DNA from: Psammoneis japonica
Lineage: Eukaryota
Reading direction: 5' to 3'
DNA: 64,000 nucleotides
Assembly (NCBI GenBank): GCA_008632985.1
Contig: QPGO01000005.1
Span: 765,607-829,606 of the forward strand
Part shown: positions 1-64,000 of the stretch, one piece after another
Layout of the letters: every line of letters begins with the position of its first letter
How positions within the stretch are numbered: position 1 is the first letter of the stretch
Notes under the pieces: model-generated
The model's input: only the letters and a program-made list of their open reading frames with translations
What the model was told of the DNA's origin: nothing
Databases searched by the model: none
Program-made: the position numbers and the translations under genes

Positions 1-952
1 ACAAGATTGAGAAAGAGGGCAAGAGGGCGGCGGCTTAAAAACTCCAGTCACATTGACAGCAGATTAGCATGCCATTTGCATCACTGGTGTTTATTGTAAG
101 AGTCTCAAACTTAACAACCTAACATGCTCTATCATGCGACACCACTGGCAGTTTCGGATCGACGGCAGATTAGCTTGCTGTTTGCACCACTGGCATTCAT
201 TGTGGGAGTCTTAATTTTAACTACTACATCATATGCTCTATCACATGTCACACAACATACAATGGTGTGACACTGCCAATAGTTTCGGATCGACCATTGG
301 GAATCGAAATGCTGCACAACCTGCATCCTTCGTACACGCTTTCCCTAGTGCGCGCTTCTCCAAATTTGAAATTGCTGCATGGTTTCAAACAAAAGAGAAA
401 TCCATAATTCACAATGACACACAATGGAATCAAAGTCATTGGATGTATTGTACAATTTATGTTAAGAATGAAATAAGCAACGGGAAAATCGGTGAAAGTA
501 TCATTGAGATATCACGCCGTAAAGTGGGACACCGGCGGCTCGCATCATTGTGCTGCTGCAGTTTGCTGCGTGCAAATTGACTTGGTAAAACTTTGTGAGG
601 GTTTCGTGTCCCTTGGAAATTGTGCGTGTTGTGTGCGATTGATTATGTGTCTGTGTATGGCACTTGTATGCGTGTCGTGTCCCTCAGGAATTGGGTGTAC
701 TGTCCCTCTGAGTCGGTCTAACACTGAAAATGTGGCGGGAAACCGCAAGGGAAACCAACGGTTTTTTCGTATCACTTTTTGTGTGAACACCTTCGAACTT
801 GTACGAACCCCGATGACGTCGGCCAAATTCATCACAGTACGAGCTCCGAAGTCCAGATTTCTTCCCCCCGCCACCCACACACACACACACAACGAACACA
901 CCACACACCACACACCACACCCGCACGACATGAGAAATCTGAAAGACGCACC

Positions 953-2644
953 ATGACGAAACGGGGTAGCGGAGGCATGCCGGTTGAACCATCCATGTTG
1001 GTCGCAGTGCCATCTCCTGGTCGAAAGCGTCAACGAACTCAGAATGGTGGCGATACAGAGGCAATGATTGAGATTCGTGACGTACCTGCTCATGTGACTC
1101 CCCTGGTGTTTCAGACGCTTCGAGTTGCTACAAAGTTCTTTCAACGCGCCACAGCAGCGGCCGCTGAACCACTCATTGAAGATAGTCAGAGGAATGATAC
1201 TGATATTATTCGCTTAGATACGAGGCAGATAAGCAGTGAAGGAGTTATGGATTCGATAATGTCGCGCATCGAGGCCTCGTCATCAGAAGCGAGTGAAATC
1301 GAAAAGCAAAAGCTAAGAAAACAAAAGATGGACGAAGGCATTAAGGAGTTGATGGAGTGTATTCGGAAAGAAGTTAGGCTGTTCACAAGCACTGACGAGA
1401 AAAAGAGAGAGACAATAAGGACGAGGAAATCCGTTCCCGTTGCTTGTCTAATCTATATCTGCAACCTTTGCAAAACTCATGTTCGTGTTGCCGTCCGTCG
1501 GGCATCACTCCGGACGTTTGGAGTCCTTCTGATGAAAAGTAGCGAGTGCCGAGAATACATGGCACAGGATAGAAACTTACTGGACTGGCTGGAATCCATC
1601 GTTTTCGCTTCTCAGTTTGATGGGTGGAAGAACCCCGACGAGGCTTCGGTTCAAATACCGCTTTTTCAACGGGAAGCCCTCGAGTGGGTCAATGCTCTTA
1701 CCGATCGATACGTATCCTATTACCCCAAACTGCAGGTTGCTCTTAGATACATCGAACAACACTGTCCAAACTTGCGGTACGGGGGGCAAGAAACGACTAC
1801 CACAACAAGCGCACCGGCGGAGTTGCGTCGTTTGCGAGACTTGGCGATCAACCATGGGCGCGAGGAATGTCAGCGCGTTCAGCGACTCGCACAAAAGGCT
1901 CAAACTTACTTGGATATTCTGGTACCAAGATTCGGGCACGATGCAAATGAATCTTTGCAAGAGAGAACAAGTGATGATGAAGAGGAGGAAAGTGATGTGG
2001 ATTGGGAAGACGGAGTGGAAGAAGACAACAACAGCCGATTTGAGCAGAATAATGATTCACACGAGTCCGCCGTGGAACATACTTTGGCTCTCATGGTGAA
2101 TACGGGCGGTGTTCTACAGAATGGCACACTAGAAATTCAATTTGATGTCCAATCAGAAGTACCAGAACAACAACGACAGGAGGAACACGTGCCACCTGCT
2201 GAACAGACGGTCCTACCAAAGCTAGAAAAGATCGTGAAACGCCTCTCACAACGGCGAATGCCCCGCCTCACATCATGGGCAGATGCTCTGATACGAGCAG
2301 ATGGTTTGACGCTTCAGGATGGGGCACTCGTGTTGATGCCTAGTGAAGTTTCTCGTGAACGACGCAGTGTCCTCCAACTGCTCTTGGATACAAAGGCAAG
2401 TGTGGCTACAATTTTTGCATCAGCAGCCCGTCTCTCCATCCAAGGCGATCATGAATCACAAAACGTCATCAGTAGCAGTGTTTCACGAGTACCAGCCCTA
2501 CCTCCAAGAAACGTTGGGGCTGCAAGAACTAGAATCGGTGAGCGAAACCGTCGAGCGATATCAAGGCCACTGATATCGCGATCTACTCAATCTGTTGCTC
2601 GACAACGTTCCAACCGCGTTCAAATAAAATACAGAACTACATGA
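953..2644 (+). CDS. UVSSA-like protein (N-terminal VHS/ARM-like region of UV-stimulated scaffold protein A)
   Basis: Long ORF 779-2644, first plausible ATG at 953. The segments 'VRRASLRTFGVLLMKSSECR', 'QREALEWVNALTDRYVSYYPKLQVALRYI' and 'LDILVPRF' followed by an acidic tract resemble my recollection of the UVSSA N-terminal half. Normal Tyr and TpA content. Confidence 0.55.
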   Translation: MTKRGSGGMPVEPSMLVAVPSPGRKRQRTQNGGDTEAMIEIRDVPAHVTPLVFQTLRVATKFFQRATAAAAEPLIEDSQRNDTDIIRLDTRQISSEGVMDSIMSRIEASSSEASEIEKQKLRKQKMDEGIKELMECIRKEVRLFTSTDEKKRETIRTRKSVPVACLIYICNLCKTHVRVAVRRASLRTFGVLLMKSSECREYMAQDRNLLDWLESIVFASQFDGWKNPDEASVQIPLFQREALEWVNALTDRYVSYYPKLQVALRYIEQHCPNLRYGGQETTTTTSAPAELRRLRDLAINHGREECQRVQRLAQKAQTYLDILVPRFGHDANESLQERTSDDEEEESDVDWEDGVEEDNNSRFEQNNDSHESAVEHTLALMVNTGGVLQNGTLEIQFDVQSEVPEQQRQEEHVPPAEQTVLPKLEKIVKRLSQRRMPRLTSWADALIRADGLTLQDGALVLMPSEVSRERRSVLQLLLDTKASVATIFASAARLSIQGDHESQNVISSSVSRVPALPPRNVGAARTRIGERNRRAISRPLISRSTQSVARQRSNRVQIKYRTT

Positions 2645-3317
2645 ACATACGCTAATGGCGCCGCAGTACGGAAAAATACCTTATTAACCTTTGACAACTG
2701 TTATAATACCTTCTGTACTGCGCTGCAACACAAATCTCACGACAAACTATGCGGAATAACTTACACGCAACTAAAGATCGCTATATTGTACTATTAGTCT
2801 TTCTACTTCTATTGGAAAAGTTTCACAATGTGTTTCAAAATTTTGAAACACACCATTGTCAAAAGTTGATATAGATATCGGTCGCGTAGGGTAATGATGC
2901 CTCAAGAGCGCCATCAAAAGATGGTGCTCAAGCTTTTTCGTATCGTTAGAGTGAAATATCACCCCAAAAAAAGAAAAAGGGGGGACGTAATACGGAGACA
3001 ACAAGAAAACTTGCAAGTCAACCGCTTGCTAAGCCATTCACTCCCTACGAGTGAAGGCTTACCGTGCTACCGTGTCACCGGTACGGCGAAACCCCGATTC
3101 AGCGTTCCATCAACGGTATGATCTGCTCGGCAAGCTCTTGCTGCTTTGCAGACGAACACTTGCTGTCTGTTTCAACAGCCGTGGTCTTGACTGACCAAGT
3201 GAACGGACAACTTCCTACGCTCAAAGACACGAGAGTGACATGGACTCAAGGCCGGAGAGACGCATTCGATTTGCCCCGACCTCCGGACTTAACTGGCAAC
3301 ACCTACGCTACCGATTG

Positions 3318-3611
3318 GAGACAACATGCTATCAAGCAAAATGAGTTGTGGAGCACCAAACAAGAGCGAGTGCTCAATCCAGAGGAAGGGCGAGCCATCC
3401 TTGGCGATTGCGGCACTCAAGCTTGGCGAACAACAACACAACGTGCGAGACGACGAGTTGAAAAGAGAGACAACACTCCATCAAGCAAAATGAGTTGTGG
3501 AGCACCAAACAAGAGCAGGCAATTAGAACCAGAGGAAGGGCGAGCCAACCTTGGGTGTCGCGGCATTCCGGCTTGGCGAACAACAAGCACATCGTGCGAG
3601 ACGACGAGTTG
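3318..3611. repeat. Two diverged tandem copies of a ~149-bp unit
   Basis: 'atcaagcaaaatgagttgtggagcaccaaacaagagc...ccagaggaagggcgagcca...gcttggcgaacaacaa...cgtgcgagacgacgagttg' starts at 3331 and again at 3480. Confidence 0.85.
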
Positions 3612-3654
3612 TGAGCGAAAATCGAGCGCAAAGAATTTCCGAGAGAGTTGTGTT

Positions 3655-3945
3655 TGCCAAGTGGCGCCAAGTAATAGTGTAAAGTAGCGTTGTAAAGTTG
3701 ACTGTTGCTTATGTTGTGAGAAGAAATGAAAGAGATTCGGCTACTCCGAAATCTCGTAGAATTAATACTAAGAAACCGCGTAGAAATATAAAGAAACAAT
3801 CTTTCGAGAGGCATCGAGATGTATCGAGAAAGGAGAAGAGGTTTCTAGAAAGTGTCATCGTTGACATCCTTTTGACACTTTTGACACCAGGCTGACATCC
3901 ACGAATGAATGTACGAATGAATGTAGATGACCGTGATACTCGGCA
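3655..3945 (-). repeat. 3' LTR of element 1
   Basis: tgccaagt...actcggca (imperfect terminal inverted repeat), direct repeat of 8264-8554. Retains most TpA sites. Confidence 0.96.
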
Positions 3946-3956
3946 CTCGCTTCCCC
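3946..3956 (-). other. Polypurine tract of element 1
   Basis: Minus strand reads GGGGAAGCGAG immediately before the 3' LTR. Confidence 0.85.
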
Positions 3957-3966
3957 AATTGAGACG

Positions 3967-6900
3967 TTAGAAGACAGGGTGAAGACGGCGGATGTTGATA
4001 CGTTCAGTGACGTGAGGCGAGCGCTGGATGGTAACGGTTCCATTGGCATGGACACGTACGATGCGGCAAGGACCATCTTTGGTGTTGAGTTTGCGTTGGA
4101 TGTCTTTGGTCACAACGAAGACTTGATCGCCGATGTTGCAGTCGCAAGCAAGACGTTTTGCGTTTTCGCGGAGATTGTTGCGTAGGACATCGCGCTTGCG
4201 ACGGGCATTGATCATTTTCCAGTTCGCAAGACAAGCAGCAGAAATGACCATGTCTCGACCGAAGACAATTTGTCCGGGAGACGACACAAGGGCAGCATGG
4301 CAGGTGCTGCGCAAGGCCCATGCAACAGATTGCAAAATTCCATGAATTGTGTCTTCGTCATGATCGCGAGAAGGGAGATCCATCGCACGGAGAGAATCGG
4401 CTATCACTTGATGAATGCGTTCAACGAACGCGTTGGCTTGAGGATTCTTGATTGTTGCAGGTTTCGGTTTAACACCACAACTGTAGAGGAGATCTGTAAA
4501 CTCGGAAGTGAATTCGGAACCATTGTCATAAATGACAATTTCTGGTCGCGGATGGCGACAAAACCACTCGCGATCGACGACAAGTGAAATGTCTTCGGAC
4601 GTTTTGGACTTGCAGTTCGCGAGTTCGACCCAACGGGTTGCGACATCAACAATTGAAACGGCTCTGATTTTGCGATCGACACCATTCTTGTCGGCACACG
4701 TCCAGGGACCGAAAAGATCGACTTGAGTTGCCTGCCAAGGTTCACAAGCAGTGTCTGGAAGAGGCAATTCGCCACAGTTTGCCGCAGCACGCTTGGATTT
4801 GGAACACGTGCGGCACTTGCGGACAAAAGTGCGGACTTTCGTCTGCATGTCGCGAGTGTAAAAATGTGAAGCCAAAGTTTGGCAGGTGCGATTGGCACCA
4901 GGATGGCAGAGAGTTTCATGGCACCACCGTAGAACTGCAGGAAAAAGCGTTGGAGGGAGGACAATCTTGTCCTTGTAAAGGACAATCTGTTTTCCGTTGA
5001 GTGGTTCAGCTGAGTGGGATTCGGACTTGTCGAGTCGTTGCTGAAGAGCAGAATCTTTTTTCTGATGGTCGGCGACAATGTCGAAAGTAACGGGGAATGT
5101 CGAAGGATCGATTTCCAACGAAGTCATTTCCTCGTAATCGCTTTGATCGACTTGGACAACAGGATGGCGACTCAAAAAATCAGCCACGACATTCTTGTGG
5201 CCTGGCAGGTGCTCGAAAGAGCAGCCGCACTCCTCGAGAAGCAAACGCCAGCGTTTGACGCGTTCTGACTTGAATTTGTCAAATGCAAGATTTTTGTGAT
5301 CGGTGAACAGGTAGCATCGATGACCAAAAAGGATGCTTTTGAAATTTTCGGTCGTTTCCACGAGCGACAGCAGCTCTTTTTCCATTGTCGTGTGGTTTCG
5401 TTGCGCTTGAGACAATTTTCGGCTGTAGAGCGCAATTGGCCATTCGCCATCATCAAATTCTTGAGCAATCACTGCACCAAGTTGACAATCACTCGCATCC
5501 GGATAGATCTTGAAAGGTTGAGAGAAGTCGGGGAATCGGTGGAGGATTTCGCGCGCCACAATTTTTTTCATCTGATTGAAAGCTTCCGTGTGGACGTCAG
5601 TCCACTTGAATTTGACTTTGTCTGATGACAGCGCAGTCAAGGGCGTAAGAGTGTGGCTGCGTCGGCACCACAATTTCTTGCAACAATTCACGAACCCGAT
5701 GAAACCACGTAATTGTCGATGGTTTTGAGGGCGAGCGAAGCGAAGCAAGGGTGGGATTTTCTTTTTCTGAGGCTGAACACCTTTTGCAGTCATGGTGTAG
5801 CCCAAGTAGTCGACGGTCTTGGCGGCGAGATGGGATTCTTCGACATGTGCGTGAAGATTGTTCGTGAGGAGCCGTTGCAAGACGAGTTCGAGTCGTTGAC
5901 AGTGATGGTTGAAGTCGTTCTTGGCAAAGAGGATGACATTGTCGATGCAGACTATGACATCTTCCATGTCATGAAAAATGTCTGTCATGCAAGCTTGAAA
6001 AATGTCGCTTGCCGGTTTGATTCCTTGCGGCAGGCGGTTGCAGCAACACTTGCCCCACGGCAGGATGATGCCGCAGAGTTTTTTCGACTCGTCGTCAAGC
6101 ACGAAGTGACAGCAGCCTCGGTTGAGGTCCAAACATGTCGCACAGGTAAAGCCGTTCATTTTCCATACGACGTCGTCGACAACAGGCAGTGGATGTGGAT
6201 GCCGTTCGAGACACTCGTTGAGTTTCCGTAAATCGGATAAGAAACGGATGCCACCGCTCTTCTTCGATCGGAAAAGACAGGGTGCACCCCAGGGAGAGTG
6301 AAGTTTGCGCGTGGTGACATCGATTTTTTCCAATTCATCCACTTCTTTGCGAGCCATGGGATGTGACGCTTGCGGAATGGTGCAAGCTTTCGCACAGCAT
6401 GGACGCGATCCTGGTTTCAGGGTCAAATGGACGGGTTTGCCGGGCACAGCTCCAAGTGCACCATCAAACAATTGTGGGTGTCGTCCGAAGAGTTTGATGA
6501 GTTGGTGCTGTTGATCGTCATCAAGGTGTTTGCAGCGTAGAACCATGTCGCGACAATTGTGTTTGTCGTGCGCATTGCTCGTCACACCTCGAACCTGACA
6601 GTTGACGGCATTCTGGAAGAACTTGGGCAATTCAGCATCGCCGGGATGAATCGCGTTAACTTCGACTTGGTCGAAAGAGCCCTTGGATCGCATGGATAGG
6701 GTGACATCGTCCCACGTGATTGTTTGATGCCGAAAATCAAAAACGAGTCCCATTTCTGTGGCGGTTTTTCTTCCGATGACAACATCGTGTTTTCCCACGG
6801 CTTTGTCTTCCACACAAGCATCAACGGAAACCTTCTTGGACGATGCGAAGTCTGGGAACTTAAACGTGAGTGTCGCAATCTCGTGCAGATTAACGGCACT

Positions 6901-8190
6901 GTAACGGCCTTTAACGGGAACGTCACATTTACGGATTTTGTGAGGAATCCCGTGAAGGGCTGAGCGCTTCACAAAATTGCGATTTGCGCCGGTGTCGAGT
7001 AAAGCAACACGGAACTTGTGCATTCCAGAATGAGTGTCAATCATCTGGACACGCGCTTCCGTGGTAAGATTGTCTTCTACTTCGGATTCGATGGAATCGT
7101 CTAGAAGAGACGTGACGTCTTCAAAAATGTCGTTGACATCATCTGACGCGATGCCATCGACATCGTTAGAAGCGGAGCGACCAGCTTTGGAGTCCACATC
7201 ATTGTTTTCGACGTTCCGTGTGCGGCTCCGTGTAGGATGGCGGTGTGTCGGCTCGTTTCGAGAGTTATTTTGTTGATTCGGCGCATTCCGATTTGCGCGG
7301 TTCCGCTCATAATTTTCACGTTCACGACGGATGACATTGCACTCTTGACCGTTCGGATGTACAACGCCATGGATTGGACATGTTTGTCCACGATTGTTTT
7401 GGTTCCTGTTCCTGGCATCGCGATTTTGGTCGTCATTCTGGCCGCGACGCGTATTTCGACCGTTGTTGCGTTGACTCCGATTGTTGTTGCGTCTGTTGTT
7501 GTCGGTGGACCCTTTGTCACCACGTTGTTCCATGCGTCGGAGAGTCTCGTAGCATTGAGCTTGGTCGTTCAAGTTTAAGTTGCGAAGACGGGCTTTAGTC
7601 TGAGTTTCGGCCCATGATCTTGGTCCACATTTTCGAAGGATCATGGACAATTCCGCTTCCGTGAATGACGGAACTCTTTCGGCGTCATCTTCGGATGGCG
7701 CAGGCATGATGTTAATCAACTTGTTAAAGCAACGGATGTCATTGACAAATGACTTGACAGTTTGGTTCCTGGGTTTCTTAAGGCTTTGAAGCCATTCCTT
7801 GGTGTCAAGGGCAATTTCTCCATCCATGCATTGGAGTAGAAATTCTTCACGACAAGTGTCGAATGTAACTTGGTCGCGGTTTTCGCATTCGTTTACAATG
7901 ATTTCCCAGTCGTCTTTTGGTGTTCCGGTCATAAGTCTGGTCACGAGCCGGAAACGTGGCTGTCCTTCAGCCGCACCGAGATCGTCGACAAGTTCATCGA
8001 AGTTTGACCAGAAGGTAAGAACATCTTCCGGTTCAGTTGAAGCTAACTTGCGCACCTCGATCGCAGTTTTAAGCCCATCTGGATCGTCAGGATCAATGGG
8101 GCTTTCAAAAGACACGAATTGGTCTTTGCGTTGCTCTTCCTCAGAGCGGTCAGGATGCTTAAGTTCGAATGGGCAGTTTTCTGCTGACAT
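3967..8190 (-). pseudogene. Gag-Pol polyprotein, open (1407 aa) but probably inactive
   Basis: Gag CPIH-x-H-x-C knuckle, protease LLDTGA, RT (PWGAP, DLRKLN, LDLNRGCCH, RLPQG, CIDN in place of YIDD), RNase H (DASD, FTDHKNL) and integrase (HHCC, DLFG, DNGSEF, VER). Conserved Tyr residues are replaced by Cys/His and a catalytic RT Asp is Asn. Confidence 0.93.
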
Positions 8191-8263
8191 GTCTGGTCAG
8201 GACAATGTGATCGGCAGATGTGTCTCAAGAGAGATGAACAAATGTTTGGGAGTGAATTTGCCA

Positions 8264-8554
8264 TGCCAAGTGGCGCCAAGTGACAGTGTAAAGCAGCGTT
8301 GTAAAGTTGACTGTTGCTGACATTGTGAGAAGAAATGAAAGAGATTCGGCTGCTCCGAAATCTCGCAGAATTAATGCTGAGAAACCGCGCAGAAATGTAA
8401 AGAAACAATCTTTCGAGAGGCATCGAGATGCATCGAGAAAGGAGAAGAGGTTTCTAGAAAGTGTCATCGTTGACATCCTTTTGACACTTTTGACACCAGG
8501 CTGACATCCACGAATGAACACACGAATGAATGTAGATGACCGTGACACTCGGCA
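8264..8554 (-). repeat. 5' LTR of element 1
   Basis: Direct repeat of 3655-3945. Followed on the minus strand by TGGCAAATTCAC, a PBS-like sequence starting TGG (tRNA not identified). Confidence 0.96.
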
Positions 8555-8806
8555 GTGTTGTGTCATGACCGTTGCTAAATTTCTCAATCACTGTCATTTT
8601 GTGTAACTTGGTGGAATTAACACCATGATTTCGTATGTAGAAGATTGGTGGGAACTCGGCACTTTCAAAATTGTTGCTGATTCCTTCGCACACTTTACGG
8701 CAACCATGCAAAACGCAAAAAAACTGCCGCCGAGCGACGGACGAGCTCCGGAATTTCGAAATTCTTCATCTTCCATTCTGCATCCTGATCCTCGCCGAAC
8801 GATGAG

Positions 8807-11800
8807 ATGAGCGAGTCATCAAATGACAACCACAACAACGAAGGGCTGGACCGCTGCACTCCTGTGATTGATTGTCAGCGTCAATTGTTTCTGTGTGACA
8901 AATCCACAACAAAAACAAGCAAGCGTGTGGTTCGCGGTGAGCACGCAAAAGGATCCGGCGGAGCAATCTGTCGTCACAGTTCTCACTTGGGTTGGAAGGG
9001 GAAAGAATTGAAAACGAAGACAAGAGCAGTGGCTGGTGCCGCATCAACAACGTCCTTGTTCCAGAAGCTCCGCGACGACGTCAGCCGTTCCTGGGAGACG
9101 CAAGGTCACCCGTCCAAGCAAGTGGTGGATTTGGTTGTGTCTGTTGCCAATTCTTCAACTTCTGCTGCAGCCCAAAAGGCATGCCACATGCCCTTGTTGA
9201 AGGACAAACATCCTCGCGCAACCCCCGTTCAGAGCCCCCCACAAAGAAATCTGTCAAGTGGTTCAAGTCTCGGCAGTGCCAATTCTCTCTGTTTCCTGCT
9301 GTCAGTTGATTTCCAAGTGATGGAAGCCTTGGCCAAAGTGCCAAGGATCTGCCTGGGAGTGAGTCAGATCATGCCTCACATCTGTTTCCCAGCACAGGCA
9401 CCAGGCATGAAGCCACACTGAACACCATGGTCGACATGTGCATGGGGCTGAATCTTGGTCGACTCGCGCATCATGAGAGCATCCACAAAACTCACCCCGA
9501 GATCGTAGAGACCTTCGAGTTTGTCAAAGACATTGACAACCTTGAAGAATTCTCTGTTGGAGGAGCAGATGAGGATGGCAATGCCACTTGTGTCATTGCT
9601 GTCATTGTGTGCAAGACTCCTTTCAAAGTGAGTGGTCAAAATGTGTTGGTGTCATTTGGGCTGGCCAAGTCCGCAGCTGCCAATGCAATTTTGGGTTTGC
9701 CTTTTCTTTGGGCCACCAACAGCACTCTTTTCATGCATTGTGAGTCTGAAGAAACTTTGTTGTGCCAAAGGTCAGGTCACACCTTCCCAGCACACTGTCA
9801 GGTCCCACATCGAGCGGACCAAGCACCCTTGACAGGCGGCATGGGGTCTCAAGCGGCTCATGCGTTGTCACCGTTGGATGCAACGTGGAAACCCATTTCC
9901 GATGCTGCAGAGCGCCCCCAAGCCGAAGTCAAGGTCTCCATGGCGCCAGAAGCTAAGCAGCAGCTCAACATCAACCAAGGATGCATTGTTTTCAATGATT
10001 TGTTGGAATTCTTCATGTCTGCCCAGTGTGAAGATCCTGGCATTCCAAACCCCGAACACAATTTCATTCCTAAAGTTGAACAAGACGAATGAGAGTTGCT
10101 TTCTAGCCCAACCTTGGAGTCATCATTTTGCTTGTCAAGTCCTTGTGTGAGCATTGTGCTGGCGTTTCAAGGTCTCTTGTGGCGTCAAGCCAGTCTATGT
10201 GCATTCTTGATCGACTCTGCAAGAACATGTTGCGAGCCCTCTGTGTCATCTGTGTCTTCTACATTCAAGCCTTTATTTCCATCTAAACCGTCTCCAAGTT
10301 TACAAGGTGCTGTTTGCACCTCAAAGAAAATTTGGTGCCCGAAGCTCCCGTCGCATCATGTCAAACCCGACAATTGTCCAGATCCATTAGATGGCATGGA
10401 GGTCATCTTTAAAGAACACGGCTGTTCCCCAAGGAAGTCAGTTGCAGCTCTTCAGCCTCGCGATGATGTGTCATCCAATGGAACCCCAAGCCATGTCAAG
10501 CCGAGTTCAATCAAAACATCCGGTGGTTGGACTGTCCCGAAATTCACAAGCCAAGAATCACAGAAACAATCCACAAGCATTGGGATGCATTCTGTGAGGA
10601 AGGGCTGCAAAAACATGTTCGTGGTTTCTCATGTCGAGTTGACACAGGAGATGTTGTCCCGACATCTTGCAAACCACCCCGTTGTGGTCCGCACAAATCC
10701 AAGATCATGATGAAGCCACTCGACCATCTCAAAAACAACGGTTTGATTTCTCGCAATGATGAAAGTCCTTGGGGAGCTCTCATTGTCCCAGCAGCAAAGC
10801 CTTGCCAAGAAACAACACCCTGGCACCAGCACATTTGGTGCCTCTGTGCATCTTGCCGTTGACTGAACCAAGTGACTCGACCTTTCAACTTTCCAATTCC
10901 TTGTTGCGATGATGCCACACAAGATGTCCCGCCACAGGCAAAACATTTTCTCAGCTTCAACCTTGACTGCGGGCATTGGCAAGTGCAGTTGAAAAAGGCT
11001 TCACAAGCTGAGACAGTGTTCTTCACACCAGAAGGCAAGAGTCATTGGAACGTCATGCCAGTGGGGATCCTCAATGCGCGTGCTGTCTTCATGGCAATGA
11101 TGGCAGCTCTTCGAAAAGAGTGGAACCATGCATTTTTCAGACAGCATCCCGACTCAGACGAGAATGACGTTGGCACTCATGTTGTGGTCTGACCATGTGG
11201 TTCTGAGGTCATCGTCGACGATGTCATGTGTCATGCCACCTTGACTGATTTGTTGTTTCAACATTTTGAAGAAGTCCTTCAAATTCTTCTTCATCATTGC
11301 ATCACCATAAAACTCAAGAAGTGCAAGTGGTTGTCTCCATTCATGGAATTTGTTGGGGTTGACGTCCACCGTGACGGAAATTCTCTGGCCCATTCTAAAT
11401 TGGATGCATTCTGCACTCTCCCACCACCCGAGACATGGGGAGACTTGTGCATGTTGATTGGCACCTTTGGTTTTTGTCAAAGTTGGATTGAACGGTTTGA
11501 GGCAAGATTGATTCCGTTCAGACGCCTTCAAGTCCAACAACCGCAACCAGATGCTGTGGATCTAGAAGCAGAACAAGCCTTCTTTGCCAGATTCTGGCTC
11601 CCCGAACATCAAGAATTGTTTGACCAGCTGAAGCAAGACATTTTGTCGGGTTTGGTTTTGGTGCGCCCGGGCTGCAACCGTCAGTTCTACGTTGAGACCA
11701 ACTGGAGCAAAGATGTTGTTGGAGCTGCCCTGCTTCAAGCTGATCCCAATGATCTCACAGCCAAAGAAGCTGAACTCACTGAAGTCCAGGGTGGTCCATG

Positions 11801-14302
11801 CTTTTTCGATTTGCAATGTTTCTCGACGTGTGGTCTCCCGGTGATGTCCCTGACCAAGAAGGCAACACGAAGTTCCTCACACACCTGGACTGCATCACTT
11901 CTTTTGCTGTGGCAGATTTTTTGTCTTCCACAGTCAATTCGGAGTCCGTCGGCCAAGTTGTCATGAGCAAGTTTTCATCGTGTGTGGCCTGTCATGGCTG
12001 ACTGTTGTCGATGCTGACTTGCTGTTTGCTGGAGTGTTCAAACGTCTGTTTCAACTGCTGCGAGTGCTGGTCAAACCCGTGTCACGCGAAAACCACCGTG
12101 CTGTCCGCAACGAGCATTTTCACTGCTGTCTCCACAAGACAGAGAGAATCAACTTGGCAGATGCAAGTCAGTTGACACTTTGGAAGCTCGGCGTTCTTTT
12201 CACTGTGTGTGCATGGAACGTGTCTCCTGTTGACACTGCTGACATCCCAAGGTTGCCAGCAGCTGTTGGACGTGAGTTTCCTTTTCCTTTGGACATTCAA
12301 GCTCAACCGATTCATGACTCAGCCTCAGTGCCACAACATGCTCTCAAGCATTTTGAATTGACTGCTCCATTGCTGTTCAAGCAGCATGAGTTGTTGAACA
12401 CATTGAATGATGAGCGGCGTCACAGGCACATTGAACTAAAAAATGAATGCCGAGCATGCCGCGAGTTCAATCCAGGAGATGTGGTGTGTGTACGAAAACA
12501 AGTCAAGTCGGACAAGTCACAAGACATCTCCGCCAAGCTGTCATTTTGCACTGAGGGTCCATGCAGAGTGCTTGAAAAGGTCTCCCCTGTTTCTTGCAAG
12601 ATGCAAAAGCTGCCCTTTGTCCAAGGATTGGGTCGCCCCAGACGGTTTCACAAAGAGAATGTCACGCGAATGATGCTGTTGCCATCCACAATGATTTTTC
12701 ATAAGACAGCTGACGGTGCTGACACTCGTTTTTTGCATTTCCACTCTGAGATGGCCGGTTCTCCTTTAGAAAAGTGGCTGGGAAATGTCCCACGCGGTGG
12801 CTGCTCCAAGGCCGATGCAGGAGAAGACTTTGCATTTGAACCTTTGCAAAGCATTTGGTCCGACAAGCCTCCAGTTGAAACCAATTCCTCGGGTTCAGAC
12901 TCTCAAAATCAAGCCCAAGAGTTGGAGACAGTTGACGACCCAGACAGTGACTCAGACGAGGAAGGCTCTGCAACCAACGCAGCGCCTCTCCCTGCTCTGG
13001 TCCCCGGCACAGTTCATCCAAGAACCAAGCAGTTTTTTGCCAAGTTGCACAAGTCCATGTCCAACTCGACTGCCAAGATGTTTTTTGTTGCCTGTCATCC
13101 CCAAGCTCAAGTGACTCCCATGCTCGGCACAGGCACAAGCAGATTGGCCCGAGTCCAATCATTGTCACGCTGCTGCTCAAGGTGTGTGTGACGTGCGTTG
13201 GTGGGTGCAGCAGCACTCAGATCAGAGTTCAAGGTCGTCAGTTAACAGCAGGTTCTGGCTGGACGTTCACAAGATCTGCACCAATGGTCGAGACCCAGAG
13301 CCTTTCCCAGTTAGACCTCAGAAAGTGGATGAAATTTTAGCAGCAAATGACACTCTCGTTTGGCCATCTGCCCCTTTCCCTTTGGCTGAGCATTTCGTGG
13401 TGGGACCATTTGATTTGTGCAAGGCGCATGTGGGACTTCAAGTCCCAAAGCGTCAGGCAGTCTCTGAAGCCTGCCACATTGACAATGTTCATTGGACGAG
13501 GCTCGAACAAGAAGCCCCAAAATTTTGACTCGACGCATCGCATGTTCGACACACCCCGGATTTGTTGCCGGATCGGCAAATGCATTCAGTGCATTGCATT
13601 CATTTTCTTTTCAGTCCAACATTTTGCACTCCATTCCAAGTGTCAGTTTAGGCACTTTGTATCCAGTCTATGACCAAGGAGTTATCGGCTCAGGAGTTGA
13701 TGCCCCAAGTTCGAGCTCTGACAGCTGGAATTGTCTGCCAGGCGTGAGACGAGAGTTTGACTCATCCAAGCCATCGCGGGACTCTAGATCCCTTGCACAC
13801 TGGTTTGATTCCGACGCCATATGAGGGCTAGTGGAAAACGGTTGCAAGGATCCGGTGCTCTGTACAACGTAGCGTGGATGTGTCTGGTGTGGGGGTGTGC
13901 GGTGAGTGCGACGCCCTTCGAATGCGCGAAGTTTCAGACTCCATGCGTTGTGGAACCCTGAGGCATCTGATGTGGCTCTGCTAGTTATGACAGAGGTGAA
14001 GACCATGTGACAGGATAGCCCTAAAAAATTTTCTTGTCAAGAACATGGGAGGACGCAATCTGTCCTCTAACTTTTGTGCTGTGAGAGCCTGCTCTTTGGA
14101 AAGGGGGGTGTCGACAGCGTCCGTCAGTAGTCCGTGAGGACATGCGAAGCGAACTGAGTCGAGTTGATCGTGGATACGACGACGTGACACTCATCGTGTT
14201 CTCGCACAATCACAATCACTCGACATCAGTCTGGTGACAATCTTCCTTGTGTGCGGTACTACTCGTTTTCTTTATAACACAACGTTGTGGTTTTGACTGA
14301 CA
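8807..14302 (+). mobile_element. Older degenerate Ty3/Gypsy-like retrotransposon (different family)
   Basis: Frameshifted pol fragments: RT ('PWGALIV', 'LNQVTRPFNFPIP', 'NLDCGHWQV', 'WNVMPVG', 'VIVDDV'), RNase H ('FYVETNWSKDVVGAALLQA') and an integrase-like ORF at 11980-13191. PPT-like GGAAAGGGGGG at 14098-14108 precedes a putative TGTC...GACA LTR at 14109-14302. No matching 5' LTR was found and the left boundary is uncertain. Confidence 0.8.
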
Positions 14303-14668
14303 TCCATCCCAAAGCCTCAACCATGCTTCAATTGTGTCTTTTAGTTGAAGGCACTGCAGTGTAGAAAACAGAATACAGAGATTCCCGAAGGGTTCTCCCA
14401 TTCGTACAAGTACAAAGCAAAAAGCAATGCACGAGATTCTCAAACATGCCCTTGTTGTCGTCCTTCTCACTCCGTATGGCTCGCTTCGCCGAGACGACGA
14501 TATTCCCTGGTCCGCTCCCGCTATTATATGGCATGTATGCGTGAACATCGAATAACAGTGCACGCATCTGACACGCCCTCGCTCCACGCACGTCTAACTC
14601 GGAAAAGGGAAAAGTCTCATCCGCATCCGCTCACTTTTTCAACTTGAACAACGCCATTTCGAGAAAAT

Positions 14669-15800
14669 ATGGGTGTCTCTAAACATGGCGAGGATTTTGC
14701 AAAAGAAAAGGATCCGTCGATCACCGTAGCGGGAAGAGAAATAGCTGAGGATGGAGGCCATCGGAAACCCACTAGTGAGTATGTGCTCAACGTAGCCTTC
14801 GTCTCGTTCCTCGGTTTCACAGTCGTTCAAACAATCTTTGCGCTGAGAGCAAAGAGTGAGGTGAGTGAGCCATTTCATCTAGTATTTTGTTCCCTTTTAC
14901 TCGTGTGTATTGCTCACTCGTTGTCTTCTCCACGTTTTTCTCAAAGGCAATGTTAGCGGACTCGGAGGCGATGTTTGTTGATGCGCTTACCTATCTCTTT
15001 AATCTTTGGGCAGAAAGACTCAAAAATAGACCGTACACTGCTGAAGAAGTAGCATTATCTCACAATGAGCGTCACCGACGGTGGAAGTTGAAAAGGCTGT
15101 ACTTGGAGCTTATTCCTCCATTTATCAGTATCTCTAAGCTTGTTGTTGTAACAGTTCAAGCTCTACAAGAATCATTAGGAACTTTTCTGCGTACAATAAT
15201 GCTGATGACAACGCGTCTCCTGCCTTGAATGTCATGTTGTTCTTTTCGGGCTAGAATCTGCTTTTGGATGTTGTCAATGTGCCGTGCTTTACCAAAGCAG
15301 ACCATGCTGTTTGACTCCCAATAAACCATGAAGACATGCAGCTGTTGCATCACGGAATAACACAAGCATTCAAATCTTCGATCAGACGCGAAGAAGGTAT
15401 GAAAGTTTCAGCAAAGAACTCCATTCCATCATACCAGGCCATTGATGATACTTCAGACCGCGTTCACGATGACGAGGGTACTTCATTGGTAACAGAAACA
15501 TCCGGTGAGCACGCCTCAGACAGTGATAGTCTCAGTTCTGACGGTGACTTTATTGGCGTCGTCAATTTGAACATGAATATGTGCTCTGCCTGGACGCATG
15601 TTTGCGCAGATACTCTTCGAAGCATTGCGGTGTTTATAGCCGCAGCTAGTTCATAGGGTATCAGCGGAAGCTGCAGATGCTGTTGCGGCAATCATTGTCT
15701 CCTTTATCATTATTTCTAGCCTCACACCCCTGATTCAGGCAGGGGCTTTTCCTTACCGCCTTTGAAATCATAAAGATGAAAAGAGAAGACCGTTTACATC
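14669..15800 (+). pseudogene. Cation diffusion facilitator (CDF/ZnT-like) transporter, disrupted
   Basis: Exon 1 at 14669-14860, GT-AG intron at 14861-14946. Motifs 'AMLADSEAMFVDALTY', 'NMCSAWTHVCADTLRS' and 'ADAVAAIIVS'. Frameshifts near 15190 and 15655 plus in-frame stops. The 3' end is approximate. Confidence 0.75.
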
Positions 15801-16350
15801 AACCATCCTCCCGTTTGGGATGGACGATATCAGTCTAAGAGTCGCAACGGAGTTCGTTGTCTGGTCTTGGCTTGAGTATCAAGGCGAGGATTTCAGTTGA
15901 CGACGAGAGATGAGAAAGGTGGGGCGGAGGTAGCGATGTAATTTTAAGCACGAATAGACTAGGGTCTATGGATAAGATGGCGACTACTGGAAGGTTCTTT
16001 CTGAAACTCGAAGACCGTTATTCGAACCCGTACTTCTAGCGGTACTCAACACGTTCACAATGGGTTTGTACATCGCCCACGACGGTGAAACCACGCTAGT
16101 GGCAAGAAAAGGGAAGTGATACCACCAACAAGAATCGTACTATGATACTGACAACATCATCGTGGGAACTGTTCTCGGAAGCAAGAAGCGTCGGTAGGAA
16201 CCTTTGCTTCTTCTGCTTCTTTGCATAAAGCCACGGAAGGGTGTTGATTTTATACAGCATGGACCCAATGCCCATCCTACTTTGAGCCCCCAATTACATC
16301 GAGGGCGCAGGAATGTAAGCGGCTTGTGCTTGACAACATTAGGTCTTAAC

Positions 16351-16477
16351 GTCAGAGAGTAGAGAGCTACTACAGTGCTACTCTACTCTAGCTAGAGTAG
16401 TAGCTACTAGTAGAGAGTAGCTCTACTCTAGAGAGTACCGGTAGAGTAGAAGCTAGTAGAGTTAATAGAGAGGCTAG
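16351..16477. repeat. TAG/CTA-rich low-complexity intergenic patch
   Basis: Built almost entirely of tag/cta/gag/ctc words (agagtagagagctactacagtgctactctactctagctagagtagtagctactagtag...), between two convergent 3' ends. Confidence 0.8.
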
Positions 16478-16616
16478 GGAATAGGAATAGCGAAACGAGC
16501 GTACATTACATGCCACTAGTAGCGAAAACAATGCTCTGACTGCATGCTACTCGCAGTACAAGCACAAGAACACATGCACATCTCCTTCCGCCCCAACTTA
16601 GCCCAATCTCTCCTCT

Positions 16617-18148
16617 CTACACATCAGCTACCGCAGTCGGCGTTGTAAAAACAAACCCTATCCCTGTCAACGCATCCAGTCGCTCTTGAGTCATGGCCGA
16701 CGGCTGTCCTTTTTGCATCAAGTCATAGGCACGTCGCTGTTGGGTGCAAAATCGATGCAACAACAAGTTGCTATTAGGATCCACGTTGCAATGCCCGTGG
16801 ACATTCTTGTAAACAACAAGATCGTTGAATCGATCGTTCCAAGAATCTGCATCGCTGCTGTCCTTGGCCGCGTTTCTACCGACCCATGGGAACGAAATGG
16901 CATCTAACTTTGCGATGCGTTCAGCCGTCAAGGGCGAGGTCTTTCCTTCGCAACGCGACTTGTACTGAGATCGCTGTAAGGCAACCCAGCGGTACAAGCC
17001 TGGACTGGCTTCGTATTTCTTGGGAACGTTGAAATGCCCATGAAGCTCCTTGAAAACTACCAAAGCATCGTAAAGAGTGTGCCATTTGACACCACTCGAC
17101 GGCGTGTTAACCCAAGAGAATCCCAGGTCCTCCAGAAGCTGGATCCGATCCACCGTGAGTTGACTCGCTTCGCCATTCTGAAACTGGCGATAACTCTTGC
17201 GCTGGTTTGCAATCCAGGTTGGCAAGTACTGGCGAGGCTGGTAGTTGGAAGGTACGTTGCAATGTCCATGTTCCTCATAGAACCGGATCAGCTCTCCGTA
17301 AAAATCTCTCCAAGTCGCTTCGAAAGGATCCCAACAAAAGTCAAGGCTGTCGAGTGCTGCCTTACGTTGCCACTTGATCTTGTCTCGCTTATGCCGTTGA
17401 GCCTTGACCCAATTCAGGAGTGCCTGAATGGACGCAATCATATTATGTGTAAGATTCTGCAATCCGCAACGTAATTTTCATAATCAAAATTTTCACATAC
17501 CTGATAATCCTCGTTATCCTTGTAAAGCTCGTTGCCTCCCCGCGAAAAGAGGATATCGCCGTGCTCTTCCTTCCATGCCTTGAGTTTCGCAAACATATCG
17601 TTCCAATCATCCTTTTCCTTCAGCTCGGCTTGAACCACGAGCGACTTGGCAATGTTGGTTGCCTCTTGCGCCGTGCGGTGCTTTGTCTCGGCCAACACCA
17701 ATTGCTCCTGAACTTCTGCTAAGCGACGTTTGACTTGACTTACCAGAAGCAAGGATGCGTTTTCTTCCTTCTTACAAGCATCCATATGCGCATAAGCCTC
17801 CGTCACTTCCTCACTCCTGGGTGTCTTTGCAGGAAGAGATCGTGGCTTCCGCTTGGCTGGCTGAGCTCCTCCGAAGTATGCGCTTTTAGGACACGAGACG
17901 TGGTGCCCCTTTTTGTACGAGGGACCCCTTTCGCACCGCTTGCACTTGCCATCAGCCGTCAAACCACCACCTTGACTATCGGGCTTGCGTTTGATACCCG
18001 CCGTAGCTTCTCCTGCTCCTTCATCACTCGCTTCTGGGGCTGCTACGGCGGCACTCGTAGCCTCCATACTATCATCGTCAGGTTGCTCTTCCTCTTCATT
18101 TGGCAAAGTCACCTCTGCCGGTGTCATTGCGGGGTTACCATCCATCAT
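16617..18148 (-). CDS. Helicase-associated (HA) repeat domain protein, 2 exons
   Basis: Exons 18148-17501 and 17423-16617 with a phase-0 GT-AG intron at 17500-17424. Four repeats of the type W..(F/Y)..L..(F/Y)...HG.(CNVP)...L..W...QR...R...L..(L/I)GF.W. Confidence 0.9.
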
Positions 18149-18499
18149 GTCAAAGATTCTATCTCAGTCGTTGCTTGTGGGGAGCCTGCAGCGGGGGGAG
18201 TTGGGGGGATGCGGTCGTTGCGTCTTTGTCTTCGTCGCGTCGTGTCAGCGATGAGAGTGGGGTGCGAATTTTTCACAGTTCGCGTAGAAACTTTACGAAA
18301 ATATGCCTTGAATGAAGTGTCACCGAAAAAATCAACTACAGTGCCGACATCATGACGTTTTCTTGTTAAAGAGCTCGAAATCTACTTAACCTTCTACTTT
18401 TACTTGTACCTTCTTATCATTTGTAAAGAAACGAGCTCCTTGTGCAAGAAAATCTGTTATGGGTTATGGCCACTCAGCCAATGCGCGATGTAGAACCTG

Positions 18500-19226
18500 T
18501 GAAGAACAGGTTCATCGAAGACCCCCAACACTGCCATCAGTCGTCTGCAGCTGGTGTGTTGGCAGGCCATGCCAATGTGTCCTTTCACTCTGGAGATGGG
18601 AGAGCTTGAAGTCTCGCTCTCTTTTCTGACCAGGCACGAGGTGATGAAGAAACTTGGCTCCAACCACACACAGCTGCACCAGACTGGCCTCGCAGTGCTC
18701 AGCCACAGCTCTCACAGTGCTCCGTGGGTTCCACCAGAGTTCACCAACATTCTCAGTCTGCAGATGTCTTTGTTGGTTGCATCATCATGTGCTTTCACTC
18801 TTTGGAGTTGTGAGCCCCAGCTCTGTGATGGGCCAATCGACGGGCGTTGCAGCACTCAACCACATTTCTCAAAGTGTTCCCTGGGCTCCACAAGAGACCA
18901 TCATCATTGCCCTCATCCTGCAGTTGTTGCACTGATTGACTGCACATCAGGGTGTCCTTTCCCACTGAAATGTGGGAATTTCAATTCTGGCTGTGACACA
19001 GTGAAACAACTGCTGGCTGCTGCTGCTGCTGCACAAAATGAGTGCAACACTCAACCACATTTCTCAAAGTGTTTTTTCCCTCCCTGGAAGAGACCTCAAA
19101 GTCTCTCAGCCTGCAGTTGTTGGGTTGGTTGGTTGCCCCACATTGTCCCATCCCACATCACTCTAGAGTCAGGAATTTCAGCTCACTCTGGCATGGACAA
19201 AATGACTTGGGGGTGCAATTGCAGCC
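18500..19226. repeat. Left portion of the TpA-depleted repeat block interrupted by element 2
   Basis: Contains diverged copies of the ~190-bp unit seen at 22834-26130 ('ttctcaaagtgttccctggg', 'ctgcagttgttgggttggttggttgc'). Almost no TpA. Confidence 0.7.
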
Positions 19227-19593
19227 TGCACTATGCTCGAAGAACGAGTGTAAACGAAAGTAGAATAGTGTGCGAAAAGTGGAAATTATAAGATTAAATT
19301 TTGCTCTGTGATTTTTGGTTTCTCCGAACGAGTTCTCAATGGCCTAAAGCTTCTGTACTGCTTCTACAGACAAAAGGCCTTTCGGAGAATATATTCGTGA
19401 CAACAGATTGTCCGGATACGATTGCTATTGACACGTAAGATGTCAACATCGTCAATCGATCGTATTTGCAATTCTCGACATCCGATCAACTCTGTGTGAT
19501 CGTTCTGTCCTTTGTACGCATCCACGACTGTGGTACGATTGACATATAAATAATATATAATCATAAATATGTATATAACAGTCGCATACTGCA
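19227..19593 (-). repeat. 3' LTR of element 2 (TpA intact)
   Basis: Direct repeat of 22463-22829, about 30 TpA sites. Confidence 0.96.
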
Positions 19594-22462
19594 TTCGCCT
19601 CCCTAATTGCACATTAGAGTCATTTGTTAAGTGGATTATTCGACGGATATTGACAGTGTCAATAATGTCTCCACGTTCACTGTATTGTGCCATTAGTAAT
19701 GACTGTTGTCGTTTTGTATAGGCCATGTGGGGCCGTTCCAATTTCCGAATGTCTTATGAGAGTGACATCGTTTGTTTCTCACTTTATATATATGTATATA
19801 TAGTATTACGTCGAGTATTCTCGTTGACGTTCTTTGTTGATATGAACACAAGGACCAATTGTCCTGCAGTGTTTTTCATGATATCGATTGTACATAGCAT
19901 TTTGCCCAGTACTCGATGTACGCCCTTAATTGGCGTTCACTTACTCTTACTTGTGGATTTCGTGTAGTTTGGCGGGCTTACTTCATATGCCATATTGCTC
20001 TGCTGCACTACCACGTTTCTTAAGTAGTAATTAACGATGGTCAAGGATATGACCATTTCGTCTTGATATATTCAATCCTGTGATGGTTATGAATTCCATT
20101 ATGGATTTTTGTGTACTTCAACCATCTATCAGTTGGATTTTAATCGTTATTTGGACGTTTCTTTTTGACATACCGGTGTTATTTTGTCATTCCGAAGGCA
20201 CTGCTTTCGTGCACTATGGGGATAATGTCCATTTTTGTGTTTTGTTTCTGAATCTTTGGCACATCTCGTGTGACGTTATTTTGTCTTGCCTCGTACATCG
20301 TACATTACAATCGTACGGGTGCTGTGAGATTGTCTTTTTTGCCAATGTGAAGTAGGTACGTATAATGTACGTATACCAATCTGTCACAGATTTTTTTTCT
20401 TAACCGTCTTTAAATAAGGCGATTTTTTCTTTATGACATGAGCATTTTTGATCTCGCTCGCCTCCACGAAAAGTGTTCGTATGATATGTCGCGTCCGACA
20501 ATTTGGAGGGAATGTCTTTATCCCGTTTTAACGGTAGGACATTGTCGTAGGATTCAATTTTCTATAGTAAGTCGGCTGATCGCGTCTATCGCGACGATGT
20601 TCGCCTTGCCCTCGTTGTATTCTAATTCGGGACTGAAGTTGTCAACGTATGACTTTGTCCGTTGTGTCTTATGATCAGTATATGTATAAATCTGTTGGCC
20701 AAACAGTATATTTCGGAATTTTATAAGTGTTTTCACTATGGACAGAAGTTCTTTTTTCCGTTGTAACGTATAATATTGAAATACGTGTATGATAACAATA
20801 TAGTTTTTGATTTGATACGCTCCATATTTTCGGAGACTTTTCGTTCCGTACTTGTACTTTTGCCGTTTGACCTTTATTGAGGTGAATTTGGCTAGTATTG
20901 TACAGGAGATCGTTGAGACTACATGTCTCGATAATAGTAACGTATGACAACGAGATGTCGTAGTGTTCTTTACGTTTTTCTCGTGTTGCGATTGCTTGAA
21001 TCGCCTCCATTTTCTTTGCAATCGATTGCATATCGTTACGCATGGAAGTCTTGATAGTTTATTTCAAGTTAAACAGTGAAGGACTTTTGTTGTTAACCTT
21101 CTAAGCAACTGTTCTAGTCGTTTGAATGCCGTATTAAGCTGTACTTGTACAGGTGATATTTTGAAGTTACTTTTGTCAGGCACAAACGATCACATGTGGT
21201 CGTTCTGACAACTTCAAACCTGTTATGAGTTCACTCAAGTGTTGTATAAAAATATCTGGGGCTCTATAGATTCTCATTGGAAGTCCATAGTGCTCATTTT
21301 CTCCCCACGGCATGATTTTCGTGTGAGCACGACGTGTGCTTTTTTTATTTGACATGGTGGCATTCCATGTTTGAATCAAATAGATTACATATATGAAACG
21401 TTCTTGCTTCAATAGTATTTCCTGAACATTGGGTAAAGGACACACCACCTGTATGAACCTCATGCTAAGCTTCTGAGTGTCGGACACGGTCGAACTCGAC
21501 CTGTTTTCTTTAGACAATGAGTCTCAGAGCGACTTGTTCAGAGCAACTTCATTCTTAAGACTTCAATCTTTCATAATAGGTCAAACTCCTTTTGATTGGA
21601 CGCCTCCAAAGACTATGATAGGGGAAGGTTCTCACGCGTCGTGGAATCGCGTCAGATTTTCCACGATGAGATCCACTGATGCTTCCCATGCATTCGTCTG
21701 AGGAACTTTTCAAAACGATTTCAACCTCTTAAGAAGAAGATTGAGTTGGTTGTGTTCATTTGGGTTAGATGCATCGCCGTAGTTGTCACTTGATTAAGAT
21801 CGATGGCGTGATGATGTGAGTCGAGGACCATTGGTTCCGTCATTAACTCTATTCACGGCGTCACATTTTTCAATGTGATCGGTTTTCAGCTTGAAAACAT
21901 CGGCATCGAAGAGTGTATGAACATTCTTCATAAGGTAATTGCTTCTTCCCATTAGATTTCTTCATTTGCGTAGTCCAACATGACTTGCAGGACTGGACAT
22001 TAAGTCGCGTCCCATGATCGTGTCATTTGAACCTGAAGAAAATTTGGTGTTTTCAACATGCACTGTTTGCATGTCAGCATGCCTTAAATTTCGCATGGTG
22101 AGAACTGAATTCGGTGTTTGCTGTCAGTCGTAAAGAGCTCACCCTTGGTTTCCCAAGTTTTTGGTGGCGGATTCTTGTGTTCTCAACTTTCGCACGAATT
22201 TGCGCAAAATTGTGGTTGACGATGTTCCGTTGTCGATAGGAACACGTAGATGCTTTTTTTTTTTTGCTTTTCTCAGAGAAGTGATCATGTGGACAGCGAG
22301 AGTGGGACTCGCATAACATGCTGTGATGCTTTTTATGGGTTTCCAGACATCCTGCAACGCGTCATGCTCCTTGAGCGGCACAAATTTTTGATCGGACTCG
22401 ATTGGGTCAATTTTTTTAAATTGACAGTTTTGTTCGTTAAGCGTTTTAGAGTCTTGACACAA

Positions 22463-22829
22463 TGCACTGTGCTCGAAGAACGAGTGCAAACAAAAGTAGA
22501 ACAGTGTGCGAAAAGTGGAAATTATGAGATTAAATTTTGCTCTGTGATTTTTGGTTTCTCCGAACGAGTTCTCAATGGCCTGAAGCTTCTGCACTGCTTC
22601 TACAGACAAAAGGCCTTTCGGAGAATGTGTTCGTGACAACAGATTGTCCGGGTGCGATTGCCATTGACACGTAAGATGTCAACATCGTCAATCGATCGTA
22701 TTTGCAATTCTCGACATCCGATCAACTCTGTGTGATCGTTCTGTCCTTTGCACGCATCCACGACTGTGGTGCGATTGACATGCAAATAACACACAATCAC
22801 AAATGTGCATGTGACAGTCGCATGCTGCA
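22463..22829 (-). repeat. 5' LTR of element 2 (TpA converted)
   Basis: Direct repeat of 19227-19593, only about 7 TpA sites left. Confidence 0.96.
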
Positions 22830-22833
22830 AGCC

Positions 22834-25800
22834 AACGAGCCATGCAGCTCTCAAGCGCTGCTCTCATGTTGCTCTCCAGACAACCCTGGGGACCGATGCC
22901 CTCAAACTGCATTTTTTGTTTGGTTGGTTGGTTGCACCAGTGTGTGTCCTTTCTCTCTGCAGCAGTTGGAATTTCAGGTCTCACTCTGGCATGCACTGAG
23001 CGAGTGGGGGCTGCATCTGGACCCCACATGTTTGTCGTTGTTGCACCACTCTGCCACCAACCTCAGCGTGTTCCCTGTGCTTGAACCAAGATCTTCAACA
23101 CTCTGAGTTTGCAGTTGTTTTGCTGGTTTGTTGCACAAGGGTGTCCTTTCACTCTGGAGTCAGGAGTTTCAGTTCTCAATCTGGCATGGATGAAAGTGAC
23201 AGGTGGCTGCAACTGCGCCAGATGAGCCTTCTTGCAGCACTCCATCACCATTCTCAAAGAATTGCCTGGGTTCCTTTGAAGACCTTCAGTGCCATCAGCA
23301 TGCAATTGTTGGGTTGGTTGGTTGGTTGCATCTGAGTGTTCTTTCTCTTGGGTGTCAGGAGTTTTTCTGCTTTCACTCTGGCATGCATTCAGTGCCTGGT
23401 GGCTGCAAATGCACAAGATGGGCTGTGCAACACTCCACCGCTGTTGTCAAAGTGTTCCATGGGATCCTCTAAAAACCTTCAATGCCCTCATCAGCACGCA
23501 GTTGTTGGGTTTGTTGCTTGCATCAGGGTGTTCTTTTGCTGTGGATTCAGGAGTTTCTGTTCTCACCACGTCATGGACCAAGTGCCTGATGGTTGAAACT
23601 GCACCAGATGGGCATTGCAACACTCCACCACCACTCTCAGAGTGTTCCTTGGGTTCCTCTGGATGCATTCAATGCCCTCAGCATGCAGTTGTTGGCTTGG
23701 TTGTTTGCATCAGGGTGCTCTTTCACTGTGGATTTGGGAGTTTCTGCTCTCACCATGTCATGGATTAAGTGTCTGGTGGCTGCAACTGCACCAGATGGGC
23801 ATTGTGGCACTCTCTGCCACTGTTCTTAAAGTGTTCCCTGGGTTTCTCTGGACACATTCAATGCCCTCAGCATGCAGCCATTGGCTTGGTTGTTTGCATC
23901 AGCGTGTTCCTCGCTGTGGATTTGGGAGTTTCTGCTCTCACCATGTCATGGATCAAGTGTCTGGTGGCTGCAACCGCACCAGACGGGCATTGTGACACTC
24001 CAACACTGTTCTTAAAGTGTTCCCTGGGTCCTTGGAAGACCTTCAATGCCCTCAGCATGCAGCTGTTGGGTTGGTCATTTGTGCCAGGGTGCCATTTCTC
24101 TCAGGAGTCATCAGGAGTTTTTCTCTGCTCTCACTCTGGCATGCACTGAGTGGCTGGCGGCTGCAACTGCACCAGATGGGCCTTGCACTCCTCCACCACC
24201 ACTCTCAAAGTGTTCCCTGGGTGCTTTGAAGAACTTCAAAGCCCTCAGCATGCAGTTGCTGATTTGGTTGTTTGCATCAGGGAGTTCTTTCACTGTGGAT
24301 TCAGGAGATTCTTTCTGCTCTCATCATGTCATGGATTGAGTGACTGGGGGCTGCACCCACACCAGATGAGCCCTTCAACACTCCACCGGCACTGTTGTCA
24401 AAGTGTTCCCTGCATCACTCTAAAGACCTTCAGCACCCTCAGCATGCAGTTGTTGCGCAGTTTGTTTGAATTGGGGTGTTCATTCACTGTGGATTCTGGA
24501 GTTTCTGCTCTCCTCACCATGTCATGGGTTGAGTGCCTGATGATTGCAACTGCACCAGATGGTCGTTGCAACACTCCACCACCACTCTCAAATCATTCCA
24601 TGGGATTCTCTGGACACATTCAATGCCTGGACACATTCAATGCCCTCAGCATGCAGTTGTTGGCTTGGTTGTTTGCATCAGGGTGTTCCTTCGCTGTGGA
24701 TTTGGGAGTTTCTGCTCTCACCATGTCATGGACTGAGTGCCTGGCGGCTGCAACCGCACCAGATGGGCATTGTGACACTCCGCCACTGTTCTTGAAGTGT
24801 TCCCTGGGGCCCTTGGAAGACCTTCAATGCCCTCAGCATGCAGTTGTTGGCTTGGTTGTTTGCACCAGGGTGCCATTTCTCTCAGGAGTCATCAGGAGTT
24901 TTTCTCTGGTGCTCTCACTCTGGCATGCATTGAGTGACTGGCAGCTGCAACTGCACCAGATGGGCCTTGCAACACTCCACCATCATTGTTGAAGTGTTTC
25001 CCGGGTGCCTCCAAATGACTTCAATGCCCTCAGCATGCAATTGCTGGCTTGGTTGTTTGCTTCTGGGTGTTCTTTCACTGTGGATTTTGGAGATTCTGCT
25101 CTGACCATGTCATGGATCAAGTGACCGGTGGTTGCAACTGCACCAGATGGGCCTTGCAACACTCCACCATCACTCTTGAAGTTTTTCCTGGGTGCCTCCA
25201 AATGACTTCAATGCCCTCAGCATGCAATTGTTGGCTTGGTTGTTTGCTTCTGGGTGTTCTTTTGCTGTGGATTTGGGTCATGGATTGAGTGACTGGTGGC
25301 TGCAACTGCGCCAGATGGGCATTCTGACACTCCAACATTTTTCTCAAAGTGTTCCATGGGTTCCTCCAAAGACCTTCAATGCCCTCAGCAAGCAGTTTGG
25401 GACATTTGATTGCATCAGGGTGTTCTTTCACTGTGGAGTTGGGGGGGTTCAGCTCTCACCATGGAATGGATTGAGTGACTGGGGGGTTCACTCTGGCATG
25501 CATTTAGTGCCTGGTGGCTGCAAATGCACAAGATGGGCCTTGCAACCTTCCACCACTGTTCTCAAAGTGTTTTCTTGGACTGTCCAAAGACCTTCAGTGC
25601 CCTCAGTCTGCAGTTGTTGGGTTGATTGTTTGCACCAGTGTGTTCTTTCTTTGATGAGTCAGGAGCTTTCTGCTCAAACTGCGGCATGCATTGAGTGCAG
25701 CCTGGTGGCTGCAACTGCACCAGGCAGGCCTTGCAACACTCCACCACCCTTCTCAAAGTGTTTCCTGGGTGCCTTCACAGAACTTCAATGCCCTTTAGCA

Positions 25801-26130
25801 TGCTGTTGTTGGGATGGTTGGTTGCATCAGGGTGTTCTTTCACTGTGAAGTTGTTGGGGGTCTCAGCTCTCACCACTCTCACCATGGCATGGATTGAGTG
25901 ACTGGGGAGTGCAGGTGCACCAGATGAGCCCTTCAACACCCACCCCTCATTCTCAAAAGGGAGACCTTCAATGCTCTCAGCTTGCAGTTGGTTGGTTGGT
26001 TGGTTTGGTTGTGTTGGGGTGCTCTTTTGCTGGTGGCTTTGTCTTGTGCAGCTGCACTGGGCAAGTCTTGCCACTCTCAATCACTGTTCTTGAGTGTTCC
26101 CTGGCTTTCCATTGGGATCTTCAATGCCCT
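22834..26130. repeat. Diverged tandem array, ~190-bp unit, about 17 copies
   Basis: Recurrent 'ggctgcaactgcaccagatggg', 'ccttcaatgccctcagcatgcagttgttgg' and 'gcatcagggtgttctttcactgtggatt' at roughly 170-205 bp spacing. TpA and CpG are both nearly absent. Confidence 0.9.
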
Positions 26131-29100
26131 CAGAGAGAACATTGGCACAAACAGACAAAGATGCTTGTGTTCTTTCTGTTTTTCCCCTGTGGCATGAACA
26201 CATGATCATCCCATGCACACCAGTGTAGAAACCAGCGCAGATTCTGCGTGCAGTTTTTGTTGGGGGTTGTTTTGACCGGCGATGTGTCACTTGGCTTCTT
26301 TTGTTTTTCCTGCTGAGGGAGTCCTCCAAAAGAGACAATGGACAACCAAGAAAGCCACAACACAGCTTGTTGACAAACAGCACTGCAATGATGCAGTGAG
26401 ATCCCAAGATCTGCACTTTTGTTCAATTCCAACATTCATCTGCAGCAGTCCTCCAGAGCAAATGACACAACATGCACCACACTGCAGCGCACTGCACACA
26501 AGGACTGGCAGGTGTAGCAGAGAGAGAGAGAGAGAGAGAGAGAGAATGCTGTGCACAATGTGGCCATTGGTTTGTTGTGACATGCCATTGGCCGTTGCTT
26601 TGCTTGGTTGATTGTTGCATTGGTTTGGTGTGCTTTCAACTTTCAGACACCCCTCAAAACTCAGAAACAAATGCTTGCAGGACTGGCGACTCTTTGGCAG
26701 GATGAAAAAAAAAACAGAAAGCCAGGCACCAGCAGAGTGCTGTTTTCTCCCAAAAGATTTTGAGGTGGGTCACAGCAATCACAGAGGTTTGCATTTCTTC
26801 AGCTGGGGGCAAGCACAAGCATCTTTGTTCTGCTGCTGCAGTTGTTGACAACTCCAACACTGTGCAGGGATGTGACCCAAAAGTGTGCACCCTGCTGAGC
26901 AAGTGCTTTTTAAGAGCTTGCAAAGTCAGGCAACATTTTTTTGCACAACTTTGTGTTCCATCTCTCATGTGGAAGAATGAGAACATCCGGGACACCAACA
27001 ACAATCTAGTTGTTGCACTGTCAGCAAGAATTTTTGAACTGCAACCAGGTGATTTCTCTGTTTGATCCAAGACTGTGCCAATTTGTCAAATCTACATTCG
27101 TGAAATGTTCAACAACAAACATGTTCATTCCTGGGTTCAACAATTTTTCTCCACCACATGGACAAGACCACAGTGCTGCAGTTTTTGTTCATGTCAAGTC
27201 CTGAATGAAGTGCACCCACTTTCCTGGATCCAATTCTCTGCTGCAGCCATGCATCAAGTTTGAAATTCTTCTTTGCTCCAAATTTTTTGCTCCCTGTCCA
27301 TGCCATTCTTTTTTTGTGCGATGACCCCTTGCACTGCTCTTCTTCATGGTGGTGTTTTTGGCCCTGCTCTTCACCAAGTGAGTGCTGCACCATGTGATTG
27401 ATGTTTGCTTTCATTGCATTTTCCCCAATGTTTTTCTCCAACAACACACTTCATTGGCGGTGCAGTCTGATGGCCTTGTTTGTCCCTGGTGCAAATGTTC
27501 TCAGGGTTCAGCTCTAAGTGTGGTCTCAGCCAGCATGCTGCCACCAACTGCCTCTTTTTCATTGGTCCAACCAACTCTTTTGGTTGTCTGCATGGTTTTG
27601 ACTCTGAAAACCAGGTGAAGCATCACCTTTCTCATCACTGCACTGCTTCTGCTGCTCTCCTTTGCCAGGAGCACAGTCTTGCTGCTCACTGGATGCTGCC
27701 TCTGTTGCCTCTCTTGGGTCTCCAATGCCAACAGACCCAAATGTCCCCATTGCCAAGTTCCCTTTTCCAACATTTCCCTGCATCTTCAGAAGCATGCACC
27801 CTGCCGTGAGAAGGAGGAAGCATCCCTTTGATGCTCTGCTGCTGTTTGGGACCAAATGCCATCAACTCATTTTCCCCGCAGACAATGACACATTTGGCAA
27901 GACAATGACAACCACCCAACGCTTGGTTTTGCCAACGACAAGCCCCACAAGCCCCTCCTTCCTGAAGTCCATTTGAATCCAGATCCACCTCCTCCCATGC
28001 ACTCCAACAAGAGCCCTTCTCCTGTTGGCTCCCCCTCCACTGGAAACCACCTGCACCCCCCCTGTTGAATGCTCTGGTTGCTTGTGTGCTGCTGTGAATG
28101 CCCAGCAACTCATCTTGTTTGCCAACGATGGTGTGTCTGCCCTCAGAGAGGACAGTCCTGTGGATGTTCTTGAGTTCATTGCAGCTGATTCTCTTGATGA
28201 TGCTTTGGGCCCTCCCTTGATGTCACATCCAGCAGAAGATGCAGCTCCTCCTGCTCCTTTCTGCACTCTTGACCGGGTTGCAGTTTCCTTGACAGCCTTG
28301 GCAAAAAAATTGAAACTCGCTGTCCCTCCATGTGACTCCACACACCACCACTGGCAACTCATGACAGCCAAATGTTGATGCTTGATTGCTGGCATGTGTT
28401 GGTGCAAAGGGAGTGTGCACTCCAGCAATTGCTGCAGCTCACTGCTGCCATGTCTGTGTGACAACAGCACAGCATTTCACCTTTGGATGAGAGCAGAGAA
28501 TGTGCAAATTTGTGGACAAGCGGGTTGTTGAATGTGCACAGACATCCATTGTTAAAATGTGGAGCTGTTCTGTTTGGGCAATGGCTGCAGCAGTTGGAGA
28601 GGGAAGGCATCAGAAAAGAACAGGGAATGGCTGATTTAGTTGTGAACAAACAAAGAAGAGAGAACAGTCAACTCGGTTGTGAACAAACAATTGCAGGGCA
28701 AGGAGCAAATTTAAAACCATGGGAATCTGCGGTTGTGTGTCAGAAAAGAGTGGGGAATGGCCAACACAGTCATGAGTGACAAATTGCAGGGCAACAAGAA
28801 AATTTTAAAACTGTGCAAATCTGTGGTTGTGCATGTGAATCACTTGCAATGGAGCACAATTCAAAACAGTGGAAGGTTTTGAAAAATTCAAATGTTGAGT
28901 TAGAAACATGCACTCAAAATGATGCAAGCACCTGTTCAAGTCAATCTGCTGGGAGAAGCAAGCAATGGCAAAACAGAGAAGATCACTTGCAAAGTGCACT
29001 CGTTTTGCAATTTCTTGTGTCACAAACCAGATGGAGTGCAGCAAATGGTGCAACACAAGAGTCACCTGTTGGAGTGGGAAAGAAGATGGGAGGAAATGGT

Positions 29101-29854
29101 TGTGTCACAGGAGTGACAAAGCAAGATGGTGGGAGCATGACATCATGCAGCAAGTTGGGTTGAGGAGGGCAGGACAAAGAACATCAGATGCACCAACAAG
29201 TTGGAGTTGGCTGCTTTGGCATGCTTTGCAGCTGCCATGAGTCCTGTGGTGGTGGGGTTGTTTGATGTGCAAACAAGCAAGTGTGTGGGAAATTGAGCCA
29301 ACTCCAGTGTCAGCAGGCAGGGACTCAAGTTCTGTTGTGACTCCCATGGAGGGATGTCATGCAATGGATTGAGCTCCAGCAGCTGGCAAGAAATTGACAG
29401 GGTCCATGTTGATGGAGGTGGTCAATGAAAGTGTGTGGCCACATTGCAAACTCACAATCTTCAACAGAGTGCTTGCGGTGGGAGGAGAGCACATGAAAAT
29501 GGTTCTGCAGGAGTTGAGGAGCATGGCATCTGTGCCAGAGGCATTCTGGGATGCATGCAAAGAGGCACTCAGGGAAAAACTCAATGAAGGCAAACTTGTC
29601 CAAGGAGGCACACAGAAGAAGCACAAGAGAGAGAGAGGATGAATGGTCTGCACCAACGGGAGAGGACCTGCCCTTGCAGCCAGTGGCTGCCAGCAATGGC
29701 ACAGAAACAGCTGCAGCCATGGCAACAAACCAAGCTGGTGTGTGAATGTAAAATGCAGCAAATGGCAAAATCTGGAACATGGCAAAAACAAAGAGGCAAG
29801 GTGCAAGGCAATGGACTGTGGAGATTTGAAAAAATGGTCGCACTCGGCCTGTCC
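26130..29854. mobile_element. Unclassified, heavily mutated repeat/transposon relic
   Basis: Near absence of TpA and CpG, no intact gene. Ends in a ~36-45 bp sequence that recurs inverted at 31631-31675. Confidence 0.5.
26519..26545. repeat. (AG)13 microsatellite
   Basis: Perfect AG dinucleotide run. Confidence 0.95.
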
Positions 29855-30169
29855 TTCCATGCGTTCACAAAACTTGTGTAGGATTCTACGTACGTAATAT
29901 TACGTGGGGCGATACTGAAATGGCAGTCGCACCAATCAGGCCTCATTCAAATATGCGTGAGGCCAACGCAAAGCAAACGGCACTTTCACGATGATGATGA
30001 TGCGGCGGCGGCGTCTTCAGTACGTTCCCGTAGCCATACCACAGTATATGCTTCTAGATGTGACAATGTGTTGGAAAGTTTGAAAGAGATCTGTCTCATT
30101 GGTGGCGTCTCTGACGGTGTTGTTTTCAACATAAATTTATGGACTGGACTATATATTATGGCAGGGCTG

Positions 30170-31370
30170 AATGTGGTAGCACTGGCGGCGGCAGGAGCCT
30201 TTTACTGCTTTTGCACTGGGGGTGGCTGGAGCCTGTGTACTACTGTCCTTTTTATCTGGTGGCGGTTGGTACCCCTGTATGATGCTGGTGCTGGTGGTGG
30301 TTGGAGCTTTTTTGCTGCTAGCCAGTGGTTGCAGTGGGAGCCTGTATATCGCTACCACTGTAGCACTGGTGGCGGTGGGATCCTGTGTACTACTGGTACT
30401 GGAGGCGGTTGGAGCCTTTTGCTGCTAGAACTGGCGGCAGTAGTAGCCTGTGTGCTGCTGCACTGGTGGCGGTGTGAGCCTGTATCCGGCGGTTGGAGCC
30501 TGTGTACTGGTAACCATCGAGGCGTTTGGAGCCTTATTATGTGATGTCGGTGGGTGCCCCTGTATGCTGTTGGGACTGGTGGTGGTTGGAGCTTTTTTGA
30601 TACTAGCCAGTGGTTGCAGTGGGAGCCTGTATATCAAGGCTAGCACTGGTGGCGGTGTGATCCTGTATACTGCTGGCACTGGAGGCGGTTGGAGCCTTTT
30701 GCTACTAGCACTGGCGGCAGTAGTAGCCTGTGTGCTGCTGCTGTAGCACTGGTGGCGGTGTGAGCCTGTATCCTGTATATTTGCTAGCATTAGTGGCGGT
30801 TGGAGCCTGTGCACAACCATCTTTTTTATCTGGTGGCGGTTGGTACCCCCGTATGATACTGGCACTGGTGGCAGCGGGAGGCTGCATCCTGTATAGCTAC
30901 TAGCACTGGCGGCGGTTGGAGCCTGTGCACTACTATCCTTTCTATCTGGTGGCGGTGGGTGCCCCTGTATGATGCTGGCACTGGTGGTAGTGGGAGGCTG
31001 TACCCTGCACAGCTGCTAGCGCTTGCGGCGGTTGGAGCCTGTGCACCACTATCCTTTTTATCTGGTGGCGGTGGGTGCCACTAGCATTCGAGGCGGTTGG
31101 ATTCTTTTTATCTGGTGTTGATGGTGCCCCTGTATGCTGCTGGCAGTGGTGGTGATTGGAGGTGTTTTGCTGCTAGCAGTGGTGGCAGTGGGAGCCTGTG
31201 TACTACTGGCAGTGGTGGCGGTGGGAGCCTGTGTATAACTACTAGCAGTGGTGACGGTGGGCGCCTGTGTGCTAGTGGCACTGGAGGCGGTTGGAGCCTT
31301 TTGCTGCGGGTGCTGGTGGCAGTGGGAGCCTGTGTACTGCTAGCAGTGGCAGTGGTTGGAGCCCATGTAA
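30170..31370. repeat. GC-rich minisatellite, ~30-33 bp unit
   Basis: Repeated 'ggtggcggttggagcctgtgtactactagcact'-like units. The minus strand reads as broken TQAPTATSASS-like peptide repeats. Confidence 0.88.
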
Positions 31371-31630
31371 CACACCAACCGTCGGCGGCGGGATCTTGAG
31401 ATGACCGGTGACGACTCGTGGAGAGATTGCTTGGGGGTTTCAATGCAATTATGTGTTTAAAAAGCAGTGCTTTAGATTATTAACGTAGCTCTTAATGATG
31501 GTGATCTCTTGTCTATATATTCTTTTGATGATGTGGTGTAATAGTGTCTTCTTTTTAGCATCGCGGCCGATGATTCACCACACTAGCTACTTGCACCACG
31601 TCTGATTTTTCACCTCGGATGTATGGCGAC

Positions 31631-34600
31631 GGACGGACAGTGCGACCAATTTTTCCGAATCTCCATGGTCCATTGTCAGCAAAGAACAAATGGCAGTTGC
31701 AACATTTGCTTTTTAAAAACAACAATGCAAAGAGACAAAATGCAGAGGACATTGCAGGCAAAGATGGTGGATTGCATGTGGCAAGAGATGAGATGAAGGA
31801 ATGAGGAACAGCAAATGTTAAAAAGGGTTGAGATTGAAATTGTGGGCAAGAACATTCACATTTCAAAGCAGGGCATGATTTAGAATCAAGAAGCTTGTAA
31901 ACTCAGTTGGCTTTGAACTGACATTTAAAGGAAGGAAGACCTGGCTCACAAGTTCACAATGATCTGGAGCTGCAATCAAGAAATGCCCACATTGTGGCAG
32001 GTGGTCAGACCCAGATTGTTGGCATCCCAGATGAAAGAAAGCAGCAGAAGAAAAGGGAGAGATGTCCTTGAGCGCAGCTTGCAATTGAGGCAACTGTTCA
32101 AGAAGGCATTTGTCTGGATGGACACAGCACAGAGCATGCACAACTTGAGCTCCATTTGCATTGTTCAGCACCTGTGCTTGGTTTGCATTTGGCCCATCAC
32201 TTCTTGCTGGTTGTGGCTTGGCAACAACAGAAACCAGCAGCAAACAAGAGAGATGCAGACCAAAAATCTCTGTGGAGGACGGGGCATTGATTTCTCTAAA
32301 TTTTCAAAGTGTGGTTGTCTGGCCAACCAGAAAGACAGTTCTGGCTGGGCACAATGCTCAAGAACATGAAAGCCAGAGCTGAGCAAGTTGGGTGCACTTA
32401 AAACATGCAATGTGAGCTGTGCTTTTGTGTGACAATGAACGAGCAATTGCACACAGGGCTGGGCTGGGATTTGACCTTGAGAAACTGCCTGCCCAAGAGG
32501 CACCAAGCCAGCGGGAAGCCACGCATGATTTGGGGAAGAGGGTTGACAATGCAAAGATTTTCTGACCACAATGGAACAAATGATCAAAGATGTGCCAGCC
32601 CATCTGACATCCAAAGAAGACACGACAACAACTCAGCTGCTGGGGGGGGCATCTGGCTGCTGCAGAGCATGAAACAGAAGAACAACAATGGCTGACAGAG
32701 TGCACCATGTGTGCCTGTGTCATGTTGCATGTGTGGCAGAATTTGATTGACCAGGTGCTCCACATTGGACAAGGAGTGAAGCCATGTTGTGGGCACTGGT
32801 TGAAGAGAACATCCTCTCAAAACAGCACTTTGACAAGACATCACCATGACAGTGGTCATCAACTGGCATGGTGACAGGCTGCTGCCTGACAACAAAAGTG
32901 GGAACAATGCTCCTGAAAAAATGTCAGTTTTTTTCAACCAACAAAGAAGCCATGCAGCCATCACTTGGCAACACCACCTGTGCCAATGACAGTGCACTCA
33001 AAAGCACTGCAAACTTGAGGCAAGGAGAGATGAGGTGCAATTTTCAAGAACTCTGTGCAAGTGCTTGACTCTGGCTGGGCAGAGTTGCAAGAGTCTTTGT
33101 GGAGCACAGCACACCTTTTCTGATTTTAGTCCCATGTTTGCATTTTTTGGGATGGTGACACAAGCACCACTTTGTTCAAACTGCATTTTTTAAGACATTG
33201 GTCCAACTCATGGGGTTGACAAGCAAAAATTCTTGTTCTTGGGGCTTCCATGTGATGCTGACTTGTTGGAAAGCCATCACCAAGCATCTGTTTGGTGGCA
33301 CATTTTTGATCTTGATGTGTGCCTTTCCATTGTCAGCCAAACTTGGCATTGAATCCTGGTGAGAGACAAACACGCAGCAGCAGCAGCAGCAAATGCAACT
33401 TGCCTCTCTGATGAAGTGTGAAAGTGCACCAAGTCTTGATGACAGCCACTCGAAGAGTGCTGGCTGAGATTTTTGTGGCTGTTTTTTTGCCAGTGTGGAA
33501 GATCTGAGCAAGCCAAGTTGGCCAAAGAAAAAAATGGCATTGACCTGTGTTGGTGCTGGGTCTGCTGAAAAGGGCAGAACATGTTGCTCTGTCTTCTGCT
33601 CCTTGTCAGCAAGTGCTTGTTGGTGTTTTGTGAGCCTTTTGAATGTGAGCCAAGGCATGCACACAAAGGCTCCTCATTGGTGGTTGCTGCAGTGCCAAAG
33701 GTTGCACAACAACAGACAGATGTCAGAAGATGACAAGTCATGCATCAAAATCACCACCAAACACCACACATGCGACCATGCATGAAACACCTGTCTGGCC
33801 ATCTCTCTGCAAGTTTCCACAGTTTGCACCCCCCCTCCCCAGCAGCAGCCTTGTTCATTGCCATGATGGAGCATGTTTTTGTGAAGGACCAGATGATTGT
33901 GGACATTTTCACCAAGCTGTTTGCAAATGATCAGTTTGCCAAAGTGTGTGTTGAGGAAATGTCATGGCCCACCTTGCTTGGGTTCAAGAGATCAAGAGAG
34001 TGCCAAGCACATGCATCTTGCCCTCTCCTCCTGGTGCCTTCTTCTCCACCCTCTTTGGCTCAAAACTTGAAGCAAGTCAAATCATGGCAAGCTGAAGAGC
34101 ACAAGGTTCCTGTTGGCAACTTTGCTTCTCTTCATTTCTCTTGTTTGCTTTCACCACAATCTCCAAACTGTGGCACACATTGCTCCACTGTGCTGCTCTT
34201 TTTCACCTGGCTGATGGCCTTTGTCATCTCCCTTGGGCTTTTGCGCATTTTTGCAAAAGCAAGTGTGCATGCCATTGTTTGCCTCTGCAAGCAAATGTCC
34301 ACTGCATGAGCTTGCACACATCCTGCACTTCTCCTGCCACCAGCATTGCAGCATTCTTGGTTGAGATTTTAGAGCGAAGTGTTGGGTGTTGCTGAGAGGA
34401 GAGCTGAAAATTGCAGCTTGTCATGTGCAGCAGAAGCACTGGTGAGCATTGGCTGCTTTTCAACTAGAGTGGCAACCCTTCCTGTTCTTCCAAGCATTGT
34501 CACTGCTCAGCTTTCAAAGCAACGATTGTGAGCACTGTCATTGTGGCTGTCCCACATGAGCTTGCAAAGCACCAGGCAAAACACAAATTGTGTTTTGTGA

Positions 34601-37600
34601 GAGAGAAGATGAGATGCACAACCAGCTGCCTTTAGAGCATGGAAGCAAGGAAGACAGCAATGACCTTGTTCCATCGACTTCCAATGCATTGGATGGGGTG
34701 GTGCAGCTCCAGATGATCAGAGCTTGAAGCAAGCATTGCTGGGCTGACAGCTGACATCCCAGAGGTTGTGTTGCTGTTGATGTTGTCAAGTGACTCAAAT
34801 GCAATGTGTCAGAGACAGAGTGCAGTGAACAGCTCAACATTTTGGGAATGCCTCTGCTGCATTGTGGTTTGAAAATTGCACTTTTTTGGCTTTCCTGCCA
34901 CCTTTCCTCCTGGCTTCACCTTGACACATGTTGTGTCAGAGTGCAAACCTCAGTCCTGAGCATCACTCAGAGGAAGCTCAGAACTTTGCACTCTTGGGCC
35001 ATTTGGCAGCGCAGCACTCCACAAGATGCTTTGGGTTGGCTGTGCTCTTTGTGGTCTGCAGAGTGGTGGTGCAATCTCAACAGGAGGAGCTGTCATGAGT
35101 GGGTCATGAGCAGAGTGTTTGTGACTTGTCTTGGGAGCACTGAGTGCCAAGCTTGTGTGGACAATGCTGTTTTTGGAGCAGCCCACCAGACACGCTTTTC
35201 CCAGACATCAACATGGTGGGACAACAGCTGTGCTTTCAAGTGACAGCAAGCCTTTGGAGCAAGGCTGTTGCTGCAGTCAAGTTGGTGCATTGAATTTGTT
35301 GAGTGTGCTGGCAACATTGTCCTTGAAGCAGCAACTTTCTCGCTGCTCTCCATCTGGGTTTGATGCATCTTGTCACAGCCATGTGAAAATTCTTGCTTTG
35401 AGTCCTTCTTCTTCTGCCACAATGACTGCAGTGTCCAAACACCAGCGGAGCTTGTCATGTGCGCACAAAGCATTGCCCCTTCATTGTGCCTGCTCTGCAT
35501 TTCAAGGATGAACAAGTGCGAATGGAGGGAACGTCAAAACAAGATTGTGTTTGTCAAATCCTCCTTGTCACTTTCACATGCCAGCTTGCCCAATCTGACA
35601 ACATGGTGTGGGAATGCCAGGTTGTTGAAAGGCCGCCAGATGGCCACCCCAGCCCTGCCAGTGAATTGCCAGAATGTGCACCAAGAACATTGGAGCCACA
35701 CTCTCCTTGTGTTCTGACTCCACATTTTCATTTTTTTGCAGCACATTTCCAATTTTCCATGCTGACATCAAAGCAAAGAGGGGTTGGTCCATTGACCTGC
35801 ATGGGCCTTGAGCAGAGTTTTCAAATCCTTGTCTCTTTTTCATGCTGGCTTGCACAATCTGATGATGCAGCACAGGAACACCCAGTTGTTGAAATGCCAC
35901 CAGAGGGCCAACCCCAGCCCTGCCAGCAAATTGCCAGATGCAATGGATTGCACACCAATGGTGTTCTTGGAGCTGTTGTCATTTGTGGTTGGACTCCATG
36001 ATCATGTCATTTTTCTGCTCAGCACATTTCCAATTTCCCCATCCAACATCAAAGTCGGGGGTTGGCCCATTGACCTCCATGGATCTTGAGCAGATGCAAG
36101 CTGAGTCTCATGCTGTCAACATCCCAGCCATGCCTTGCACACATTTTGTTCCAAAGAACACAAGTTGTGGGGCAGAACCAGCTTTTGCTTGAACCTTCTT
36201 GGCATGTGAACAAAGACTTGCTGCAGTGCAGCTTCAAGCCAGGTGATCTGCATTTCCATGATGTGAGAAACAAAGATGAAAGCAAGGTCAGCAAACAAAC
36301 CTTGGCAAGTCTTTGGTGTGAAGAAAAGCTTGCTGACATGCCTGGAGTTGGAATCAAAAAATGCTCCCATGCATTTGTGAGTTCCTGCTGGTGCACAAAA
36401 CAACAAGCAGCTGTGAGTCTCTGGTGGCAGCTCATGATCCTTGCAGATCTTTGCATGACAAGACCAGCCAGTGGCTTGAAGGAGCCCAGGGAAGTGTCTC
36501 AATGGAACAGGGTTGACTTGTTTTCCCCTCTTTTTCTCAACTGAAATGAGAGGGGCAACGTCCTCCTCTGCTGCTGGACTGTTGTCAGCAGCCACATCTA
36601 GAACATCCAGAGCATCAGGCTCCTCAGCTGCAGCTCCAAAAATTGCTTCCTCTTTTTCATGCACAGCCATTGCAGGATTGTTCATGGCATCAGCACAACA
36701 GGCTCAGCTGTGGGTTTGTCCACTGCAGCAGCAGGAACACCCGCCTCCATGCATCAACTGGTGCACTTTGCTCTTCCACAGCAAGCTCATTCAAGGCACC
36801 CCAAGGCTCTTCAATGTCATTGTTGGCTTCAGGAACTGCTTCCTCCACAGCAATTGGGTTGTTGTCCATGGCCTGAGCCAGCTCAACGGCCATTGCAGTT
36901 CACACCCAGCCGCCCCAGTGATCAAACTGAGGACCCGAGTCTCAGCAAACAGTGCTTTCTTCTTGCCCCAATTCAAATTCAAGCAGCACCACAGCCAACA
37001 ATTCATGATCATTTAAAAAGAGCATCACACGGGTGTGACAAGGGATTTGAGGAAAGAGCAGGTGTGCTGGTTGGAGTCGGAGCAGCATCGCCAATTGTGC
37101 AAGAAACAACAGCATCCACGGCAACGCAAATTTCACAGGAATGCTGTTGAAGCAGGGGAGCCAGTGCATGGTCCATGGAACCTCACAAACTTTAAGAGCA
37201 GCTGCAGCAGCATCACATGCTTGATTGTCAATGTCCGCAGCTCCTCAGCGGCACAAGAAACAACAAACATTGGCGCCAATCAACTTCAGTGAGGAGCACA
37301 TGAATGTCACATGTCACAGCATGCAAAGCACCAAGAAGGAAAACTTTTACAGACCACATGGACAAAGGTCACAAGAGCATGAATCATGTGGCGAGTCTTG
37401 GTCTTCACAGCAATGTGCACGCACCGCTGTGGGTCGCTGCTTCCCAAAGGAAGCCACGCTCATGATGCGGCTGTGGTTCTGCTTGCCATGAAACAGGCAC
37501 AGCAGGAGATTCACAAAGAGTGTGATTGGTGCAAAGTGTGCAACCATGATGGGGGTAACAGCATGAGCAAAGACAGATTGGCGACAGCGTGTGTTTCAAC

Positions 37601-37620
37601 GCAACAACACTTGAAATCGT
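31631..37620. mobile_element. Unclassified, heavily mutated repeat/transposon relic(s)
   Basis: About 6 kb with near absence of TpA and CpG and only spurious Cys/His/Gln-rich ORFs. Begins at the inverted copy of the 29809-29854 sequence. Confidence 0.5.
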
Positions 37621-38069
37621 GTGGTGAGCCAAGACGGTCGCTCGTTGCTCCATTCGTGAATGCGTACCGTAGAAAATGTGCTGGAGAAACCCGTGGAAAA
37701 TCCGACGCAGTCCCGCTCACGCTTTTCGAATTTCGCGGGATGCTTGCACGTTTGCGCTGCGTTCTACTCCTACTAGCTAGCAATCGTAGATGTATTCGAG
37801 GAAAATGTGTTTTAGGTTTAGATGGATCGTTGCTTTCATTCACAATGAATGTCATCTAGTGTAGGGATCGGCATCTCCGAGATGCAGCATTTACAATGAG
37901 AATGGGATAAATTAGCGGCAGTTCAGTTGTTGAGAGCCAACACTGACGGCACCACAAGCAATTCCTGGAATATCAAATAAAGTATTTATAATGCATAAGC
38001 TAACTTCCTAGACTAAGCTTTCGTGGCAGCTCTGACAAGGAATTGGTCGGAGAGCGGTGTCCGGCCACT

Positions 38070-40023
38070 CTACTGATACCGCTCACAAAAGAGCTTGTGG
38101 TGGCGGCCAAACTCATCGATTGCCCTATAGAGCTGCTCCTCGGGTGGGAGAAAAGTTGTACGGAATCCAACACGTCCCTGCTTCTGTCCAAAACCAGAGG
38201 CAGGCACGACACAGATTCCCGTTTCTTCCAAGAGGGACAATGCATAAAGGGTATCCGGCGTTTGCTTGTTGGCCTTAGCTTTCTCTAGAGCCATGGGTGG
38301 GAGGTCGAGTTTGGGAAATGCATACATGGCACCCTCGGCTGGCTGGCACTCAATTCCTTCAATGCTGTTGAGACCGTCCACCAGAGCATGCGCACGCTTT
38401 CCAAGACTTTCAAATATTTTCCCTTCTTCCTTCATGAACAAATCGTACGACTCGTCGCCCGGAGCGGGTCCTCTCACCATTAGAGAGGTGACGATTTGTC
38501 CCGCCGTGCAGGAACAAAGGCCACTCGATGCAAGTTTGTAGATTTGAGATTGCACGTAGGGATCGATATTGTGTAGTTCCATGTAACCACCACGTCTGCC
38601 GCATTCACCAATCTGCAAGAAGGAGATACAAGCGATGACACAAACAAAAGGCATGAGATGTTTAATCCATACGAGTCAATCAAGTGTATCCACCAGAGAC
38701 CGAATCACCACCGAAAGCTTACCAGTCCCTTGCTCGTAGAATGAAAACTGATCAGTTGAAGTGACTCGCAACCCTTTGTCTCGGTGGCTACCTTTTTGGC
38801 ACTGATAAACTCTTTATTAGGCGCGTATACGTTCTTCTGGTAAACTTCATCCGCCATCAAGACAATGCCGTTGTCGGCGCAAAACTTGCAGATCGTTTCC
38901 AAATCACTACGCTGCATGACTTGTCCAGTAGGATTACCAGGGTTGATCAAGGCAAGTCCCTTGACCGTCAATCCCTGATCTTTGGCTTCTTCTAATCGCT
39001 TCAGAAGTTCGTGTTGTGTAACTCCCCATCCAATGCTCTCTTCCAACTCGTAACCAAGCTGCCGACCACCAAGTCTTGTGATAAGAGCCGAATAAATGGG
39101 ATATTGCGGAATAGGAATCATAATGGCGTCCCTATTGCACGAAATGAGTCCTTCAAGAATCAATTCAATTCCACTGCTCGCTCCGTTGGTAAGAAAGATA
39201 TCACCGGGAAAGGCTGGATGTCCATCTCGCTCGGCAATAAAGTCTGCCACATGCTGTCGAATTCCAGCTACACCCTGTGAATGCGTGTATGCTCCGGTCC
39301 CACCAATTCCCATTAGGTCTCGGAGTTCCCGTGCGCGCTCCAGCACGTCCTTGGGAAACAGCTGAGACGCAATCGGATGGTCCACACCCACTTCTGCGGG
39401 CAAATCACAGAGACTTAAAACCTGACGATAGTACGTAATGGGTTTCTGTCCGACCGCATGGGGATTGCCAATGTTGGTGTATATGATCTCCTTGCCTTCA
39501 CTGGCTAGTTTTTCTGCCGCCATGACTACCTCTCCACGAACCGCATATTGCATACGACGGAGTGCTTGACACATTGTGGATTCATTCCACGTGTACACTT
39601 CTTGTTTTTGCTGCTGGGCCCGTCGTTCTCCGATATGAGGAGATTCTTCATAAAGAGGATGATACAGGCATCCACTACATGCTGCGTACTGGAAATGAGC
39701 CATTCTTGGAATTCGTTGAAATCAAGAGGATGGTCTTCGGCTCGGTGATCAAGGAGATGAAGTGCCTTGATGAGAACATCCGACCGCTCGACGGCCTCGA
39801 CAAAGGTCTTGACGTCACTTTTCGACAGCTTTCCATCGTGGTCCTTGTCGATGGATCCAAACAGATCCCTCGAACCGCGTCCCGTGGCGAGGTAGGATTC
39901 CCACGTTTTCTTTTGGACTTCGGAAAAACTGCGTTTCTGAGGCATATTAAGCGATAGGAGACGAGATAATGCGGCGGGAGCAGAACGACGCAACTGAGAT
40001 CGAATCGGGGTGGAGAGCATCAT
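38070..40023 (-). CDS. ALAAT: Alanine aminotransferase (class I PLP) with N-terminal targeting peptide and EF-hand
   Basis: 'MQYAVRGE', 'NIGNPH', 'GAYTHSQG', 'INPGNPTG', 'ADEVYQ', 'FHSTSKGL|IGECGRRGGY' (intron 38722-38613), 'VPASGFGQ'. EF-hand loop DKDHDGKLSKSD. One frameshift near 39660-39690. Confidence 0.92.
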
Positions 40024-40362
40024 GGTAAGGATTTGTGTGTGTCTCTCTCTTTTATGGTTTGATGGCTAATGGCTGATGGCTTTGGATTTCAGCTTTAGCT
40101 TTGGGCTTCGCATTTTTTGTTTTTTTTCTTTGGATCTTGTCTTTTCGTCGTCCGTGCTACCGTTCGCGGTGCAATCTCAAAAAAGATTTTTGGAATTTCA
40201 TTGTTAGTATAATGCTCGGTTAATATATTCAACGTTTTTATAACCAGATGCATAATAGACTATTGCCCTTTCATTTGACTCAACGGATGAAATTATTTAA
40301 GTTGCGCGACTGGTTTCCATGACTTGACATCGAAATTCACACATTCACACAACCCCGTCACC

Positions 40363-41160
40363 ATGACTTCTTCCGATGGCTGTAGCTACCCCCATGGCCT
40401 CCTTCAGACGGTGACGTTTCAGTTCTTGGTATTTGTTGGATGGTTTCTGTCCATGGCTGCAATCGGCGATTGCAAATTTGTCACCATCTCCACGGGCAAT
40501 TTGATAAACGATGACGAGGTTGCAAATCTCGTTCCTGGTGACAGGGGGGCTGGCTTTGTCATTTTTGAAAAACTAAATGGAAACTGCTTCTATGATCTTG
40601 GAGGAGATCTGTTGGATCTCTACGTAGATGACTTTTTGGGATCAGACTGGCGTGCCGCGAGGGCGTTGGGGGCTACAGCTGCTATCCTGGCGTTTGTCAT
40701 GTTTATTTGGTCGCTCATGTTCATCTGCGTACCCCATCCAAAGATTCTGCGATATGTGGTTGCCAGTTTCCTACTAATCATTACGCTTTTCCAAGGTCTG
40801 ACCTTCATGGTACTTGGTTCTGGTTTCTGTGATACCTATGATTGCAAGTTTAGTCGCAGTGCAGGTCTCAGTGTTGGAGCCTTGCTGTGTTTCTTTATAT
40901 GTGCTGTAGCTGTATGCATGATGCGGGATGAAGAAAAATATGATGAAGAACCTGTCGTTGCGAGCGATCCATATGGTGACACTGCGGAAAAGGAAGAACC
41001 GATGGAGCAAGATGTCGCTGAGGAAGACAAGCTATCAAGCGAGGAAGATGCGGCGGATGAACTGGACGAGGCAATGGGAGACACTGAAGAGGGAGCTGCG
41101 GAAGTAGCGCAAGATGAGCCCAAGGAGAAGAAGAAGTGGTGGAAGTTTGGGAAGAAGTAA
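40363..41160 (+). CDS. Four-transmembrane (claudin/tetraspan-like) membrane protein with acidic tail
   Basis: Four hydrophobic segments, Cys-containing loops, D/E-rich tail ending KKKWWKFGKK. Paralog at 60894-61664. Confidence 0.8.
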   Translation: MTSSDGCSYPHGLLQTVTFQFLVFVGWFLSMAAIGDCKFVTISTGNLINDDEVANLVPGDRGAGFVIFEKLNGNCFYDLGGDLLDLYVDDFLGSDWRAARALGATAAILAFVMFIWSLMFICVPHPKILRYVVASFLLIITLFQGLTFMVLGSGFCDTYDCKFSRSAGLSVGALLCFFICAVAVCMMRDEEKYDEEPVVASDPYGDTAEKEEPMEQDVAEEDKLSSEEDAADELDEAMGDTEEGAAEVAQDEPKEKKKWWKFGKK

Positions 41161-41592
41161 AAGTGAATTTATCTCACTTTGGTCCAGGGATTCTCGTTTT
41201 GAGAAAATAGTGAAATTTAAAATGTGATTCTTCTTTTCGTTCAACGCGATATCGTCTCTAATAAATGCAGTAGGTCAACGCTATAGATTATTTCCGACAG
41301 GATACTATTGTCGTAGCAAACATCCAGTGCCCACCTTGTGAAAGATATAAATCAAAATGTTGAAAGAAATAAGACACAGAGATTCGTTCTCCGATCGACC
41401 GACGGCGAACGCACCACTCAACGCATGTCGCGGCGCGGCGGCGCGGCGCCGGATGCATACCGATAATAGCGGAGGCGAGGGGAGAGGGGAAGCATATTAA
41501 GGTTCTTTAGCAATGGCGTACCTGTCGTTTCTCGATTGGCCATACCTCTGACTGACCTTTGTAGACTGGCTTCCTCTCGGGTTATCCAAAAA

Positions 41593-42777
41593 ATGGCAAA
41601 GACACGACAAAGAGGAGGGGCAGCAGAAGTATCGTTGCGTGGCTTGTTTAAAGTATTTGGAGCGATTTGTTTGGTGTGCACCGTCACCACCTTCATCGCA
41701 TTTAACCAGCATGTTTCGAGCGTACCGATGTCGAACTTGCTGCCATCAGGAATCTACCTGACCAGTGACAGTCACGCATATTCCAAACAATTGTTGGGAT
41801 TTTCTTTGTCTCGAGACATAGCAATAGCCGACGCTCTAAGCGATAACAACACCATTGTGGAGGGAAAAGAAGGGATTCTAAAGTTATTGCTACAGGCAGG
41901 GATTGAGCATATGGACTTGCTATCACTGCAACAGCTACCTACGAAAGCTCTTATCGAAGAAGTATACGGTGATGCTCCTGTCGTTCTTGGCCTTGAACAA
42001 TGTCATGATTTTCAGTCGCGAATTTCACCAGAGGAAGCATTCGTGGCACCTGCCGGGATATTCAACTCGGGGACCAACATTCTTTATACACTCTTGAGTG
42101 GAAACTGTCAAATGCCGAAAAGCAAATTTGGTGTTCAGTGGCAAGTTTCTTGGGGCAAGCACATGTTGGCAGAGCGCATGCACAGCAATACCGCAAGTGG
42201 CTATGAAATCGTCAACAAAAGCAACGTCATGCCTGTCGTCATTGTTCGTGATCCTTATACATGGATGAAGAGCATGTGCAAGCATCCATATTCCGTCATG
42301 TGGCATCATTCGAAAGAGCACTGTCCGAATCTCGTACCAAATGCTCACGACTACAAGCTGTACAAATTTCCAGGAAGAAACATACCAGTGAGAATCAAGC
42401 CATGGGGAAAGCCGGCCCCGGTGTGGAATTCTTTGGCACACTTGTGGTCGGATTGGTACCAACAATATCACGACTTTGATGGAAAGTCACGCTTGATTGT
42501 ACGATTTGAGGACTTGATTTTCTCTCCGCAGCAAGTAGTGGAACAAGTCTGTAGGTGCGTCGGCGGCATTCCGTTTGACGATTTCCGTCTTCTGCCTAGC
42601 AGCGCAAAAGTAGGAAAAGGGCATGGCGACAAAACCTCCTTGGTGGGAGCCATGACCCAGTATGGACCTGCGATGAAACGAACGGACGGATACACAAAGG
42701 ATGATTTGAAGTTAGCACACGAAGCGCTCAACGCGGCACTTATGAATGCTCTAAAATACAAGCGTCCTCTGGAGTAG
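41593..42777 (+). CDS. Type II membrane sulfotransferase-like protein (P-loop fold)
   Basis: N-terminal TM anchor. 'AGIFNSGTN' (5'-PSB-like), 'WGKH', 'IVRDPYTWMKS' (3'-PB-like), 'IVRFEDL'. Confidence 0.78.
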   Translation: MAKTRQRGGAAEVSLRGLFKVFGAICLVCTVTTFIAFNQHVSSVPMSNLLPSGIYLTSDSHAYSKQLLGFSLSRDIAIADALSDNNTIVEGKEGILKLLLQAGIEHMDLLSLQQLPTKALIEEVYGDAPVVLGLEQCHDFQSRISPEEAFVAPAGIFNSGTNILYTLLSGNCQMPKSKFGVQWQVSWGKHMLAERMHSNTASGYEIVNKSNVMPVVIVRDPYTWMKSMCKHPYSVMWHHSKEHCPNLVPNAHDYKLYKFPGRNIPVRIKPWGKPAPVWNSLAHLWSDWYQQYHDFDGKSRLIVRFEDLIFSPQQVVEQVCRCVGGIPFDDFRLLPSSAKVGKGHGDKTSLVGAMTQYGPAMKRTDGYTKDDLKLAHEALNAALMNALKYKRPLE

Positions 42778-43559
42778 GTTCTCGGATGTTAGTTATCTTT
42801 CGGTAACAGCAGAATATTGGCATTCCACCTTGGTTATTGCCTGTTTATGGATGACAAGTTATTCGCTACCAAACTTGGAGTTTGTAGAATACTATGGGGC
42901 TACAGTATTCGCAGACCTCGATTGCTCGTAGTTTTACCTACAGATACATGTCAGATCAGTTTGTTCTACTGTAGCAATGTTATCGAGGTACGGTTGGTGG
43001 CAGGTATAGCACATTGTGATAGGTGCTATGGATAGGATAATTCGTGGTTGGTCCACCTTTCGGTTCAATTGACGTGCCGCAATCTCGAGTCTTGGTGGAA
43101 CAGAGTGATTCAGAACAAGGTCTAGATCTGAAATAGGTTCAAGATGGCTCTTGCTTTCAAAATTTTTGAGGGGGTTCGACTTCAGGATTCTTCCCATCAC
43201 ATGAAGTTGACGTTGCCAACTTTGCAATACCGTCGTCGGATGAATGAATCTAAATGGGCGGACACGAAAGTTCATCATACCAGTGACAATTCACTTCAAC
43301 CCCAAAAGACGTCTTGTACCAACTTGCCCGTATGGCTTGGTATTGTGGGCAGGGGTTGACGACGAGGATCGCACAGGTATTCGGACCTGTAGTGAACCTC
43401 GATTTCTAAGCGTCACCCCTGACACTGGTCCTATCGATCTTGCCGCTACCGAGACGAGTGGAGCTGTGCGCCGAAGTTTCTCAGATGTGGGCCCCTATAT
43501 GAAGTCTATCAGAACTACAGGAATGCACAGAAAGCCTTGGAAGAACATACACCAGTAGC

Positions 43560-44067
43560 TTATTTGAAGCACGGCATGAACCTGCGACAGACTTGCTGGA
43601 AGCAGCAGCGTAGCCATATCGAGTACATGACTAATGCCAACTTCGACGAAGTCATCCAATGCTCTCTCAGTGAAGTGGACTACGGAATCTTGGAGTACTC
43701 GTGCAAAAAGGATGTGGTGCTCTTGGCAAAGGTGCCGGGTTTGCTGCAGCCACCCGAGCTGCCTGTGCTGTACCGGCAAATCGGGGGAAACAGTATGACG
43801 GGGAAGGGGTGGGAAAAGCACAGTTTGAAAATATCTTGCGAGAACAGATGTCGCAACATGACAAGGGAAGAAAAGGTTCGTTCCGAGTGGCTCCTAGCAA
43901 TGGTAGATCCCATCGAAGTGCGGCTTTCGTCGATTCTCTTTTCTTTCCTTATTCATCTTACGATGCATCCTTATTTGAAGCCAGGCACGAACCTGTGACA
44001 GACTCGCTGGAAGCAGCACCGTGGCCTTATCTTGGACATGACTAATGCTACCTTGCTTCGACGAAGT
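43560..44067. repeat. Diverged ~95-bp direct repeat
   Basis: 'ttatttgaagc...gaacctg.gacagact.gctggaagcagca...catgactaatgc...cttcgacgaagt' at about 43560-43652 and 43971-44067. Confidence 0.75.
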
Positions 44068-47000
44068 GCTTTCGAAGAAAGGCAAGCGTCATTCTTCAAC
44101 TCTTTCAACTTGACACATCTTGTGATTTGCCTTGTTGGACTCGATAAAGCTTGAAGGTAGATACAATTGATATTCGGATGGCGCTTGACGGAGCACTTCA
44201 GCCGGTATGCTGCTACAACGAGGACGATTAGATATCAAGGCTCGATACATGTGACAGCTTTGCATTTTACTCATGCTTTCAGGCCTTGAGATAGCTTCTG
44301 AAAAGGAATCGCGCCAGACGGAGAAATCTCGCTTTCTTCGTACGGGTACCGTACTCTAGAGAGCCATGACAGCACTGTAGCCGTACCATCTTCAACATGA
44401 ACCAGCAATTGATAACCTTGTAAATATGTAGACCCCCCTTGTTGCATTTCTCCATTCATATTCATCTGTCAAGAACGGAAATTAAAAACTGAAAAGAGAG
44501 TGTGAGTTATAAAGTATAACTCAGCGAGTAGATCAATACGAACGAACGATACAAACAGATCTTCAAACGCTGTGGGACGTGGAGAATATAGCTGATATAA
44601 CGGGCCGGCGACCCATAGGAGTATTAAACATACGGGGGATCAGATATGAGATGCTCAATGAGCAACTCAAGCGGTCTGAACCACCTTACAACCTTCACGA
44701 AAAAGGCTGCCCTTCGGGTTATCAAGCACACCGTCTTAGTCCACGACGTCTACAGGCGTTCAGCGTGCATTCAAAAAAGAAAGCAGGGGCTGGCCCTCAT
44801 ATGGTTCCTGCTTAAACAACCGTTGGACTAAAAAGTGCGTTGGTTGGCACCGGGTTACTGCCGTATTGGACGTTTACAAGCATTCAGCGCACACGCAAGA
44901 AGCGAGTTTGCTGGCAATCGTGGTGTATCTCCGTCGGAACCACGGACTACTTTGACAGGCAATCGTCATTTCGCCTCGAACCGACTTCCAAAGATATACG
45001 CAATCAAACGCACAGAGGAAAACCGTCAAGGACCCAAGCCTTCAGGTCTACATGGTAATCGTGTGCGGACGACATTCAATGACTTAACTCCAGCAGATCT
45101 AATTCACAACGAGAACGAGATGATCGACTCACCTTTAGCAGAGTTATGATGCAACCATGGCAGTAAAGGCAACGATGTATTTCAAAAGGTCGAATGGCGA
45201 TGTTTGTGTGCTTCGTGAACAATGAGCAAAATCGATTCTGAATTCACGTGTCCCGGGTTTGCCGTTTCAAAATTTTTGAAAATGTGGCGGGAAACCAACG
45301 GTTTTTCACTATCACATTTTGTGTATGGCTTGCACGAACCCCATGACGTCATTGATCGAGCTCCAAGCTCCAATAAGATTTCCTGCCTCCCCTTCGCCCT
45401 CCGGCCCAAATTAACACACCGCAATGACGCATGGCAGATTGTCAGCGCATCTTCTCCCATTCGTTCGCAGCACTACAGTACTGTTCATGTTCATACTCAC
45501 CATCTCACGACGATGAGGAATCGTTACGTTTCGAGAAATGGATGAAAATGGCCGTGCCTTTTTCGCTTTATCATCAGATTCAGTAGCCAACATCACCAGC
45601 AACACCGGCAGCTTCTCGCGAGATCATCAACTCTCATAACGGATACAATTTCGCCGCAACGCCATTAGTAAGTCATGCTGACGATCCCGTATTTACCACT
45701 GTTGGTCGAGAACCTGCCTTACCGAAAGTGAGTTTGTTGTGTCGTCACTCCTCAAGTCCGACGGTATAAAAAATAGATGCATTATTTGATTCTAGAACTC
45801 GCCGATCCTTCGTTGTTTTCTCTCGTTTCTCCAGGCAGAGTCAGCCCCAAGTTCTAAACTGTTGGGATGGAACCTAACGAACTTTAAAGGTGAGAATTTT
45901 TCGATCAGAAATCGCCTATCGTACAATTCATCACGTAGCAACTACACCACACTCATTTTCAGTTTGTACGCCAAAACAGAAACAACGATTGAATTAATTA
46001 CCAAGTACTTCATCGGACAAACGTGAAGACCCATCAACACTCCTTGGATCCAATAGTTTTTGCTAAGACTGCGGTGGTCTGGAAGAGACTCATTACCCTC
46101 AGTTCGACCAAGAAGTTCTTCTCCAGTCACATTGTTTGTTGATACCGGTCTGTGGCAAGGCTGAGTATGAACTTTGTTGTATAATAGATGAGTCACGGCG
46201 AGCGCCGCGAAGCATAAACAGTAAGTTCATGATCGATTTGTCACCCGGTGTCAAATGGATGGTTTTGACCGCTCCAACCGATCCGCAGTCATACAATACC
46301 TCCAGCCAACCAACAGGGAAACAATAATGTGGGGACGAAGAACTTGTGACGGAAACAAAAGAACAATCAATCGGAATGGATGGCATCAATAGCAAATTTG
46401 AGCGGACCCAGCGGCAGCTTCAAGATCTGTACTTCTCCGACCTCCCCGCTGACTTGATGCTCGTCTCTCACGCTGTTTCTTTCTCAAACTCTCCGACCCT
46501 TCTTCTCAACTCTCTCGAACTCTCAAATTCTTCTCTCTGTCGATAACACTACGACTCTGCTTCTTTTTCTTTCTCTTCCGTAAGGCACTCGAACATTCCC
46601 AATGCACTTCTACCCGCGATTCAAGATTTGTGCCGCCCATCGAATAACTCGTCCATCAGCGGAAGAAGATGCAAGATTCCCAAAGCTGTTATGAGCCGAG
46701 CCGATACAAGCACGGCCATCCGTAAAGAGGAATTCCCATGCTTGAACGCGTCTTTCTCCTCCCCGTTCCTCTTACCAACGTGCCAACTACTTCATTGTGC
46801 TGGCTTGTATCATCAGAAGGGTCTCTTCCTCCGAACGCACCACGGCTAGTGCTGTCTCGTGGATGGGATCGTCGCTTTCTGTATCAGACGCACGGTCATC
46901 CCGGAATGAGATATTCCCGTGTTGATATGGGACGGATGCATCATGGAATCAAGCACTTGATCCACAAGTATCACTTTTGGTGTTACATAAACGGCCGACA

Positions 47001-48356
47001 GGATTCCTGATCTACTTTGCCCCACTCCTTCTTTCTTCTTTCGTAAAGCCTCGCCAGATTATCAAGCTAAGCAACGTCTTGCCGCTTCCCGGGGAATGTA
47101 TTACATGACGAGCACGGCGATGATGATCATGGGCGATTCATTGGGTGCTCTTTCCAGTATTCTGACGGACTGTGGTCTCCACGATTATGTTGTATGAGGG
47201 ACTTTATCATGCCATTGTGACGGTTGTCCTGGTGTTGCTAGCTTCCCTGACACATTGATGACGTACTTGGATTTGTTCTTGCAGCGGGGTGTTGCACCTT
47301 TTGCTTGCGCTCGTGATCTTGGGCTGCCTCGAATTCCAACCACTCTGGCAATGCATTAGTCGCCCCGGATTGCAACACGGGATTTGGGGCGTGCCTGATT
47401 GACTTAGATCAAGGCGCTGTTTTGCTCGTTGCTCGTGGCGGTGAAACACCCAACTCGTTGACCAGCAGATGCATGTAGCGCCATTGTCGCTCTCCACCCC
47501 GACAAAGCTGCAGACGCGGTGGTTGACCTGTTGCCACACGGCGTCGCACCCCTTTTGCAATTGTGCCGTGCTGCGTCTTCGTAGGATTGTTCCCACACCG
47601 AAAAAAGGTCAAATCCAACGAAATGGTCAGAGCAAACAGCATTTCATGGTGCGACTTGTTTGATCGTCAAACTCCAGGGTACAATCTACCTCCTCAAGCG
47701 AGTGCCTAATAGTATATCTACTATTAGCTACTCTAGAGGACTTAAGCTAGACAGGGGGGTTATGATTCTTATTGCCTCGTCTCAAAACCTCGAGAAAGAA
47801 GGAAATTCCACTGTTTATAAAAAACTTAGAGAGGGATGAATGAACCTACAAACCCAACAAATAATGCAAAAACAACTCGACCTTCAACTCTAGTCTTCGC
47901 GTTCAAACTTGGTTTGGACGAACTTGGCTTTTGTCTTATCGAACTTCCTGACCTGGATACACATTGTGTTGAATTATTCCTACTGCGTATGATCAGTTCA
48001 ATTGGAGACACTGTAGCGTATTTGCACTATACAAGCAGTAGTGACATCAAGACTTGAAGATAGCAATGCGACGTAGAATCCTGCGGCGTAAGATTCACTA
48101 CGTACAGTAGGGCCCTATCGCACGGAGCAAGCAACCATGGCTGAGCACATGGTTCAGTGATGTCAAGTCTATTGTCTTAATCATGTTGTGTATTGGAGTG
48201 ATCCCTTTCCCCTACAGCATATGGCATTGTCTGGACCTTGGCTTTTATTGCGCGCCGTCATTCGACGGGATTTGGATCGATGCGCCAAGACGGAGACGAA
48301 GCACGTCCAACCAAGTAATTGTCAAAAGACACACCACGAAACAAAACAAGGTAACA

Positions 48357-49807
48357 CTAGCCAATCTTCTTTGCCCGCAGAAGCGTCCCGAGGGTTTTCA
48401 ATGTGACACTAAACTCGACGTGACCTTCCTCCTCGACTTCAAACTCATACTCCGATACCAATTTGTATATGATTTGGTTAATTTCCTCCATGGCAAGAGA
48501 TTGCCCCGGACAGTTGCGTCGTCCCAGACCAAATGGAATCATAGCCCGCAGGGCCTCCTTCGAAGGGTTCTTCCATCGTGAAGGAACAAAAGAATCAGCA
48601 TCTGTAAATACGCTTTCATCACGCTGTACCACCAAATTGGGTATGTGACAAGTAGAACCTTTGGGGATGTACATGTTCTCGTGAACAATGTCAGCATTGG
48701 TAACACGGAGGCCGCCAAGTGCGACAGCCGGATGTAGTCGCAAGGCTTCGCGGGTTACGTTTTTTAATTCAGGACAGTTGCGGGCTTCTTGCGCTGTTTT
48801 GCAAAGACGTAAGGCCTTACGCAGTCTGATCTGCTCAACCGGACACCGAGCCAGCTCCAACAAGATAAAGGCAAGGGTGTAAGATGTAGTGTCGTATCCA
48901 GCACCAAGAAAGACGACCAAATCTCTAACTCGTTGTTCATCGTTGGAATATTCCGGATCGTCCAACATCTTGCCTATCACAGTGTTACTGGGTGGGTTTG
49001 AATCCTCTTTGTAGACTGCAAGCATGCGATAGCAAAGATGAATTAAGTCCTTTGCGGCTCGTTTTGCTTCACGCCCCCTGGTAAAGGTCCACCAGAACCA
49101 CTTTCGAATCGGATTCTTGGCACATTCCTGAAAGTACTCCTCAAACCCACATTTAAGTGCTTGCAGGACCATATCTGACTCATTTTGAGTGAGCTGATAT
49201 CCAAACCCAGCCCTGCAGATTACGCTGACTGTTATTTTCTGCATCTCTTGAGCCACATCAATGGGACTTTACTCTTTACTGCCTCGTCGAGAGTGCCCGT
49301 AATCCAATATTCCAGGCACTCTTCAATGACCCGAGCAATCTGGGAAATGTTGGATGATGCAAAAAAGGGTGCTACAGCTTTTCGTACGTGCTTGGCTCGG
49401 TTGCCTTCTCTGCCAAAGAAATTCTCTCCCAACGTTAATGCTTCAAGTTGCTGATATATCGGAAGGAATTTGAGATTAGAGGGGTCCTCCAATACGCGTC
49501 GAGCCAATCTGTAGTCAGCAACAAGAAAAAAGTGCTGACCAGGTAGGCCTAATGGAAGTTCCACAACCTTACCCCCATTCTCACGAGCTATCTTTAGCAA
49601 AAAGAAGGGGGCTTGGCGACCATTAAATGCGGTCAAAACCCGAAAGAAGCTCTCGCGGCACTTTGGAGGAAAACAACGAGGAGGACTACACGCAAGGTCT
49701 TTTTTCTTCTTGGTGAATGGCAGAGACTTCCAACAAGCTGCAGACAGCAGGGCGACTGCAGCAAGGGTAGCATAGCGCTCCCAGTAAAGGTTCGTAAGCA
49801 TCTCCAT
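48357..49807 (-). CDS. Cytochrome P450
   Basis: N-terminal anchor, I-helix AGYDTT, K-helix EALR, PSRW, heme motif FGLGRRNCPG. Split by a 1-nt frameshift at about 49263-49265. Confidence 0.93.
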
Positions 49808-50338
49808 CTAGACTGCTTTGCCAGGTTCACGTGTGTTCTGTTTTGATTTGTAAAAGGGAGAACTACATACAGATATGTGTTGCGTCCTGTCCACACACCG
49901 CGGGCGAAACCAACTTTTTTTGAAATTGAAATTCTCCCTCCAACCTGACGTCAGTGGCAACAATTCAACATTCAAGAACGAAGAACTCTACCCTACACTG
50001 TATGTGAAAAAGCATAAAGCAAATTCTCAAAATTTCAAGTTGCAAATCAAAATGGCGCATGCTCCGTTTCCGATCATGACGACAATTGCATCCATAGACC
50101 TGGCTACTTCCTACACTACCATCGTCAAGCAACCGACTGCGCACTGCAGATCACTTCTGTTGAAGAACAATAACGAAATGATGCTCTCGCTGGGTGCTCG
50201 CGACTCGCGATTGTTGTCGTGTCGCGTATTGCAGTCGTGTTCGCGTCCGCATTCCTGCATGCCGATGAAAAAAAGTACCGTAGGACGCCAATGTAATGAA
50301 CAGTTGAAGAAGAAGAAAGTTGTAAAATATATCATCTC

Positions 50339-51367
50339 ATGACTTGGACCTGGGATCAATTTAATGTCAGTCTGCCGACTGATGTGTGGAAGTCCTTCCT
50401 GGATTGGTACGTTCCAGGAGCGATGATGGTAGGAACACTTCTCATTGTCTTTCTCTACCCGCTTCAGCATCGAGTGATGAACCATTTCTGTGCTCCATAT
50501 AGAAGTTTTGAGGCGGAGCAAGACAAACAGCTTGTTATCCTTCAGCACTCAGTCGAAGCCACCGTGTTGGGGGTGAGTTTCATCCCCCTTACGTACCTTA
50601 TCCTGAGCATCAACTTCCAAGAGCAAGATTTAGACCGATTGCACTACGTCGTTGGAATTACTGGAACCTTCATGTTCTGCATTATTGTTATGTTTCTGGT
50701 CGAGCTGGCAATGAGATTTCGCTACGCACGACCACTGGTGATTGCGCATCATTTATGCGCCTATGCAAACTCTGTGTTTCCAGCCTTTTGTCTCACAACG
50801 GCCAATATGAAAGCTGCATCTCTGCTCGTCTACTTTACAACCTATGAAGCCTTAACATTTGTGGGACTTGTGCTTTACCGTCTCTATCCAACACACAAGC
50901 ATACTCCGCGAGTGATATTGGCAGGCATGATTGTTTTCGGTGCTACCCGTCCTGTACAGCTGGTCTGGATTATTGGAAGCTTGGCGGCCACGTGGGCAGA
51001 TTTGGTCTTGTGGCAAGCTGTCATTCAAGTCATACTGTCGCTCGTCTTTACCATCCTTCAATGCTTCAGTCTTAAGATTCATTATGGCATTTATAGGAAG
51101 GTGACTCTAAGGATTCATCGAAGGGCCGGTTGCGATGGAAATGTCGAGAAGAATCTGCGCTCAGCAATATGTACCAGCAACGATGATGATGATGGAGAGA
51201 GTATACACGATTGCGATTCATCACCCGAGAACGAAAGTATAATGGACGAGGAATGTGGAGAGGCTGCGACAGACGCTGAAAAGGGAACTACAACGTCAGA
51301 GGAGGGAACGGAGGAAACCCAACAAGGAGAACAAGAGTTGGTTGGGGAATACAGCGAATTCGATTAG
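50339..51367 (+). CDS. Polytopic membrane protein (possibly TLC-domain-like) with acidic C-terminus
   Basis: 342-aa ORF with 6-7 hydrophobic segments and an 'IAHHL' motif. The family assignment is tentative. Confidence 0.7.
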   Translation: MTWTWDQFNVSLPTDVWKSFLDWYVPGAMMVGTLLIVFLYPLQHRVMNHFCAPYRSFEAEQDKQLVILQHSVEATVLGVSFIPLTYLILSINFQEQDLDRLHYVVGITGTFMFCIIVMFLVELAMRFRYARPLVIAHHLCAYANSVFPAFCLTTANMKAASLLVYFTTYEALTFVGLVLYRLYPTHKHTPRVILAGMIVFGATRPVQLVWIIGSLAATWADLVLWQAVIQVILSLVFTILQCFSLKIHYGIYRKVTLRIHRRAGCDGNVEKNLRSAICTSNDDDDGESIHDCDSSPENESIMDEECGEAATDAEKGTTTSEEGTEETQQGEQELVGEYSEFD

Positions 51368-51481
51368 AAACAAATAAAAATACCAATTTTGAAGACAAAT
51401 CGTCTACTTTTATTCTTGGTCATTCTCGAGTGCTGGATATGTAGCATACCTTTCTGAACAACAATGGCTACCGGGCATCGG

Positions 51482-53642
51482 TCAAGATGCTACTGCAAAC
51501 GCCGGGATTTCAGTTGACCATCCAGAACGTTCGGGAAGTGTCTTGTAAACTTCCTGAAGTCTCGCCGTAATCGGTCCCCGTGTACCGCTGCCAATGACAC
51601 GACCATCAATCAACGTAACCGGAGTCAATTCGCCCATGGTCCCCGTCGTGAACACTTCGTCTGCAGCATGAAATTCCGCCAGCGAGATTCTTCGTACTTC
51701 ACATGGAATGTTTAATTCCTCGGCGAGCAGAAGGACAGTCTGCCTGGTTATACCCGGTAGGCAGTGGTCGGCATGGGGGGTCAATAACACTCCATCATCT
51801 ACCATGAATATGTTTGTCGCATTGGTTTCACTAACGTAACCGTCAATGTCCAGCATTATGGCATCCTCTGCCCCTGCCAAGTTGGCCTGTATTTTCGGTA
51901 TTATGTTATTGATCATGTTGTTGTGGTGAATCTTTGAATCCACCGTCGAAGGAGGATTGCGTCGCTGGCTAGCAGAGATCAAGGTGATTCCTTTTGAATT
52001 GTCGTACGTAGTGGCACCCTGCGAGTTAAAATAGAGAGAGGCGAATGGCATGAGGGCCGATCCCCGGAATCCAACAGGACGATAACACAATCGAGAAGAA
52101 AACACAGCAGAACATACCTCCGTTGGTTTCCATTCAGCAAGAATGATAAGAGTCGTTCCGTACACATTAAACTTTGGATTCATTGACGATGTACACTTTT
52201 CACCTCTGCAGATTAAGGACGCAGAAAGCAAGGCAAACAATGAGACGCAGAACTTATCCAAAGTGTAACACTATGCTTTACTTATTCAACAAGCTCACCT
52301 CGTCAGAGTCAATCTCATGTGCGCCCCATCTCTCATACCATTCGCAGCGAGAGTTCTGAAAATCGCCTCTATAACTTCTTCCTTTGTATGTACGTTTTCG
52401 AATCCCAAAGCCTTGGCGGACTTGAAGAGCCTCCTCAAATGTCGTTCCAAGGAAAGAATCTTTCCCCGGTAGACCCGAAGCCCCTCCCACGCTCCGTCAC
52501 CACCCTGTACAGACGAGTCCCATGGACTTACTCCCGCCATGGCTCGTGGTACAAGGCGTCCTCTTCCTGGCGCCCCGATCCAAACTAAAATGTGTTCATT
52601 GCGTGGGTCCTCGTAGATTTCGCTTGGAGGTGGACCACGAGTTTTTGCACGCCTCGTTTGAGCTTGAAGAAAGTCATAAGCCGGAAGCGAAATCATTAAT
52701 GCTGGCATGAGAGAAGGATCCAGAGTGCGATACTTTTGTGGAGGACCATAAGATGAAGGGTAGGATGTGTTTTCGCCGTCGGTGTCGTCTCGACTGGCCC
52801 ACCCATCTGATTTGTGTACATCTGCGTACCACCACTGCGATCAAAGCCACACAAACAGATCGAATGATAATCCTTGTAAGTCATGCTGTTGAGAACTGGA
52901 TACCCAGACAAGACAACAGGCAGAAAATTACCTTTGCCCAAGGCCCGTCGCACTCGTGCGGTCCAGGTTTCCATTGTAGCATACGTTCGATAAAGGGAAT
53001 CGATAGATCACTGCAGAGCGCATCAAGCGTTGATCTGGGATCTGCTGCCAGCTCATCAGAATCCAACAGCACAATCGGTGGCGTATTATTATCTCGACTG
53101 CTGACGGTAGAATAGATGGAGAGCAACGGAACAATTCCTACTTCATCAGGCGTTGCGTCATTGCCATGCACTGAACCAGAGACCTTCCACGACGAGAGTA
53201 CCGAGACAGGGTCTCGAATCAAGAGGATATGGCGGTGAATAACTGTGCAATTAGTGATTTCATCTGTAAGAGCGCAATCATTCTCCAAATCATACAAGTG
53301 ACTGTGCTTCGCCATGTGCTTGAGGAACACGACGCCATCACCCGACTTTCGTGATTGCAGAATTTCAACAGCGTTCTTGATTCGTTCTGGTAGCGAAGGT
53401 TGCTCACGTTCCCAACGATAGCCTTCGCTTGGATCTGTATCTTCCGGAGGGACTCCCGTTGTCAGTGCCTCTGTATAAGGTCGAGTGACTTTTTCACCTT
53501 TCTCGATAAGCCATTCGCGATAGAGAGGCTCATCGATAGCAACACAGTCATTCCCTCGCGCTTCAAAAGAATATAGCAACGCAGTCGAGCGGGATCGGGG
53601 CGCAGACCAGCAATGGCACACTGTAATTGTCTGCTGCGCCAT
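51482..53642 (-). CDS. Sulfotransferase-like domain fused to class IV PLP aminotransferase (BCAT-like protein), 4 exons
   Basis: 'WSAPRSRSTALLYSF', 'KHMAKH', 'LIRDP', then 'DSSVQGGDGAWEGLR', 'KIHHNN', 'ETNATNIF', 'LPGITR', 'EVFTTGT'. GT-AG introns at 52931-52835, 52298-52206 and 52117-52019 keep the frame. Confidence 0.9.
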
Positions 53643-55227
53643 GGTCACTTCTTTACACCGTGGCGTTTGGCGTTGGATGGTCCTTGCGTGTGTTGTGTGT
53701 CTGTCTGTGTTGACATTCTCAGAGGTGTCCTTGTGGGTCATTCATCGGTCATTCACGCACCCCTAAAAGTGGGTGACGTATGCTCGATGACGCGGCTTGA
53801 AGCTTCTCATCTGCTTGTGTAGAACTCTGTAGAATTTGTACTGGATTTTTCAAGTCTTGGATACAACAGCACGAAATTCCGGTAGTTTGTATATTGCCAA
53901 ACATTTGAACATGGATGTTTTAATTATTTAAGTTTGCGCGGGAAAACGCGCCAGCAATGACCGTCCATTCGACGTCGGTTGGAGAAAGAAATTCTGATTA
54001 CGTCATCATTGCCTCATCATGCTTACGCCGACAGACGCTCTACTGCATCGTACCGTAGCCATTCTACTGATGTAGACTTCTGTAAAAAGTCTACTAATAT
54101 GTAGGACCTTATAATAATTCTACTTACACAAAATATCAGTATTTTCTGAACATACGCAAGTATTCGTGAAGCACTACGGTGGCTCTTCATAGATTTCGGC
54201 TCGAGGTGAGTAGGACGAGGGATTCGGAGGGTTGATTTTTGTCCAAGAACTTGTCTCCCCCTTCGAAGAAGTCCCGGATGTACATTTCGTACGTGGAATT
54301 TCCATAACAAATTGTACTGAACATAAACGGGTATGAACAGTCATTCAGACATTGCAGCAAAAAGACCGAAAAAGAAAGAACGGGGTCCCCCCGCACACCA
54401 AGTATGGCCGATTTCCCGGGGGTGAGCGGGCCAAATTTCGCCACAATTCATTTTCTCACCACGCGTACAGGTACGAACGTTTTGCTTGATGTGATGGATC
54501 GTCGAAAAGACATCCATGTATCGTCTCTCTGCTTCTATTCTGCAACGAGAGTGCCTATTTGCTTCCCTCGTATGCGTCGCTTGACTGATAAGTCACCTCG
54601 TTGCCGTCAACCATGGCTTTTGTTTGCCCTCGTCGCTATCGTTGTTTGTCGCGACCACCGATGTGTACATTTCTACGTGAATGTGGTATTGTTACGTCAC
54701 TGCTTCGGCATTGCCTTGATGGTGAATCGATGAAGAGACATCCAAGGTAGCGGCTCTGCTGTCACTGCTTGTCGCGACGAGGTCGAAATCATCTGTTGCG
54801 CATGTGGAGTAGTTCGTTGCGGCCTTGTGGCTCTTCCCGCCGCTTCTTTTCCAGGATACGTTGCTCGGCACGTTTTGTTACGTTACGCGTTGCGCGACAG
54901 GTCATGTGGAGATCATGCAACAAGTCAATTGATCTGTGATGTCGCACAAGCCTTGTTGATCCCTTGTTGTGTTCTTATTGCTATGAACGTGCCTCTGTTG
55001 TCTCTCGTGTCGACTTGCTGTCACCTTGACAATCATTGTGCATGGGTCGCGGCAATGTTATTTTCACTTGTTTTGATCAGAACGCATTACGTCAGCAGCT
55101 ATTATTTTTGATATTTTTGTTGTGAGTCACCAAAACGTCTTCCCACCCGTCTCACATTCTGCTCTCCCCTTCCTGAACAGACGCCGCTTTCTCTCTAGCA
55201 ATACCAATCTAACAAGTAGCAAACAAG

Positions 55228-56553
55228 ATGAAATTCGGAAGGACTCTACGCGAACAGACCTTGAAGGAATGGCGATTCTACTCTGTAGACTACAAGGCTC
55301 TGAAGCAGACGCTCAAGACGGCCTCATCAACAAGCGACGATTACAGTAATCCTTCTTCGAGTGGGGTGGACGAGGACAAGTTCTTCCAAACCCTAGAGGA
55401 ATCGAAGATGAAGGTTGCCAAGTTCTACCAGGAGAAGGAGAACTGGGCGATTGACTACATGAAGCTTCTCGAGGAACGCGTTCAGTCGCTTCGTGAAACT
55501 GCCTTGAACCTACCCGAGTCAGCCGATATCGACTCTCCATCATCCGCTTTGTCCGCTAGTTCTGACAGCTCGGTCTCTTCCGAAGAAGCGAGCACCCCTG
55601 CCAAGGTCAACGTTGACATTGTCTCTACCTTTTCCCCAACCGGTGCGATGGACTTGGACCTTGGAGACGAGCTCCAACAGCAGACTGGTGAATTTCTAAA
55701 GAACGAATACCGACGAATGGGAAAGTCGAAGCACTTCCACAACTACATCTACGCCAAGAAGTCCCTTACCACCTTCGCGCGTGAGCTTGACCTTCTGTTG
55801 GAGTTTCTCAGTCTAAACAAAACTGCTTTCTCCAAGATTTTGAAGAAGTTCGACAAGCGTACAGGATCCATGATTCGCGAAGATACCATGGACGAGCTTG
55901 CCAAGACTCATGCTTTCCTTGAATGCGAGTTGTTCACCGAACTCAAGGAACAGGTTGATGCTCTTATTGAGGAAACCAACTCTCTCAAGCCTCGCCTTCC
56001 GGAAGGATGGGAGAGCCGCAAGGTGTACACTATCGGTTGCTTCGATCTTTTCCACAGAGGGCACCAAAATGTTCTCATGGCCCTGCGTGAGTTTGGTTAC
56101 TTCATTTGCGCCGGCATCCACGATGACGTGAGCTACATCAAGCTCAAGAACAAGAGCACCATCGACAATCTCGAGACTCGAATGGCCAACGTCAAGCCCT
56201 TCGTCGACCAGCTCTTTGTCATTCCATCTACCGATCCTCTAATGTACGTCAAGAGCATGGTATCTGAGCAGGACATTGAGACAGGCGCTTGTTGCTACGC
56301 TCGTGGTGACGATATGCTCCAATTCCCTGGACGCGAATGGATCGAATCTGTCATGCCCGTTCACTTTGTACCCCGCACAGAAGCTTGCAGCTCCACCCTT
56401 ATCCGCACAATTTACCACTCCGATAGCATGGAACTCCGAGCAAAGGCTGCTTTCGCCAAGACACGCTACGATGGCAAGCCTGTTGATGAGGATGGCAATG
56501 TTCTCAAGCTCTCCCAAAGTTGCCCAGCAGGCATGCAAACGGTGAAAGCATGA
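55228..56553 (+). CDS. SPX domain fused to cytidylyltransferase-like (HxGH) domain
   Basis: 'MKFG...W...DYKALK' and 'LNKTAFSKILKKFDK' (SPX phosphate-binding and lysine clusters). 'GCFDLFHRGH', 'GIHDD', 'RGDD' and 'RTEACSST' (cytidylyltransferase signatures). Confidence 0.92.
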   Translation: MKFGRTLREQTLKEWRFYSVDYKALKQTLKTASSTSDDYSNPSSSGVDEDKFFQTLEESKMKVAKFYQEKENWAIDYMKLLEERVQSLRETALNLPESADIDSPSSALSASSDSSVSSEEASTPAKVNVDIVSTFSPTGAMDLDLGDELQQQTGEFLKNEYRRMGKSKHFHNYIYAKKSLTTFARELDLLLEFLSLNKTAFSKILKKFDKRTGSMIREDTMDELAKTHAFLECELFTELKEQVDALIEETNSLKPRLPEGWESRKVYTIGCFDLFHRGHQNVLMALREFGYFICAGIHDDVSYIKLKNKSTIDNLETRMANVKPFVDQLFVIPSTDPLMYVKSMVSEQDIETGACCYARGDDMLQFPGREWIESVMPVHFVPRTEACSSTLIRTIYHSDSMELRAKAAFAKTRYDGKPVDEDGNVLKLSQSCPAGMQTVKA

Positions 56554-57037
56554 GGCGTGGCCAGCTTTTCTGTCAATTTTGTGCTTGTGTCTCACCTGCC
56601 CGGCTACCAAAGGACGATCATTATAATCTGTTGCCTACTTTCATGTTTTGATATTCTGCTTCTCTTGATGTTTGGGCTTGTGCGGCCATTCAAGAGTTTA
56701 TGTGTATATGAAAGGGCGTTGAAAAGGAACAAACGCCTTGAACGGGACTTCATCAATTCTAATTTTATTGTAGAGAAATACTCTCGGACTATGTTTTCTT
56801 CGTCTCAACTAAATCGTCAGGCCTACACTCTAGCTCTTGGTAGAGCTAGGCTCGATGTATTAGAGTTCGATACTCTCGTACTAGCTAGCGGGGGTAAAAT
56901 AATAGACGATCGATTGTGTACGGTCGTAGGAGCGCGCTGTCAGCCCATCGGCCTTTTATTCTGGCGCGCGATGCCATGCCCGAGCGAGCTCTCCTGCTCT
57001 CATTCTTGACTGTAGCGACAATGATGTTGCGACGACA

Positions 57038-57574
57038 ATGATTCGAATCAATTACACCGAGTCAATCCTGGAGTTTGGAGCAGCTTCAGAAGAGAAGAAA
57101 GGAATGATGGCTTTGGGAGCAGGACAGTGGCTTGAATCCTTCTGTTTTCCAACTCTCAAACGGAAACATCCTACTGTGAAGGTGTCGCTCGAAACGAGGG
57201 ATGTGTGCATCGAGACTTTGCCAACCACCGAGGAATTATCGAATAATTCAGATGGTCTGTCATCAGAGCCTGATGAAGCTTATTGGCGGAAGCAAATAAC
57301 ATCTGCTCTCAAGAAGATAAAAGTAGAAGATTTGGGAAACATGGATGCAATGGAACTACGAGCCTCAATACCGGAACAGGATTCAGAAGGGCGAGGAATG
57401 GCGGACATGTTGGCATTGCAAAAGCAATTGTCAGTATGCGTCGTATTTTGTGAGAATCAGCATGTCCTACTCGTTGGCTCTAAAACTAAGCTCGAAAAGA
57501 AATGCTTTGTGCTTCGCAACATTCTGTCGCATTACCACTATAGACTTTCGGGTAAAGATGTTGCTTTCTCTTGA
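57038..57574 (+). CDS. Hypothetical protein (178 aa)
   Basis: Clean ATG-to-stop ORF with protein-like composition, no recognised motif. Confidence 0.6.
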   Translation: MIRINYTESILEFGAASEEKKGMMALGAGQWLESFCFPTLKRKHPTVKVSLETRDVCIETLPTTEELSNNSDGLSSEPDEAYWRKQITSALKKIKVEDLGNMDAMELRASIPEQDSEGRGMADMLALQKQLSVCVVFCENQHVLLVGSKTKLEKKCFVLRNILSHYHYRLSGKDVAFS

Positions 57575-58242
57575 TGCTGAGCGCCAATTGGAAGAAATGA
57601 TTTGCAGCCGATAAGCGGTGAACGCCATTTCTTAATTACTCTGTGATGAAGTTAACCTGCACAAATCGTCGAGGGCGTCTTTGGTGCGAAACCCTGGTTT
57701 TGGCCGCTTCTCTGTTCCTGCTTTGCGTGTGCTTGACCGTTTTGACCACTTCCAACTTCCCATTCAGCCGTCAACATTTATCATCTTTGTTGTTACAGCA
57801 AGTAGCTACTCTAGATCAAACTCTCTACAGTAGAGCTACTAGTAGTTACACTACTCTACTACTAGCTTGGGTTGAAGCGCTATTCTCTAGAGAGTAGACT
57901 GCGCTCTGTCCGTAGTACGACTGCATGCAACAGCCAATTCGTCAGCAAGTTTCCCGCCAACAGCCAACGCACAACGCGGAACTACGCAGCAAACAGCGAG
58001 AAAGGTGAGAGCTTAGTAGGTGACGAGAAGGGGAGAGCAAAGAACAAACAAAAAAGCACAAGGGCGGCGGCCGGTGGCGACATCATAGTATCACTGCAAC
58101 AGATAATAACAACGCCATTACAGTGGAGAATAGAGAATAGACCAGAAAACAAGATCGCTTTCGTAAGTTGCATACTCTCAACGTGGCCCTCATTTTCTTT
58201 GATCTGAAACTGAGTAGGGGATCGCTGTGCAGAGACGGGAAA

Positions 58243-60417
58243 ATGAGAAAGTGGTCGAGGAAACGCATCGTCGCAGTAGCCATAGCCTCGATCGCCGCCG
58301 TTGTCGTGGTGGCTGTTGTCGTAGCCTTGACGAGTGGAATAAGTAGCGACAATGAGAAAGCGGCGTCCAACTCAGTGTCGTCCTCTGTTGGCGCGAGTGT
58401 TTCATCTTCTCCCTCGGCTTCACCCTCAGCCTTTGCTGGGACAGCCGCTCCCTCGACGTTGCGAGGAACTATCAGTCCTTCTTTGGCGCCATCGGAGGCA
58501 CCGTCTTCTCTTATGCCCTCACTTGATGACGCAAAAAGACGAAATGCATCCGTAGTTCTGGCATTACTGCCCGATACGCAGTACTATTCCGAGGGAGCAC
58601 CGTACATTTTTGAAGCCCAAACGAAGTGGCTGGCTGCGCATGCCTCAGAACTGCAAATTCCGTTTGTATTTCACCTTGGAGATTTAGTTCAGAATCCTGG
58701 TCGCACAGAGGAATGGAGTGCTGCCAATGCTTCCATGATGCAAGTCACCAAAATGGCAAATCTTTCCTACAGCGTCGTTACGGGCAATCATGATTTACAG
58801 AACCGCGGGGAGGATACTCAACGCGACCCAAATAGGGAGTTGTATCTCGACTTTGTCTCCGCTTCAGTTCAACATCGGCCCACGCTTTGGAAACGCGACT
58901 CGTTGGGATATAGTGAGATTCACTCTGTTGTGCTGGCATCCCAAGAATTTGTTGTTTTGGCCTTGGATTGGCGTGCTTCCAATTCCACTCTGGAATGGGC
59001 ACAAGAAGTTTTGGAACAAGACTTTGCAAATACCCCCACAATACTCGTTTCGCATGAATTCTTGTATCCCGTTGATACAGCTGGTAAAACCCTCTTCTCA
59101 GGTGCCGCCCATCGAACTGCTTATGCAGAGGGTCTTTGGAAGGACTTTATTGGCAAGAACGATCAAATCTTTTTGGTGCTTTGCGGTCACATACCTGGAA
59201 CTGGATTGCGAGTGGACTACAATGACTTTAATCATTCCGTAATATCAGTGCTAGTGGACTATCAAGACATGCATGCGGGAGGAAATGGATACATGCGACT
59301 CATTGAGTTGGATTTTGAAAAGGGGAGAATGCATCACATGAGCTTTTCACCCTTTGTCATGGACTTGTACCAACAAAACGGTGTGAATGCATTGGGTCCC
59401 AGCGATGTTGTACAGCTCACGGACGAAACAAATGACTTTACTGTCCATTACGATTTCCAAATGCGTTTTCAGCAAATGAATGTCACTCTTCCGTCCGAAT
59501 GGGCGAATGGCAATAACTCCACAACAAACGCTACGTCGCTTTTGGACCCGTTACGGTCCACTCTTTCCGACATTCCGTTGCCTCCTCCCGACAACCGAAG
59601 CCCCGCCATAAACTCTCAAGACTATCCGAGGATTAATGAGACGTTGGCACATTGGCGATTCGTCGATTCAAAGTATCCCAGTGGTTCTCCATTCAACATT
59701 TCTACTTTGGTATTTGATTTAACTGGAAACGGCAATGATTTGTATCGTGAAGATGTGCGGGATGGCCAAGATGATTTTCTGTTTTGGAGTGACGAGCACC
59801 ATCGTCTATCGGCATCACCAGGATCCATTTGTTTTGCCAACCCCACTCGAGATGAGGGTTCCTTTTTGACTACTGGGCCGGACGTTCCTCTATCGGCGGA
59901 AACGTTTCCAGACGGATTCACTTTTGAGGCATTTGTCAAGCTTGCTCCAAGCTGGGCTAATAGTACAGCTCATCGTTGGACTGGTGTAGTATCGCGCGCG
60001 GGAGAAGGGCAGGATGCGGTCGGCAACAACAAGACAGGTGATGTAAATGAGCCCCTTGCAGTTTTGGGGTTCTCACCCTGGCGAGAAGTACAATTTGCTA
60101 GCTATCCTGAAAATACGCCAGACCTCACAACGTCATGGTCCTCTCCATTGCAAGTTAATGTGTGGTATCACTTGGCAGTCGTCAACGATGGAATCAACAC
60201 TAGGTTGTTGATTGATGGATATCCAGCTCGACGAGATCCAGTGCATTCTGAAATTCAAGGCATTGCCACGGGATTTATGGGTTGGCGTGTTGGAGCTGCT
60301 ACGTACAATCGACGAGTCAAGGTCTTTGGTGGCTGCATTGGCGAAGTTCGGATTGTCGGTCGAGCATTGCGGGCGGAGGACGAGTTTCTCATTGCCCGCA
60401 ATGTCACTCAAGAATAG
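58243..60417 (+). CDS. Membrane-anchored calcineurin-like metallophosphoesterase with C-terminal LamG/ConA-like domain
   Basis: TM helix, S/P-rich linker, metal motifs PDTQ, HLGD, GNHD, SHE and GH, then 'FTFEAFVK', 'WYHLAVV' and 'FGGCIGEVRI'. No intron in this span. An upstream exon is possible (GTAAGT at 58163). Confidence 0.88.
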   Translation: MRKWSRKRIVAVAIASIAAVVVVAVVVALTSGISSDNEKAASNSVSSSVGASVSSSPSASPSAFAGTAAPSTLRGTISPSLAPSEAPSSLMPSLDDAKRRNASVVLALLPDTQYYSEGAPYIFEAQTKWLAAHASELQIPFVFHLGDLVQNPGRTEEWSAANASMMQVTKMANLSYSVVTGNHDLQNRGEDTQRDPNRELYLDFVSASVQHRPTLWKRDSLGYSEIHSVVLASQEFVVLALDWRASNSTLEWAQEVLEQDFANTPTILVSHEFLYPVDTAGKTLFSGAAHRTAYAEGLWKDFIGKNDQIFLVLCGHIPGTGLRVDYNDFNHSVISVLVDYQDMHAGGNGYMRLIELDFEKGRMHHMSFSPFVMDLYQQNGVNALGPSDVVQLTDETNDFTVHYDFQMRFQQMNVTLPSEWANGNNSTTNATSLLDPLRSTLSDIPLPPPDNRSPAINSQDYPRINETLAHWRFVDSKYPSGSPFNISTLVFDLTGNGNDLYREDVRDGQDDFLFWSDEHHRLSASPGSICFANPTRDEGSFLTTGPDVPLSAETFPDGFTFEAFVKLAPSWANSTAHRWTGVVSRAGEGQDAVGNNKTGDVNEPLAVLGFSPWREVQFASYPENTPDLTTSWSSPLQVNVWYHLAVVNDGINTRLLIDGYPARRDPVHSEIQGIATGFMGWRVGAATYNRRVKVFGGCIGEVRIVGRALRAEDEFLIARNVTQE

Positions 60418-60893
60418 AAATAAGATTTTGTAAGTTCTGTCGAGAACGTGGTTGTTGCTTTTGCACGTACTCTGCCAGGTAGCTCTCCTCGTGATTAGGC
60501 GTTCATCGTTTGTGGCAGTGGGAATGTTCCCCTGTCGAAAATAGACTCGGAAGGGTGAGGCGATGCGGACATCACATGTTGATCTTGCAGCATTGTTCAG
60601 TGTACTCGTTTCTATACCTAAGCTCGAGAAGGCCAAATGCTTTGTGTACTTCCGGGGGATAAGTTGCTTTGCCTTGATGCTGAGCAGCAATAGATTTGCT
60701 TGGCAGCGCGGCAGTATAGAATGAAGGTCGAAAAATATCTCTATTCAGGAGAATCAATAATACATAAAGATCATAATCCATCATTTAAACTCAACAGAAG
60801 ATACCATAACAAAGCTGAAAGCTCCGCAACACTAAACATTTAATCGAAACAGTTGGAGGTCATCATTCTCCGCCGTCCTCCTTTGGCAGCCAC

Positions 60894-61664
60894 TCAATTC
60901 TTACCGAACTTCCACCATTTTTTCTTGGGCTGATCGTCTCCGCTTCCACCAGCTTCGTCGTCGCCTTCACTTCCAGCCTCCTCGTCAGCAACGCCGCTTT
61001 GAGCGACGACTTCCTCTTCAGCTGGCTGCTCTTCCGGAGCTGCCTTATCCTCGGCTTCCGCGTACGGTTCATGGACCGGAGTAGCTTCATCCTCGCCTAG
61101 AGGGTTATCGGACATGCAACAAAGGATACAAGCGCAAATGAAGTAGCAAAGCAACGCACCAACGCTCAACCCCGCGCTACGGCTGAAATCGCACTTGTAA
61201 AAATCGCAGAAATCCGAACCAAGCACCATGAAGGTAAGCCCCTGGAAAAGGACAGTGCAAAAGAGCAGAAACATAATAATGAAACGAACGATCTTTCCGT
61301 GCGGCAAGCAGATTAGGCAGAGCGACCAGATCCAAAGGACAAGGCCCATAATCGCGGTGGTAATGGCGAAGGCACGTGACGTGTTCCAGTCATCTCCAAG
61401 GAAGCGATCCTTGTAATTATCAAAGACAGTCTGTGAAGGGTCATACAGACAACCTCCACCGGCCTTCTCAAAGATGAGAAATCCGAGACCACGGCTGAAA
61501 TCGAATCGATCATCATCGAGCAGAGGGGGTCCAGTGGGTTCACGACCGATCTCGACAAACTTGCAGTCGCCGAGGGCAGCAAGGGACAATATCCACCCCA
61601 CAAAAAGTAGGACTTGGAAAATTATCACCTGCACGACACCGTTAGGATAGCAACCACAAGCCAT
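60894..61664 (-). CDS. Four-transmembrane membrane protein, paralog of 40363-41160
   Basis: Shares 'GDCKFV', 'FQGLTFMVLGS.FCD.Y.C.FSRSAGLSVGALLC' and the KKKWWKFGK tail. Confidence 0.82.
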   Translation of the reverse strand: MACGCYPNGVVQVIIFQVLLFVGWILSLAALGDCKFVEIGREPTGPPLLDDDRFDFSRGLGFLIFEKAGGGCLYDPSQTVFDNYKDRFLGDDWNTSRAFAITTAIMGLVLWIWSLCLICLPHGKIVRFIIMFLLFCTVLFQGLTFMVLGSDFCDFYKCDFSRSAGLSVGALLCYFICACILCCMSDNPLGEDEATPVHEPYAEAEDKAAPEEQPAEEEVVAQSGVADEEAGSEGDDEAGGSGDDQPKKKWWKFGKN

Positions 61665-62079
61665 GATGTTGTTATGAGGTTAAGTTTGAACGGTACGGGC
61701 AGAGGTGAAGGTGGTTGTGAGAGCCTCTTGGTTGGGAAGATAACGGCGGCAAAATCTTGTGAGTTGTGGTGTCACCAATCGCGCAACAGCTGTGAAAGAA
61801 GCGTCCGTTCTACACAGATTCTGGTATTACCTCTTGCTATGTGCAAAGAAGATGCCAGATGTTATGTACGGGCGGTGCGTTGGATTTCTTACTTTTTACA
61901 CAGCCCGTTGGTACAACTTGTACAGCGGAATCTTTTGAGGGTCATTTTGCTGTCGTAATGAAGAATGCGCAAATGGTTAGGTTACACAACGGCAGAAGTT
62001 GACAAACGAAAAGGCTCCACGTGGAGTGAACAAAACGCAAGAAGCGACAGTTCTACAGTAGTTGGGGGGTCGATCCAAC

Positions 62080-63025
62080 TCACTCTCTCCATTAGAGAGG
62101 GTGGTGGCTGGCAGAGAGACCATCCTCAGGTTCAAGTTTTGCTCCTTTGTGTTGGCAAAGATGAGTGTCGCTCTCACAACGTTCCTCCTTCACATCCCCA
62201 GTGCAAGCCAGAGTTTTGTGGCACCCCCAGGAGCAGAAGTGCGCTCTTGTCTCAAGGCCATGCTGGCTTGTCGATTGTCAGAAAGAAGCCCTTTTTGTTC
62301 TTCATTTCTTTCTTGCTTTGGCTTTAAACAGATGAAAAATGATGTGAGATCCACTTTGTGCAATGATGGCTCCAGTGTGGCTGGAAGTTGTGTGGGAGAT
62401 CTTTTGTGGCAAAAGCCCCCCCTCAATCTGGGCTCAAACAAAAAAGAGCCCAAATCTCTGGCTTGGTCATGGCAGTGGCATTGTTTGCAAACAGATCGTC
62501 AATCTGCTTTGTTTGCTTCATTGCAGCAGCACCAGTTGAAGAAAGTGCATGGAAAAGACTGCGTTTGCAGTTGAAAGCAGACAACTCGCGCAAGCCACCG
62601 CATCAGTGCGGCACATTTTCAGCACAACTTCTGTCAGGTTGCTCAACATTTGTGCTGCTTTGGCCCAACTGGGGTTTCAACACTTTGTGTCATCATTCTC
62701 ACTTTGCTCCCAACACCTTTGACATGGTCACCGAGTGCTCTTTTTGCGGCTTGTGTGTCATGTCTTTGCTTTGGAGAAAAGCAGTTGATGCAACTCACTG
62801 CATTGGCCTGGATCTGTTCTCAACAACCCCAGGTCTTCCGACATTGCTTCCATCTGAATGCAGACAAAGCAGCTCTTCAGCAAACATGACATGACACAAG
62901 AAGCAGCGGTGCTCCTTCTTGCAGACTTGTTGCAGTGGGAGAAGCTTTTCCTGCACTCAACCAGAGCAATGTTGCTCTCTGTGTTCCCATGAAGCACTGC
63001 AAGGAATCTTGTGATTAAAATTTGA
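62080..63025. mobile_element. Unclassified TpA-depleted repeat relic
   Basis: Abrupt loss of TpA from about 62100, no intact ORF. Confidence 0.45.
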
Positions 63026-64000
63026 TTGCTTTGTCAGCTTGAGCAGCAACCAGAAACTGCTTTTGCCTGCAAGTGGGAAAGGAGTCTTGAGTCTTGTTCA
63101 AGGATGGCAGCACAAACTTGCTCTCATGGCTTTTTGCAATCGTTCCCACAATCCGAAGGCTTCTCCCAAGGCTGCCCCCCAGCTCCTCCGTTCTCTGCCC
63201 TCATCCTCAGCGTCATCCTCAAGCAACTCAACGCTGAACTTTGCCAATGCCTTTCCTCATCTGACGTCAAATCCACTGCCTCTCTTGTCGATGACACCAG
63301 CATTTGGCTCCCGCGCACCAAACTCTCATGGTTCCTCCAATGCCTCGAGGAGCTGGGCCCGCAGCACGGCATGTGCCTCAACCACTCCAAAACACACATG
63401 CTCACCTCCATCTCTGGCACCAGCCCCTCACCCAACCTGCCCCCAGCAAGTGCCAGCAACACCCTTTGCCAAGCCCTGTCCTTCCTCAACCCTGCAAACG
63501 ACCCCGCTTTACACCCCGAAATCACCACTGGACTCCGCTTCCTTGGCCAACCCGTTGGCAGCCCTGCCTTCACCCGCACATGCCTCGAACAGAAAGCTTC
63601 CAACTTCCGCACCAAACTTGACCACCTTTCATCTTGCCTCTGCTGCACCCAAACCAAAAGCTCCCTGCACCACACCTGCGCCATCCCATTGCTCCCACAC
63701 CTTCTGGTGTCTGATGTCCACTTCAACTTCGACCCAGACAATCCACCACCACTTGCCTCCTGGACCTCACCCTTCCAACAAGATGTCCAGTGCCACTGTG
63801 ATGCTTGTCTGCAACATCTCACAGCACAGCAACAACCCCTGCCACCTCACACCATGCTTCTTGCTCACCTCCCTGCAGCCTCTGGAGGCGTCGGCGGCTG
63901 TCAGCCCACACCCACCTCCACCATCCCCTTCCTCGTCTCTCAATTTGCCCACTCTTTTTGACATGCCACTCACAGACCAACGACAGGCAACAATGACTCC
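63026..64000 (+). mobile_element. Degenerate non-LTR retrotransposon reverse transcriptase (CRE/NeSL-like), runs off the window
   Basis: 'QGCPPAPPFSAL' (QGCPLSP), 'LVDDT', 'GMCLNHSKT', 'GLRFLGQPVGS' and 'LPAASGGVG' follow the non-LTR RT motif order. No Tyr in 311 codons. Confidence 0.82.

Follow-up and report, generated by a model that had tools for sequence, protein, structure and literature searches.

In diatom nuclear DNA, TpA is converted into TpG or CpA, an A:T to G:C change that outpaces the decay of CpG. The conversion was recognised in a stretch of 64,000 nucleotides, referred to as the window, in which five sharply bounded blocks display a ratio of observed to expected TpA (O/E) of 0.00-0.07, as compared with 0.62 in genes. 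The affected domains hold copies of LTR retrotransposons, relics and a satellite. We are highly confident that a TpA-specific hypermutation at the level of DNA is real.

Sequence matches of the host genes assign the window to the nuclear DNA of a diatom (Bacillariophyta). The best matches of an exon of alanine aminotransferase reached 74%, and every match with a named organism was a diatom, including Thalassiosira oceanica (67%), Cylindrotheca, Nitzschia, Bacillariaceae and Corethron. Moreover, HA-domain protein clusters were most frequent in Bacillariophyta, and the named Gypsy matches were Mayamaea and Fistulifera.

Extent and composition of the TpA-depleted blocks

In windows of 1 kb, the TpA O/E ranged from 0.03 to 0.13 at 9-13 kb, from 0.04 to 0.15 at 23-30 kb, from 0.00 to 0.05 at 32-37 kb and from 0.04 to 0.06 at 62-64 kb, whereas the Gypsy element (4-9 kb) had values of 0.15-0.31 and the genes at 38-62 kb values of 0.46-0.79. 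A map of the TA dinucleotides placed the borders of the depleted blocks at 3946-13649, 18491-19226, ~22463/22787-29749, 31926-~37200 and 62325-64000. These coordinates agree within a few hundred bases with those of an earlier note on this DNA, which had described TpA as nearly absent from repeat blocks and normal in genes. TA is at a normal level in the gene regions (13.7-18.4 kb; 38-62 kb) as well as in an island at 29.85-31.9 kb, the edges of the blocks are sharp, and genes located only 100-300 bp from a block are unaffected. Some domain edges on the TA map fall inside elements and not at their ends.

The longest gaps free of TA measure 1966, 1179, 1084 and 1038 bp, in a sequence for which the control expectation is about 42 TA per kb. 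Pooling of the fully depleted blocks yielded 52 TA in 19,499 bp (2.67 per kb; O/E 0.05), whereas the O/E of the control DNA, which contains 42.4 TA per kb, predicts about 765. The dinucleotides CA and TG are enriched in the pooled blocks (O/E 1.79 and 1.71, respectively; control 1.15), and the GC content of depleted blocks amounts to 0.47-0.55. The O/E values of AA, AC, AG and AT shift little between blocks and control, and TC is not depleted (1.00 versus 1.14). For AA the values are 1.23 in the blocks and 1.13 in the control, that is without a drop. DNA polymerase eta prefers WA sites, and mutagenesis of this type was rejected on the basis of the AA values.

CpG behaved differently from block to block, with an O/E of 0.06-0.26 at 23-37 kb and of 1.19-1.41 at 4-8 kb. 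Since CpG loss accompanies TpA loss in some blocks only, the two processes are separable, and CpG decay is a separate, slower process present in block A2 (8696-13649) and in the blocks C, D and E described below, the latter three with a CpG O/E of 0.06-0.42. Deamination of 5-methylcytosine at CpG likewise delivers TG and CA and has affected blocks C, D and E as well; as the cause of TpA loss it was rejected, the Gypsy element having lost about two-thirds of its TpA (O/E 0.22) at a CpG O/E of 1.22.

Elements within the window

The Gypsy element lies on the minus strand and is bounded by a target-site duplication GTGTT, read from the sequence at 3650-3654 and again at 8555-8559. Its LTR at 3655-3945 (TG...CA) keeps TpA at a normal number per 200 bp, whereas the partner LTR at 8264-8554 is mutated, according to the LTR alignment, at TpA sites kept by its twin. 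The interior (3946-8263) is partly depleted, with 59 TA or 13.7 per kb, and specifies the Pfam domains RVT_1, RNase H, Integrase_H2C2 and rve; the pol reading frame at 3967-8196 is open only because TAA and TAG stop codons have been erased. Block A2 on the plus strand contains a decayed Gypsy reverse transcriptase/RNase H region and is fully depleted (22 TA in 4,954 bp; CpG O/E about 0.5-0.6).

Block B (18491-19226) is devoid of TA between 18491 and 19164 and has a single TA up to its end. It is followed by a decayed AT-rich LTR element (19227-22829) that is flanked by AGCC at 19223-19226 and 22830-22833. The first LTR (19227-19593) has retained TpA, the interior (19594-22462) has a TA O/E of 0.56-0.90, a GC content of 38-41% and only a weak RNase H remnant, and the partner LTR (22463-22829) carries 25 changes with respect to its twin. 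The TA density of this element drops across the last 0.4-0.8 kb toward block C. Blocks B and C were probably once continuous and split by the insertion of this element.

Block C (22830-29749) comprises 18 TA in 6,920 bp with a CpG O/E of 0.06-0.26 and includes at 23110-25443 a tandemly repeated satellite with a unit of about 187 nt, whose units are polymorphic for TA, TG and CA at two homologous columns. Between blocks C and D, the TA-normal island (29850-31900; TA O/E 1.41 at 30-31 kb) consists of 116-nt and 33-nt tandem repeats with predicted reading frames on the minus strand that are rich in Pro, Ser, Thr and Ala. Block D (31926-37200) has 10 TA in 5,275 bp, with its longest TA-free gap at 34633-36599. 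Block E (62325-64000) on the plus strand has 2 TA in 1,676 bp, carries a reverse transcriptase remnant at 63026-63958 and continues past the end of the window. A Pfam search with 68 ORFs of blocks C and D, out of 102 ORFs scanned in that set, gave only chance matches below the threshold, and a blastx comparison of both blocks with Gypsy homologs gave no match.

Direction of the change

In the Gypsy interior, 21 tyrosine columns are conserved among 60 homologs, of which 3 were kept while 12 had become Cys, 5 His and 1 Trp. Other conserved residues in the same test were kept in 282 of 366 cases (Fisher p = 7e-9). Tyrosine accounts for 0.92% of the residues of the Gypsy pol frame, as compared with a minimum of 2.87% among 123 homologs, and no low-tyrosine relative was found among these 123 Gypsy proteins of the protein database. 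In block A2, none of 10 conserved tyrosine columns was kept. A comparison of positions 4113-8262 with other read-derived copies pointed in the same direction: the window has TG or CA and the other copies have TA in 14 of the 28 rows compared, which come from 40 listed of 834, with the reverse in none of the 28. These protein and copy comparisons show that TA is the ancestral state in the Gypsy element and that the change runs from TA to TG or CA, and both bear out the view taken in the earlier note, which had read the loss of TA from conserved tyrosine codons turned into Cys or His codons. For the LTR pair 19227-19593/22463-22829, for which there is no outgroup, the polarity was deduced from the context hierarchy described below and from the match in composition to the interior of the element.

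LTR pairs and sequence motif

The LTRs at 3655-3945 and 8264-8554 differ by 17 mismatches in 291 positions and those at 19227-19593 and 22463-22829 by 25 in 367. Of these 42 mismatches, 36 coincide with a TA present in the left copy, four represent TG opposite CA and two are others. The right copies have no private TA, whereas their left twins keep 36 extra ones. Among the 49 TpA of the TA-keeping LTRs, 13 are common to the twin, 17 correspond to TG, 18 to CA and one to GA, so that transitions make up 35 of the 36 changed sites. Within the same LTRs, TpA changes about 60-190 times faster per base than the background divergence.

Since both LTR pairs are flanked by direct repeats (GTGTT and AGCC), which mark target-site duplications, and the twins nevertheless differ at TpA, the change occurred in chromosomal DNA after integration. 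Either strand is hit, because Cys codons (A to G in the sense strand) and His codons (T to C in the sense strand) arose in one reading frame. Three previous claims thereby hold, namely that the LTR pairs differ almost exclusively by TA versus TG or CA (36 of 42 mismatches, plus the four with TG opposite CA), that both strands are affected (17 changes to TG and 18 to CA between LTR twins; 12 Cys and 5 His codons within a single frame) and that the process acts on chromosomal DNA (36 TpA differences between twins with flanking direct repeats).

The loss of TpA depends on the neighbouring nucleotides. TAC and TAT are reduced in the blocks to 2% and 1% of the control, respectively, and TAG and TAA to 11% and 16%. 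Among the surviving TA of the blocks, 39 of 52 are found in the context YTAR, as compared with 181 of 1,203 in the control (p = 1e-20). RTAY sites of the LTRs were mutated in 18 cases and kept in one, RTAR sites became RCAR nine times and RTGR three times, and the TA common to both twins lie in resistant contexts. These counts define an extended motif in which the A of 5'-TAY-3', equivalent to the T of 5'-RTA-3', changes first and YTAR is resistant. An attack on A in TAY and one on T in RTA are indistinguishable, since they are one event viewed from two strands. The natural target of bacterial TadA is U-A-C in the anticodon loop of tRNA-Arg, which would fit TAY; the 3' neighbours favoured by eukaryotic ADAT2/3 and ADAR are different ones.

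A second case in metagenome contigs

Metagenome contigs contain an unrelated Gypsy family with the same signature and the same motif. A TA O/E of at most 0.35 was detected in 4 of 79 Gypsy loci on such contigs. In locus L009, conserved tyrosines were kept at 1 of 17 columns (12 Cys, 3 His), as opposed to 249 of 294 other conserved residues, and in locus L032 at 1 of 14. When L009 was compared with the majority of its own family, TA had changed to TG or CA at 73 of 103 TA columns, with the reverse at 4 of 274 TG/CA columns; 73 of the 78 changes at majority-TA columns resulted in TG or CA. In L009, RTAY was mutated at 15 of 15 sites, YTAY became YTGY 21 times and YCAY 6 times, and YTAR was kept at 20 of 32 sites. 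The context RTAY is represented by none of the 76 TA left in L009 and none of the 47 in L032, as compared with 385 of 1,311 in five undepleted loci.

Processive deaminases of single-stranded DNA often leave long single-strand tracts. With sequence context controlled, strand coordination of neighbouring mutated sites was not significant in L009 (p = 0.55) or L032 (p = 0.10), which gives no sign of such tracts. The depleted metagenome loci are 75-90% identical to each other and are therefore counted as one extra case and not as nine.

Targeting of domains and read evidence

The earlier note had considered the process as repeat-targeted in the sense of fungal repeat-induced point mutation (RIP), and this part did not stand: of two LTRs that started out identical at insertion, one is heavily mutated while its twin is spared, the element that seems to be most repeated is TA-normal, and a block at unique depth is depleted. 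The summed read depth of the element 19227-22829 was 5,000-12,000, as compared with about 60 over unique DNA, which is not a copy number and serves only as a hint of many similar copies; it suggests that this element is the most repeated one in the window, yet it is TA-normal except for one LTR. On the other hand, block A2 has the read depth of unique genes yet is fully TA-depleted. A read-derived contig of 4,832 nt covers 8979-13812 with 27 differences and a word depth of 57, as over unique genes, and this contig, assembled from a public run that may be the source data of the assembly itself, reproduces the TA-free block of 4.8 kb. A further run gave essentially no cover of the transposon blocks between 4.3 and 13.7 kb and between 18.3 and 23 kb, from which no conclusion is drawn. 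Taken together, the sequence patterns indicate that targeting tracks domains and not copy pairs.

Mechanism and alternative explanations

Adenine deamination, the leading explanation for the chemistry of the process, is in our estimation an even bet, and the same holds when it is taken jointly with the reality of the hypermutation. In such a mechanism, adenine would be deaminated enzymatically to hypoxanthine in DNA and read as G at the next replication. The effector could be a TadA/ADAT-like or another deaminase, and it would be steered to silenced chromatin or to DNA marked by small RNAs rather than to sequence duplicates. As the net outcome, transposon reading frames would be wrecked, with Tyr replaced by Cys or His and stop codons erased. 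That this amounts to a genome defence, and hence to an adaptive process, is our interpretation. The Pfam scan of about 170 ORFs of the window revealed no deaminase, TET/JBP or polymerase domain, consistent with the earlier remark that the enzyme is not encoded in the window. A broader proposal, which we advance tentatively and hold at somewhat less than even odds, is that diatoms, chlorarachniophytes and at least one more environmental microbial eukaryote share an old defence guided by chromatin or small RNAs. Its effector would deaminate DNA adenine within the motif 5'-TAY-3', and silenced transposons, satellites and integrated viruses would lose their TpA to it at a higher rate than that of methylated CpG decay.

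Thymine might be attacked instead, although we regard this as unlikely. A dioxygenase of the TET/JBP type would oxidise the T of 5'-RTA-3' in silenced transposons to 5-hydroxymethyluracil (5hmU) or 5-formyluracil, and mispairing with G or wrong repair would lead to a T to C change, marking being primary and mutation a by-product. The motif fits T to C at RTA equally well, and 5-formyluracil mispairs with G; 5hmU pairs with A and, to our knowledge, is neither a driver of near-complete T to C conversion nor reported from diatoms. In dinoflagellates, which also belong to the SAR lineage, 5hmU made by TET/JBP is described to silence transposons with a preference for TA and TC (PMC11572971), but TC is not depleted in the blocks and the scanned ORFs of the window include no TET/JBP domain.

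It is still less probable that no dedicated editor exists and that error-prone patch repair, translesion synthesis (a polymerase-eta-like G opposite T) or an unrepaired heterochromatin lesion generates a TpA-specific A:T to G:C bias in silent chromatin. An effect that has its boundaries at domains, from which one of two twin LTRs escapes and which tapers off within 0.4-0.8 kb of the element 19227-22829, does resemble an effect of chromatin state. However, polymerase eta strikes AA and TA alike, and AA is not depleted; moreover, TAY stands at 1-2% of the control and the 658 LTR positions contain two other mismatches, which corresponds to a per-base excess of 60- to 190-fold that is far above known effects of chromatin on mutation rate. 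The corresponding process in the rhizarian alga Bigelowiella natans is described as active in certain lines and inactive in the rest (bioRxiv 10.64898/2026.01.13.699255), a behaviour that suggests regulation.

An artefact of sequencing, base-calling or assembly at modified bases of heterochromatin is very improbable. The blocks do represent the type of DNA that carries modifications, and the run used for confirmation may have supplied the assembly, but the contig from raw reads contains the TA-free block, further members of the family in that run have TA, and signature and motif recur on unrelated metagenome assemblies. No common base modification is known to make a polymerase read a transition. 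Additionally, the signature in B. natans was obtained from Illumina data across mutation-accumulation lines (bioRxiv 10.64898/2026.01.13.699255).

Editing of transposon transcripts from A to I by an ADAR-like enzyme, fixed by reverse transcription, is hardly conceivable as the main process and would be at most a minor extra contribution. Repeat RNA is hypermutated by ADARs, which have a preference for a 5' U (bioRxiv 10.64898/2026.01.13.699255), but edits made prior to integration would result in identical LTRs, and the differences between twins at 36 TpA sites refute this origin for the LTR differences; furthermore, A to G and T to C in the sense strand occur in one element, the satellite is also affected, and domain edges cut across elements. 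Equally remote is a reverse polarity, in which RIP-like C to T changes at CpA/TpG would have created TA in the TA-rich copies from a TA-poor ancestor: it could be entertained for the pair 19227-19593/22463-22829, which lacks an outgroup and has its TA-rich side in AT-rich DNA, but it is refuted wherever polarity is testable by the tyrosine tests in the Gypsy element, L009 and L032 and by the family majority of L009, a TA O/E of 0.00-0.07 is implausible as an ancestral state, and the TA shared by twins sit in resistant contexts, as TA loss predicts.

Comparison with known systems

Like the process in the window, fungal RIP is a dinucleotide-specific hypermutation of chromosomal transposons after integration that affects both strands, abolishes coding capacity and can leak into adjacent DNA. 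RIP, whose RID-type enzymes are homologs of cytosine methyltransferases, changes C to T mainly at CpA, creating TpA and AT-rich DNA, and strikes the two copies of a duplication, whereas the process described here destroys TpA, raises GC and spares one LTR of a pair. RIP was ruled out by the loss of TA in the tyrosine tests and the family majority, the GC content, the TA O/E of 0.05 and the spared LTR twins. ADAR and APOBEC enzymes resemble the process in that deaminases cause clusters of transitions in selfish elements and in the 5' U preference of ADAR; their substrate is RNA or cDNA that has not yet integrated, and one strand is edited, so that both LTRs inherit the changes, and APOBEC causes C to T or G to A. 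As had been argued in the earlier note, none of RIP, 5-methylcytosine decay, one-stranded RNA editing or WA mutagenesis by polymerase eta fits. The dinoflagellate 5hmU system shares the SAR lineage, the preference for TA and the link to transposon silencing, but it is a base modification with TC as a further target (PMC11572971), whereas a fixed mutation without depletion of TC is seen here.

The earlier statement that no such system had been described has to be withdrawn. Mettrop et al. (bioRxiv 10.64898/2026.01.13.699255) measured this spectrum in clonal lines of B. natans, with de novo changes of TpA to TpG/CpA at about 6e-7 (about 1e-7 to 1e-6) per site and generation in silent integrated DNA of giant viruses and virophages, and proposed an ADAT2-like deaminase. 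As reported there, the changes resemble those in the window in being limited, with few exceptions, to A to G and T to C, restricted to TpA, present on both strands and orders of magnitude above background, and in affecting only foreign or selfish DNA with normal flanks; the genome likewise has TpA-poor clusters rich in CpA and TpG, and its low-TpA coding sequences are enriched in reverse transcriptase and DDE domains. Differences concern the host, a rhizarian as opposed to a diatom (stramenopile), and the targets, mainly single-copy integrated viruses still at 3.3% TpA as opposed to LTR retrotransposons, relics and a satellite with near-zero TpA. De novo rates were measured in B. natans, whereas in the window rates are only deduced from the 60- to 190-fold excess in LTRs. 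The main text of the preprint gives no trinucleotide context and does not mention diatoms or retrotransposons.

A literature search for the TpA to TpG/CpA signature, with most subscription journals outside its scope, yielded this preprint only and no report for diatoms. A term search of a mutation-accumulation paper on P. tricornutum (PMC6604790) returned nothing on transposons or hotspots. The deaminase-SAM-Tudor proteins described as restricted to stramenopiles (Iyer et al. 2011, PMC3239186) are a lead and not evidence.

Significance

New here are the diatom host, the TAY/RTA motif with resistance of YTAR, the targeting by domains and the unrelated Gypsy case in metagenome contigs. A phenomenon described so far for a single rhizarian alga, in a preprint of 2026, is thereby extended to diatoms, which are major and genetically tractable primary producers, and ordinary LTR retrotransposons and satellite DNA are added to integrated viruses as targets. 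The search for the enzyme becomes a task of comparative genomics, in which species bearing the signature are compared for their deaminase, dioxygenase and polymerase genes, and the motif provides a biochemical handle that is directly testable in vitro.

The dating of transposons by LTR divergence will be badly off in such genomes unless TpA sites are masked, and TA-free DNA carries long false reading frames. A natural A:T to G:C enzyme acting in double-stranded chromosomal DNA, if true, would matter for how GC content evolves, how transposons are dated and how genes are called, and as a natural A-to-G editor of DNA it would be of interest as an editing tool. If the reading as a shared defence is true, diatoms and the other lineages would possess a GC-ward mirror image of fungal RIP.

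Depletion of TpA in transposon and satellite DNA

The profile of observed/expected (O/E) dinucleotide ratios in 1-kb windows and a map of every TA bore out the proposal of the earlier note that TpA is nearly absent from transposon and repeat blocks and normal in adjacent genes. Whereas the genes (38-62 kb) had a TpA O/E of 0.46-0.79, the repeat blocks had values of 0.03-0.13 (9-13 kb), 0.04-0.15 (23-30 kb), 0.00-0.05 (32-37 kb) and 0.04-0.06 (62-64 kb), and the Gypsy element (4-9 kb) had 0.15-0.31. The depleted blocks extend over positions 3946-13649, 18491-19226, ~22463/22787-29749, 31926-~37200 and 62325-64000, and the longest TA-free gap comprises 1,966 bp (34633-36599). When pooled, the fully depleted blocks contain 52 TA in 19,499 bp versus ~765 expected at the control O/E (42.4 TA per kb in control DNA), and the O/E of CA and TG is raised to 1.79 and 1.71, respectively, versus 1.15 in the control. 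The CpG O/E was 0.06-0.26 at 23-37 kb but 1.22 in the Gypsy element; the loss of TpA is thus a process apart from CpG decay, and a faster one. The first kilobase of the window (1-1000) displays a mild block-like signature (TG O/E 1.56, CA 1.45, TA 0.51), and an ORF at 728-2641 (plus strand, 638 aa) lacks a Pfam family.

In the blocks 3946-13649 and 22830-37200, TGA is the sole remaining stop codon. Since TAA and TAG have been erased, both strands of the blocks are crowded with long, overlapping open frames (43 ORFs of at least 150 aa at 3-38.5 kb), and gene callers would predict too many genes there.

The depletion is not an assembler artefact. In the public sequencing run X1, with a word depth of ~57-65 over unique DNA, a single contig of 4,832 nt spans 8979-13812, from which it differs by 27 letters and 4 gaps; the depleted block is accordingly reproduced by contigs of a run that may, however, be the assembly's own data.

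Composition of the blocks and neighbouring genes

A Gypsy LTR retrotransposon at 3655-8554 (minus strand), with RVT_1, RNase H, integrase zinc-binding and rve domains and TG...CA LTRs, is flanked by a target-site duplication of 5 bp (GTGTT) and followed by a decayed Gypsy relic at 8696-13649 with remnants of RT, RNase H and SH3_Tf2-1. Positions 19227-22829 contain a decayed LTR element that is rich in AT (GC 38-41%), with AGCC at each flank and only a weak RNase H remnant. Since it sits within older depleted DNA, the blocks at 18491-19226 and 22830-29749 probably formed one block before its insertion. Its summed read depth, which is not a copy number, was the highest in the 20 kb compared (5,000-21,000 versus ~60 over unique DNA) and points to a non-autonomous family of very high abundance that TpA erasure has so far spared. 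Tandem-repeat analysis identified a satellite with a unit of ~187 nt at 22830-29749; apart from this satellite, a Pfam scan of ORFs and a comparison with Gypsy homologs yielded no protein family in this block or in that at 31926-37200, and the Pfam scan detected an RT remnant at 62325-64000. The TA-normal island at 29850-31900 (minus strand; TA O/E 1.41, GC 54%) contains 116-nt and 33-nt tandem repeats and Pro/Ser/Thr/Ala-rich reading frames that are mucin- or cell-wall-like.

The host is a diatom, as judged from protein matches: all matches of the alanine-aminotransferase exon with an organism in the displayed name are diatoms, Bacillariophyta are the commonest source of the HA-domain protein clusters (Atlas clusters), and the Gypsy matches bearing organism names belong to Mayamaea and Fistulifera. 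The host genes encode an HA (helicase-associated, PF03457) repeat protein in two exons (16617-18163, minus strand) and, with normal TpA, an alanine aminotransferase with an EF-hand exon (38705-40065), a cytochrome P450 (48357-49268), a class IV aminotransferase (51485-52840) and a sulfotransferase (52881-53741) on the minus strand, as well as an SPX-cytidylyltransferase (55213-56553) and a metallophosphatase with a laminin-G-like domain (58141-60417) on the plus strand. A second public run, X2, looks RNA-derived, though labelled 'DNA?', because its contigs cover the gene stretch at 13.7-18.3 kb (depth 100-170) and skip intron-like stretches of 86 nt (GT..AG) at 14858-14945 and 77 nt at 17422-17500 (CT..AC, a minus-strand intron), which places introns of two genes (14.2-15.9 kb and 16.4-18.2 kb). 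Positions 3001-3654, upstream of the Gypsy insertion, showed a summed depth of ~4,500 in X1 and a depth of 181 in X2, with only 1 TA in 3401-3600; this stretch is possibly another repeat that is expressed.

TA as the lost state

The Gypsy pol frame was aligned with 60 of 120 listed homologs, and columns with Tyr in at least 70% of the homologs were evaluated. In agreement with the earlier suggestion that Tyr codons had become Cys or His codons by loss of TA, the 21 conserved Tyr columns contain 3 Tyr, 12 Cys, 5 His and 1 Trp in the window, whereas other conserved residues were kept in 282 of 366 columns (Fisher p = 7e-9). The Tyr content of the frame is 0.92%, the lowest value among the 123 homologs compared being 2.87%, and the older relic (8696-13649) kept conserved Tyr in none of 10 columns. 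Among the differences from family copies in read contigs (positions 4113-8262; a sample, with 40 of 834 rows listed), TA stood opposite TG or CA of the window in 14 of 28 rows listed and the reverse in none of the 28; other copies thus carry TA at these sites. Judged by these alignments, the ancestral state at the mutated sites is TA.

Mutation of both strands after integration

Each LTR pair was identical at insertion, since both elements represent single insertions with flanking duplications. The present differences amount to 17 of 291 positions in the Gypsy pair (3655-3945/8264-8554) and 25 of 367 in that of the AT-rich element (19227-19593/22463-22829), and they consist, as had been noticed before, almost only of TA versus TG or CA: the TA-keeping left copies contain 49 TpA, 13 of them common to both copies, while the mutated twin shows TG at 17, CA at 18 and GA at 1 (36 of 42 mismatches) and has no private TpA. 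Four of the remaining 6 mismatches are TG opposite CA; at these positions, therefore, both LTR copies were hit. The hit rate is ~1.3 per TpA site, whereas the 560 non-TpA positions contain 2-6 other mismatches, a per-base excess of ~60- to 190-fold. Moreover, the presence of Cys as well as His replacements within a single frame shows that the sense strand underwent A to G as well as T to C changes, and two homologous columns of the satellite units are polymorphic for TA, TG and CA. RNA editing before integration cannot produce differing LTRs, two-strand changes or satellite polymorphism, and its dismissal in the earlier note stands. As read from these patterns, mutation occurred in the chromosome, after integration and on both strands.

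An extended TAY/RTA motif

Strand-symmetrised trinucleotide counts in the depleted blocks were reduced to 2% of the control for TAC, 1% for TAT, 11% for TAG and 16% for TAA, and in the half-mutated Gypsy element to 12% for TAT, 28% for TAG, 32% for TAC and 63% for TAA. Among the surviving TA, 39 of 52 are YTAR (20 CTAA/TTAG, 14 TTAA, 5 CTAG) versus 181 of 1,203 in the control (p = 1e-20). In the LTRs, 18 RTAY sites were mutated and 1 was kept, and RTAR sites became RCAR in 9 cases and RTGR in 3. The rule deduced from these trinucleotide losses, YTAR survivors and LTR outcomes is A to G at 5'-TAY-3'; viewed from the opposite strand, the same event is T to C at 5'-RTA-3'.

Domains rather than duplicates

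Targeting of repeats in the sense of RIP, as the earlier note had it, was not upheld. RIP-like pairing of duplicates conflicts with the sparing of one copy in each LTR pair, the twin being heavily mutated; with the AT-rich element, in which the TA density drops only in the last 0.4-0.8 kb adjoining the block at 22830-29749 and is otherwise normal despite the highest depth; and with the block at 9-13.7 kb, which is fully depleted at a read depth (again a summed depth, not a copy number) equal to that of unique DNA. The Gypsy domain edge coincides with the LTR/interior junction at 3946, and the island at 29.85-31.9 kb was spared with erased blocks on either side. Targeting by a mark on chromatin or by small-RNA-defined domains fits these data, and so does episodic activity, as in Bigelowiella natans, in which mutations arose in a subset of lines.

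The same signature in metagenome contigs

A pol-region profile search yielded 79 Gypsy loci from metagenome contigs, with a median TA O/E of 0.74; four of them showed a TA O/E of 0.24-0.35 and CA/TG of 1.40-1.54. In these four, conserved Tyr was kept in 1 of 17 columns (L009; 12 Cys, 3 His), 1 of 14 (L032; 9 Cys, 3 His), 4 of 20 (L069; 4 Cys, 10 His) and 3 of 12 (L061; 2 Cys, 6 His), other conserved residues being kept in 249 of 294, 192 of 236, 263 of 310 and 157 of 200, respectively. Several relatives are intermediate, for instance L010 with 8 of 21 Tyr kept. These loci share 75-90% DNA identity and represent a single family whose source is presumably one kind of organism. With the majority of four less-mutated relatives as reference, L009 has changed 73 of 103 majority-TA columns (44 to TG, 29 to CA) and contains TA in only 4 of 274 majority-TG/CA columns. 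All 15 RTAY sites were mutated, YTAY became YTGY 21 times versus YCAY 6 times, RTAR became RCAR 13 times versus RTGR 9 times, and 20 of 32 YTAR were kept. RTAY accounts for 0 of 76 TA left in L009 and 0 of 47 in L032 versus 385 of the 1,311 in five loci without depletion. Strand coordination of adjacent mutated sites beyond context was not detected (p = 0.55 and 0.10). In a further locus, L045, a TA-poor sub-domain at ~2000-3600 (1-4 TA per 200 bp, flanks at least 10 per 200 bp) has a sharp edge like the domain edges in the window.

Precedent and mechanism

Full-text searching of the literature for prior reports retrieved the signature only in Mettrop et al. (bioRxiv 10.64898/2026.01.13.699255). 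According to this preprint, 231 of 302 nuclear point mutations in B. natans mutation-accumulation lines fell into an integrated giant-virus region or a virophage region; all but one of the 231 were A-to-G or T-to-C changes, each of these 230 at a TpA, and they arose in 11 of 15 lines at ~6e-7 per site per generation, ~1,000 times background. Enrichment for RT and DDE domains was seen in 324 coding sequences with low TpA, and an ADAT2-like DNA adenine deaminase was proposed (bioRxiv 10.64898/2026.01.13.699255). Its main text gives no trinucleotide context and mentions neither diatoms nor retrotransposons (bioRxiv 10.64898/2026.01.13.699255). The independent metagenome case and this Illumina-based experiment counter a platform effect. 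The present finding is real and striking but not categorically new, because this same-year preprint describes the same spectrum, shown experimentally, in another SAR lineage; what is added here is a diatom host, retrotransposons and satellites as targets, an almost complete erasure, the extended motif and the confinement to domains. The earlier interpretation was largely correct; its statement that no such system had been described is out of date.

The patterns described here demonstrate a process that acts on DNA, converts A:T to G:C specifically at TpA, follows a TAY/RTA motif, affects both strands and is limited to domains. The natural target of bacterial TadA is U-A-C, which fits TAY. Deamination of adenine to hypoxanthine in DNA would be the simplest route and is favoured for this reason and by the precedent of the preprint proposal, although attack on A and attack on T are indistinguishable from sequence alone. 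A real rival is the oxidation of thymine at RTA by a TET/JBP enzyme, as dinoflagellates are reported to mark transposons with 5hmU, preferring TA and TC (PMC11572971); TC, however, is undepleted here. Pol-eta-like synthesis fails, as anticipated, since AA is undiminished in the blocks (O/E 1.23 versus 1.13 in the control). A lead for the enzyme is provided by the stramenopile-restricted deaminase-SAM-Tudor proteins listed by Iyer et al. 2011 (PMC3239186), and the search for it is now tractable by cross-lineage comparison.

Follow-up and report, generated by a model that had tools for sequence, protein, structure and literature searches.

Conversion of TA to TG and CA in the long terminal repeats of a Ty3/Gypsy retrotransposon from the diatom Psammoneis japonica

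The two long terminal repeats (LTRs) of a retrotransposon in Psammoneis japonica differ at 17 positions, twelve of them TA in one repeat and TG or CA in the other, which raises the question of the direction in which these sites changed, when they did so and what changed them. The element lies in the window that we analyzed, a stretch of 64,000 nucleotides of contig QPGO01000005.1, and has the following parts and surroundings.

3650..3654, no strand: target-site duplication (TSD) GTGTT, left copy
3655..3945, minus strand: 3' LTR, 291 bp; 18 of 23 family TA sites kept, 4 now TG and 1 TT
3946..3956, minus strand: purine-rich tract abutting the 3' LTR; from position and composition, likely the polypurine tract
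3967..8196, minus strand: gag-pol frame, stop-free, 1409 aa, with reverse transcriptase (RT), RNase H and integrase in Ty3/Gypsy order
8264..8554, minus strand: 5' LTR, 291 bp; 17 of 23 family TA sites converted (8 TG, 9 CA on the plus strand)
8555..8559, no strand: TSD GTGTT, right copy
8979..13400, no strand: adjoining older retroelement remains, almost without TA (RNase H match at 11193-11966); context, outside the element

With its TG...CA LTRs, its TSD and its RT-RNase H-integrase order, this is a Ty3/Gypsy LTR retrotransposon. Its gag-pol frame runs along the minus strand, which makes the left repeat the 3' LTR, in line with the original prediction. That prediction also correctly described GTGTT as identical on both sides and the LTRs as free of indels. 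In run X1, one contig has 3649 directly followed by 8555, as expected of an unoccupied target site. Of 15 family elements, 10 are flanked by matching 5-bp TSDs and 8 measure exactly 4,900 bp; the stop-free 1409-codon frame is complete in 7 of 14 copies.

A gap-free pairwise alignment of 3655-3945 with 8264-8554 gave 17 differences over 291 bp, the number counted originally and divided in the same way. Twelve are TA in the left (3') LTR and TG or CA in the right (5') LTR, at positions 3673, 3675, 3685, 3743, 3757, 3767, 3770, 3781, 3788, 3822, 3912 and 3937; four come from two sites that read TG on the left and CA on the right (3712-13 and 3910-11); and one is a transversion, T/G at 3710/8319. 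To polarize these differences we used the family, for which 36 of 40 LTR matches were aligned (one truncated match, one partial match and two at 76-79% were dropped). In the 34 other LTRs, TA outnumbers every other allele at all twelve positions (present in 22 to 33 LTRs). At site 3712-13, TG is found in 14, CA in 11, TA in 9 and CG in 0, and site 3910-11 reads TA in 20, CA in 9, TG in 2 and CG in 1, with a gap in 2; with CG at 0 and 1, an ancestral CG, which the original prediction had left as an option for both sites, is now excluded, and its preferred ancestral TA stands. The transversion likewise sits on a TA site (32 A, 2 G and 0 T in the 34 LTRs), which has become TG in one LTR (5') and TT in the other (3'). 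TA is therefore the ancestral family state at all 17 positions, and the direction is TA to TG/CA; the family comparison on which the prediction had staked itself returned TA, not TG/CA or CG, as the old state.

Family TA sites take up 46 of the 291 columns, and all 17 differences fall within these (chance 1.3e-15), 16 of them as transitions; the other 245 columns hold none. The differences all stem from the TA process and none from background change, from which it follows that dating by LTR divergence fails in such genomes. The 3' LTR did not escape; two of its altered sites are TG in both LTRs and hence not visible from the pair alone.

The coding region gives the same direction. At 19 positions where tyrosine is conserved in 120 outside homologues, this copy has cysteine (12) or histidine (4) at 16, and tryptophan is kept at all 15 positions conserved in the 14 closest homologues. 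As to timing, 103 of 112 substitutions between the paired LTRs of 14 elements lie in TA columns, 102 of the 112 being transitions at TA, and sites converted in both LTRs of a pair show the same state 10 times and different states 8 times. Inheritance of conversions from a parent copy was rejected, as sharing between copies is no higher than site frequencies alone predict (two copies have the same converted state in 2,958 of 4,748 cases, versus 3,020 expected). Moreover, the TSD of one family element differs between its two copies, TA versus CA. Conversion thus took place after insertion and independently in each copy.

For its specificity we compared 14 copies, leaving out L044 (89% identical) and L045-L050, which were not retrieved as single complete elements; column pairs in which just one TA occurs (14) were excluded, and 7 with TG and CA and neither TA nor CG were counted as TA sites. 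Conversion has reached 1,365 of 3,752 TA/TG/CA cells (599 TG and 766 CA), with 1 CG, and 112 of 5,045 CpG cells have changed. At symmetric sites there is no strand bias (304 TG versus 298 CA, and 33 versus 27). T-A-pyrimidine words are preferred, with TAT converted in 593/2,346 and TAC in 484/2,165 cells, compared with 145/1,248 for TAG and 143/1,745 for TAA. Converted cells by codon phase (332/788, 197/616 and 692/1,593) give no evident sign of codon-position selection. Double conversions in TATA are on the same strand in 46 of 61 cases versus 34.5 expected (one of five bins examined), and coordination is absent beyond TATA (297 of 582 for neighbors 12-50 bp apart versus 305.5 expected), which argues against long single-strand tracts.

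Taken alone, the LTR pair gives no direction, and a RIP-like C>T change of CA/TG to TA in the 3' LTR could have produced it, as could RNA or cDNA editing before insertion; LTRs are indeed less converted than interiors (123/643 versus 1,242/3,109 cells), recalling cDNA-editing gradients. We nevertheless give these readings next to no credence: TA is the family state, tyrosine the outgroup state and the tryptophan codons are intact, while the strands are equal and without runs, the two LTRs of a pair differ, and so, at a TA, do the two copies of one host-derived TSD. Family state, strand symmetry and the Tyr/Trp pattern together refute them.

Outside TA, A>G was counted on private alleles, because alleles common to a sub-lineage inflate the counts. 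It is found in 37 of 29,824 cells (AA 15/11,586, CA 10/7,714, GA 12/10,524; none of 5,706 non-TA cells with a 3' G), versus 18% per A within TA, a comparative ratio of more than 100-fold. Private C>T before A occurs in 9 of 7,715 cells.

The extent of conversion varies from 13% to 68% between the 14 copies, all of which carry conversions in patches along their length, and reaches 83% in L044. The present copy leads the set in both conversion (187 of 273 TA sites, among them 166 of 227 between the LTRs) and CpG decay (23/365). The original prediction was right to call it heavily converted; its description as young agrees with the lack of any non-TA difference between the LTRs but sits poorly with its being the most converted and most CpG-decayed copy. 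Across copies, CpG decay tracks TA conversion (rho 0.85, n=14); within copies the association is weak (22/500 shuffles). The rare non-TA A>G changes sit in TA-converted patches of the same copy (values reached by 0/500 shuffles for ApT and 17/500 for other non-TA A), and these patches show no rise in non-CpG C>T (427/500) or transversions (465/500).

Patchiness and the involvement of both strands would suit an eta-type error-prone polymerase that acts in repair patches and causes A>G at W-A words, the more so as TA is the hottest eta word. The eta signature, however, raises A>G at both TA and AA, and here AA shows no excess over CA or GA and lies more than 100-fold below TA. Private states other than TG/CA at TA sites number only 5 against 1,365 conversions, and C:G sites outside CpG are not raised in the converted patches. 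We regard such a polymerase as an improbable source.

In the window, observed/expected TA is 0.15-0.29 in the element, 0.03-0.13 per kb in the adjoining block (9001-13000) and 0.46-0.79 per kb in the gene-bearing part (38,001-62,000). Within these bounds, and for those TA-poor blocks that could be assigned, TA loss is confined to selfish DNA and host genes are spared. Spread from TA-poor flanks is unsupported, as TA loss in the 1-kb flanks does not predict conversion at the element ends (rho -0.28, p 0.15, n=28; paired version 6/14).

Long-read assembly errors at modified bases would be a more trivial origin. Run X1, which may be the source sample, contains only 0.48 of the words sampled from 2600-9600; its element-covering contigs, among those listed, mostly have family TA alleles, and none of those listed shows this copy's 17 alleles. 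Run X2 gave only 13 aligned pieces and run X3 none, and no RNA run was listed for these words. The TA-poor block 8979-13400, on the other hand, is confirmed by one X1 contig, which matches it except for 25 differing letters and 1 gap in about 4,420 bases. Errors would also have to account for conversion that varies so widely between copies and rises with CpG decay, for eight elements of exactly the same length, for the same neighbor rule in a metagenome contig, and for the de novo appearance of the signature in Illumina- and Sanger-checked lines of Bigelowiella natans (bioRxiv 10.64898/2026.01.13.699255). We consider this explanation very unlikely.

What, then, converts these sites? In our estimate it is about an even call that a TadA/ADAT2-type deaminase of the host, acting on adenine in silenced transposon DNA, is the cause; this is the candidate enzyme class that we favor. 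In this scenario, the target would be silenced, probably CpG-methylated, transposon DNA on the chromosome after insertion, where the deaminase would act on transiently unwound DNA and convert the A of T-A-pyrimidine words to hypoxanthine. This base would escape removal and be fixed by replication as G, yielding TG or CA; as a single conversion removes the TpA, each site would be hit once and targets would run out. No new stop codons would arise, and the Tyr to Cys/His changes plus the altered LTRs would disable the element with its frame still open. We infer a defensive role for the conversion, against which it counts that 7 of the 14 copies retain the complete stop-free frame.

There is precedent for such chemistry, since off-targets of TadA8e in genomic DNA are reported as A>G/T>C with TA favored (PMC13225742), and amphioxus ADAT2/3 as deaminating A in DNA (PMC10354150). 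The P. japonica genome has a TadA-like gene (L053) and an ADAT2-like gene (L056); the latter encodes HAE, PC and, at the DNA-editing position, Asn, across an apparent intron. An ADAT2-like gene is expected in any eukaryote, and this Asn is common to eukaryotic ADAT2. An ADAT3 partner was not seen in the genome, the deaminases found there look ordinary, with no unusual or fused deaminase among them, and the hypoxanthine glycosylase family PF02245 has no match in it (control positive in 4/14 genomes).

Attack on A and attack on the opposite T leave the same sequence. T-A-pyrimidine is purine-T-A on the other strand, and all conversion counts therefore fit equally a process in which thymine is modified (e.g., oxidized) in purine-T-A, or T:G mispairs are resolved against T, to give T>C. 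To our knowledge, no chemistry yields T>C solely before A. In favor of this reading, the genome has 27 C5-methyltransferase-like matches, and diatoms encode a DNMT4 of unknown function that is reported to be related to fungal RID (PMC9998398). Against it, TET/JBP has no match in the genome, a weak point as no control matched, and the known enzyme class that gives A>G at TA (PMC13225742) speaks for the adenine. We hold a thymine target to be unlikely, if the least so of the alternatives.

Another conceivable agent is an ADAR/ADAT1-type editase that targets the DNA paired with RNA in hybrids at silenced repeats, and two A_deamin (PF02137) loci, C40 and C79, are present in the genome. ADARs favor UAG; here, the TAG word is cold relative to TAT, and private A>G with a 3' G is absent. 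Nor was an RNA-binding domain seen in the frames scanned. Although ADARs are also described as favoring U before the edited A (bioRxiv 10.64898/2026.01.13.699255), we think such an editase rather improbable.

Beyond this host, the neighbor rule recurs in 1 of 78 metagenome Gypsy loci and is absent in the other 77, and six pairs of direct repeats from four metagenome loci show no TA bias; metagenome contigs probably merge copies. Its recurrence in an unrelated Gypsy element suggests that the process is wider than two species. Tentatively, and with somewhat less assurance than for the deaminase itself, a natural DNA adenine base editor may be a genome defense that distantly related algae (rhizarians, diatoms and the host of the metagenome element L130) have in common. 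It could, with similar reserve, be pictured as an "adenine RIP" that seeks out selfish DNA once silenced and changes its T-A-pyrimidine words to exhaustion.

The signature itself has already been described in the B. natans preprint (bioRxiv 10.64898/2026.01.13.699255). What is new here is that polarity is resolved copy by copy in an LTR family of a diatom, and that the neighbor rule holds in one metagenome Gypsy locus; our literature search, whose scope took in few subscription papers, found no description of TpA hypermutation in diatoms. A partly converted diatom LTR family yields direction, post-insertion timing, strand symmetry and the T-A-pyrimidine rule, and so narrows the candidate enzymes. 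If a host deaminase is responsible, it would be a naturally occurring editor of adenine in DNA, and a transposon defense in eukaryotes that runs in the opposite direction to RIP.

Among known systems, RIP of Neurospora and other ascomycetes resembles the present process in its dinucleotide-specific transitions that accumulate in repeats after insertion. RIP is a C>T process, mainly CpA>TpA; here the change is TA to TG/CA, private C>T before A is rare, and no stops are made. With regard to a trigger by duplication, all 14 copies are affected, with ends spared relative to interiors; unlike in RIP, the LTRs of one element are very unequal (17 versus 4 TG and 1 TT of 23 sites). TadA-derived editors and amphioxus ADAT2/3 cause A>G in genomic DNA, as seen here (PMC13225742, PMC10354150), but TadA8e is engineered and untargeted, and amphioxus ADAT2 is reported to prefer other words (TCG and GAA) and also to edit C (PMC10354150).

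The closest counterpart is B. natans, in which Mettrop et al. report TpA>TpG/CpA hypermutation of integrated NCLDV and virophage DNA, with TpA-poor genes enriched in reverse transcriptase and DDE domains and a de novo rate, in some lines only, about 1000-fold above background (bioRxiv 10.64898/2026.01.13.699255). That work, as presented in the preprint, concerns two viral inserts in one alga, a chlorarachniophyte, and proposes ADAT2 rather than naming an enzyme; its text mentions neither diatoms nor LTR retrotransposons, and its main text reports no 3'-pyrimidine rule, which we find here. Our target is a multicopy LTR family in a diatom instead of a single-copy viral insert, with conversion near saturation and comparative evidence where theirs is de novo. 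Nevertheless, both share A>G/T>C transitions at TpA only, on both strands, in foreign or selfish DNA (here within the window), patchily and with TpA-poor, CpA/TpG-rich blocks.

The original prediction for this Ty3/Gypsy retrotransposon holds in its structural details. Its gag-pol domains lie on the minus strand, which makes the left, TA-bearing repeat the 3' LTR and the right, TG/CA one the 5' LTR, as had been proposed:

3655-3945, minus strand: 3' LTR (left repeat), 291 bp, TG...CA
3967-8196, minus strand: stop-free gag-pol frame of 1409 codons, with RT, RNase H and integrase in Ty3/Gypsy order
8264-8554, minus strand: 5' LTR (right repeat), 291 bp, TG...CA

GTGTT stands at both ends, the LTRs align without gaps, and a recount returned the same 17 differing positions: 12 with TA in the left copy and TG/CA in the right, four from two sites reading TG in one LTR and CA in the other, and one T/G transversion. 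Next to the 5' LTR, 8257-8263 resembles a TGG-type primer-binding start (minus strand), which is likely a conversion product, since 11 of 18 family junctions carry two TA steps at the equivalent spot. The element is inserted within a separate repeat (3000-3654 and about 8555-8700; 41 genome matches), and to its left lies a 638-codon open frame (728-2644) of normal TA content and with no Pfam match.

The alignment took in 36 of the genome's 40 LTR matches, contributed by 15 whole elements and by 6 single LTRs. TA, rather than TG/CA or CG, is the commonest allele at all 12 positions (22 to 33 of 34 other family LTRs), as expected if TA is ancestral. Of the two TG/CA sites, the first reads TG 14, CA 11, TA 9 and CG 0, and the second TA 20, CA 9, TG 2, CG 1 and gap 2, which excludes an ancestral CG at both. 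The transversion column (A 32, G 2, T 0) is likewise an ancestral TA, since changed to TG in one LTR and to TT in its partner. Of the 291 columns, 46 are TA columns, and they contain all 17 differences (p 1.3e-15); TA is gone from 17 of 23 sites in the 5' LTR and from 5 of 23 in the 3' LTR. The protein homologues agree with this direction: where 120 homologues conserve Tyr at 19 positions, the copy has 12 Cys, 4 His and 3 Tyr and no homologue exceeds 4 Cys plus His, and the copy retains Trp at all 15 positions where the 14 closest homologues conserve it. Both the observation and the direction of change are solid.

Across 14 close copies (273 TA sites, 365 CpG sites), TA-site cells read 2,387 TA, 766 CA, 599 TG and 1 CG. 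CpG decay affects 112 of 5,045 cells, and private changes outside TA sites are scarce (A>G 37 of 29,824; non-CpG C>T 38 of 20,387). Conversion per copy runs from 13% to 68%, with the studied copy at the top; a further copy, 89% identical, is 83% converted and has 120 CpG decays. CpG decay climbs with TA conversion across copies (rho 0.85); other changes show no clear rise (rho 0.41, p 0.15). Both LTRs of an element are copied from a single template at insertion, and differences within pairs therefore arose afterwards; in the 14 pairs, 103 of 112 substitutions lie in TA columns, besides 4 indel columns. The two TSD copies of one element differ, one having TA where its partner has CA. LTR sites converted in both members share their state in 10 cases and differ in 8, and converted states common to copy pairs (2,958 of 4,748) show no excess over the 3,020 predicted by site frequencies. 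Conversion is alike at Tyr-codon positions (42%) and codon junctions (43%), as expected if the copies are no longer under selection. Two copies, L039 and L043, have one flank in common (900/900), as well as four private alleles close to the 3' LTR, and differ in the other flank; L039, whose TSDs are mismatched, is by these features a recombinant or assembly chimera.

The edited A favours a 3' pyrimidine (TAT 25%, TAC 22%, TAG 12%, TAA 8% per A), converted cells number 602/1,176 at RTAY, which is hot on both strands, versus 60/417 at YTAR, cold on both, and strand bias is absent at symmetric sites. Polymerase eta could in principle produce A>G changes, but its word preference includes raised AA, and private A>G at AA is no higher than at CA or GA, which counts against it. 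ADAR, another possible author, prefers a 3' G, and the low standing of a 3' G here counts against it too. The 37 private non-TA A>G changes include 25 at ApT and none with G as the next base. These changes cluster in TA-converted patches, whereas non-CpG C>T changes and transversions do not. Interiors are more converted than LTRs in every context class; conversion might simply spread from flanking DNA, but the TA content of the flank does not predict element-end conversion. Neighbouring hits showed no strand coordination in the five bins examined save within TATA (one bin; 46 of 61 double hits same-strand versus 34.5 expected). The picture is one of many separate small hits.

Elsewhere in the window, a second LTR-like pair (19227-19526 and 22463-22762; 96% alike) has 13 differences, 11 being TA versus TG/CA with TA always in the left copy, one CG versus CA and one A>G at ApT. 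Three blocks (23000-30000, 32000-37000 and 62000-64000) are nearly TA-free and CG-poor (TA o/e 0.00-0.14 per kb); ~190-bp units are arrayed in tandem in the first (23-26 kb), and TAs left in the first two are mostly YTAR. Between them, a repeat array at 30000-31500 (TA o/e 1.26 and 0.59 per kb) is apparently spared or newer.

Contigs of one sequencing run, X1, which may be the source sample (platform not on record), bear on a possible artefact. The adjoining TA-poor block (8979-13400) is spanned by one of them, which differs from it at 25 letters and has 1 gap. In a second, 3649 runs directly into 8555, the empty-site form; this joint could derive from a different copy of the repeat in which the element is inserted (41 matches). 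Many X1-contig joints cross the insertion point. Over the element, the X1 contigs among the matches listed carry mostly family alleles, and X1 contains 0.48 of sampled words, so the 17 alleles of the studied copy are individually assembly-based. We are highly confident that the process is post-insertion, TpA-specific and two-stranded and follows a T-A-pyrimidine rule; assembly artefact takes the small probability that remains.

Of 78 metagenome loci with genes for related pol proteins, L130 (1-3793 of contig Ga0163148_10034640; TA o/e 0.41) gave the sole signal. Of the 25 Tyr positions scored in it, 9 read Cys/His, and its identity to the search protein, just 29%, marks it as another Gypsy lineage. 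TA survives there at 4/171 RTAY-class versus 33/183 YTAR-class sites (p 8.6e-7), a ratio of 0.13, the next lowest locus standing at 0.93. Against the 72%-identical metagenome locus L119, TA to TG/CA changes number 97 and the opposite 23, with control classes near balance (80/86, 36/24, 58/59). Extension to a further host rests on this one contig.

A search of the genome for silicon transporters gave 24 matches (best E 2e-208), indicating a diatom. The genome encodes a TadA-like gene, an ADAT2-like gene (top PDB match ADAT2, E 1.6e-11) carrying the Asn that amphioxus ADAT2 requires for DNA editing and, from reading of frames, dCMP, guanine/nucleoside and RibD-type deaminases, together with two further genes:

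locus C40 (L060): A_deamin (ADAT1/ADAR-type) gene
locus C79 (L062): A_deamin (ADAT1/ADAR-type) gene

At one locus (L055, 313-1785, minus strand), a frame read as a nucleoside/guanine-type deaminase looks as if it continues into a 2-oxoglutarate/Fe oxygenase domain. No candidate is visibly special, and we give a TadA/ADAT2-type adenine deaminase an even chance of being the author. Genome searches with PF02245 (hypoxanthine glycosylase) and for TET/JBP gave no match, which does not imply absence. C5 DNA methyltransferase (PF00145) has 27 genome matches, several with stops. Conversion may be linked to methylated chromatin and might play a defensive role.

In the literature searched, with subscription papers mostly outside coverage, we found no report of such mutation in diatoms. 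Diatoms are described as having a RID-related DNMT4 of unknown function (PMC9998398), amphioxus ADAT2/3 as deaminating DNA with different preferred words (PMC10354150), and TadA8e genome-wide off-targets as 94% A>G/T>C with TA favoured (PMC13225742). The accessible text on Bigelowiella natans mutation-accumulation lines (bioRxiv 10.64898/2026.01.13.699255), in which a term search met neither diatoms nor LTR elements, places 231 of 302 mutations inside two integrated viral regions, where nearly all are A>G/T>C and those all at TpA, reports an excess of RT and DDE domains among TpA-poor genes, and puts forward ADAT2 as the enzyme. This kind of process has been described once before, and is here extended to a diatom LTR family.

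Follow-up and report, generated by a model that had tools for sequence, protein, structure and literature searches.

Evidence for TpA-directed hypermutation of an integrated Ty3/gypsy-type retrotransposon that keeps its Gag-Pol frame open

RESULTS

An uninterrupted Gag-Pol frame in a complete LTR retrotransposon

How can a retrotransposon be heavily mutated and still retain an uninterrupted reading frame? This question was raised by a Gag-Pol open reading frame (ORF) in the window, by which we mean the whole stretch of 64,000 nucleotides that was analyzed. The ORF lies on the minus strand at 3967..8196 and spans 1409 aa between stops. Counted from the methionine at 8190 to the TAA at 3969-3967, it encodes 1407 aa (3967..8190), exactly as the first-pass annotation had reported, and it shows no frameshift compared to its relatives.

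Pfam domains occur in the order RVT_1, RT_RNaseH/RT_RNaseH_2, Integrase_H2C2 and rve, which is that of Ty3/gypsy elements. On the minus strand, the reverse transcriptase domain (RVT_1, residues 645-801) maps to 5794..6264 and contains the polymerase active-site box CIDN at 5938-5949. It is followed by the RNase H domain at 5230..5604 (residues 865-989; RT_RNaseH 890-989) and by the integrase domains at 4441..4956, namely the zinc-binding Integrase_H2C2 (1081-1136) and the catalytic core rve (1156-1252). No Pfam match to a protease or to Gag was found in the frame at E<=0.01; protease families are present in a few distant relatives, and the N-terminal part of the frame aligns with relatives along its entire length. 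Relatives that are 52-55% identical to Gag-Pol consist of a single ORF of ~1400 aa with the same reverse transcriptase-RNase H-integrase order, and those relatives that carry a species name come from the diatoms Cyclotella cryptica and Thalassiosira exigua.

The frame is enclosed by direct LTRs of 291 nt ending in TG..CA, the 5' LTR at 8264..8554 and the 3' LTR at 3655..3945 (both minus strand), and these are flanked by a 5-bp target-site duplication, GTGTT (left 3650..3654, right 8555-8559). Immediately inside the 5' LTR, TGG resembles the start of a primer-binding site, as judged by its letters, and a purine tract (3946-3956) abuts the 3' LTR on its inner side. These ends and the pol order described above identify the locus as a Ty3/gypsy-type LTR retrotransposon that is complete in structure and was inserted recently. 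Contigs of run X1 join ~3620 to ~8558 and hence bridge the flanks of the element. A second LTR element (19227..22829, minus strand) carries 367-nt LTRs at 19227-19593 and 22463-22829, again ending in TG..CA, and a 4-bp duplication, AGCC. Because the target duplications are intact in both elements and the LTRs enclosing Gag-Pol lack differences away from TA sites, the Gag-Pol element appears to be young when judged by ordinary mutation.

Tyrosine is replaced by cysteine and histidine

The frame contains 13 tyrosines in 1409 residues (0.92%), along with 53 cysteines and 53 histidines (3.76% each). Among the 120 homologues listed, tyrosine accounts for 2.75-4.54% (mean 3.75) and cysteine for at most 2.46%, so that the frame lies below all of them in tyrosine, in good agreement with the initial description of a Gag-Pol stripped of this residue (about 13 in 1407 aa). 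Among 240 homologues listed, tyrosine is retained with a single outlier at 1.19%. In comparison with 60 homologues, the frame keeps only 3 of 17 conserved tyrosine columns, the others now being cysteine (9) or histidine (5), whereas 294 of 409 other conserved columns are kept (Fisher P = 9e-6). The predicted replacement by cysteine or histidine was equally evident at the 41 tyrosine columns of the 10 closest relatives, where the frame has C 22, H 8, Y 7, F 2, N 1 and R 1. The lost residues include the invariant tyrosine of the polymerase and that of the integrase. Cysteine or histidine occurring naturally at these columns in active relatives had been named as the counter-case; the relatives have tyrosine there.

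The motifs highlighted in the first-pass annotation stood up when set against relatives with tyrosine (frame/relatives: GCCH/GYYH, WGKCCCNRLP/WGxYxYARLP, VNCC/VNYY, DASDC/DASxY, QRNHT/QRNYT and EECGC/EEYxY). In the case of CIDN, a tyrosine has indeed become cysteine, but the supposed YIDD ancestor does not hold, as the 10 closest relatives natively read YIDN and N753 is invariant.

Over 692 conserved columns, 47 of the 176 differences amount to one TA>TG or TA>CA step in Gag-Pol, compared to 0/62 and 0/28 in two intact relatives. The changes anticipated at the xTA codons of leucine, isoleucine and valine were observed, although only few of them (I>M 3, V>A 1, L>P 1); A>G changes across the codon boundary were more frequent (I>V 8, T>A 6). 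The Gag-Pol protein is probably inactive, and it would be scored as intact by ORF-based tools.

TA depletion follows blocks of repeats and precedes CpG loss

In the Gag-Pol ORF the observed/expected ratio is 0.22 for TA and 1.23 for CG, compared to 0.43-1.08 for TA in related loci (n=79). Per kb, the ORF harbors 13.7 TA versus a mean of 54.7 in 25 intact relatives, and 75 CG versus a mean of 48 in relatives. With the relatives as a baseline, TG or CA appears to have replaced about three quarters of the TA pairs in the element, and the loss in the ORF would come to ~160-175 TA, an estimate from relatives and not a count; on this baseline, the gains in TG+CA fall out of balance with the lost TA.

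The background TA ratio in the window is ~0.6, with 0.4-0.9 in the gene region at 38-62 kb and 0.0-0.3 in transposon and satellite blocks. The first depleted domain (3946..13700; TA ~0.0-0.3) has normal CpG up to 8554 and a CpG ratio of ~0.5 in an older retroelement remnant (RT_RNaseH_2 match at 11193-11963, plus strand), which is the host site of the young element. Two old blocks are nearly devoid of both TA and CG. The one at 22500..29800 (ratios 0.0-0.15) contains a 187-bp satellite (23110-25443), a fragment of which also lies at 18503-19226, and the one at 31600..37400 is full of tyrosine-free ORFs. A further TA-depleted block at 62000..64000 (CpG ~0.3-0.45) carries a degraded RVT_1 with an E value of 5.7e-6, under the Pfam cut-off. 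Between two depleted blocks, a TA-rich island at 29.9-31.5 kb is untouched, and the tandem repeats within it (30.2-31.4 kb) are TA-rich.

In the old blocks CG falls to ~0.03-0.2, with an excess of TG/CA, and all 24 intervals with CG<0.3 fall inside the 48 intervals with TA<0.3. Because low-CG intervals nest in low-TA intervals and the young element shows normal CpG levels, CpG loss is a second, slower layer and cannot account for the loss of TA. Finally, 963 contigs of run X1 map to the stretch, with transitions at 231 of the 250 variant places; at 20 of the 40 places listed, TA in the other copy faces TG or CA in the window.

LTR pairs place the changes after integration

The LTRs of the Gag-Pol element differ at 17 of 291 nt. 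Sixteen differences are transitions at inferred TA sites and the remaining one, a T/G, also touches a TA, all other positions being identical (TA versus other positions, Fisher P = 3e-14); 0 of 15 CpGs differ. The damage is one-sided: the heavily mutated 5' LTR lost 15 of 21 TA sites, with 6 TA left and its 15 CpGs intact, versus 2 of 21 in the nearly spared 3' LTR, which kept 19 (P = 9e-5). In the 5' LTR, these 15/21 changed TA compare with <=1 change in 249 other positions of the pair, an indirect ratio and not a measured rate. Similarly, the LTRs of the second element differ at 25 of 367 nt, 24 of these being transitions, and at 23 places TA in the left copy faces TG (12) or CA (11) in the right; 1 of 21 CpGs differs. 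Here the right (5') LTR lost 23 of 30 TA and the left one 0 of 30 (P = 2e-10).

Since one LTR keeps TA where its partner has TG or CA, the direction of change is the loss of TA, as is also shown by the tyrosines of relatives at the Cys/His columns and by the 47 one-step differences at conserved columns. On the sense strand, TG:CA is 9:5 in the first pair and 11:12 in the second, and both strands are thus affected about equally. The TA-specific changes arose after integration; they are dated by the LTRs alone, and part of the changes in the interior could be earlier. The identical LTR sequences that met with these different fates are separated by only 4.6 kb and 3.2 kb, respectively, which argues for targeting by position and not by homology.

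In the second element, TA loss fades within ~1.5 kb into the interior, which is largely spared. Taken with the spared island, this indicates that repeat status or proximity alone is insufficient. It is the 5' LTR that is mutated in each element, and this LTR also adjoins the larger depleted block. Domain spreading rests on these two cases, which fit polarity along the element and spread from a neighbor alike.

RTAY sites are preferred and TTAA is spared

Among the 141 TA surviving in the depleted blocks, TTAA is enriched 5.3-fold and ATAT is absent. The survival of TA in the Gag-Pol ORF is 0 for ATAT, 0.05 for ATAC and 0.84 for TTAA, and all 13 remaining tyrosine codons are preceded by a pyrimidine. 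Sites with a single favored route changed in the predicted direction in 29 of 37 cases (P = 7.5e-4). Overall, RTAY sites are affected most and TTAA is almost immune. This context rule (strict 5' T; 3' preference T > C > G >> A) narrows the hunt for the enzyme.

Frames without stops and without tyrosine

It had been proposed that TA>TG/CA cannot create a new in-frame stop. This is correct, as an in-frame TGA is derivable only from TAA, and in simulations 300/300 ORFs were still open after 164-169 such events. An equal number of random transitions left 7-8/300 open, and RIP-like changes 0/300. The frame thus stays open because these changes make no in-frame stop; they also erase TAA and TAG in other frames.

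The repeat blocks contain 77 ORFs of >=100 aa with 0.04% tyrosine, 5.9% cysteine and 4.7% histidine, 72 of them without any tyrosine, compared to 2.8%, 2.9% and 3.1%, respectively, in 55 ORFs of the host region. The expected crowding of spurious Cys/His-rich ORFs was found to be real but moderate, with 36-41 ORFs per 10 kb versus 23; in heavily degraded blocks CpG loss does create TGA stops, and ORFs are only ~1.7-fold longer. One spurious ORF gave a sub-threshold match to the YABBY zinc finger.

The suspicion that such frames contaminate protein databases is borne out by one direct example, a Logan-derived protein of 606 aa (P0420) with 0 tyrosines, which keeps 0 of 11 conserved tyrosine columns (H 5, C 3) and also carries R>H/C/Q/W changes. 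A metagenome contig (L059) shows the same signature as the window.

DISCUSSION

We conclude that DNA-level hypermutation of TpA to TpG or CpA very probably struck this recent Ty3/gypsy-type insertion after its integration. According to this proposal, A:T to G:C transitions would occur at TpA on either strand, and the unit of action would be a chromosomal domain rather than the element, running from the older repeat at the right across the 5' LTR and the entire interior as far as the inner border of the 3' LTR. In such a domain, TA would mutate at least two orders of magnitude faster than ordinary mutation elsewhere, tyrosine (TAY) would become cysteine or histidine, isoleucine and threonine after T would become valine and alanine, and CpG loss would come much later. 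The most likely chemistry would be an enzymatic deamination of adenine after T to inosine, read as G, by a TadA/ADAT2-like deaminase aimed at silenced or foreign DNA, as proposed for Bigelowiella natans.

In B. natans, two integrated viral regions yielded 231 de novo mutations, of which 230 were A>G or T>C, each of these at a TpA, with a hypermutation rate ~1000 times background, and coding sequences poor in TpA and rich in CpA+TpG are enriched for reverse transcriptase and DDE domains, a zinc-finger motif being among the enriched domains (bioRxiv 10.64898/2026.01.13.699255). The B. natans type is further characterized by its appearance de novo in cultured lines, being active in some lines and inactive in others. 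Our locus resembles this system in that transitions are nearly exclusive and confined to TpA, that foreign or selfish DNA is affected with host genes spared, and that the rate is orders of magnitude above background, here from an indirect ratio within an LTR pair. However, the targets in B. natans are integrated giant-virus and virophage DNA, whereas here they are LTR retrotransposons and satellites, and our evidence is fossil (LTR pairs) instead of de novo mutations. As introns seem scarce in the host and those relatives of the element that carry a species name are from diatoms, the host probably belongs to another lineage than B. natans. In the literature searched, a single preprint of 2026, on a single species, describes the process, and its main text does not mention stop codon, tyrosine, cysteine, CpG, LTR, flank, trinucleotide or context, although its supplements may hold flanking-base data (bioRxiv 10.64898/2026.01.13.699255). 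The sequence context, the one-sided LTR damage and the later CpG loss are new detail that the window adds to this recently described process.

Other systems are similar only in part. Like fungal RIP, the process consists of dinucleotide-specific transitions on both strands, disables transposons in place and leaves long skewed blocks. RIP, however, is homology dependent, makes TpA from CpA/TpG, lowers GC and introduces many stops, while here TpA is removed, GC is raised, no stops arise and identical LTRs fare differently; with its direction reversed and one LTR per pair almost untouched, RIP itself was rejected. Fossils of animal editing (APOBEC G>A, ADAR A>G) are likewise clustered deaminase-type transitions fixed in retroelement copies, but they affect one strand and originate in cDNA or RNA prior to integration, whereas here both strands were hit after integration and repeats other than retroelements are affected too. 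Both the CG loss of the old blocks and the R>H/C/Q/W changes of P0420 resemble the CpG decay of methylated silent DNA, although the young element has normal CpG. Compared to diatom Ty3/gypsy retrotransposons, this copy has the same domain order, with 30 of 41 clade-conserved tyrosines turned into cysteine or histidine, including that of the polymerase box.

As for the chemistry, the thymine of RTA might instead be oxidized or otherwise modified (TET/JBP-type, 5-hydroxymethyluracil or a further product) and then be read or repaired as C. Because TpA is its own reverse complement, adenine deamination at TAY and thymine modification at RTA predict the same pattern, so that a thymine target with a 5' purine fits all patterns just as well as an adenine target followed by a pyrimidine. 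Either chemistry would leave the same trace in the genome, with the same consequences. Thymine hydroxylation at TpA occurs in some protists, but we know of no natural modification route whose products are cleanly and almost exclusively T>C transitions. Adenine deamination, on the other hand, yields A>G directly by way of inosine, and in tRNA the target of TadA/ADAT enzymes, A34, follows the invariant U33, which fits a strict 5' T. Together with the TadA/ADAT2-like candidate named in B. natans (bioRxiv 10.64898/2026.01.13.699255), this makes a thymine target unlikely.

The mutation could also be triggered by homology, in a RIP-like manner with opposite chemistry and with duplicates recognized by pairing. 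Every depleted block is a repeat or a transposon remnant, the family is multi-copy, and the process has been likened to RIP (bioRxiv 10.64898/2026.01.13.699255). Nevertheless, the unequal loads of identical LTRs (15/21 vs 2/21; 23/30 vs 0/30), the TA richness of the tandem repeats at 30.2-31.4 kb and the single-copy state of the main hypermutable region of B. natans (bioRxiv 10.64898/2026.01.13.699255) render a homology trigger quite improbable.

We consider it very unlikely that the changes result from RNA editing before integration, i.e., from ADAR-like A-to-I conversion of retrotransposon RNA fixed by reverse transcription. Retroelement transcripts of animals are known to be edited by ADAR; to our knowledge, however, ADARs are animal enzymes. 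Their 3' preference is for G, while the favored 3' base here is T, and the requirement for a 5' T is near absolute. Although ADAR favors U ahead of the edited A (bioRxiv 10.64898/2026.01.13.699255, Discussion), the LTRs share one template at reverse transcription and yet differ at 15 and 23 TA sites, T>C and A>G occur in similar numbers on the sense strand, and satellites and old remnants, which have no reverse-transcription step, are even more depleted. An ADAR-type hyperediting fossil is therefore contradicted by the LTR differences and by the sense-strand TG:CA of 9:5 and 11:12.

The same low probability is assigned to an assembly or base-calling artefact, in which modified TpA in silent chromatin would be miscalled as TG/CA by a long-read base-caller. 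Nanopore base-calling is known to err systematically at modified motifs, and only 41% of the sampled 31-mers of 3600-8600 are present in run X1. Yet TG and CA are mixed at neighboring sites and the change is complete over 15 kb, which miscalls in a two-strand consensus would not produce; moreover, 236 of 963 X1 contigs are >=99% alike to the window, the same signature recurs in the independent P0420 and L059, and the B. natans mutations were called from Illumina reads (bioRxiv 10.64898/2026.01.13.699255). Finally, a native avoidance of TA (owing to a TA-cutting nuclease or RNA stability), with a protein that works with cysteine and histidine for tyrosine, is scarcely credible even though TA is under-represented in most genomes, because all 79 related loci have ratios >=0.43, homologues keep tyrosine, the invariant polymerase and integrase tyrosines are gone, the LTRs of one insertion differ and non-coding satellites are likewise depleted.

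We put forward tentatively that a TpA-specific DNA-editing defence, in its chemistry a mirror image of fungal RIP, may exist in a second algal lineage, non-chlorarachniophyte and probably diatom. It would be aimed by position and not by homology, set in at the 5' LTR of new retrotransposon insertions or next to it, prefer RTAY and spare TTAA, precede CpG decay and, being unable to create stops, leave tyrosine-free "zombie" frames in genomes and public protein sets. If so, some of these Cys/His-rich frames would mimic zinc-finger proteins. Tyrosine-free, Cys/His-rich predicted proteins are already found in public collections, as illustrated by P0420, and may inflate "zinc finger" counts. Likewise, annotation pipelines and surveys of transposon activity that take an open frame for an intact element will err in such genomes. 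LTR pairs date the events after insertion and show the effect of position, so that any long-read assembly can be screened without mutation-accumulation lines. Overall, the locus provides independent support, drawn from sequence, in a lineage that is probably different from that of B. natans, and this hints at a process that may be common in marine protists.

Element 1 is an open, apparently complete Ty3/gypsy-type retrotransposon by sequence

On the minus strand, positions 3967..8196 hold 1409 codons without a stop. The Gag-Pol of 1407 amino acids proposed here in the first-pass annotation holds, since a methionine at 8190 and a TAA at 3969-3967 (minus strand) delimit it; this methionine matches the start of the relatives (MSAE...) in the alignment. 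Along the ORF, Pfam places a reverse transcriptase first, then RNase H, and last the zinc domain and core of an integrase. Two direct repeats of 291 nt each, starting with TG and ending with CA (the 3' LTR at 3655-3945 and the 5' LTR at 8264-8554), lie on either side. Both LTRs are flanked by the 5 bases GTGTT, with a TGG just after the 5' LTR and a purine run just before the 3' LTR. Taken together, the domain order, LTRs, flanks and inner ends identify this minus-strand locus (element 1) as what appears to be a structurally complete LTR retrotransposon of Ty3/gypsy type. Furthermore, contigs of X1, a public sequencing run that matches the window, connect ~3620 straight to ~8558, indicating that element 1 entered an older repeat, other copies of which are without it. 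The sequence just left of the 3' LTR (3318-3611) consists of two tandem 145-bp units that are 86% alike, with a TA observed/expected ratio (obs/exp) of ~0.4. The summed depth of X1 contigs there is ~4600, and this flank is thus itself a high-copy repeat.

The host ORFs with Pfam domains (758, 446, 435, 355, 338 and 303 aa) are long and nearly uninterrupted; genes of Bigelowiella natans are intron-rich. The best homologue of the 758-aa ORF is 51% identical, and its Atlas placement is among bacterial clusters. Another gene, at 16620-18163 (minus strand), comprises two adjacent ORFs with helicase-associated (HA, PF03457) repeats and a normal TA content, and the Atlas clusters nearest to it are labelled Bacillariophyta. 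The only organism-named relatives of element 1 are from Cyclotella cryptica and Thalassiosira exigua (35-38% identical). B. natans is thus an unlikely source of the window, given its long and nearly intron-free ORFs, and the clues would fit a diatom host. An Rfam search of the window gave no match.

Cysteine and histidine occupy most tyrosine columns of Gag-Pol

Tyrosine accounts for 13 of the 1409 residues of the open frame (0.92%), and cysteine and histidine for 3.76% each. The corresponding values in 120 homologues among the matches listed are 2.75-4.54% for tyrosine and at most 2.46% for cysteine. In an alignment with 60 homologues, element 1 has Tyr in only 3 of 17 conserved Tyr columns (Cys in 9, His in 5), whereas it retains 294 of the 409 other conserved columns (p 9e-6). 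The earlier proposal that Cys and His stand in for Tyr was borne out by the ten closest relatives (44-50% identical): at their 41 Tyr columns, element 1 carries Cys 22 times, His 8 times and Tyr 7 times, the rest being Phe (2), Asn (1) and Arg (1).

We then considered all 692 columns conserved in these ten relatives. Element 1 differs at 176 of them, and 47 of the differences are a single TA>TG or TA>CA step away from the consensus residue (Y>C 18, Y>H 7, I>V 8, T>A 6, I>M 3, and others). In the intact related metagenome locus L009 this count was 0 of 62 differences, and in a second locus, L001, it was 0 of 28, although the latter control is lenient because L001 is identical to one of the ten closest relatives. 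The TA content of the ORF is low, with an obs/exp of 0.22 versus 0.43-1.08 in 79 related metagenome loci. It amounts to 13.7 TA per kb, compared to 54.7 on average in 25 relatives whose ORF reaches 1000 aa or more.

All motifs named in the first-pass annotation are present in the ORF, but YIDD was not the right expectation for the polymerase box, as the closest relatives natively carry YIDN. At this box (5938-5949, minus strand), YIDN is found in all ten (N753 is invariant) and YIDD in more distant relatives. Many of the ten have intact 1400-aa ORFs on transcript-sized contigs, and a clade of apparently active elements with YIDN may thus lack the second Asp. At residue 1339 (4180-4182, minus strand), a conserved Tyr column holds Arg (CGC), both letters of the TA being changed, and the ORF contains 75 CG per kb versus a mean of 48 in relatives. 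A weak side activity at CpA/TpG may account for this, as may a CG-rich ancestor.

LTR pairs point to changes at TpA after integration

Since LTRs are identical at insertion, differences between them give the timing of the changes. The element 1 pair differs at 17 positions: 16 are transitions at inferred TA sites, and the only other one, T versus G, likewise abolishes a TA. None of the 15 CpG differ. In the 5' LTR, 15 of 21 TA sites have changed versus at most 1 of 249 other positions, a ratio of hundreds. A second LTR element on the minus strand (element 2, 19227-22829) has LTRs of 367 nt each (19227-19593 and 22463-22829) and a 4-bp duplication, AGCC; its interior is just 2.9 kb long, with a weak RNase H match. 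Its LTRs differ at 25 positions, 23 of which are TA in the left copy and either TG (12) or CA (11) in the right one.

The window is covered by one sample only (X1-X3), with no RNA run among those listed, and the matching X1 contigs, which show many diverged copies, are a basis for comparing copies and not for mutation rates or strands. Among copies in this sample, transitions make up 231 of 250 variant places. At 20 of 40 listed variant places, TA in the other copy stands against TG or CA in the window, and the context tally rests on these 40 of 260 variant places. The LTR pairs and the copy comparison together argue that the changes arose after integration, at the DNA level and on both strands, and are essentially confined to TpA. 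A strand bias pointing to transcription (Y>C 22 versus Y>H 8) was dropped because both directions are about equally frequent in the LTRs; the surplus of Y>C is due to the 3'-pyrimidine context of Tyr codons.

Targeting appears to follow position

The two LTRs of each element fared very differently. Element 1 has lost 15 of 21 TA sites in the 5' LTR versus 2 of 21 in the 3' LTR (p 9e-5), and element 2 has lost 23 of 30 in the 5' (right) LTR versus 0 of 30 in the other (p 2e-10). Because recognition based on homology cannot distinguish identical LTRs, these counts argue that hypermutation is aimed by position and not by sequence. In both elements (n=2), the mutated LTR is the 5' LTR and also the one facing the larger depleted block, and either feature may matter. 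A simple model based on transcription from the element's own promoter fails, as mutations are found in U3 of the 5' LTR, which is not transcribed, whereas the 3' LTR is transcribed and spared.

In TA profiles computed at 500 bp and 200 bp, depletion occurs in domains whose edges are either sharp or graded. TA is depleted at 3946-~13700, 18500-19200, ~22300-29800, 31600-37400 and 62000-64000, and the gene region at 38-62 kb has a TA obs/exp of ~0.4-0.9. Within element 2, the loss weakens over ~1.5 kb from the 5' LTR inward. This element is inserted into a 187-bp satellite that is present in fragments at 18503-19226 and 22830-25443. The left LTR of the element adjoins TA-free satellite yet retains all 30 TA. 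Between two near-TA-free blocks lies a TA-rich island (29880-31500; TA obs/exp 1.1-1.6, CG ~0.5, GC 53-55%), composed of 32-116-bp tandem units that on the minus strand read as a Pro/Thr/Ser/Ala-rich repeat protein.

Flanking bases influence which TA sites change

Among 141 TA sites surviving in the depleted blocks, TTAA is 5.3-fold and CTAA 2.8-fold enriched compared to the host region, ATAC and GTAC are at 0.27-fold, and ATAT is absent. Survival in the element 1 ORF relative to intact relatives was 0 for ATAT, 0.05 for ATAC, 0.13 for GTAC, 0.11 for CTAG and 0.84 for TTAA. Furthermore, all 13 remaining Tyr codons of this ORF are preceded by a pyrimidine. Tyr was retained in 0 of 9 Tyr columns preceded by a purine and in 7 of 29 preceded by a pyrimidine and now holding Cys, His or Tyr.

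We modeled each site as open to two events, A>G on either strand, each favoured if the base after the A is a pyrimidine. Where exactly one route was favoured, the predicted direction was found at 29 of 37 sites (p 7.5e-4). Survival and direction together point to a context rule with a strict T before the A and a preference of T > C > G >> A after it. A target T preceded by a purine would fit the pattern equally well. The hypermutation finds its best targets in Tyr codons (TAY) and its worst in TAA.

TA loss keeps frames open, and CpG loss appears to follow

The claim that TA>TG/CA creates no stops follows from the code, as an in-frame TGA arises only from TAA, already a stop, and TAG becomes TGG or CAG. 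It also stood in simulations on the intact ORFs of two relatives: after 164-169 random TA>TG/CA events (75% of sites), 300 of 300 ORFs were still open, versus 7-8 of 300 after the same number of random transitions and 0 of 300 after RIP-like changes (CA/TG>TA).

The depleted blocks have 2.2-4.1 TAA plus TAG per kb of strand instead of 17.5, and 22-29.5 stops in total instead of 36. The spurious Cys/His-rich ORFs that the first-pass annotation had noted in the repeat blocks were indeed found. The density of ORFs with 100 aa or more is 36-41 per 10 kb instead of 23, and the 77 such ORFs in these blocks contain 0.04% Tyr, 5.9% Cys and 4.7% His. One such spurious ORF (29360-29899, minus strand) gave a sub-threshold match to the YABBY N-terminal zinc finger (E 2.6e-5; 24.1 bits versus a cut-off of 28.6), an example of how these frames can mimic zinc-finger proteins.

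All 24 of the 500-bp windows with a CG obs/exp below 0.3 fall within the 48 with TA below 0.3. Nine TA-poor windows have normal CpG, and eight of these lie in the young element 1. This nesting suggests that CpG loss is a second, slower layer that follows TA loss in the same domains, and it would most simply represent decay of methylated CpG in silenced DNA. Since CpG decay creates TGA stops, it limits ORF length in old blocks.

Tyrosine-poor frames in public protein sets

A screen for Tyr-poor proteins gave 0 cases in 120 near-length homologues among the matches listed, one weak case (the protein P0203) in 120 shorter homologues listed, one clear case (P0420) in the 150 best-matching representatives from a library of 1.84 billion proteins, and one partial case (the metagenome locus L059) in 79 loci. 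P0420, a protein of 606 aa from a Logan assembly (32% identity), is an RNase H-integrase fragment that belongs to neither element family of the window (tblastn 31.5%). It has zero Tyr, 4.1% Cys and 5.3% His, and none of 11 conserved Tyr columns still holds Tyr (5 hold His and 3 Cys). Its other changes include L>P/S, V>A, I>T/V and T>A as well as R>H/C/Q/W typical of CpG decay, and its frame is still open despite both signatures. L059, a Ty3/gypsy relative (868-3663), has a TA obs/exp of 0.43 and Cys or His at 6 of 14 conserved Tyr columns, and could represent a milder form of this process in a different organism. Tyr-poor frames have therefore already entered public protein sets, as the first-pass annotation had anticipated.

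Relation to TpA hypermutation in Bigelowiella natans

In the literature covered, with subscription journals and preprint supplements outside the scope, TpA>TpG/CpA hypermutation is described in a B. natans preprint alone and in no diatom. Of 302 new point mutations in mutation-accumulation lines of B. natans, 231 hit an integrated giant virus and a virophage; all but one of the latter (230) were A>G or T>C and every one of these lay on TpA, the rate was ~1000x background, and hypermutation was present in some lines only (bioRxiv 10.64898/2026.01.13.699255). TpA-poor coding sequences were enriched in reverse transcriptase, endonuclease-RT, DDE and a zinc-finger motif, and an ADAT2-like adenine deaminase was proposed (bioRxiv 10.64898/2026.01.13.699255). 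The signature is the same as in the window, and the process seen here is of the kind described in 2026, probably in a new lineage. The terms stop codon, tyrosine, cysteine, CpG and LTR are absent from the main text of the preprint, which does not discuss flanking bases either (bioRxiv 10.64898/2026.01.13.699255). The LTR-pair dating, the position targeting, the flanking-base rule, the CpG layer and the protein consequence are new beyond it.

Overall, the Tyr columns, the LTR pairs and the stop simulation confirm what the first-pass annotation had observed and support its interpretation. In our judgment, TpA-targeted A:T>G:C hypermutation acting on silenced or selfish DNA is likely the best description of the mechanism, and adenine-deaminase chemistry would underlie the changes at TpA. 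That such hypermutation leaves protein-coding frames open is a practically important corollary.

What the first reader, a model, noticed from the sequence alone, without database searches (positions are those of the whole stretch)
19227..22829. LTR pair of element 2 captures the mutator: 23 of about 30 TpA sites converted in one LTR
Hand alignment of 19227-19593 with 22463-22829 (367 bp, no indels) gives 25 differences. Of these, 23 are TA in the 3' LTR versus TG (12) or CA (11) in the 5' LTR, one is CG/CA and one is another A/G. Example: gacaTATAaataaTATATAatcaTAaaTAtgTATATAaca versus gacaTGCAaataaCACACAatcaCAaaTGtgCATGTGaca. LTRs are identical at insertion, so the changes happened afterwards in the chromosome. 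The 12:11 split implies both strands are hit equally. About 77% of TpA sites changed while about 2 of the other ~300 positions did, which suggests roughly a hundredfold rate excess. LTR-divergence dating in this genome would be inflated about tenfold.
Basis: seen in the sequence. Interest (0 to 1): 0.88.

Follow-up and report, generated by a model that had tools for sequence, protein, structure and literature searches.

The report
TpA-erasing mutator seen in LTR pair
The two once-identical ends of a jumping gene now differ almost only where TA has become TG or CA in one end, which points to a targeted mutation process that erases TA from selfish DNA in a diatom-like alga and that has been reported only once before, in an unrelated alga.

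Summary
The LTRs at 19227-19593 and 22463-22829 align over 367 bp without gaps. They differ at 25 transitions, and 23 of these are TA in the left copy against TG (12) or CA (11) in the right copy.

The element is a defective minus-strand Ty3/gypsy copy. It has a 4-bp AGCC target duplication and sits in phase inside a TA-free 190-bp satellite array, so both LTRs come from one insertion.

Four results support TA->TG/CA as the direction of change:
- In the neighbouring gypsy element, 19 of 24 conserved Tyr positions now read Cys or His, and no conserved Cys or His reads Tyr.
- About 30% of the window is kb-scale blocks with almost no TpA.
- No part of the window shows CA/TG depletion.
- Mutation-accumulation lines of Bigelowiella natans show the same signature (bioRxiv 10.64898/2026.01.13.699255).

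This is therefore not fungal RIP but its inverse. The host genes look diatom- or bolidophyte-like, so this is a second lineage. The targets here are retrotransposons and satellites.

New points are the 23:0 asymmetry between LTRs 3.2 kb apart and a roughly 110-fold excess per position. The polarity of this particular pair is inferred, not shown from family copies.

The parts
19223..19226 (.). Target-site duplication AGCC, left copy
   Evidence: Flank read. The empty site rebuilt from the two flanks aligns across the junction with the array.
19227..19593 (-). 3' LTR of element 2 (TG...CA ends). Unmutated state: 30 TpA, rhoTA 0.86.
19594..19606 (-). Polypurine-tract-like run on the minus strand, directly upstream of the 3' LTR. 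It fixes the element's orientation.
   Evidence: Sequence. Element 1 has a similar purine run next to 3945. The meaning of a PPT is recalled knowledge.
19594..22462 (-). Degenerate, internally deleted Ty3/gypsy interior (protease/RT, RNase H and integrase zinc-finger fragments, with many stops and frameshifts). TpA falls from rho 0.94 in 19594-21000 to 0.48 in 21001-22462.
   Evidence: (RT_RNaseH, E 6.7e-5).
22463..22829 (-). 5' LTR of element 2. Mutated state: 7 TpA, rhoTA 0.25, rho(CA+TG) 1.61. It carries 23 TpA->TpG/CpA changes, one CG/CA difference and one A/G difference.
22830..22833 (.). Target-site duplication AGCC, right copy
18492..19226 (.). Left remnant of the TA-free satellite array that the element landed in. 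There is 1 TpA between 18492 and 19226.
22830..29850 (.). TA-free, CpG-poor block. The 190-bp tandem array runs to about 25950, followed by unannotated DNA. 19 TpA in 7021 bp, rhoTA 0.04, rhoCG 0.12.
   Evidence: No clear Pfam family in 25 ORFs; one sub-threshold match, YABBY_N (24.1 bits, cut-off 28.6), on 29360-29899(-).
3655..8554 (-). Element 1, a second Ty3/gypsy copy. LTRs are 3655-3945 and 8264-8554 with duplication GTGTT. It holds a 1409-aa Pol reading frame. It shows the same asymmetry: the 3' LTR has 19 TpA, the 5' LTR has 6, and the interior has rhoTA 0.22.
8555..13500 (.). TA-free block (rhoTA 0.09) holding an old gypsy remnant on the plus strand (RT_RNaseH_2 and SH3_Tf2-1 matches).
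31651..37500 (.). TA-free, CpG-poor block of unknown origin (16 TpA in 5850 bp).
62001..64000 (.). TA-free block with a reverse-transcriptase remnant (RVT_1, E 5.7e-6). It runs off the end of the window.

Best explanation
What is there: element 2 is a defective, high-copy Ty3/gypsy retrotransposon on the minus strand. It inserted once into a satellite array that had already lost its TpA.

What happened: after insertion, a mutation process specific for the palindromic dinucleotide TpA changed A:T to G:C. The result reads TpG when the hit is on one strand and CpA when it is on the other.

Where it acted: the process acted on the element's 5' LTR and the adjoining 1-1.5 kb. It did not act on the 3' LTR or the 1.4-1.8 kb next to it. 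The 5' LTR lost 23 of 30 TpA. The 3' LTR lost none.

Wider picture: the same process, run to saturation, made the TA-free blocks that fill about 30% of the window. These blocks are old gypsy remnants, satellites and unidentified DNA. Host genes between the blocks keep normal TpA.

What is shown and what is inferred:
- The signature, the strand symmetry and the regional restriction are shown.
- The polarity is shown for element 1 and inferred for this LTR pair.
- The enzyme is not known. I infer a guided DNA adenine deamination at 5'-TA-3', as proposed for Bigelowiella natans, directed by chromatin state or small RNA rather than by sequence alone.
- CpG loss in the old blocks is a separate and much slower process.
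For: Signature: 25 transitions, of which 23 are TA against TG (12) or CA (11). CpG is 21 against 20.

One insertion: the AGCC duplication is present and the flanks are in phase with the array.

Asymmetry: 23 to 0 between the two LTRs (binomial p = 2.4e-7).

Polarity:
- Element 1's Pol was compared with 120 homologues. At the 24 columns with at least 70% Tyr it has 12 Cys, 7 His, 3 Tyr, 1 Phe and 1 Trp.
- In the same comparison, conserved Cys is kept at 4 of 5 columns and conserved His at 8 of 10. None became Tyr. Tyr makes up 0.9% of the protein against a homologue mean of 3.8%.
- Element 1's LTR pair repeats the pattern. Of 17 differences, 12 are TA against TG/CA, always with TA in the 3' LTR. 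Two are TG-against-CA doubles. No CpG changed (15 against 15).
- In the TA-rich part of element 2, rho(CA+TG) is 1.10, as in genes (1.13-1.16), and rhoTA is 0.94. There is no excess product and no depleted substrate.
- Under TA loss the conversion rate is even: 10 of 11 in LTR positions 316-357 and 13 of 19 elsewhere (p = 0.21). Under the opposite polarity it is uneven: 10 of 14 against 13 of 59 (p = 0.0008).
- At 22652 the right LTR's G is the minority among laid contigs (A is 25528 of 30966 depth).
- The terminal inverted repeat is 9 of 10 in the TA copy and 7 of 10 in the other (read).

Blocks: 19 of 64 1-kb windows pass the preprint's thresholds (rhoTA <= 0.43 and rho(CA+TG) >= 1.52). Block TpA frequency is 0.0016-0.0057 against 0.042-0.044 in genes. 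Block edges are sharp to within tens of bases.

Experimental precedent: in B. natans mutation-accumulation lines, 230 of 231 single-nucleotide mutations in two integrated viral regions were A>G or T>C. All of these fell on TpA, at about 6e-7 per site per generation, roughly 1000 times the background (preprint abstract and Results).
Against: The 23 LTR sites were not polarised with other family copies. laid both LTRs at once, so contigs were split between them, and 668 of 708 rows were not shown.

I classified the 24 best-supported rows inside the element:
- 5 have TA in the window against TG/CA in the family, and in 4 of these the family form holds 83-85% of depth.
- 2 have TG in the window against TA in the family.
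- 4 are CpG-related.
- 13 are other changes.
A simple majority rule therefore does not make the window's TA ancestral everywhere. Subfamilies descended from partly mutated masters could explain this, but that is not shown.

The protein test on element 2 itself is thin. Alignments are 22-26% identical in the RT part. Only three usable Tyr columns remain: Tyr is kept at 20775 and 20619, and His stands at 21292.

The TG-against-CA doubles could also come from a CpG ancestor.

The four runs come from one sample that may be the assembly's own source. Their library type is not on record, so the right LTR's letters lack independent confirmation.

Why only one end is hit is unexplained. Both elements have the same orientation and both have the large TA-free block on the same side.
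Confidence: 0.75

Rival explanations
1. RIP-like polarity. The element was TA-poor at insertion, like the right LTR. A cytosine-deaminating process then turned CpA/TpG into TpA in the left LTR and the left interior, as in fungal repeat-induced point mutation.
For: The differences are the exact dinucleotide set of Neurospora-type RIP (the RIP context is recalled and is also described in the abstract of PMC2621366 seen).

The left half is more AT-rich (GC 0.38 against 0.41-0.45).

Four of the best-supported family rows have CA/TG in 83-85% of depth where the window has TA.
Against: No region of the window shows RIP's product excess together with substrate loss. In the left interior rhoTA is 0.94 and rho(CA+TG) is 1.10, equal to genes.

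The window instead holds 20 kb with TpA near zero, which RIP cannot make.

Element 1 shows Tyr->Cys/His at 19 of 24 columns and no Cys/His->Tyr at 15 columns.

In the left part of element 2, conserved Gln, Cys and His codons containing CA/TG are intact at the five well-aligned columns (20324, 20258, 20261, 20321, 20673).

This polarity needs a local hotspot: 10 of 14 against 13 of 59.

The organism is diatom-like, not a fungus.
Confidence: 0.06
2. Sequence artefact. One form is systematic base-calling errors at modified bases in silent chromatin. For example, a modified A or T in TpA could be read as G or C, strand by strand. The other form is a chimeric or over-polished assembly of a family with hundreds of copies. 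Either would make the two LTRs look different.
For: The family is high copy. 3940 contigs were laid. Summed depth is about 40000-46000 on the LTRs, against about 30-80 for single contigs.

The runs are from one sample, possibly the assembly's own.

Strand-specific miscalls would give a split of about 50:50 between TG and CA (inference).
Against: The same TA-free repeats appear in the runs' contigs, including CA-to-TG doubles at 18930/18931 and 23099/23100.

663 of the 3940 laid contigs are at least 99% like the window.

Illumina mutation-accumulation data in another alga show that the mutation itself is real.

Miscalls rarely reach about 100% over 7 kb with edges sharp to tens of bases next to a normal gene island.

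A chimera would not keep matched duplications and in-phase flanks, though a misjoin inside the element is not excluded.
Confidence: 0.08
3. The TpA mutator is real, but the LTR difference did not arise in place. Gene conversion or recombination with another family copy replaced one end. That could be an unmutated donor for the left end or a mutated donor for the right end.
For: Hundreds of potential donors exist. The switch from TA-rich to TA-poor lies inside the element at about 21000-22000. Family copies in both TA states are abundant, with similar depth on both LTRs.
Against: Outside TpA the two LTRs differ at only 2 of 307 positions, so a donor would have to be nearly identical.

The TpA decline is graded over about 1.4 kb rather than a step.

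Element 1, an unrelated family (no DNA match), shows the same asymmetry in the same direction. That would need a second coincidence.
Confidence: 0.1

Closest known systems
Localised TpA->TpG/CpA hypermutation of integrated viral DNA in Bigelowiella natans (Mettrop et al., bioRxiv 10.64898/2026.01.13.699255; I read the abstract, the whole Results and the Discussion, and ran term searches)
   Same: The changes are exclusively A>G/T>C on TpA, on both strands. The process is confined to particular regions while host genes are spared. The long-term footprint is clusters of TpA-depleted, CpA+TpG-enriched 1-kb windows. Reverse-transcriptase domains are enriched among TpA-depleted coding sequences there. 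The TpA frequency of their depleted coding sequences (0.0018) matches the blocks here (0.0016-0.0057).
   Different: The host here is diatom- or bolidophyte-like, not a chlorarachniophyte.

The targets here are LTR retrotransposons and a satellite, not giant-virus or virophage inserts. The preprint does not contain the words LTR, retrotransposon or diatom.

Depletion is far more extensive. 19 of 64 windows pass here, against 124 clusters in about 95 Mb there.

The evidence here is comparative, not de novo mutations.

Here a boundary falls inside a 3.6-kb element.
Fungal repeat-induced point mutation (RIP)
   Same: It is a dinucleotide-specific, transition-only, repeat- or selfish-DNA-directed hypermutation that ruins transposons in the chromosome. 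It involves the same three dinucleotides (TpA, CpA, TpG).
   Different: The direction is opposite, A:T->G:C with TpA as substrate rather than product. GC content rises instead of falling. It cannot create stop codons, so it leaves long open frames. In RIP both copies of a repeat are usually hit (recalled), while here one LTR is untouched. The host is not a fungus.
APOBEC3 / ADAR editing of retroelement replication intermediates
   Same: It is deaminase-type, context-dependent hypermutation of retroelements. The ADAR preference for a 5' U is cited in the preprint's Discussion.
   Different: Editing before integration gives two identical LTRs and a one-strand bias (G>A for APOBEC3, recalled). 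Here the LTRs differ and the two strands are hit 12 to 11, so the event is on chromosomal double-stranded DNA.
Methyl-CpG deamination decay of silenced repeats
   Same: It also enriches TpG/CpA and acts on silenced repeats. CpG is depleted in the oldest blocks (rhoCG 0.12-0.58).
   Different: CpG is almost untouched in the LTR pairs. One of 21 and 0 of 15 sites changed, against 23 of 30 and 13 of 19 TpA. CpG decay cannot explain the finding and is at least tens of times slower here.

Membership tests
TpA->TpG/CpA localised hypermutation (B. natans type) | Changes are almost only A>G/T>C transitions | tested here: met
   25 of 25 LTR differences are transitions, and 23 have the A/T state in one copy and the G/C state in the other at TpA. 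In element 1, 16 of 17 are transitions.
TpA->TpG/CpA localised hypermutation (B. natans type) | Restricted to the TpA dinucleotide | tested here: met
   23 of 25 differences fall on the 60 of 367 positions in TpA, p = 1.7e-16.
TpA->TpG/CpA localised hypermutation (B. natans type) | Direction is TpA to TpG/CpA | tested here: inconclusive
   Met for element 1 at protein level (19 of 24 conserved Tyr now Cys/His). For this LTR pair it is supported only indirectly. Family rows are ambiguous.
TpA->TpG/CpA localised hypermutation (B. natans type) | Both strands hit (TpG and CpA outcomes in similar numbers) | tested here: met
   12 TG against 11 CA. The order along the LTR gives 11 runs, about 12.5 expected (hand count). 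Element 1's Pol has 12 Cys against 7 His.
TpA->TpG/CpA localised hypermutation (B. natans type) | [quoted passage not shown] | tested here: met
   19 of 64 1-kb windows pass the preprint's thresholds, in four runs. Genes have rhoTA 0.61-0.65. Retroelement domains are found in 2 of 4 large blocks.
TpA->TpG/CpA localised hypermutation (B. natans type) | De novo occurrence at about 1000 times background in cultured lines | not testable with these tools
   Needs mutation-accumulation or pedigree sequencing of this organism.
Fungal RIP | C:G->T:A at CpA, giving TpA excess and CpA/TpG depletion in the mutated copy | tested here: not met
   In the TA-rich half rhoTA is 0.94 and rho(CA+TG) is 1.10, equal to genes. 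Element 1 shows the opposite polarity. TA-free blocks exist.
Fungal RIP | Fungal host with RID-type machinery | tested here: not met
   All 9 organism-named homologues of a host aminotransferase are diatoms or Triparma. The machinery itself was not searched, because no genome is held.
Ty3/gypsy LTR retrotransposon (element 2) | Direct LTRs ending TG...CA, a short target duplication and a polypurine tract | tested here: met
   367-bp LTRs reading TGCA...TGCA, AGCC duplication, purine run next to the 3' LTR.
Ty3/gypsy LTR retrotransposon (element 2) | Pol with domain order RT - RNase H - integrase | tested here: inconclusive
   tblastn places protease/RT, RNase H and the integrase zinc finger in that order on the minus strand, but the matches are degraded with stops and deletions. 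The interior is only 2869 bp. Element 1 meets the feature fully.
Pre-integration editing (APOBEC3/ADAR type) | Both LTRs carry the same edits; one-strand bias | tested here: not met
   The LTRs differ 23 to 0, and the strand split is 12 to 11.

The most novel reading that the evidence does not exclude
A guided, TpA-specific A:T->G:C hypermutation, an inverse RIP, is a general and saturating genome defence in the diatom/bolidophyte lineage. It erases every TpA from retrotransposons and satellites. It cannot create stop codons. It stops within tens to hundreds of bases of host genes and can stop inside a single 3.6-kb element.

Together with the Bigelowiella case, this would make it an ancient or repeatedly evolved DNA-editing immunity across the SAR supergroup. 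Its targeting would be by chromatin or small RNA, and LTR pairs could serve as built-in clocks of its activity.
Probability: 0.55. Interest if true: 0.88.

Novelty: new member of a known kind. Interest (0 to 1): 0.78.

Why it matters
Lineage range: a mutation process that removes one dinucleotide from selfish DNA at about a hundred times the background rate was first reported in 2026, in one chlorarachniophyte and only for integrated viruses. This window suggests the same process in a diatom-like genome, acting on retrotransposons and satellites and running to completion over kilobases.

Practical consequences:
- LTR-divergence dating is inflated about tenfold for affected copies.
- TA-free DNA keeps only TGA stops, so it yields long spurious open frames that gene callers may annotate.
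- Homology searches for old transposons fail systematically at Tyr and at other TA-containing codons.

Biological consequences:
- The 23:0 asymmetry inside one element shows that targeting has sub-kilobase resolution.
- That argues for a guided enzyme and gives a concrete locus at which to look for the guide.

Tried and rejected
Genome and earlier notes
- A whole genome for a genome-wide LTR-pair survey is not held.
- Earlier notes of this scan returned nothing by place, words or sequence.

Family polarisation
- Read laying gave the copy number and a few sites. Both LTRs were in the laid stretch and 668 of 708 rows were cut, so the 23 sites could not be polarised.
- An exact 26-base LTR word found 0 stretches in metagenome contigs.

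Protein polarity on element 2
- Homologues align at only 22-26% identity in the RT part, with frameshifts. Few columns are usable.

TG/CA mixed columns in the satellite
- There are 5 such columns, against 0-1 for other double-transition pairs. I dropped this as a polarity proof because a CpG ancestor gives the same pattern.

Extended sequence context of converted against kept TpA
- The counts are 23 against 7 in element 2 and 13 against 6 in element 1. All three TTA sites shared by both LTRs were kept, but the numbers are too small for a claim.

Origin of the two large TA-free blocks
- No clear Pfam family in their ORFs (25 for 22830-29850, 21 for 31651-37500). Only two sub-threshold matches turned up, YABBY_N (29360-29899, minus strand) and Cas3-like_C (35096-35533, minus strand), both below Pfam's cut-offs.

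Taxon
- The ESM Atlas gave no usable hit.
- Cluster look-ups gave no accessions.
- The Metallophos/Laminin_G_3 protein had no named close relatives.

Explanations considered and rejected
- GC-biased gene conversion: it has no reason to be TpA-specific.
- Selection against TA: it cannot act on satellites or give a 23:0 split between LTRs.
- CpG decay: 1 of 21 CpG changed.

Full report
**1. The observation**

The two repeats at 19227-19593 and 22463-22829 align over 367 columns without a gap. A script finds 25 differences, all transitions.

- 23 of the 25 are TA in the left copy against TG (12 sites) or CA (11 sites) in the right copy.
- The other two are CG (19256) against CA (22492), and A (19416) against G (22652).
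- TpA counts are 30 and 7. CpG counts are 21 and 20.
- 23 of 25 differences fall on the 60 of 367 positions that lie in a TpA (binomial p = 1.7e-16).
- 23 of 30 TpA changed, against 2 of 307 other positions. After correcting for saturation this is about a 112-fold excess per position.
- Raw divergence is 6.8% and divergence outside TpA is 0.65%.

**2. What the element is**

Both repeats end TG...CA and are flanked by AGCC. A purine run lies on the minus strand directly beside 19593. All Pol fragments read on the minus strand:
- a Pfam RT_RNaseH match at E 6.7e-5;
- tblastn matches to protease/RT, RNase H and the integrase zinc finger, in that order.

The element is therefore on the minus strand.

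The interior is 2869 bp with many stops, frameshifts and deletions, so this is a defective copy.

The family is high copy in the public runs that hold the stretch. 3940 contigs of run X1 were laid. Summed depth is about 40000-46000 on the LTRs and about 2000-14000 on the interior, against about 30-80 for single contigs.

The element sits in a 190-bp tandem array. The two flanks joined without the element align collinearly across the junction with the array. Together with the duplication, this shows a single insertion.

**3. The surroundings change the picture**

At first sight the TA against TG/CA pattern looks like fungal RIP (CpA->TpA). The window shows the opposite.

| Region | TpA frequency or count | rhoTA | rho(CA+TG) | rhoCG |
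|---|---|---|---|---|
| Blocks 8555-13500, 18492-19226, 22830-29850, 31651-37500, 62001-64000 | 0.0016-0.0057 | 0.03-0.09 | 1.56-1.85 | — |
| Gene regions | 0.042-0.044 | 0.61-0.65 | 1.13-1.16 | about 0.95 |

- 19 of 64 1-kb windows pass the thresholds the B. natans preprint used for hypermutation footprints.
- Block edges are sharp to within tens of bases.
- Two of the four large blocks hold retroelement remnants: RT_RNaseH_2 and SH3_Tf2-1 at 11193-13188, and RVT_1 at 63026-63958. The ORFs of the other two blocks (25 and 21) gave no clear family, only two matches below Pfam's cut-offs, YABBY_N and Cas3-like_C.
- The array on both sides of element 2 is TA-free. There is 1 TpA in 18492-19226 and none in 22830-23400.

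Inside the element, TpA runs from expectation on the left (rhoTA 0.94 for 19594-21000) down to 0.24-0.30 at 22001-22800. CpG stays high throughout.

**4. Polarity**

The cleanest test is the neighbouring element 1. It spans 3655-8554, has a GTGTT duplication, and is an unrelated family with no DNA match to element 2. Its 1409-aa Pol frame carries RVT_1, RNase H and integrase domains. I aligned it with 120 homologues.

- At the 24 columns where at least 70% of homologues have Tyr, element 1 has 12 Cys, 7 His, 3 Tyr, 1 Phe and 1 Trp.
- At conserved Cys it keeps 4 of 5. At conserved His it keeps 8 of 10. None became Tyr.
- Tyr content is 0.9% against a homologue mean of 3.8%.

Tyr codons (TAY) have become TGY or CAY. 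The direction is TA->TG/CA and not the reverse.

Element 1's LTR pair repeats the finding:
- There are 17 differences. 12 are TA against TG/CA, always with TA in the 3' LTR.
- Two are TG-against-CA doubles and one is a transversion.
- TpA is 19 against 6 and CpG is 15 against 15.

For element 2 itself the support is indirect:
- The TA-rich half shows no TpA excess and no CA/TG depletion.
- In that half, conserved Gln, Cys and His codons containing CA/TG are intact at five well-aligned columns. Tyr is kept at 20775 and 20619. The one usable Tyr column in the depleted half (21292) reads His.
- Per-target conversion is even under TA loss (10 of 11 against 13 of 19, p = 0.21). Under the opposite polarity it is uneven (10 of 14 against 13 of 59, p = 0.0008). 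The region was chosen after seeing the data.
- The terminal inverted repeat is better in the TA copy (9 of 10 against 7 of 10, read).
- At 22652 the right LTR's G is the minority among laid contigs.

**5. Evidence that does not fit neatly**

I laid both LTRs together, so contigs were divided between them, and the table showed 40 of 708 rows.

Of the 24 shown rows inside the element:
- 5 have TA in the window against TG/CA in the family. In 4 of them the family form holds 83-85% of depth. At 19290 it holds 10%.
- 2 have TG in the window against TA in the family.
- 4 are CpG-related.
- 13 are other changes.

A majority rule is therefore ambiguous. This mutator cannot create stop codons: a new TGA can arise only from TAA. 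Partly mutated masters could therefore stay active and found subfamilies. That is my inference, not a result.

Over all laid contigs, places with A>G or T>C relative to the window (341) outnumber those with G>A or C>T (197). Each transversion type has 9-30 places.

The runs come from one sample, possibly the assembly's own, and their library type is not on record. Independent confirmation of the right LTR's letters is lacking.

**6. Comparison with what is known**

A full-text search found one paper describing this signature: bioRxiv 10.64898/2026.01.13.699255. I read its abstract, the whole Results and the Discussion.

- In mutation-accumulation lines of Bigelowiella natans, 230 of 231 single-nucleotide mutations in an integrated giant-virus region and a virophage region were A>G or T>C. 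All of these fell on TpA.
- The rate was about 6e-7 per site per generation, about 1000 times background, and only in some lines.
- Reverse-transcriptase and DDE domains are enriched among TpA-depleted coding sequences.
- An ADAT2-like adenosine deaminase is proposed as the enzyme.
- The text does not contain the words LTR, retrotransposon or diatom.

Three further searches combining TpA terms with retrotransposon, diatom, repeat-induced or hypermutation returned RIP papers in fungi and that preprint, and nothing on diatoms.

The host of this window is not a chlorarachniophyte:
- For the aminotransferase ORF at 38705-39721 (minus strand), all 9 homologues that name an organism are diatoms or Triparma. 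They are Thalassiosira (3 hits), Fragilariopsis, an MMETSP entry whose name is cut off as "Detonu", a Psemu1 entry and Triparma (3 hits).
- Identity is 60-67% for eight of them and 55% for Triparma strigata. That Psemu1 is Pseudo-nitzschia is recalled.
- Genes here have long uninterrupted exons.

**7. Mechanism**

Shown:
- The process is TpA-specific and transition-only.
- It is strand-symmetric (12 to 11 in the LTR, 12 Cys to 7 His in Pol).
- It acts on chromosomal DNA after integration.
- It is confined to selfish DNA, with sharp edges.
- It is at least tens of times faster than CpG decay. One of 21 and 0 of 15 CpG changed, against 23 of 30 and 13 of 19 TpA.

Inferred:
- The chemistry is deamination of adenine in 5'-TA-3' on either strand of double-stranded DNA, by a guided enzyme.
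- Oxidation or another modification of the T, followed by mispairing, would give the same footprint and cannot be told apart here.

Unexplained: why only one end is hit.
- In both elements the spared end is the 3' LTR.
- In both it is also the end nearer to host genes: 0 bp for element 1 and about 735 bp for element 2.
- In both the depleted end faces a large TA-free block.
- The spared stretch is about 400 bp in element 1 and about 1.8-2.2 kb in element 2. The boundary is therefore not tied to the LTR junction.
- Spreading from a silent domain and spreading from the 5' LTR both fit. This window cannot separate them.

**8. Verdict**

The closest known system is the B. natans TpA hypermutation, not RIP.

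I file this as a new member of that kind, for three reasons:
- the lineage is different;
- the targets are retrotransposons and satellite DNA;
- the evidence is comparative rather than experimental.

New points are the use of LTR pairs as an internal clock, the 23:0 resolution inside one element, and depletion run to saturation over about 30% of a 64-kb window.

Noticed in passing
29851-31650: A 1.8-kb island with normal to high TpA (108 TpA, rhoTA 1.17) lies between two TA-free blocks, with edges sharp to tens of bases. It holds 116-bp tandem repeats that read on the minus strand as a Ser/Thr/Ala/Pro-rich repeat protein, and it has TA-rich flanks. Either the mutator spares it or it arrived later.
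   Followed up: partly
3967-8196 (minus strand): Element 1 keeps a 1409-aa open Pol frame although 19 of 24 conserved Tyr are now Cys or His. The polymerase active-site box reads CIDN where homologues have Tyr and Asp. The open frame is no sign of function, because TA->TG/CA cannot create stops.
   Followed up: yes
22830-29850, 31651-37500, 8555-13500: TA-free DNA keeps only TGA stops, so it shows many overlapping open frames of 110-445 aa on both strands (67 listed). Only 6 of the 67 gave any Pfam match at E <= 0.01: three retroelement domains and three chance-level matches. Gene callers would probably over-predict here.
   Followed up: partly
8555-37500 blocks against elements 1 and 2: CpG is near zero in the oldest blocks (rhoCG 0.12) but above 1 in elements 1 and 2 (0.99-1.56). 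CpG loss therefore lags far behind TpA loss and looks like a separate, slower process. Methylation of repeats is my guess.
   Followed up: partly
18500-23300 in run X1: The element-2 family is very abundant. Summed contig depth on the LTRs is about 500 times that of single contigs, and LTR depth is about 3-4 times interior depth, which suggests many solo LTRs.
   Followed up: no
16617-17477 (minus strand); 41470-42777 (plus strand), 52881-53741 (minus strand); 48357-49268 (minus strand); 55213-56553, 58141-60417 (plus strand): Host genes with normal TpA: a protein with three helicase-associated (HA) domains, two sulfotransferase-like ORFs, a P450, an SPX plus cytidylyltransferase fusion, and a Metallophos plus Laminin_G_3 protein whose best database relative is only 51% identical.
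   Followed up: partly
19287, 19295, 3763: All three TpA preceded by T (TTA) that are shared by both LTRs of a pair were left unconverted. This may hint at a wider sequence preference, but the numbers are too small.
   Followed up: no
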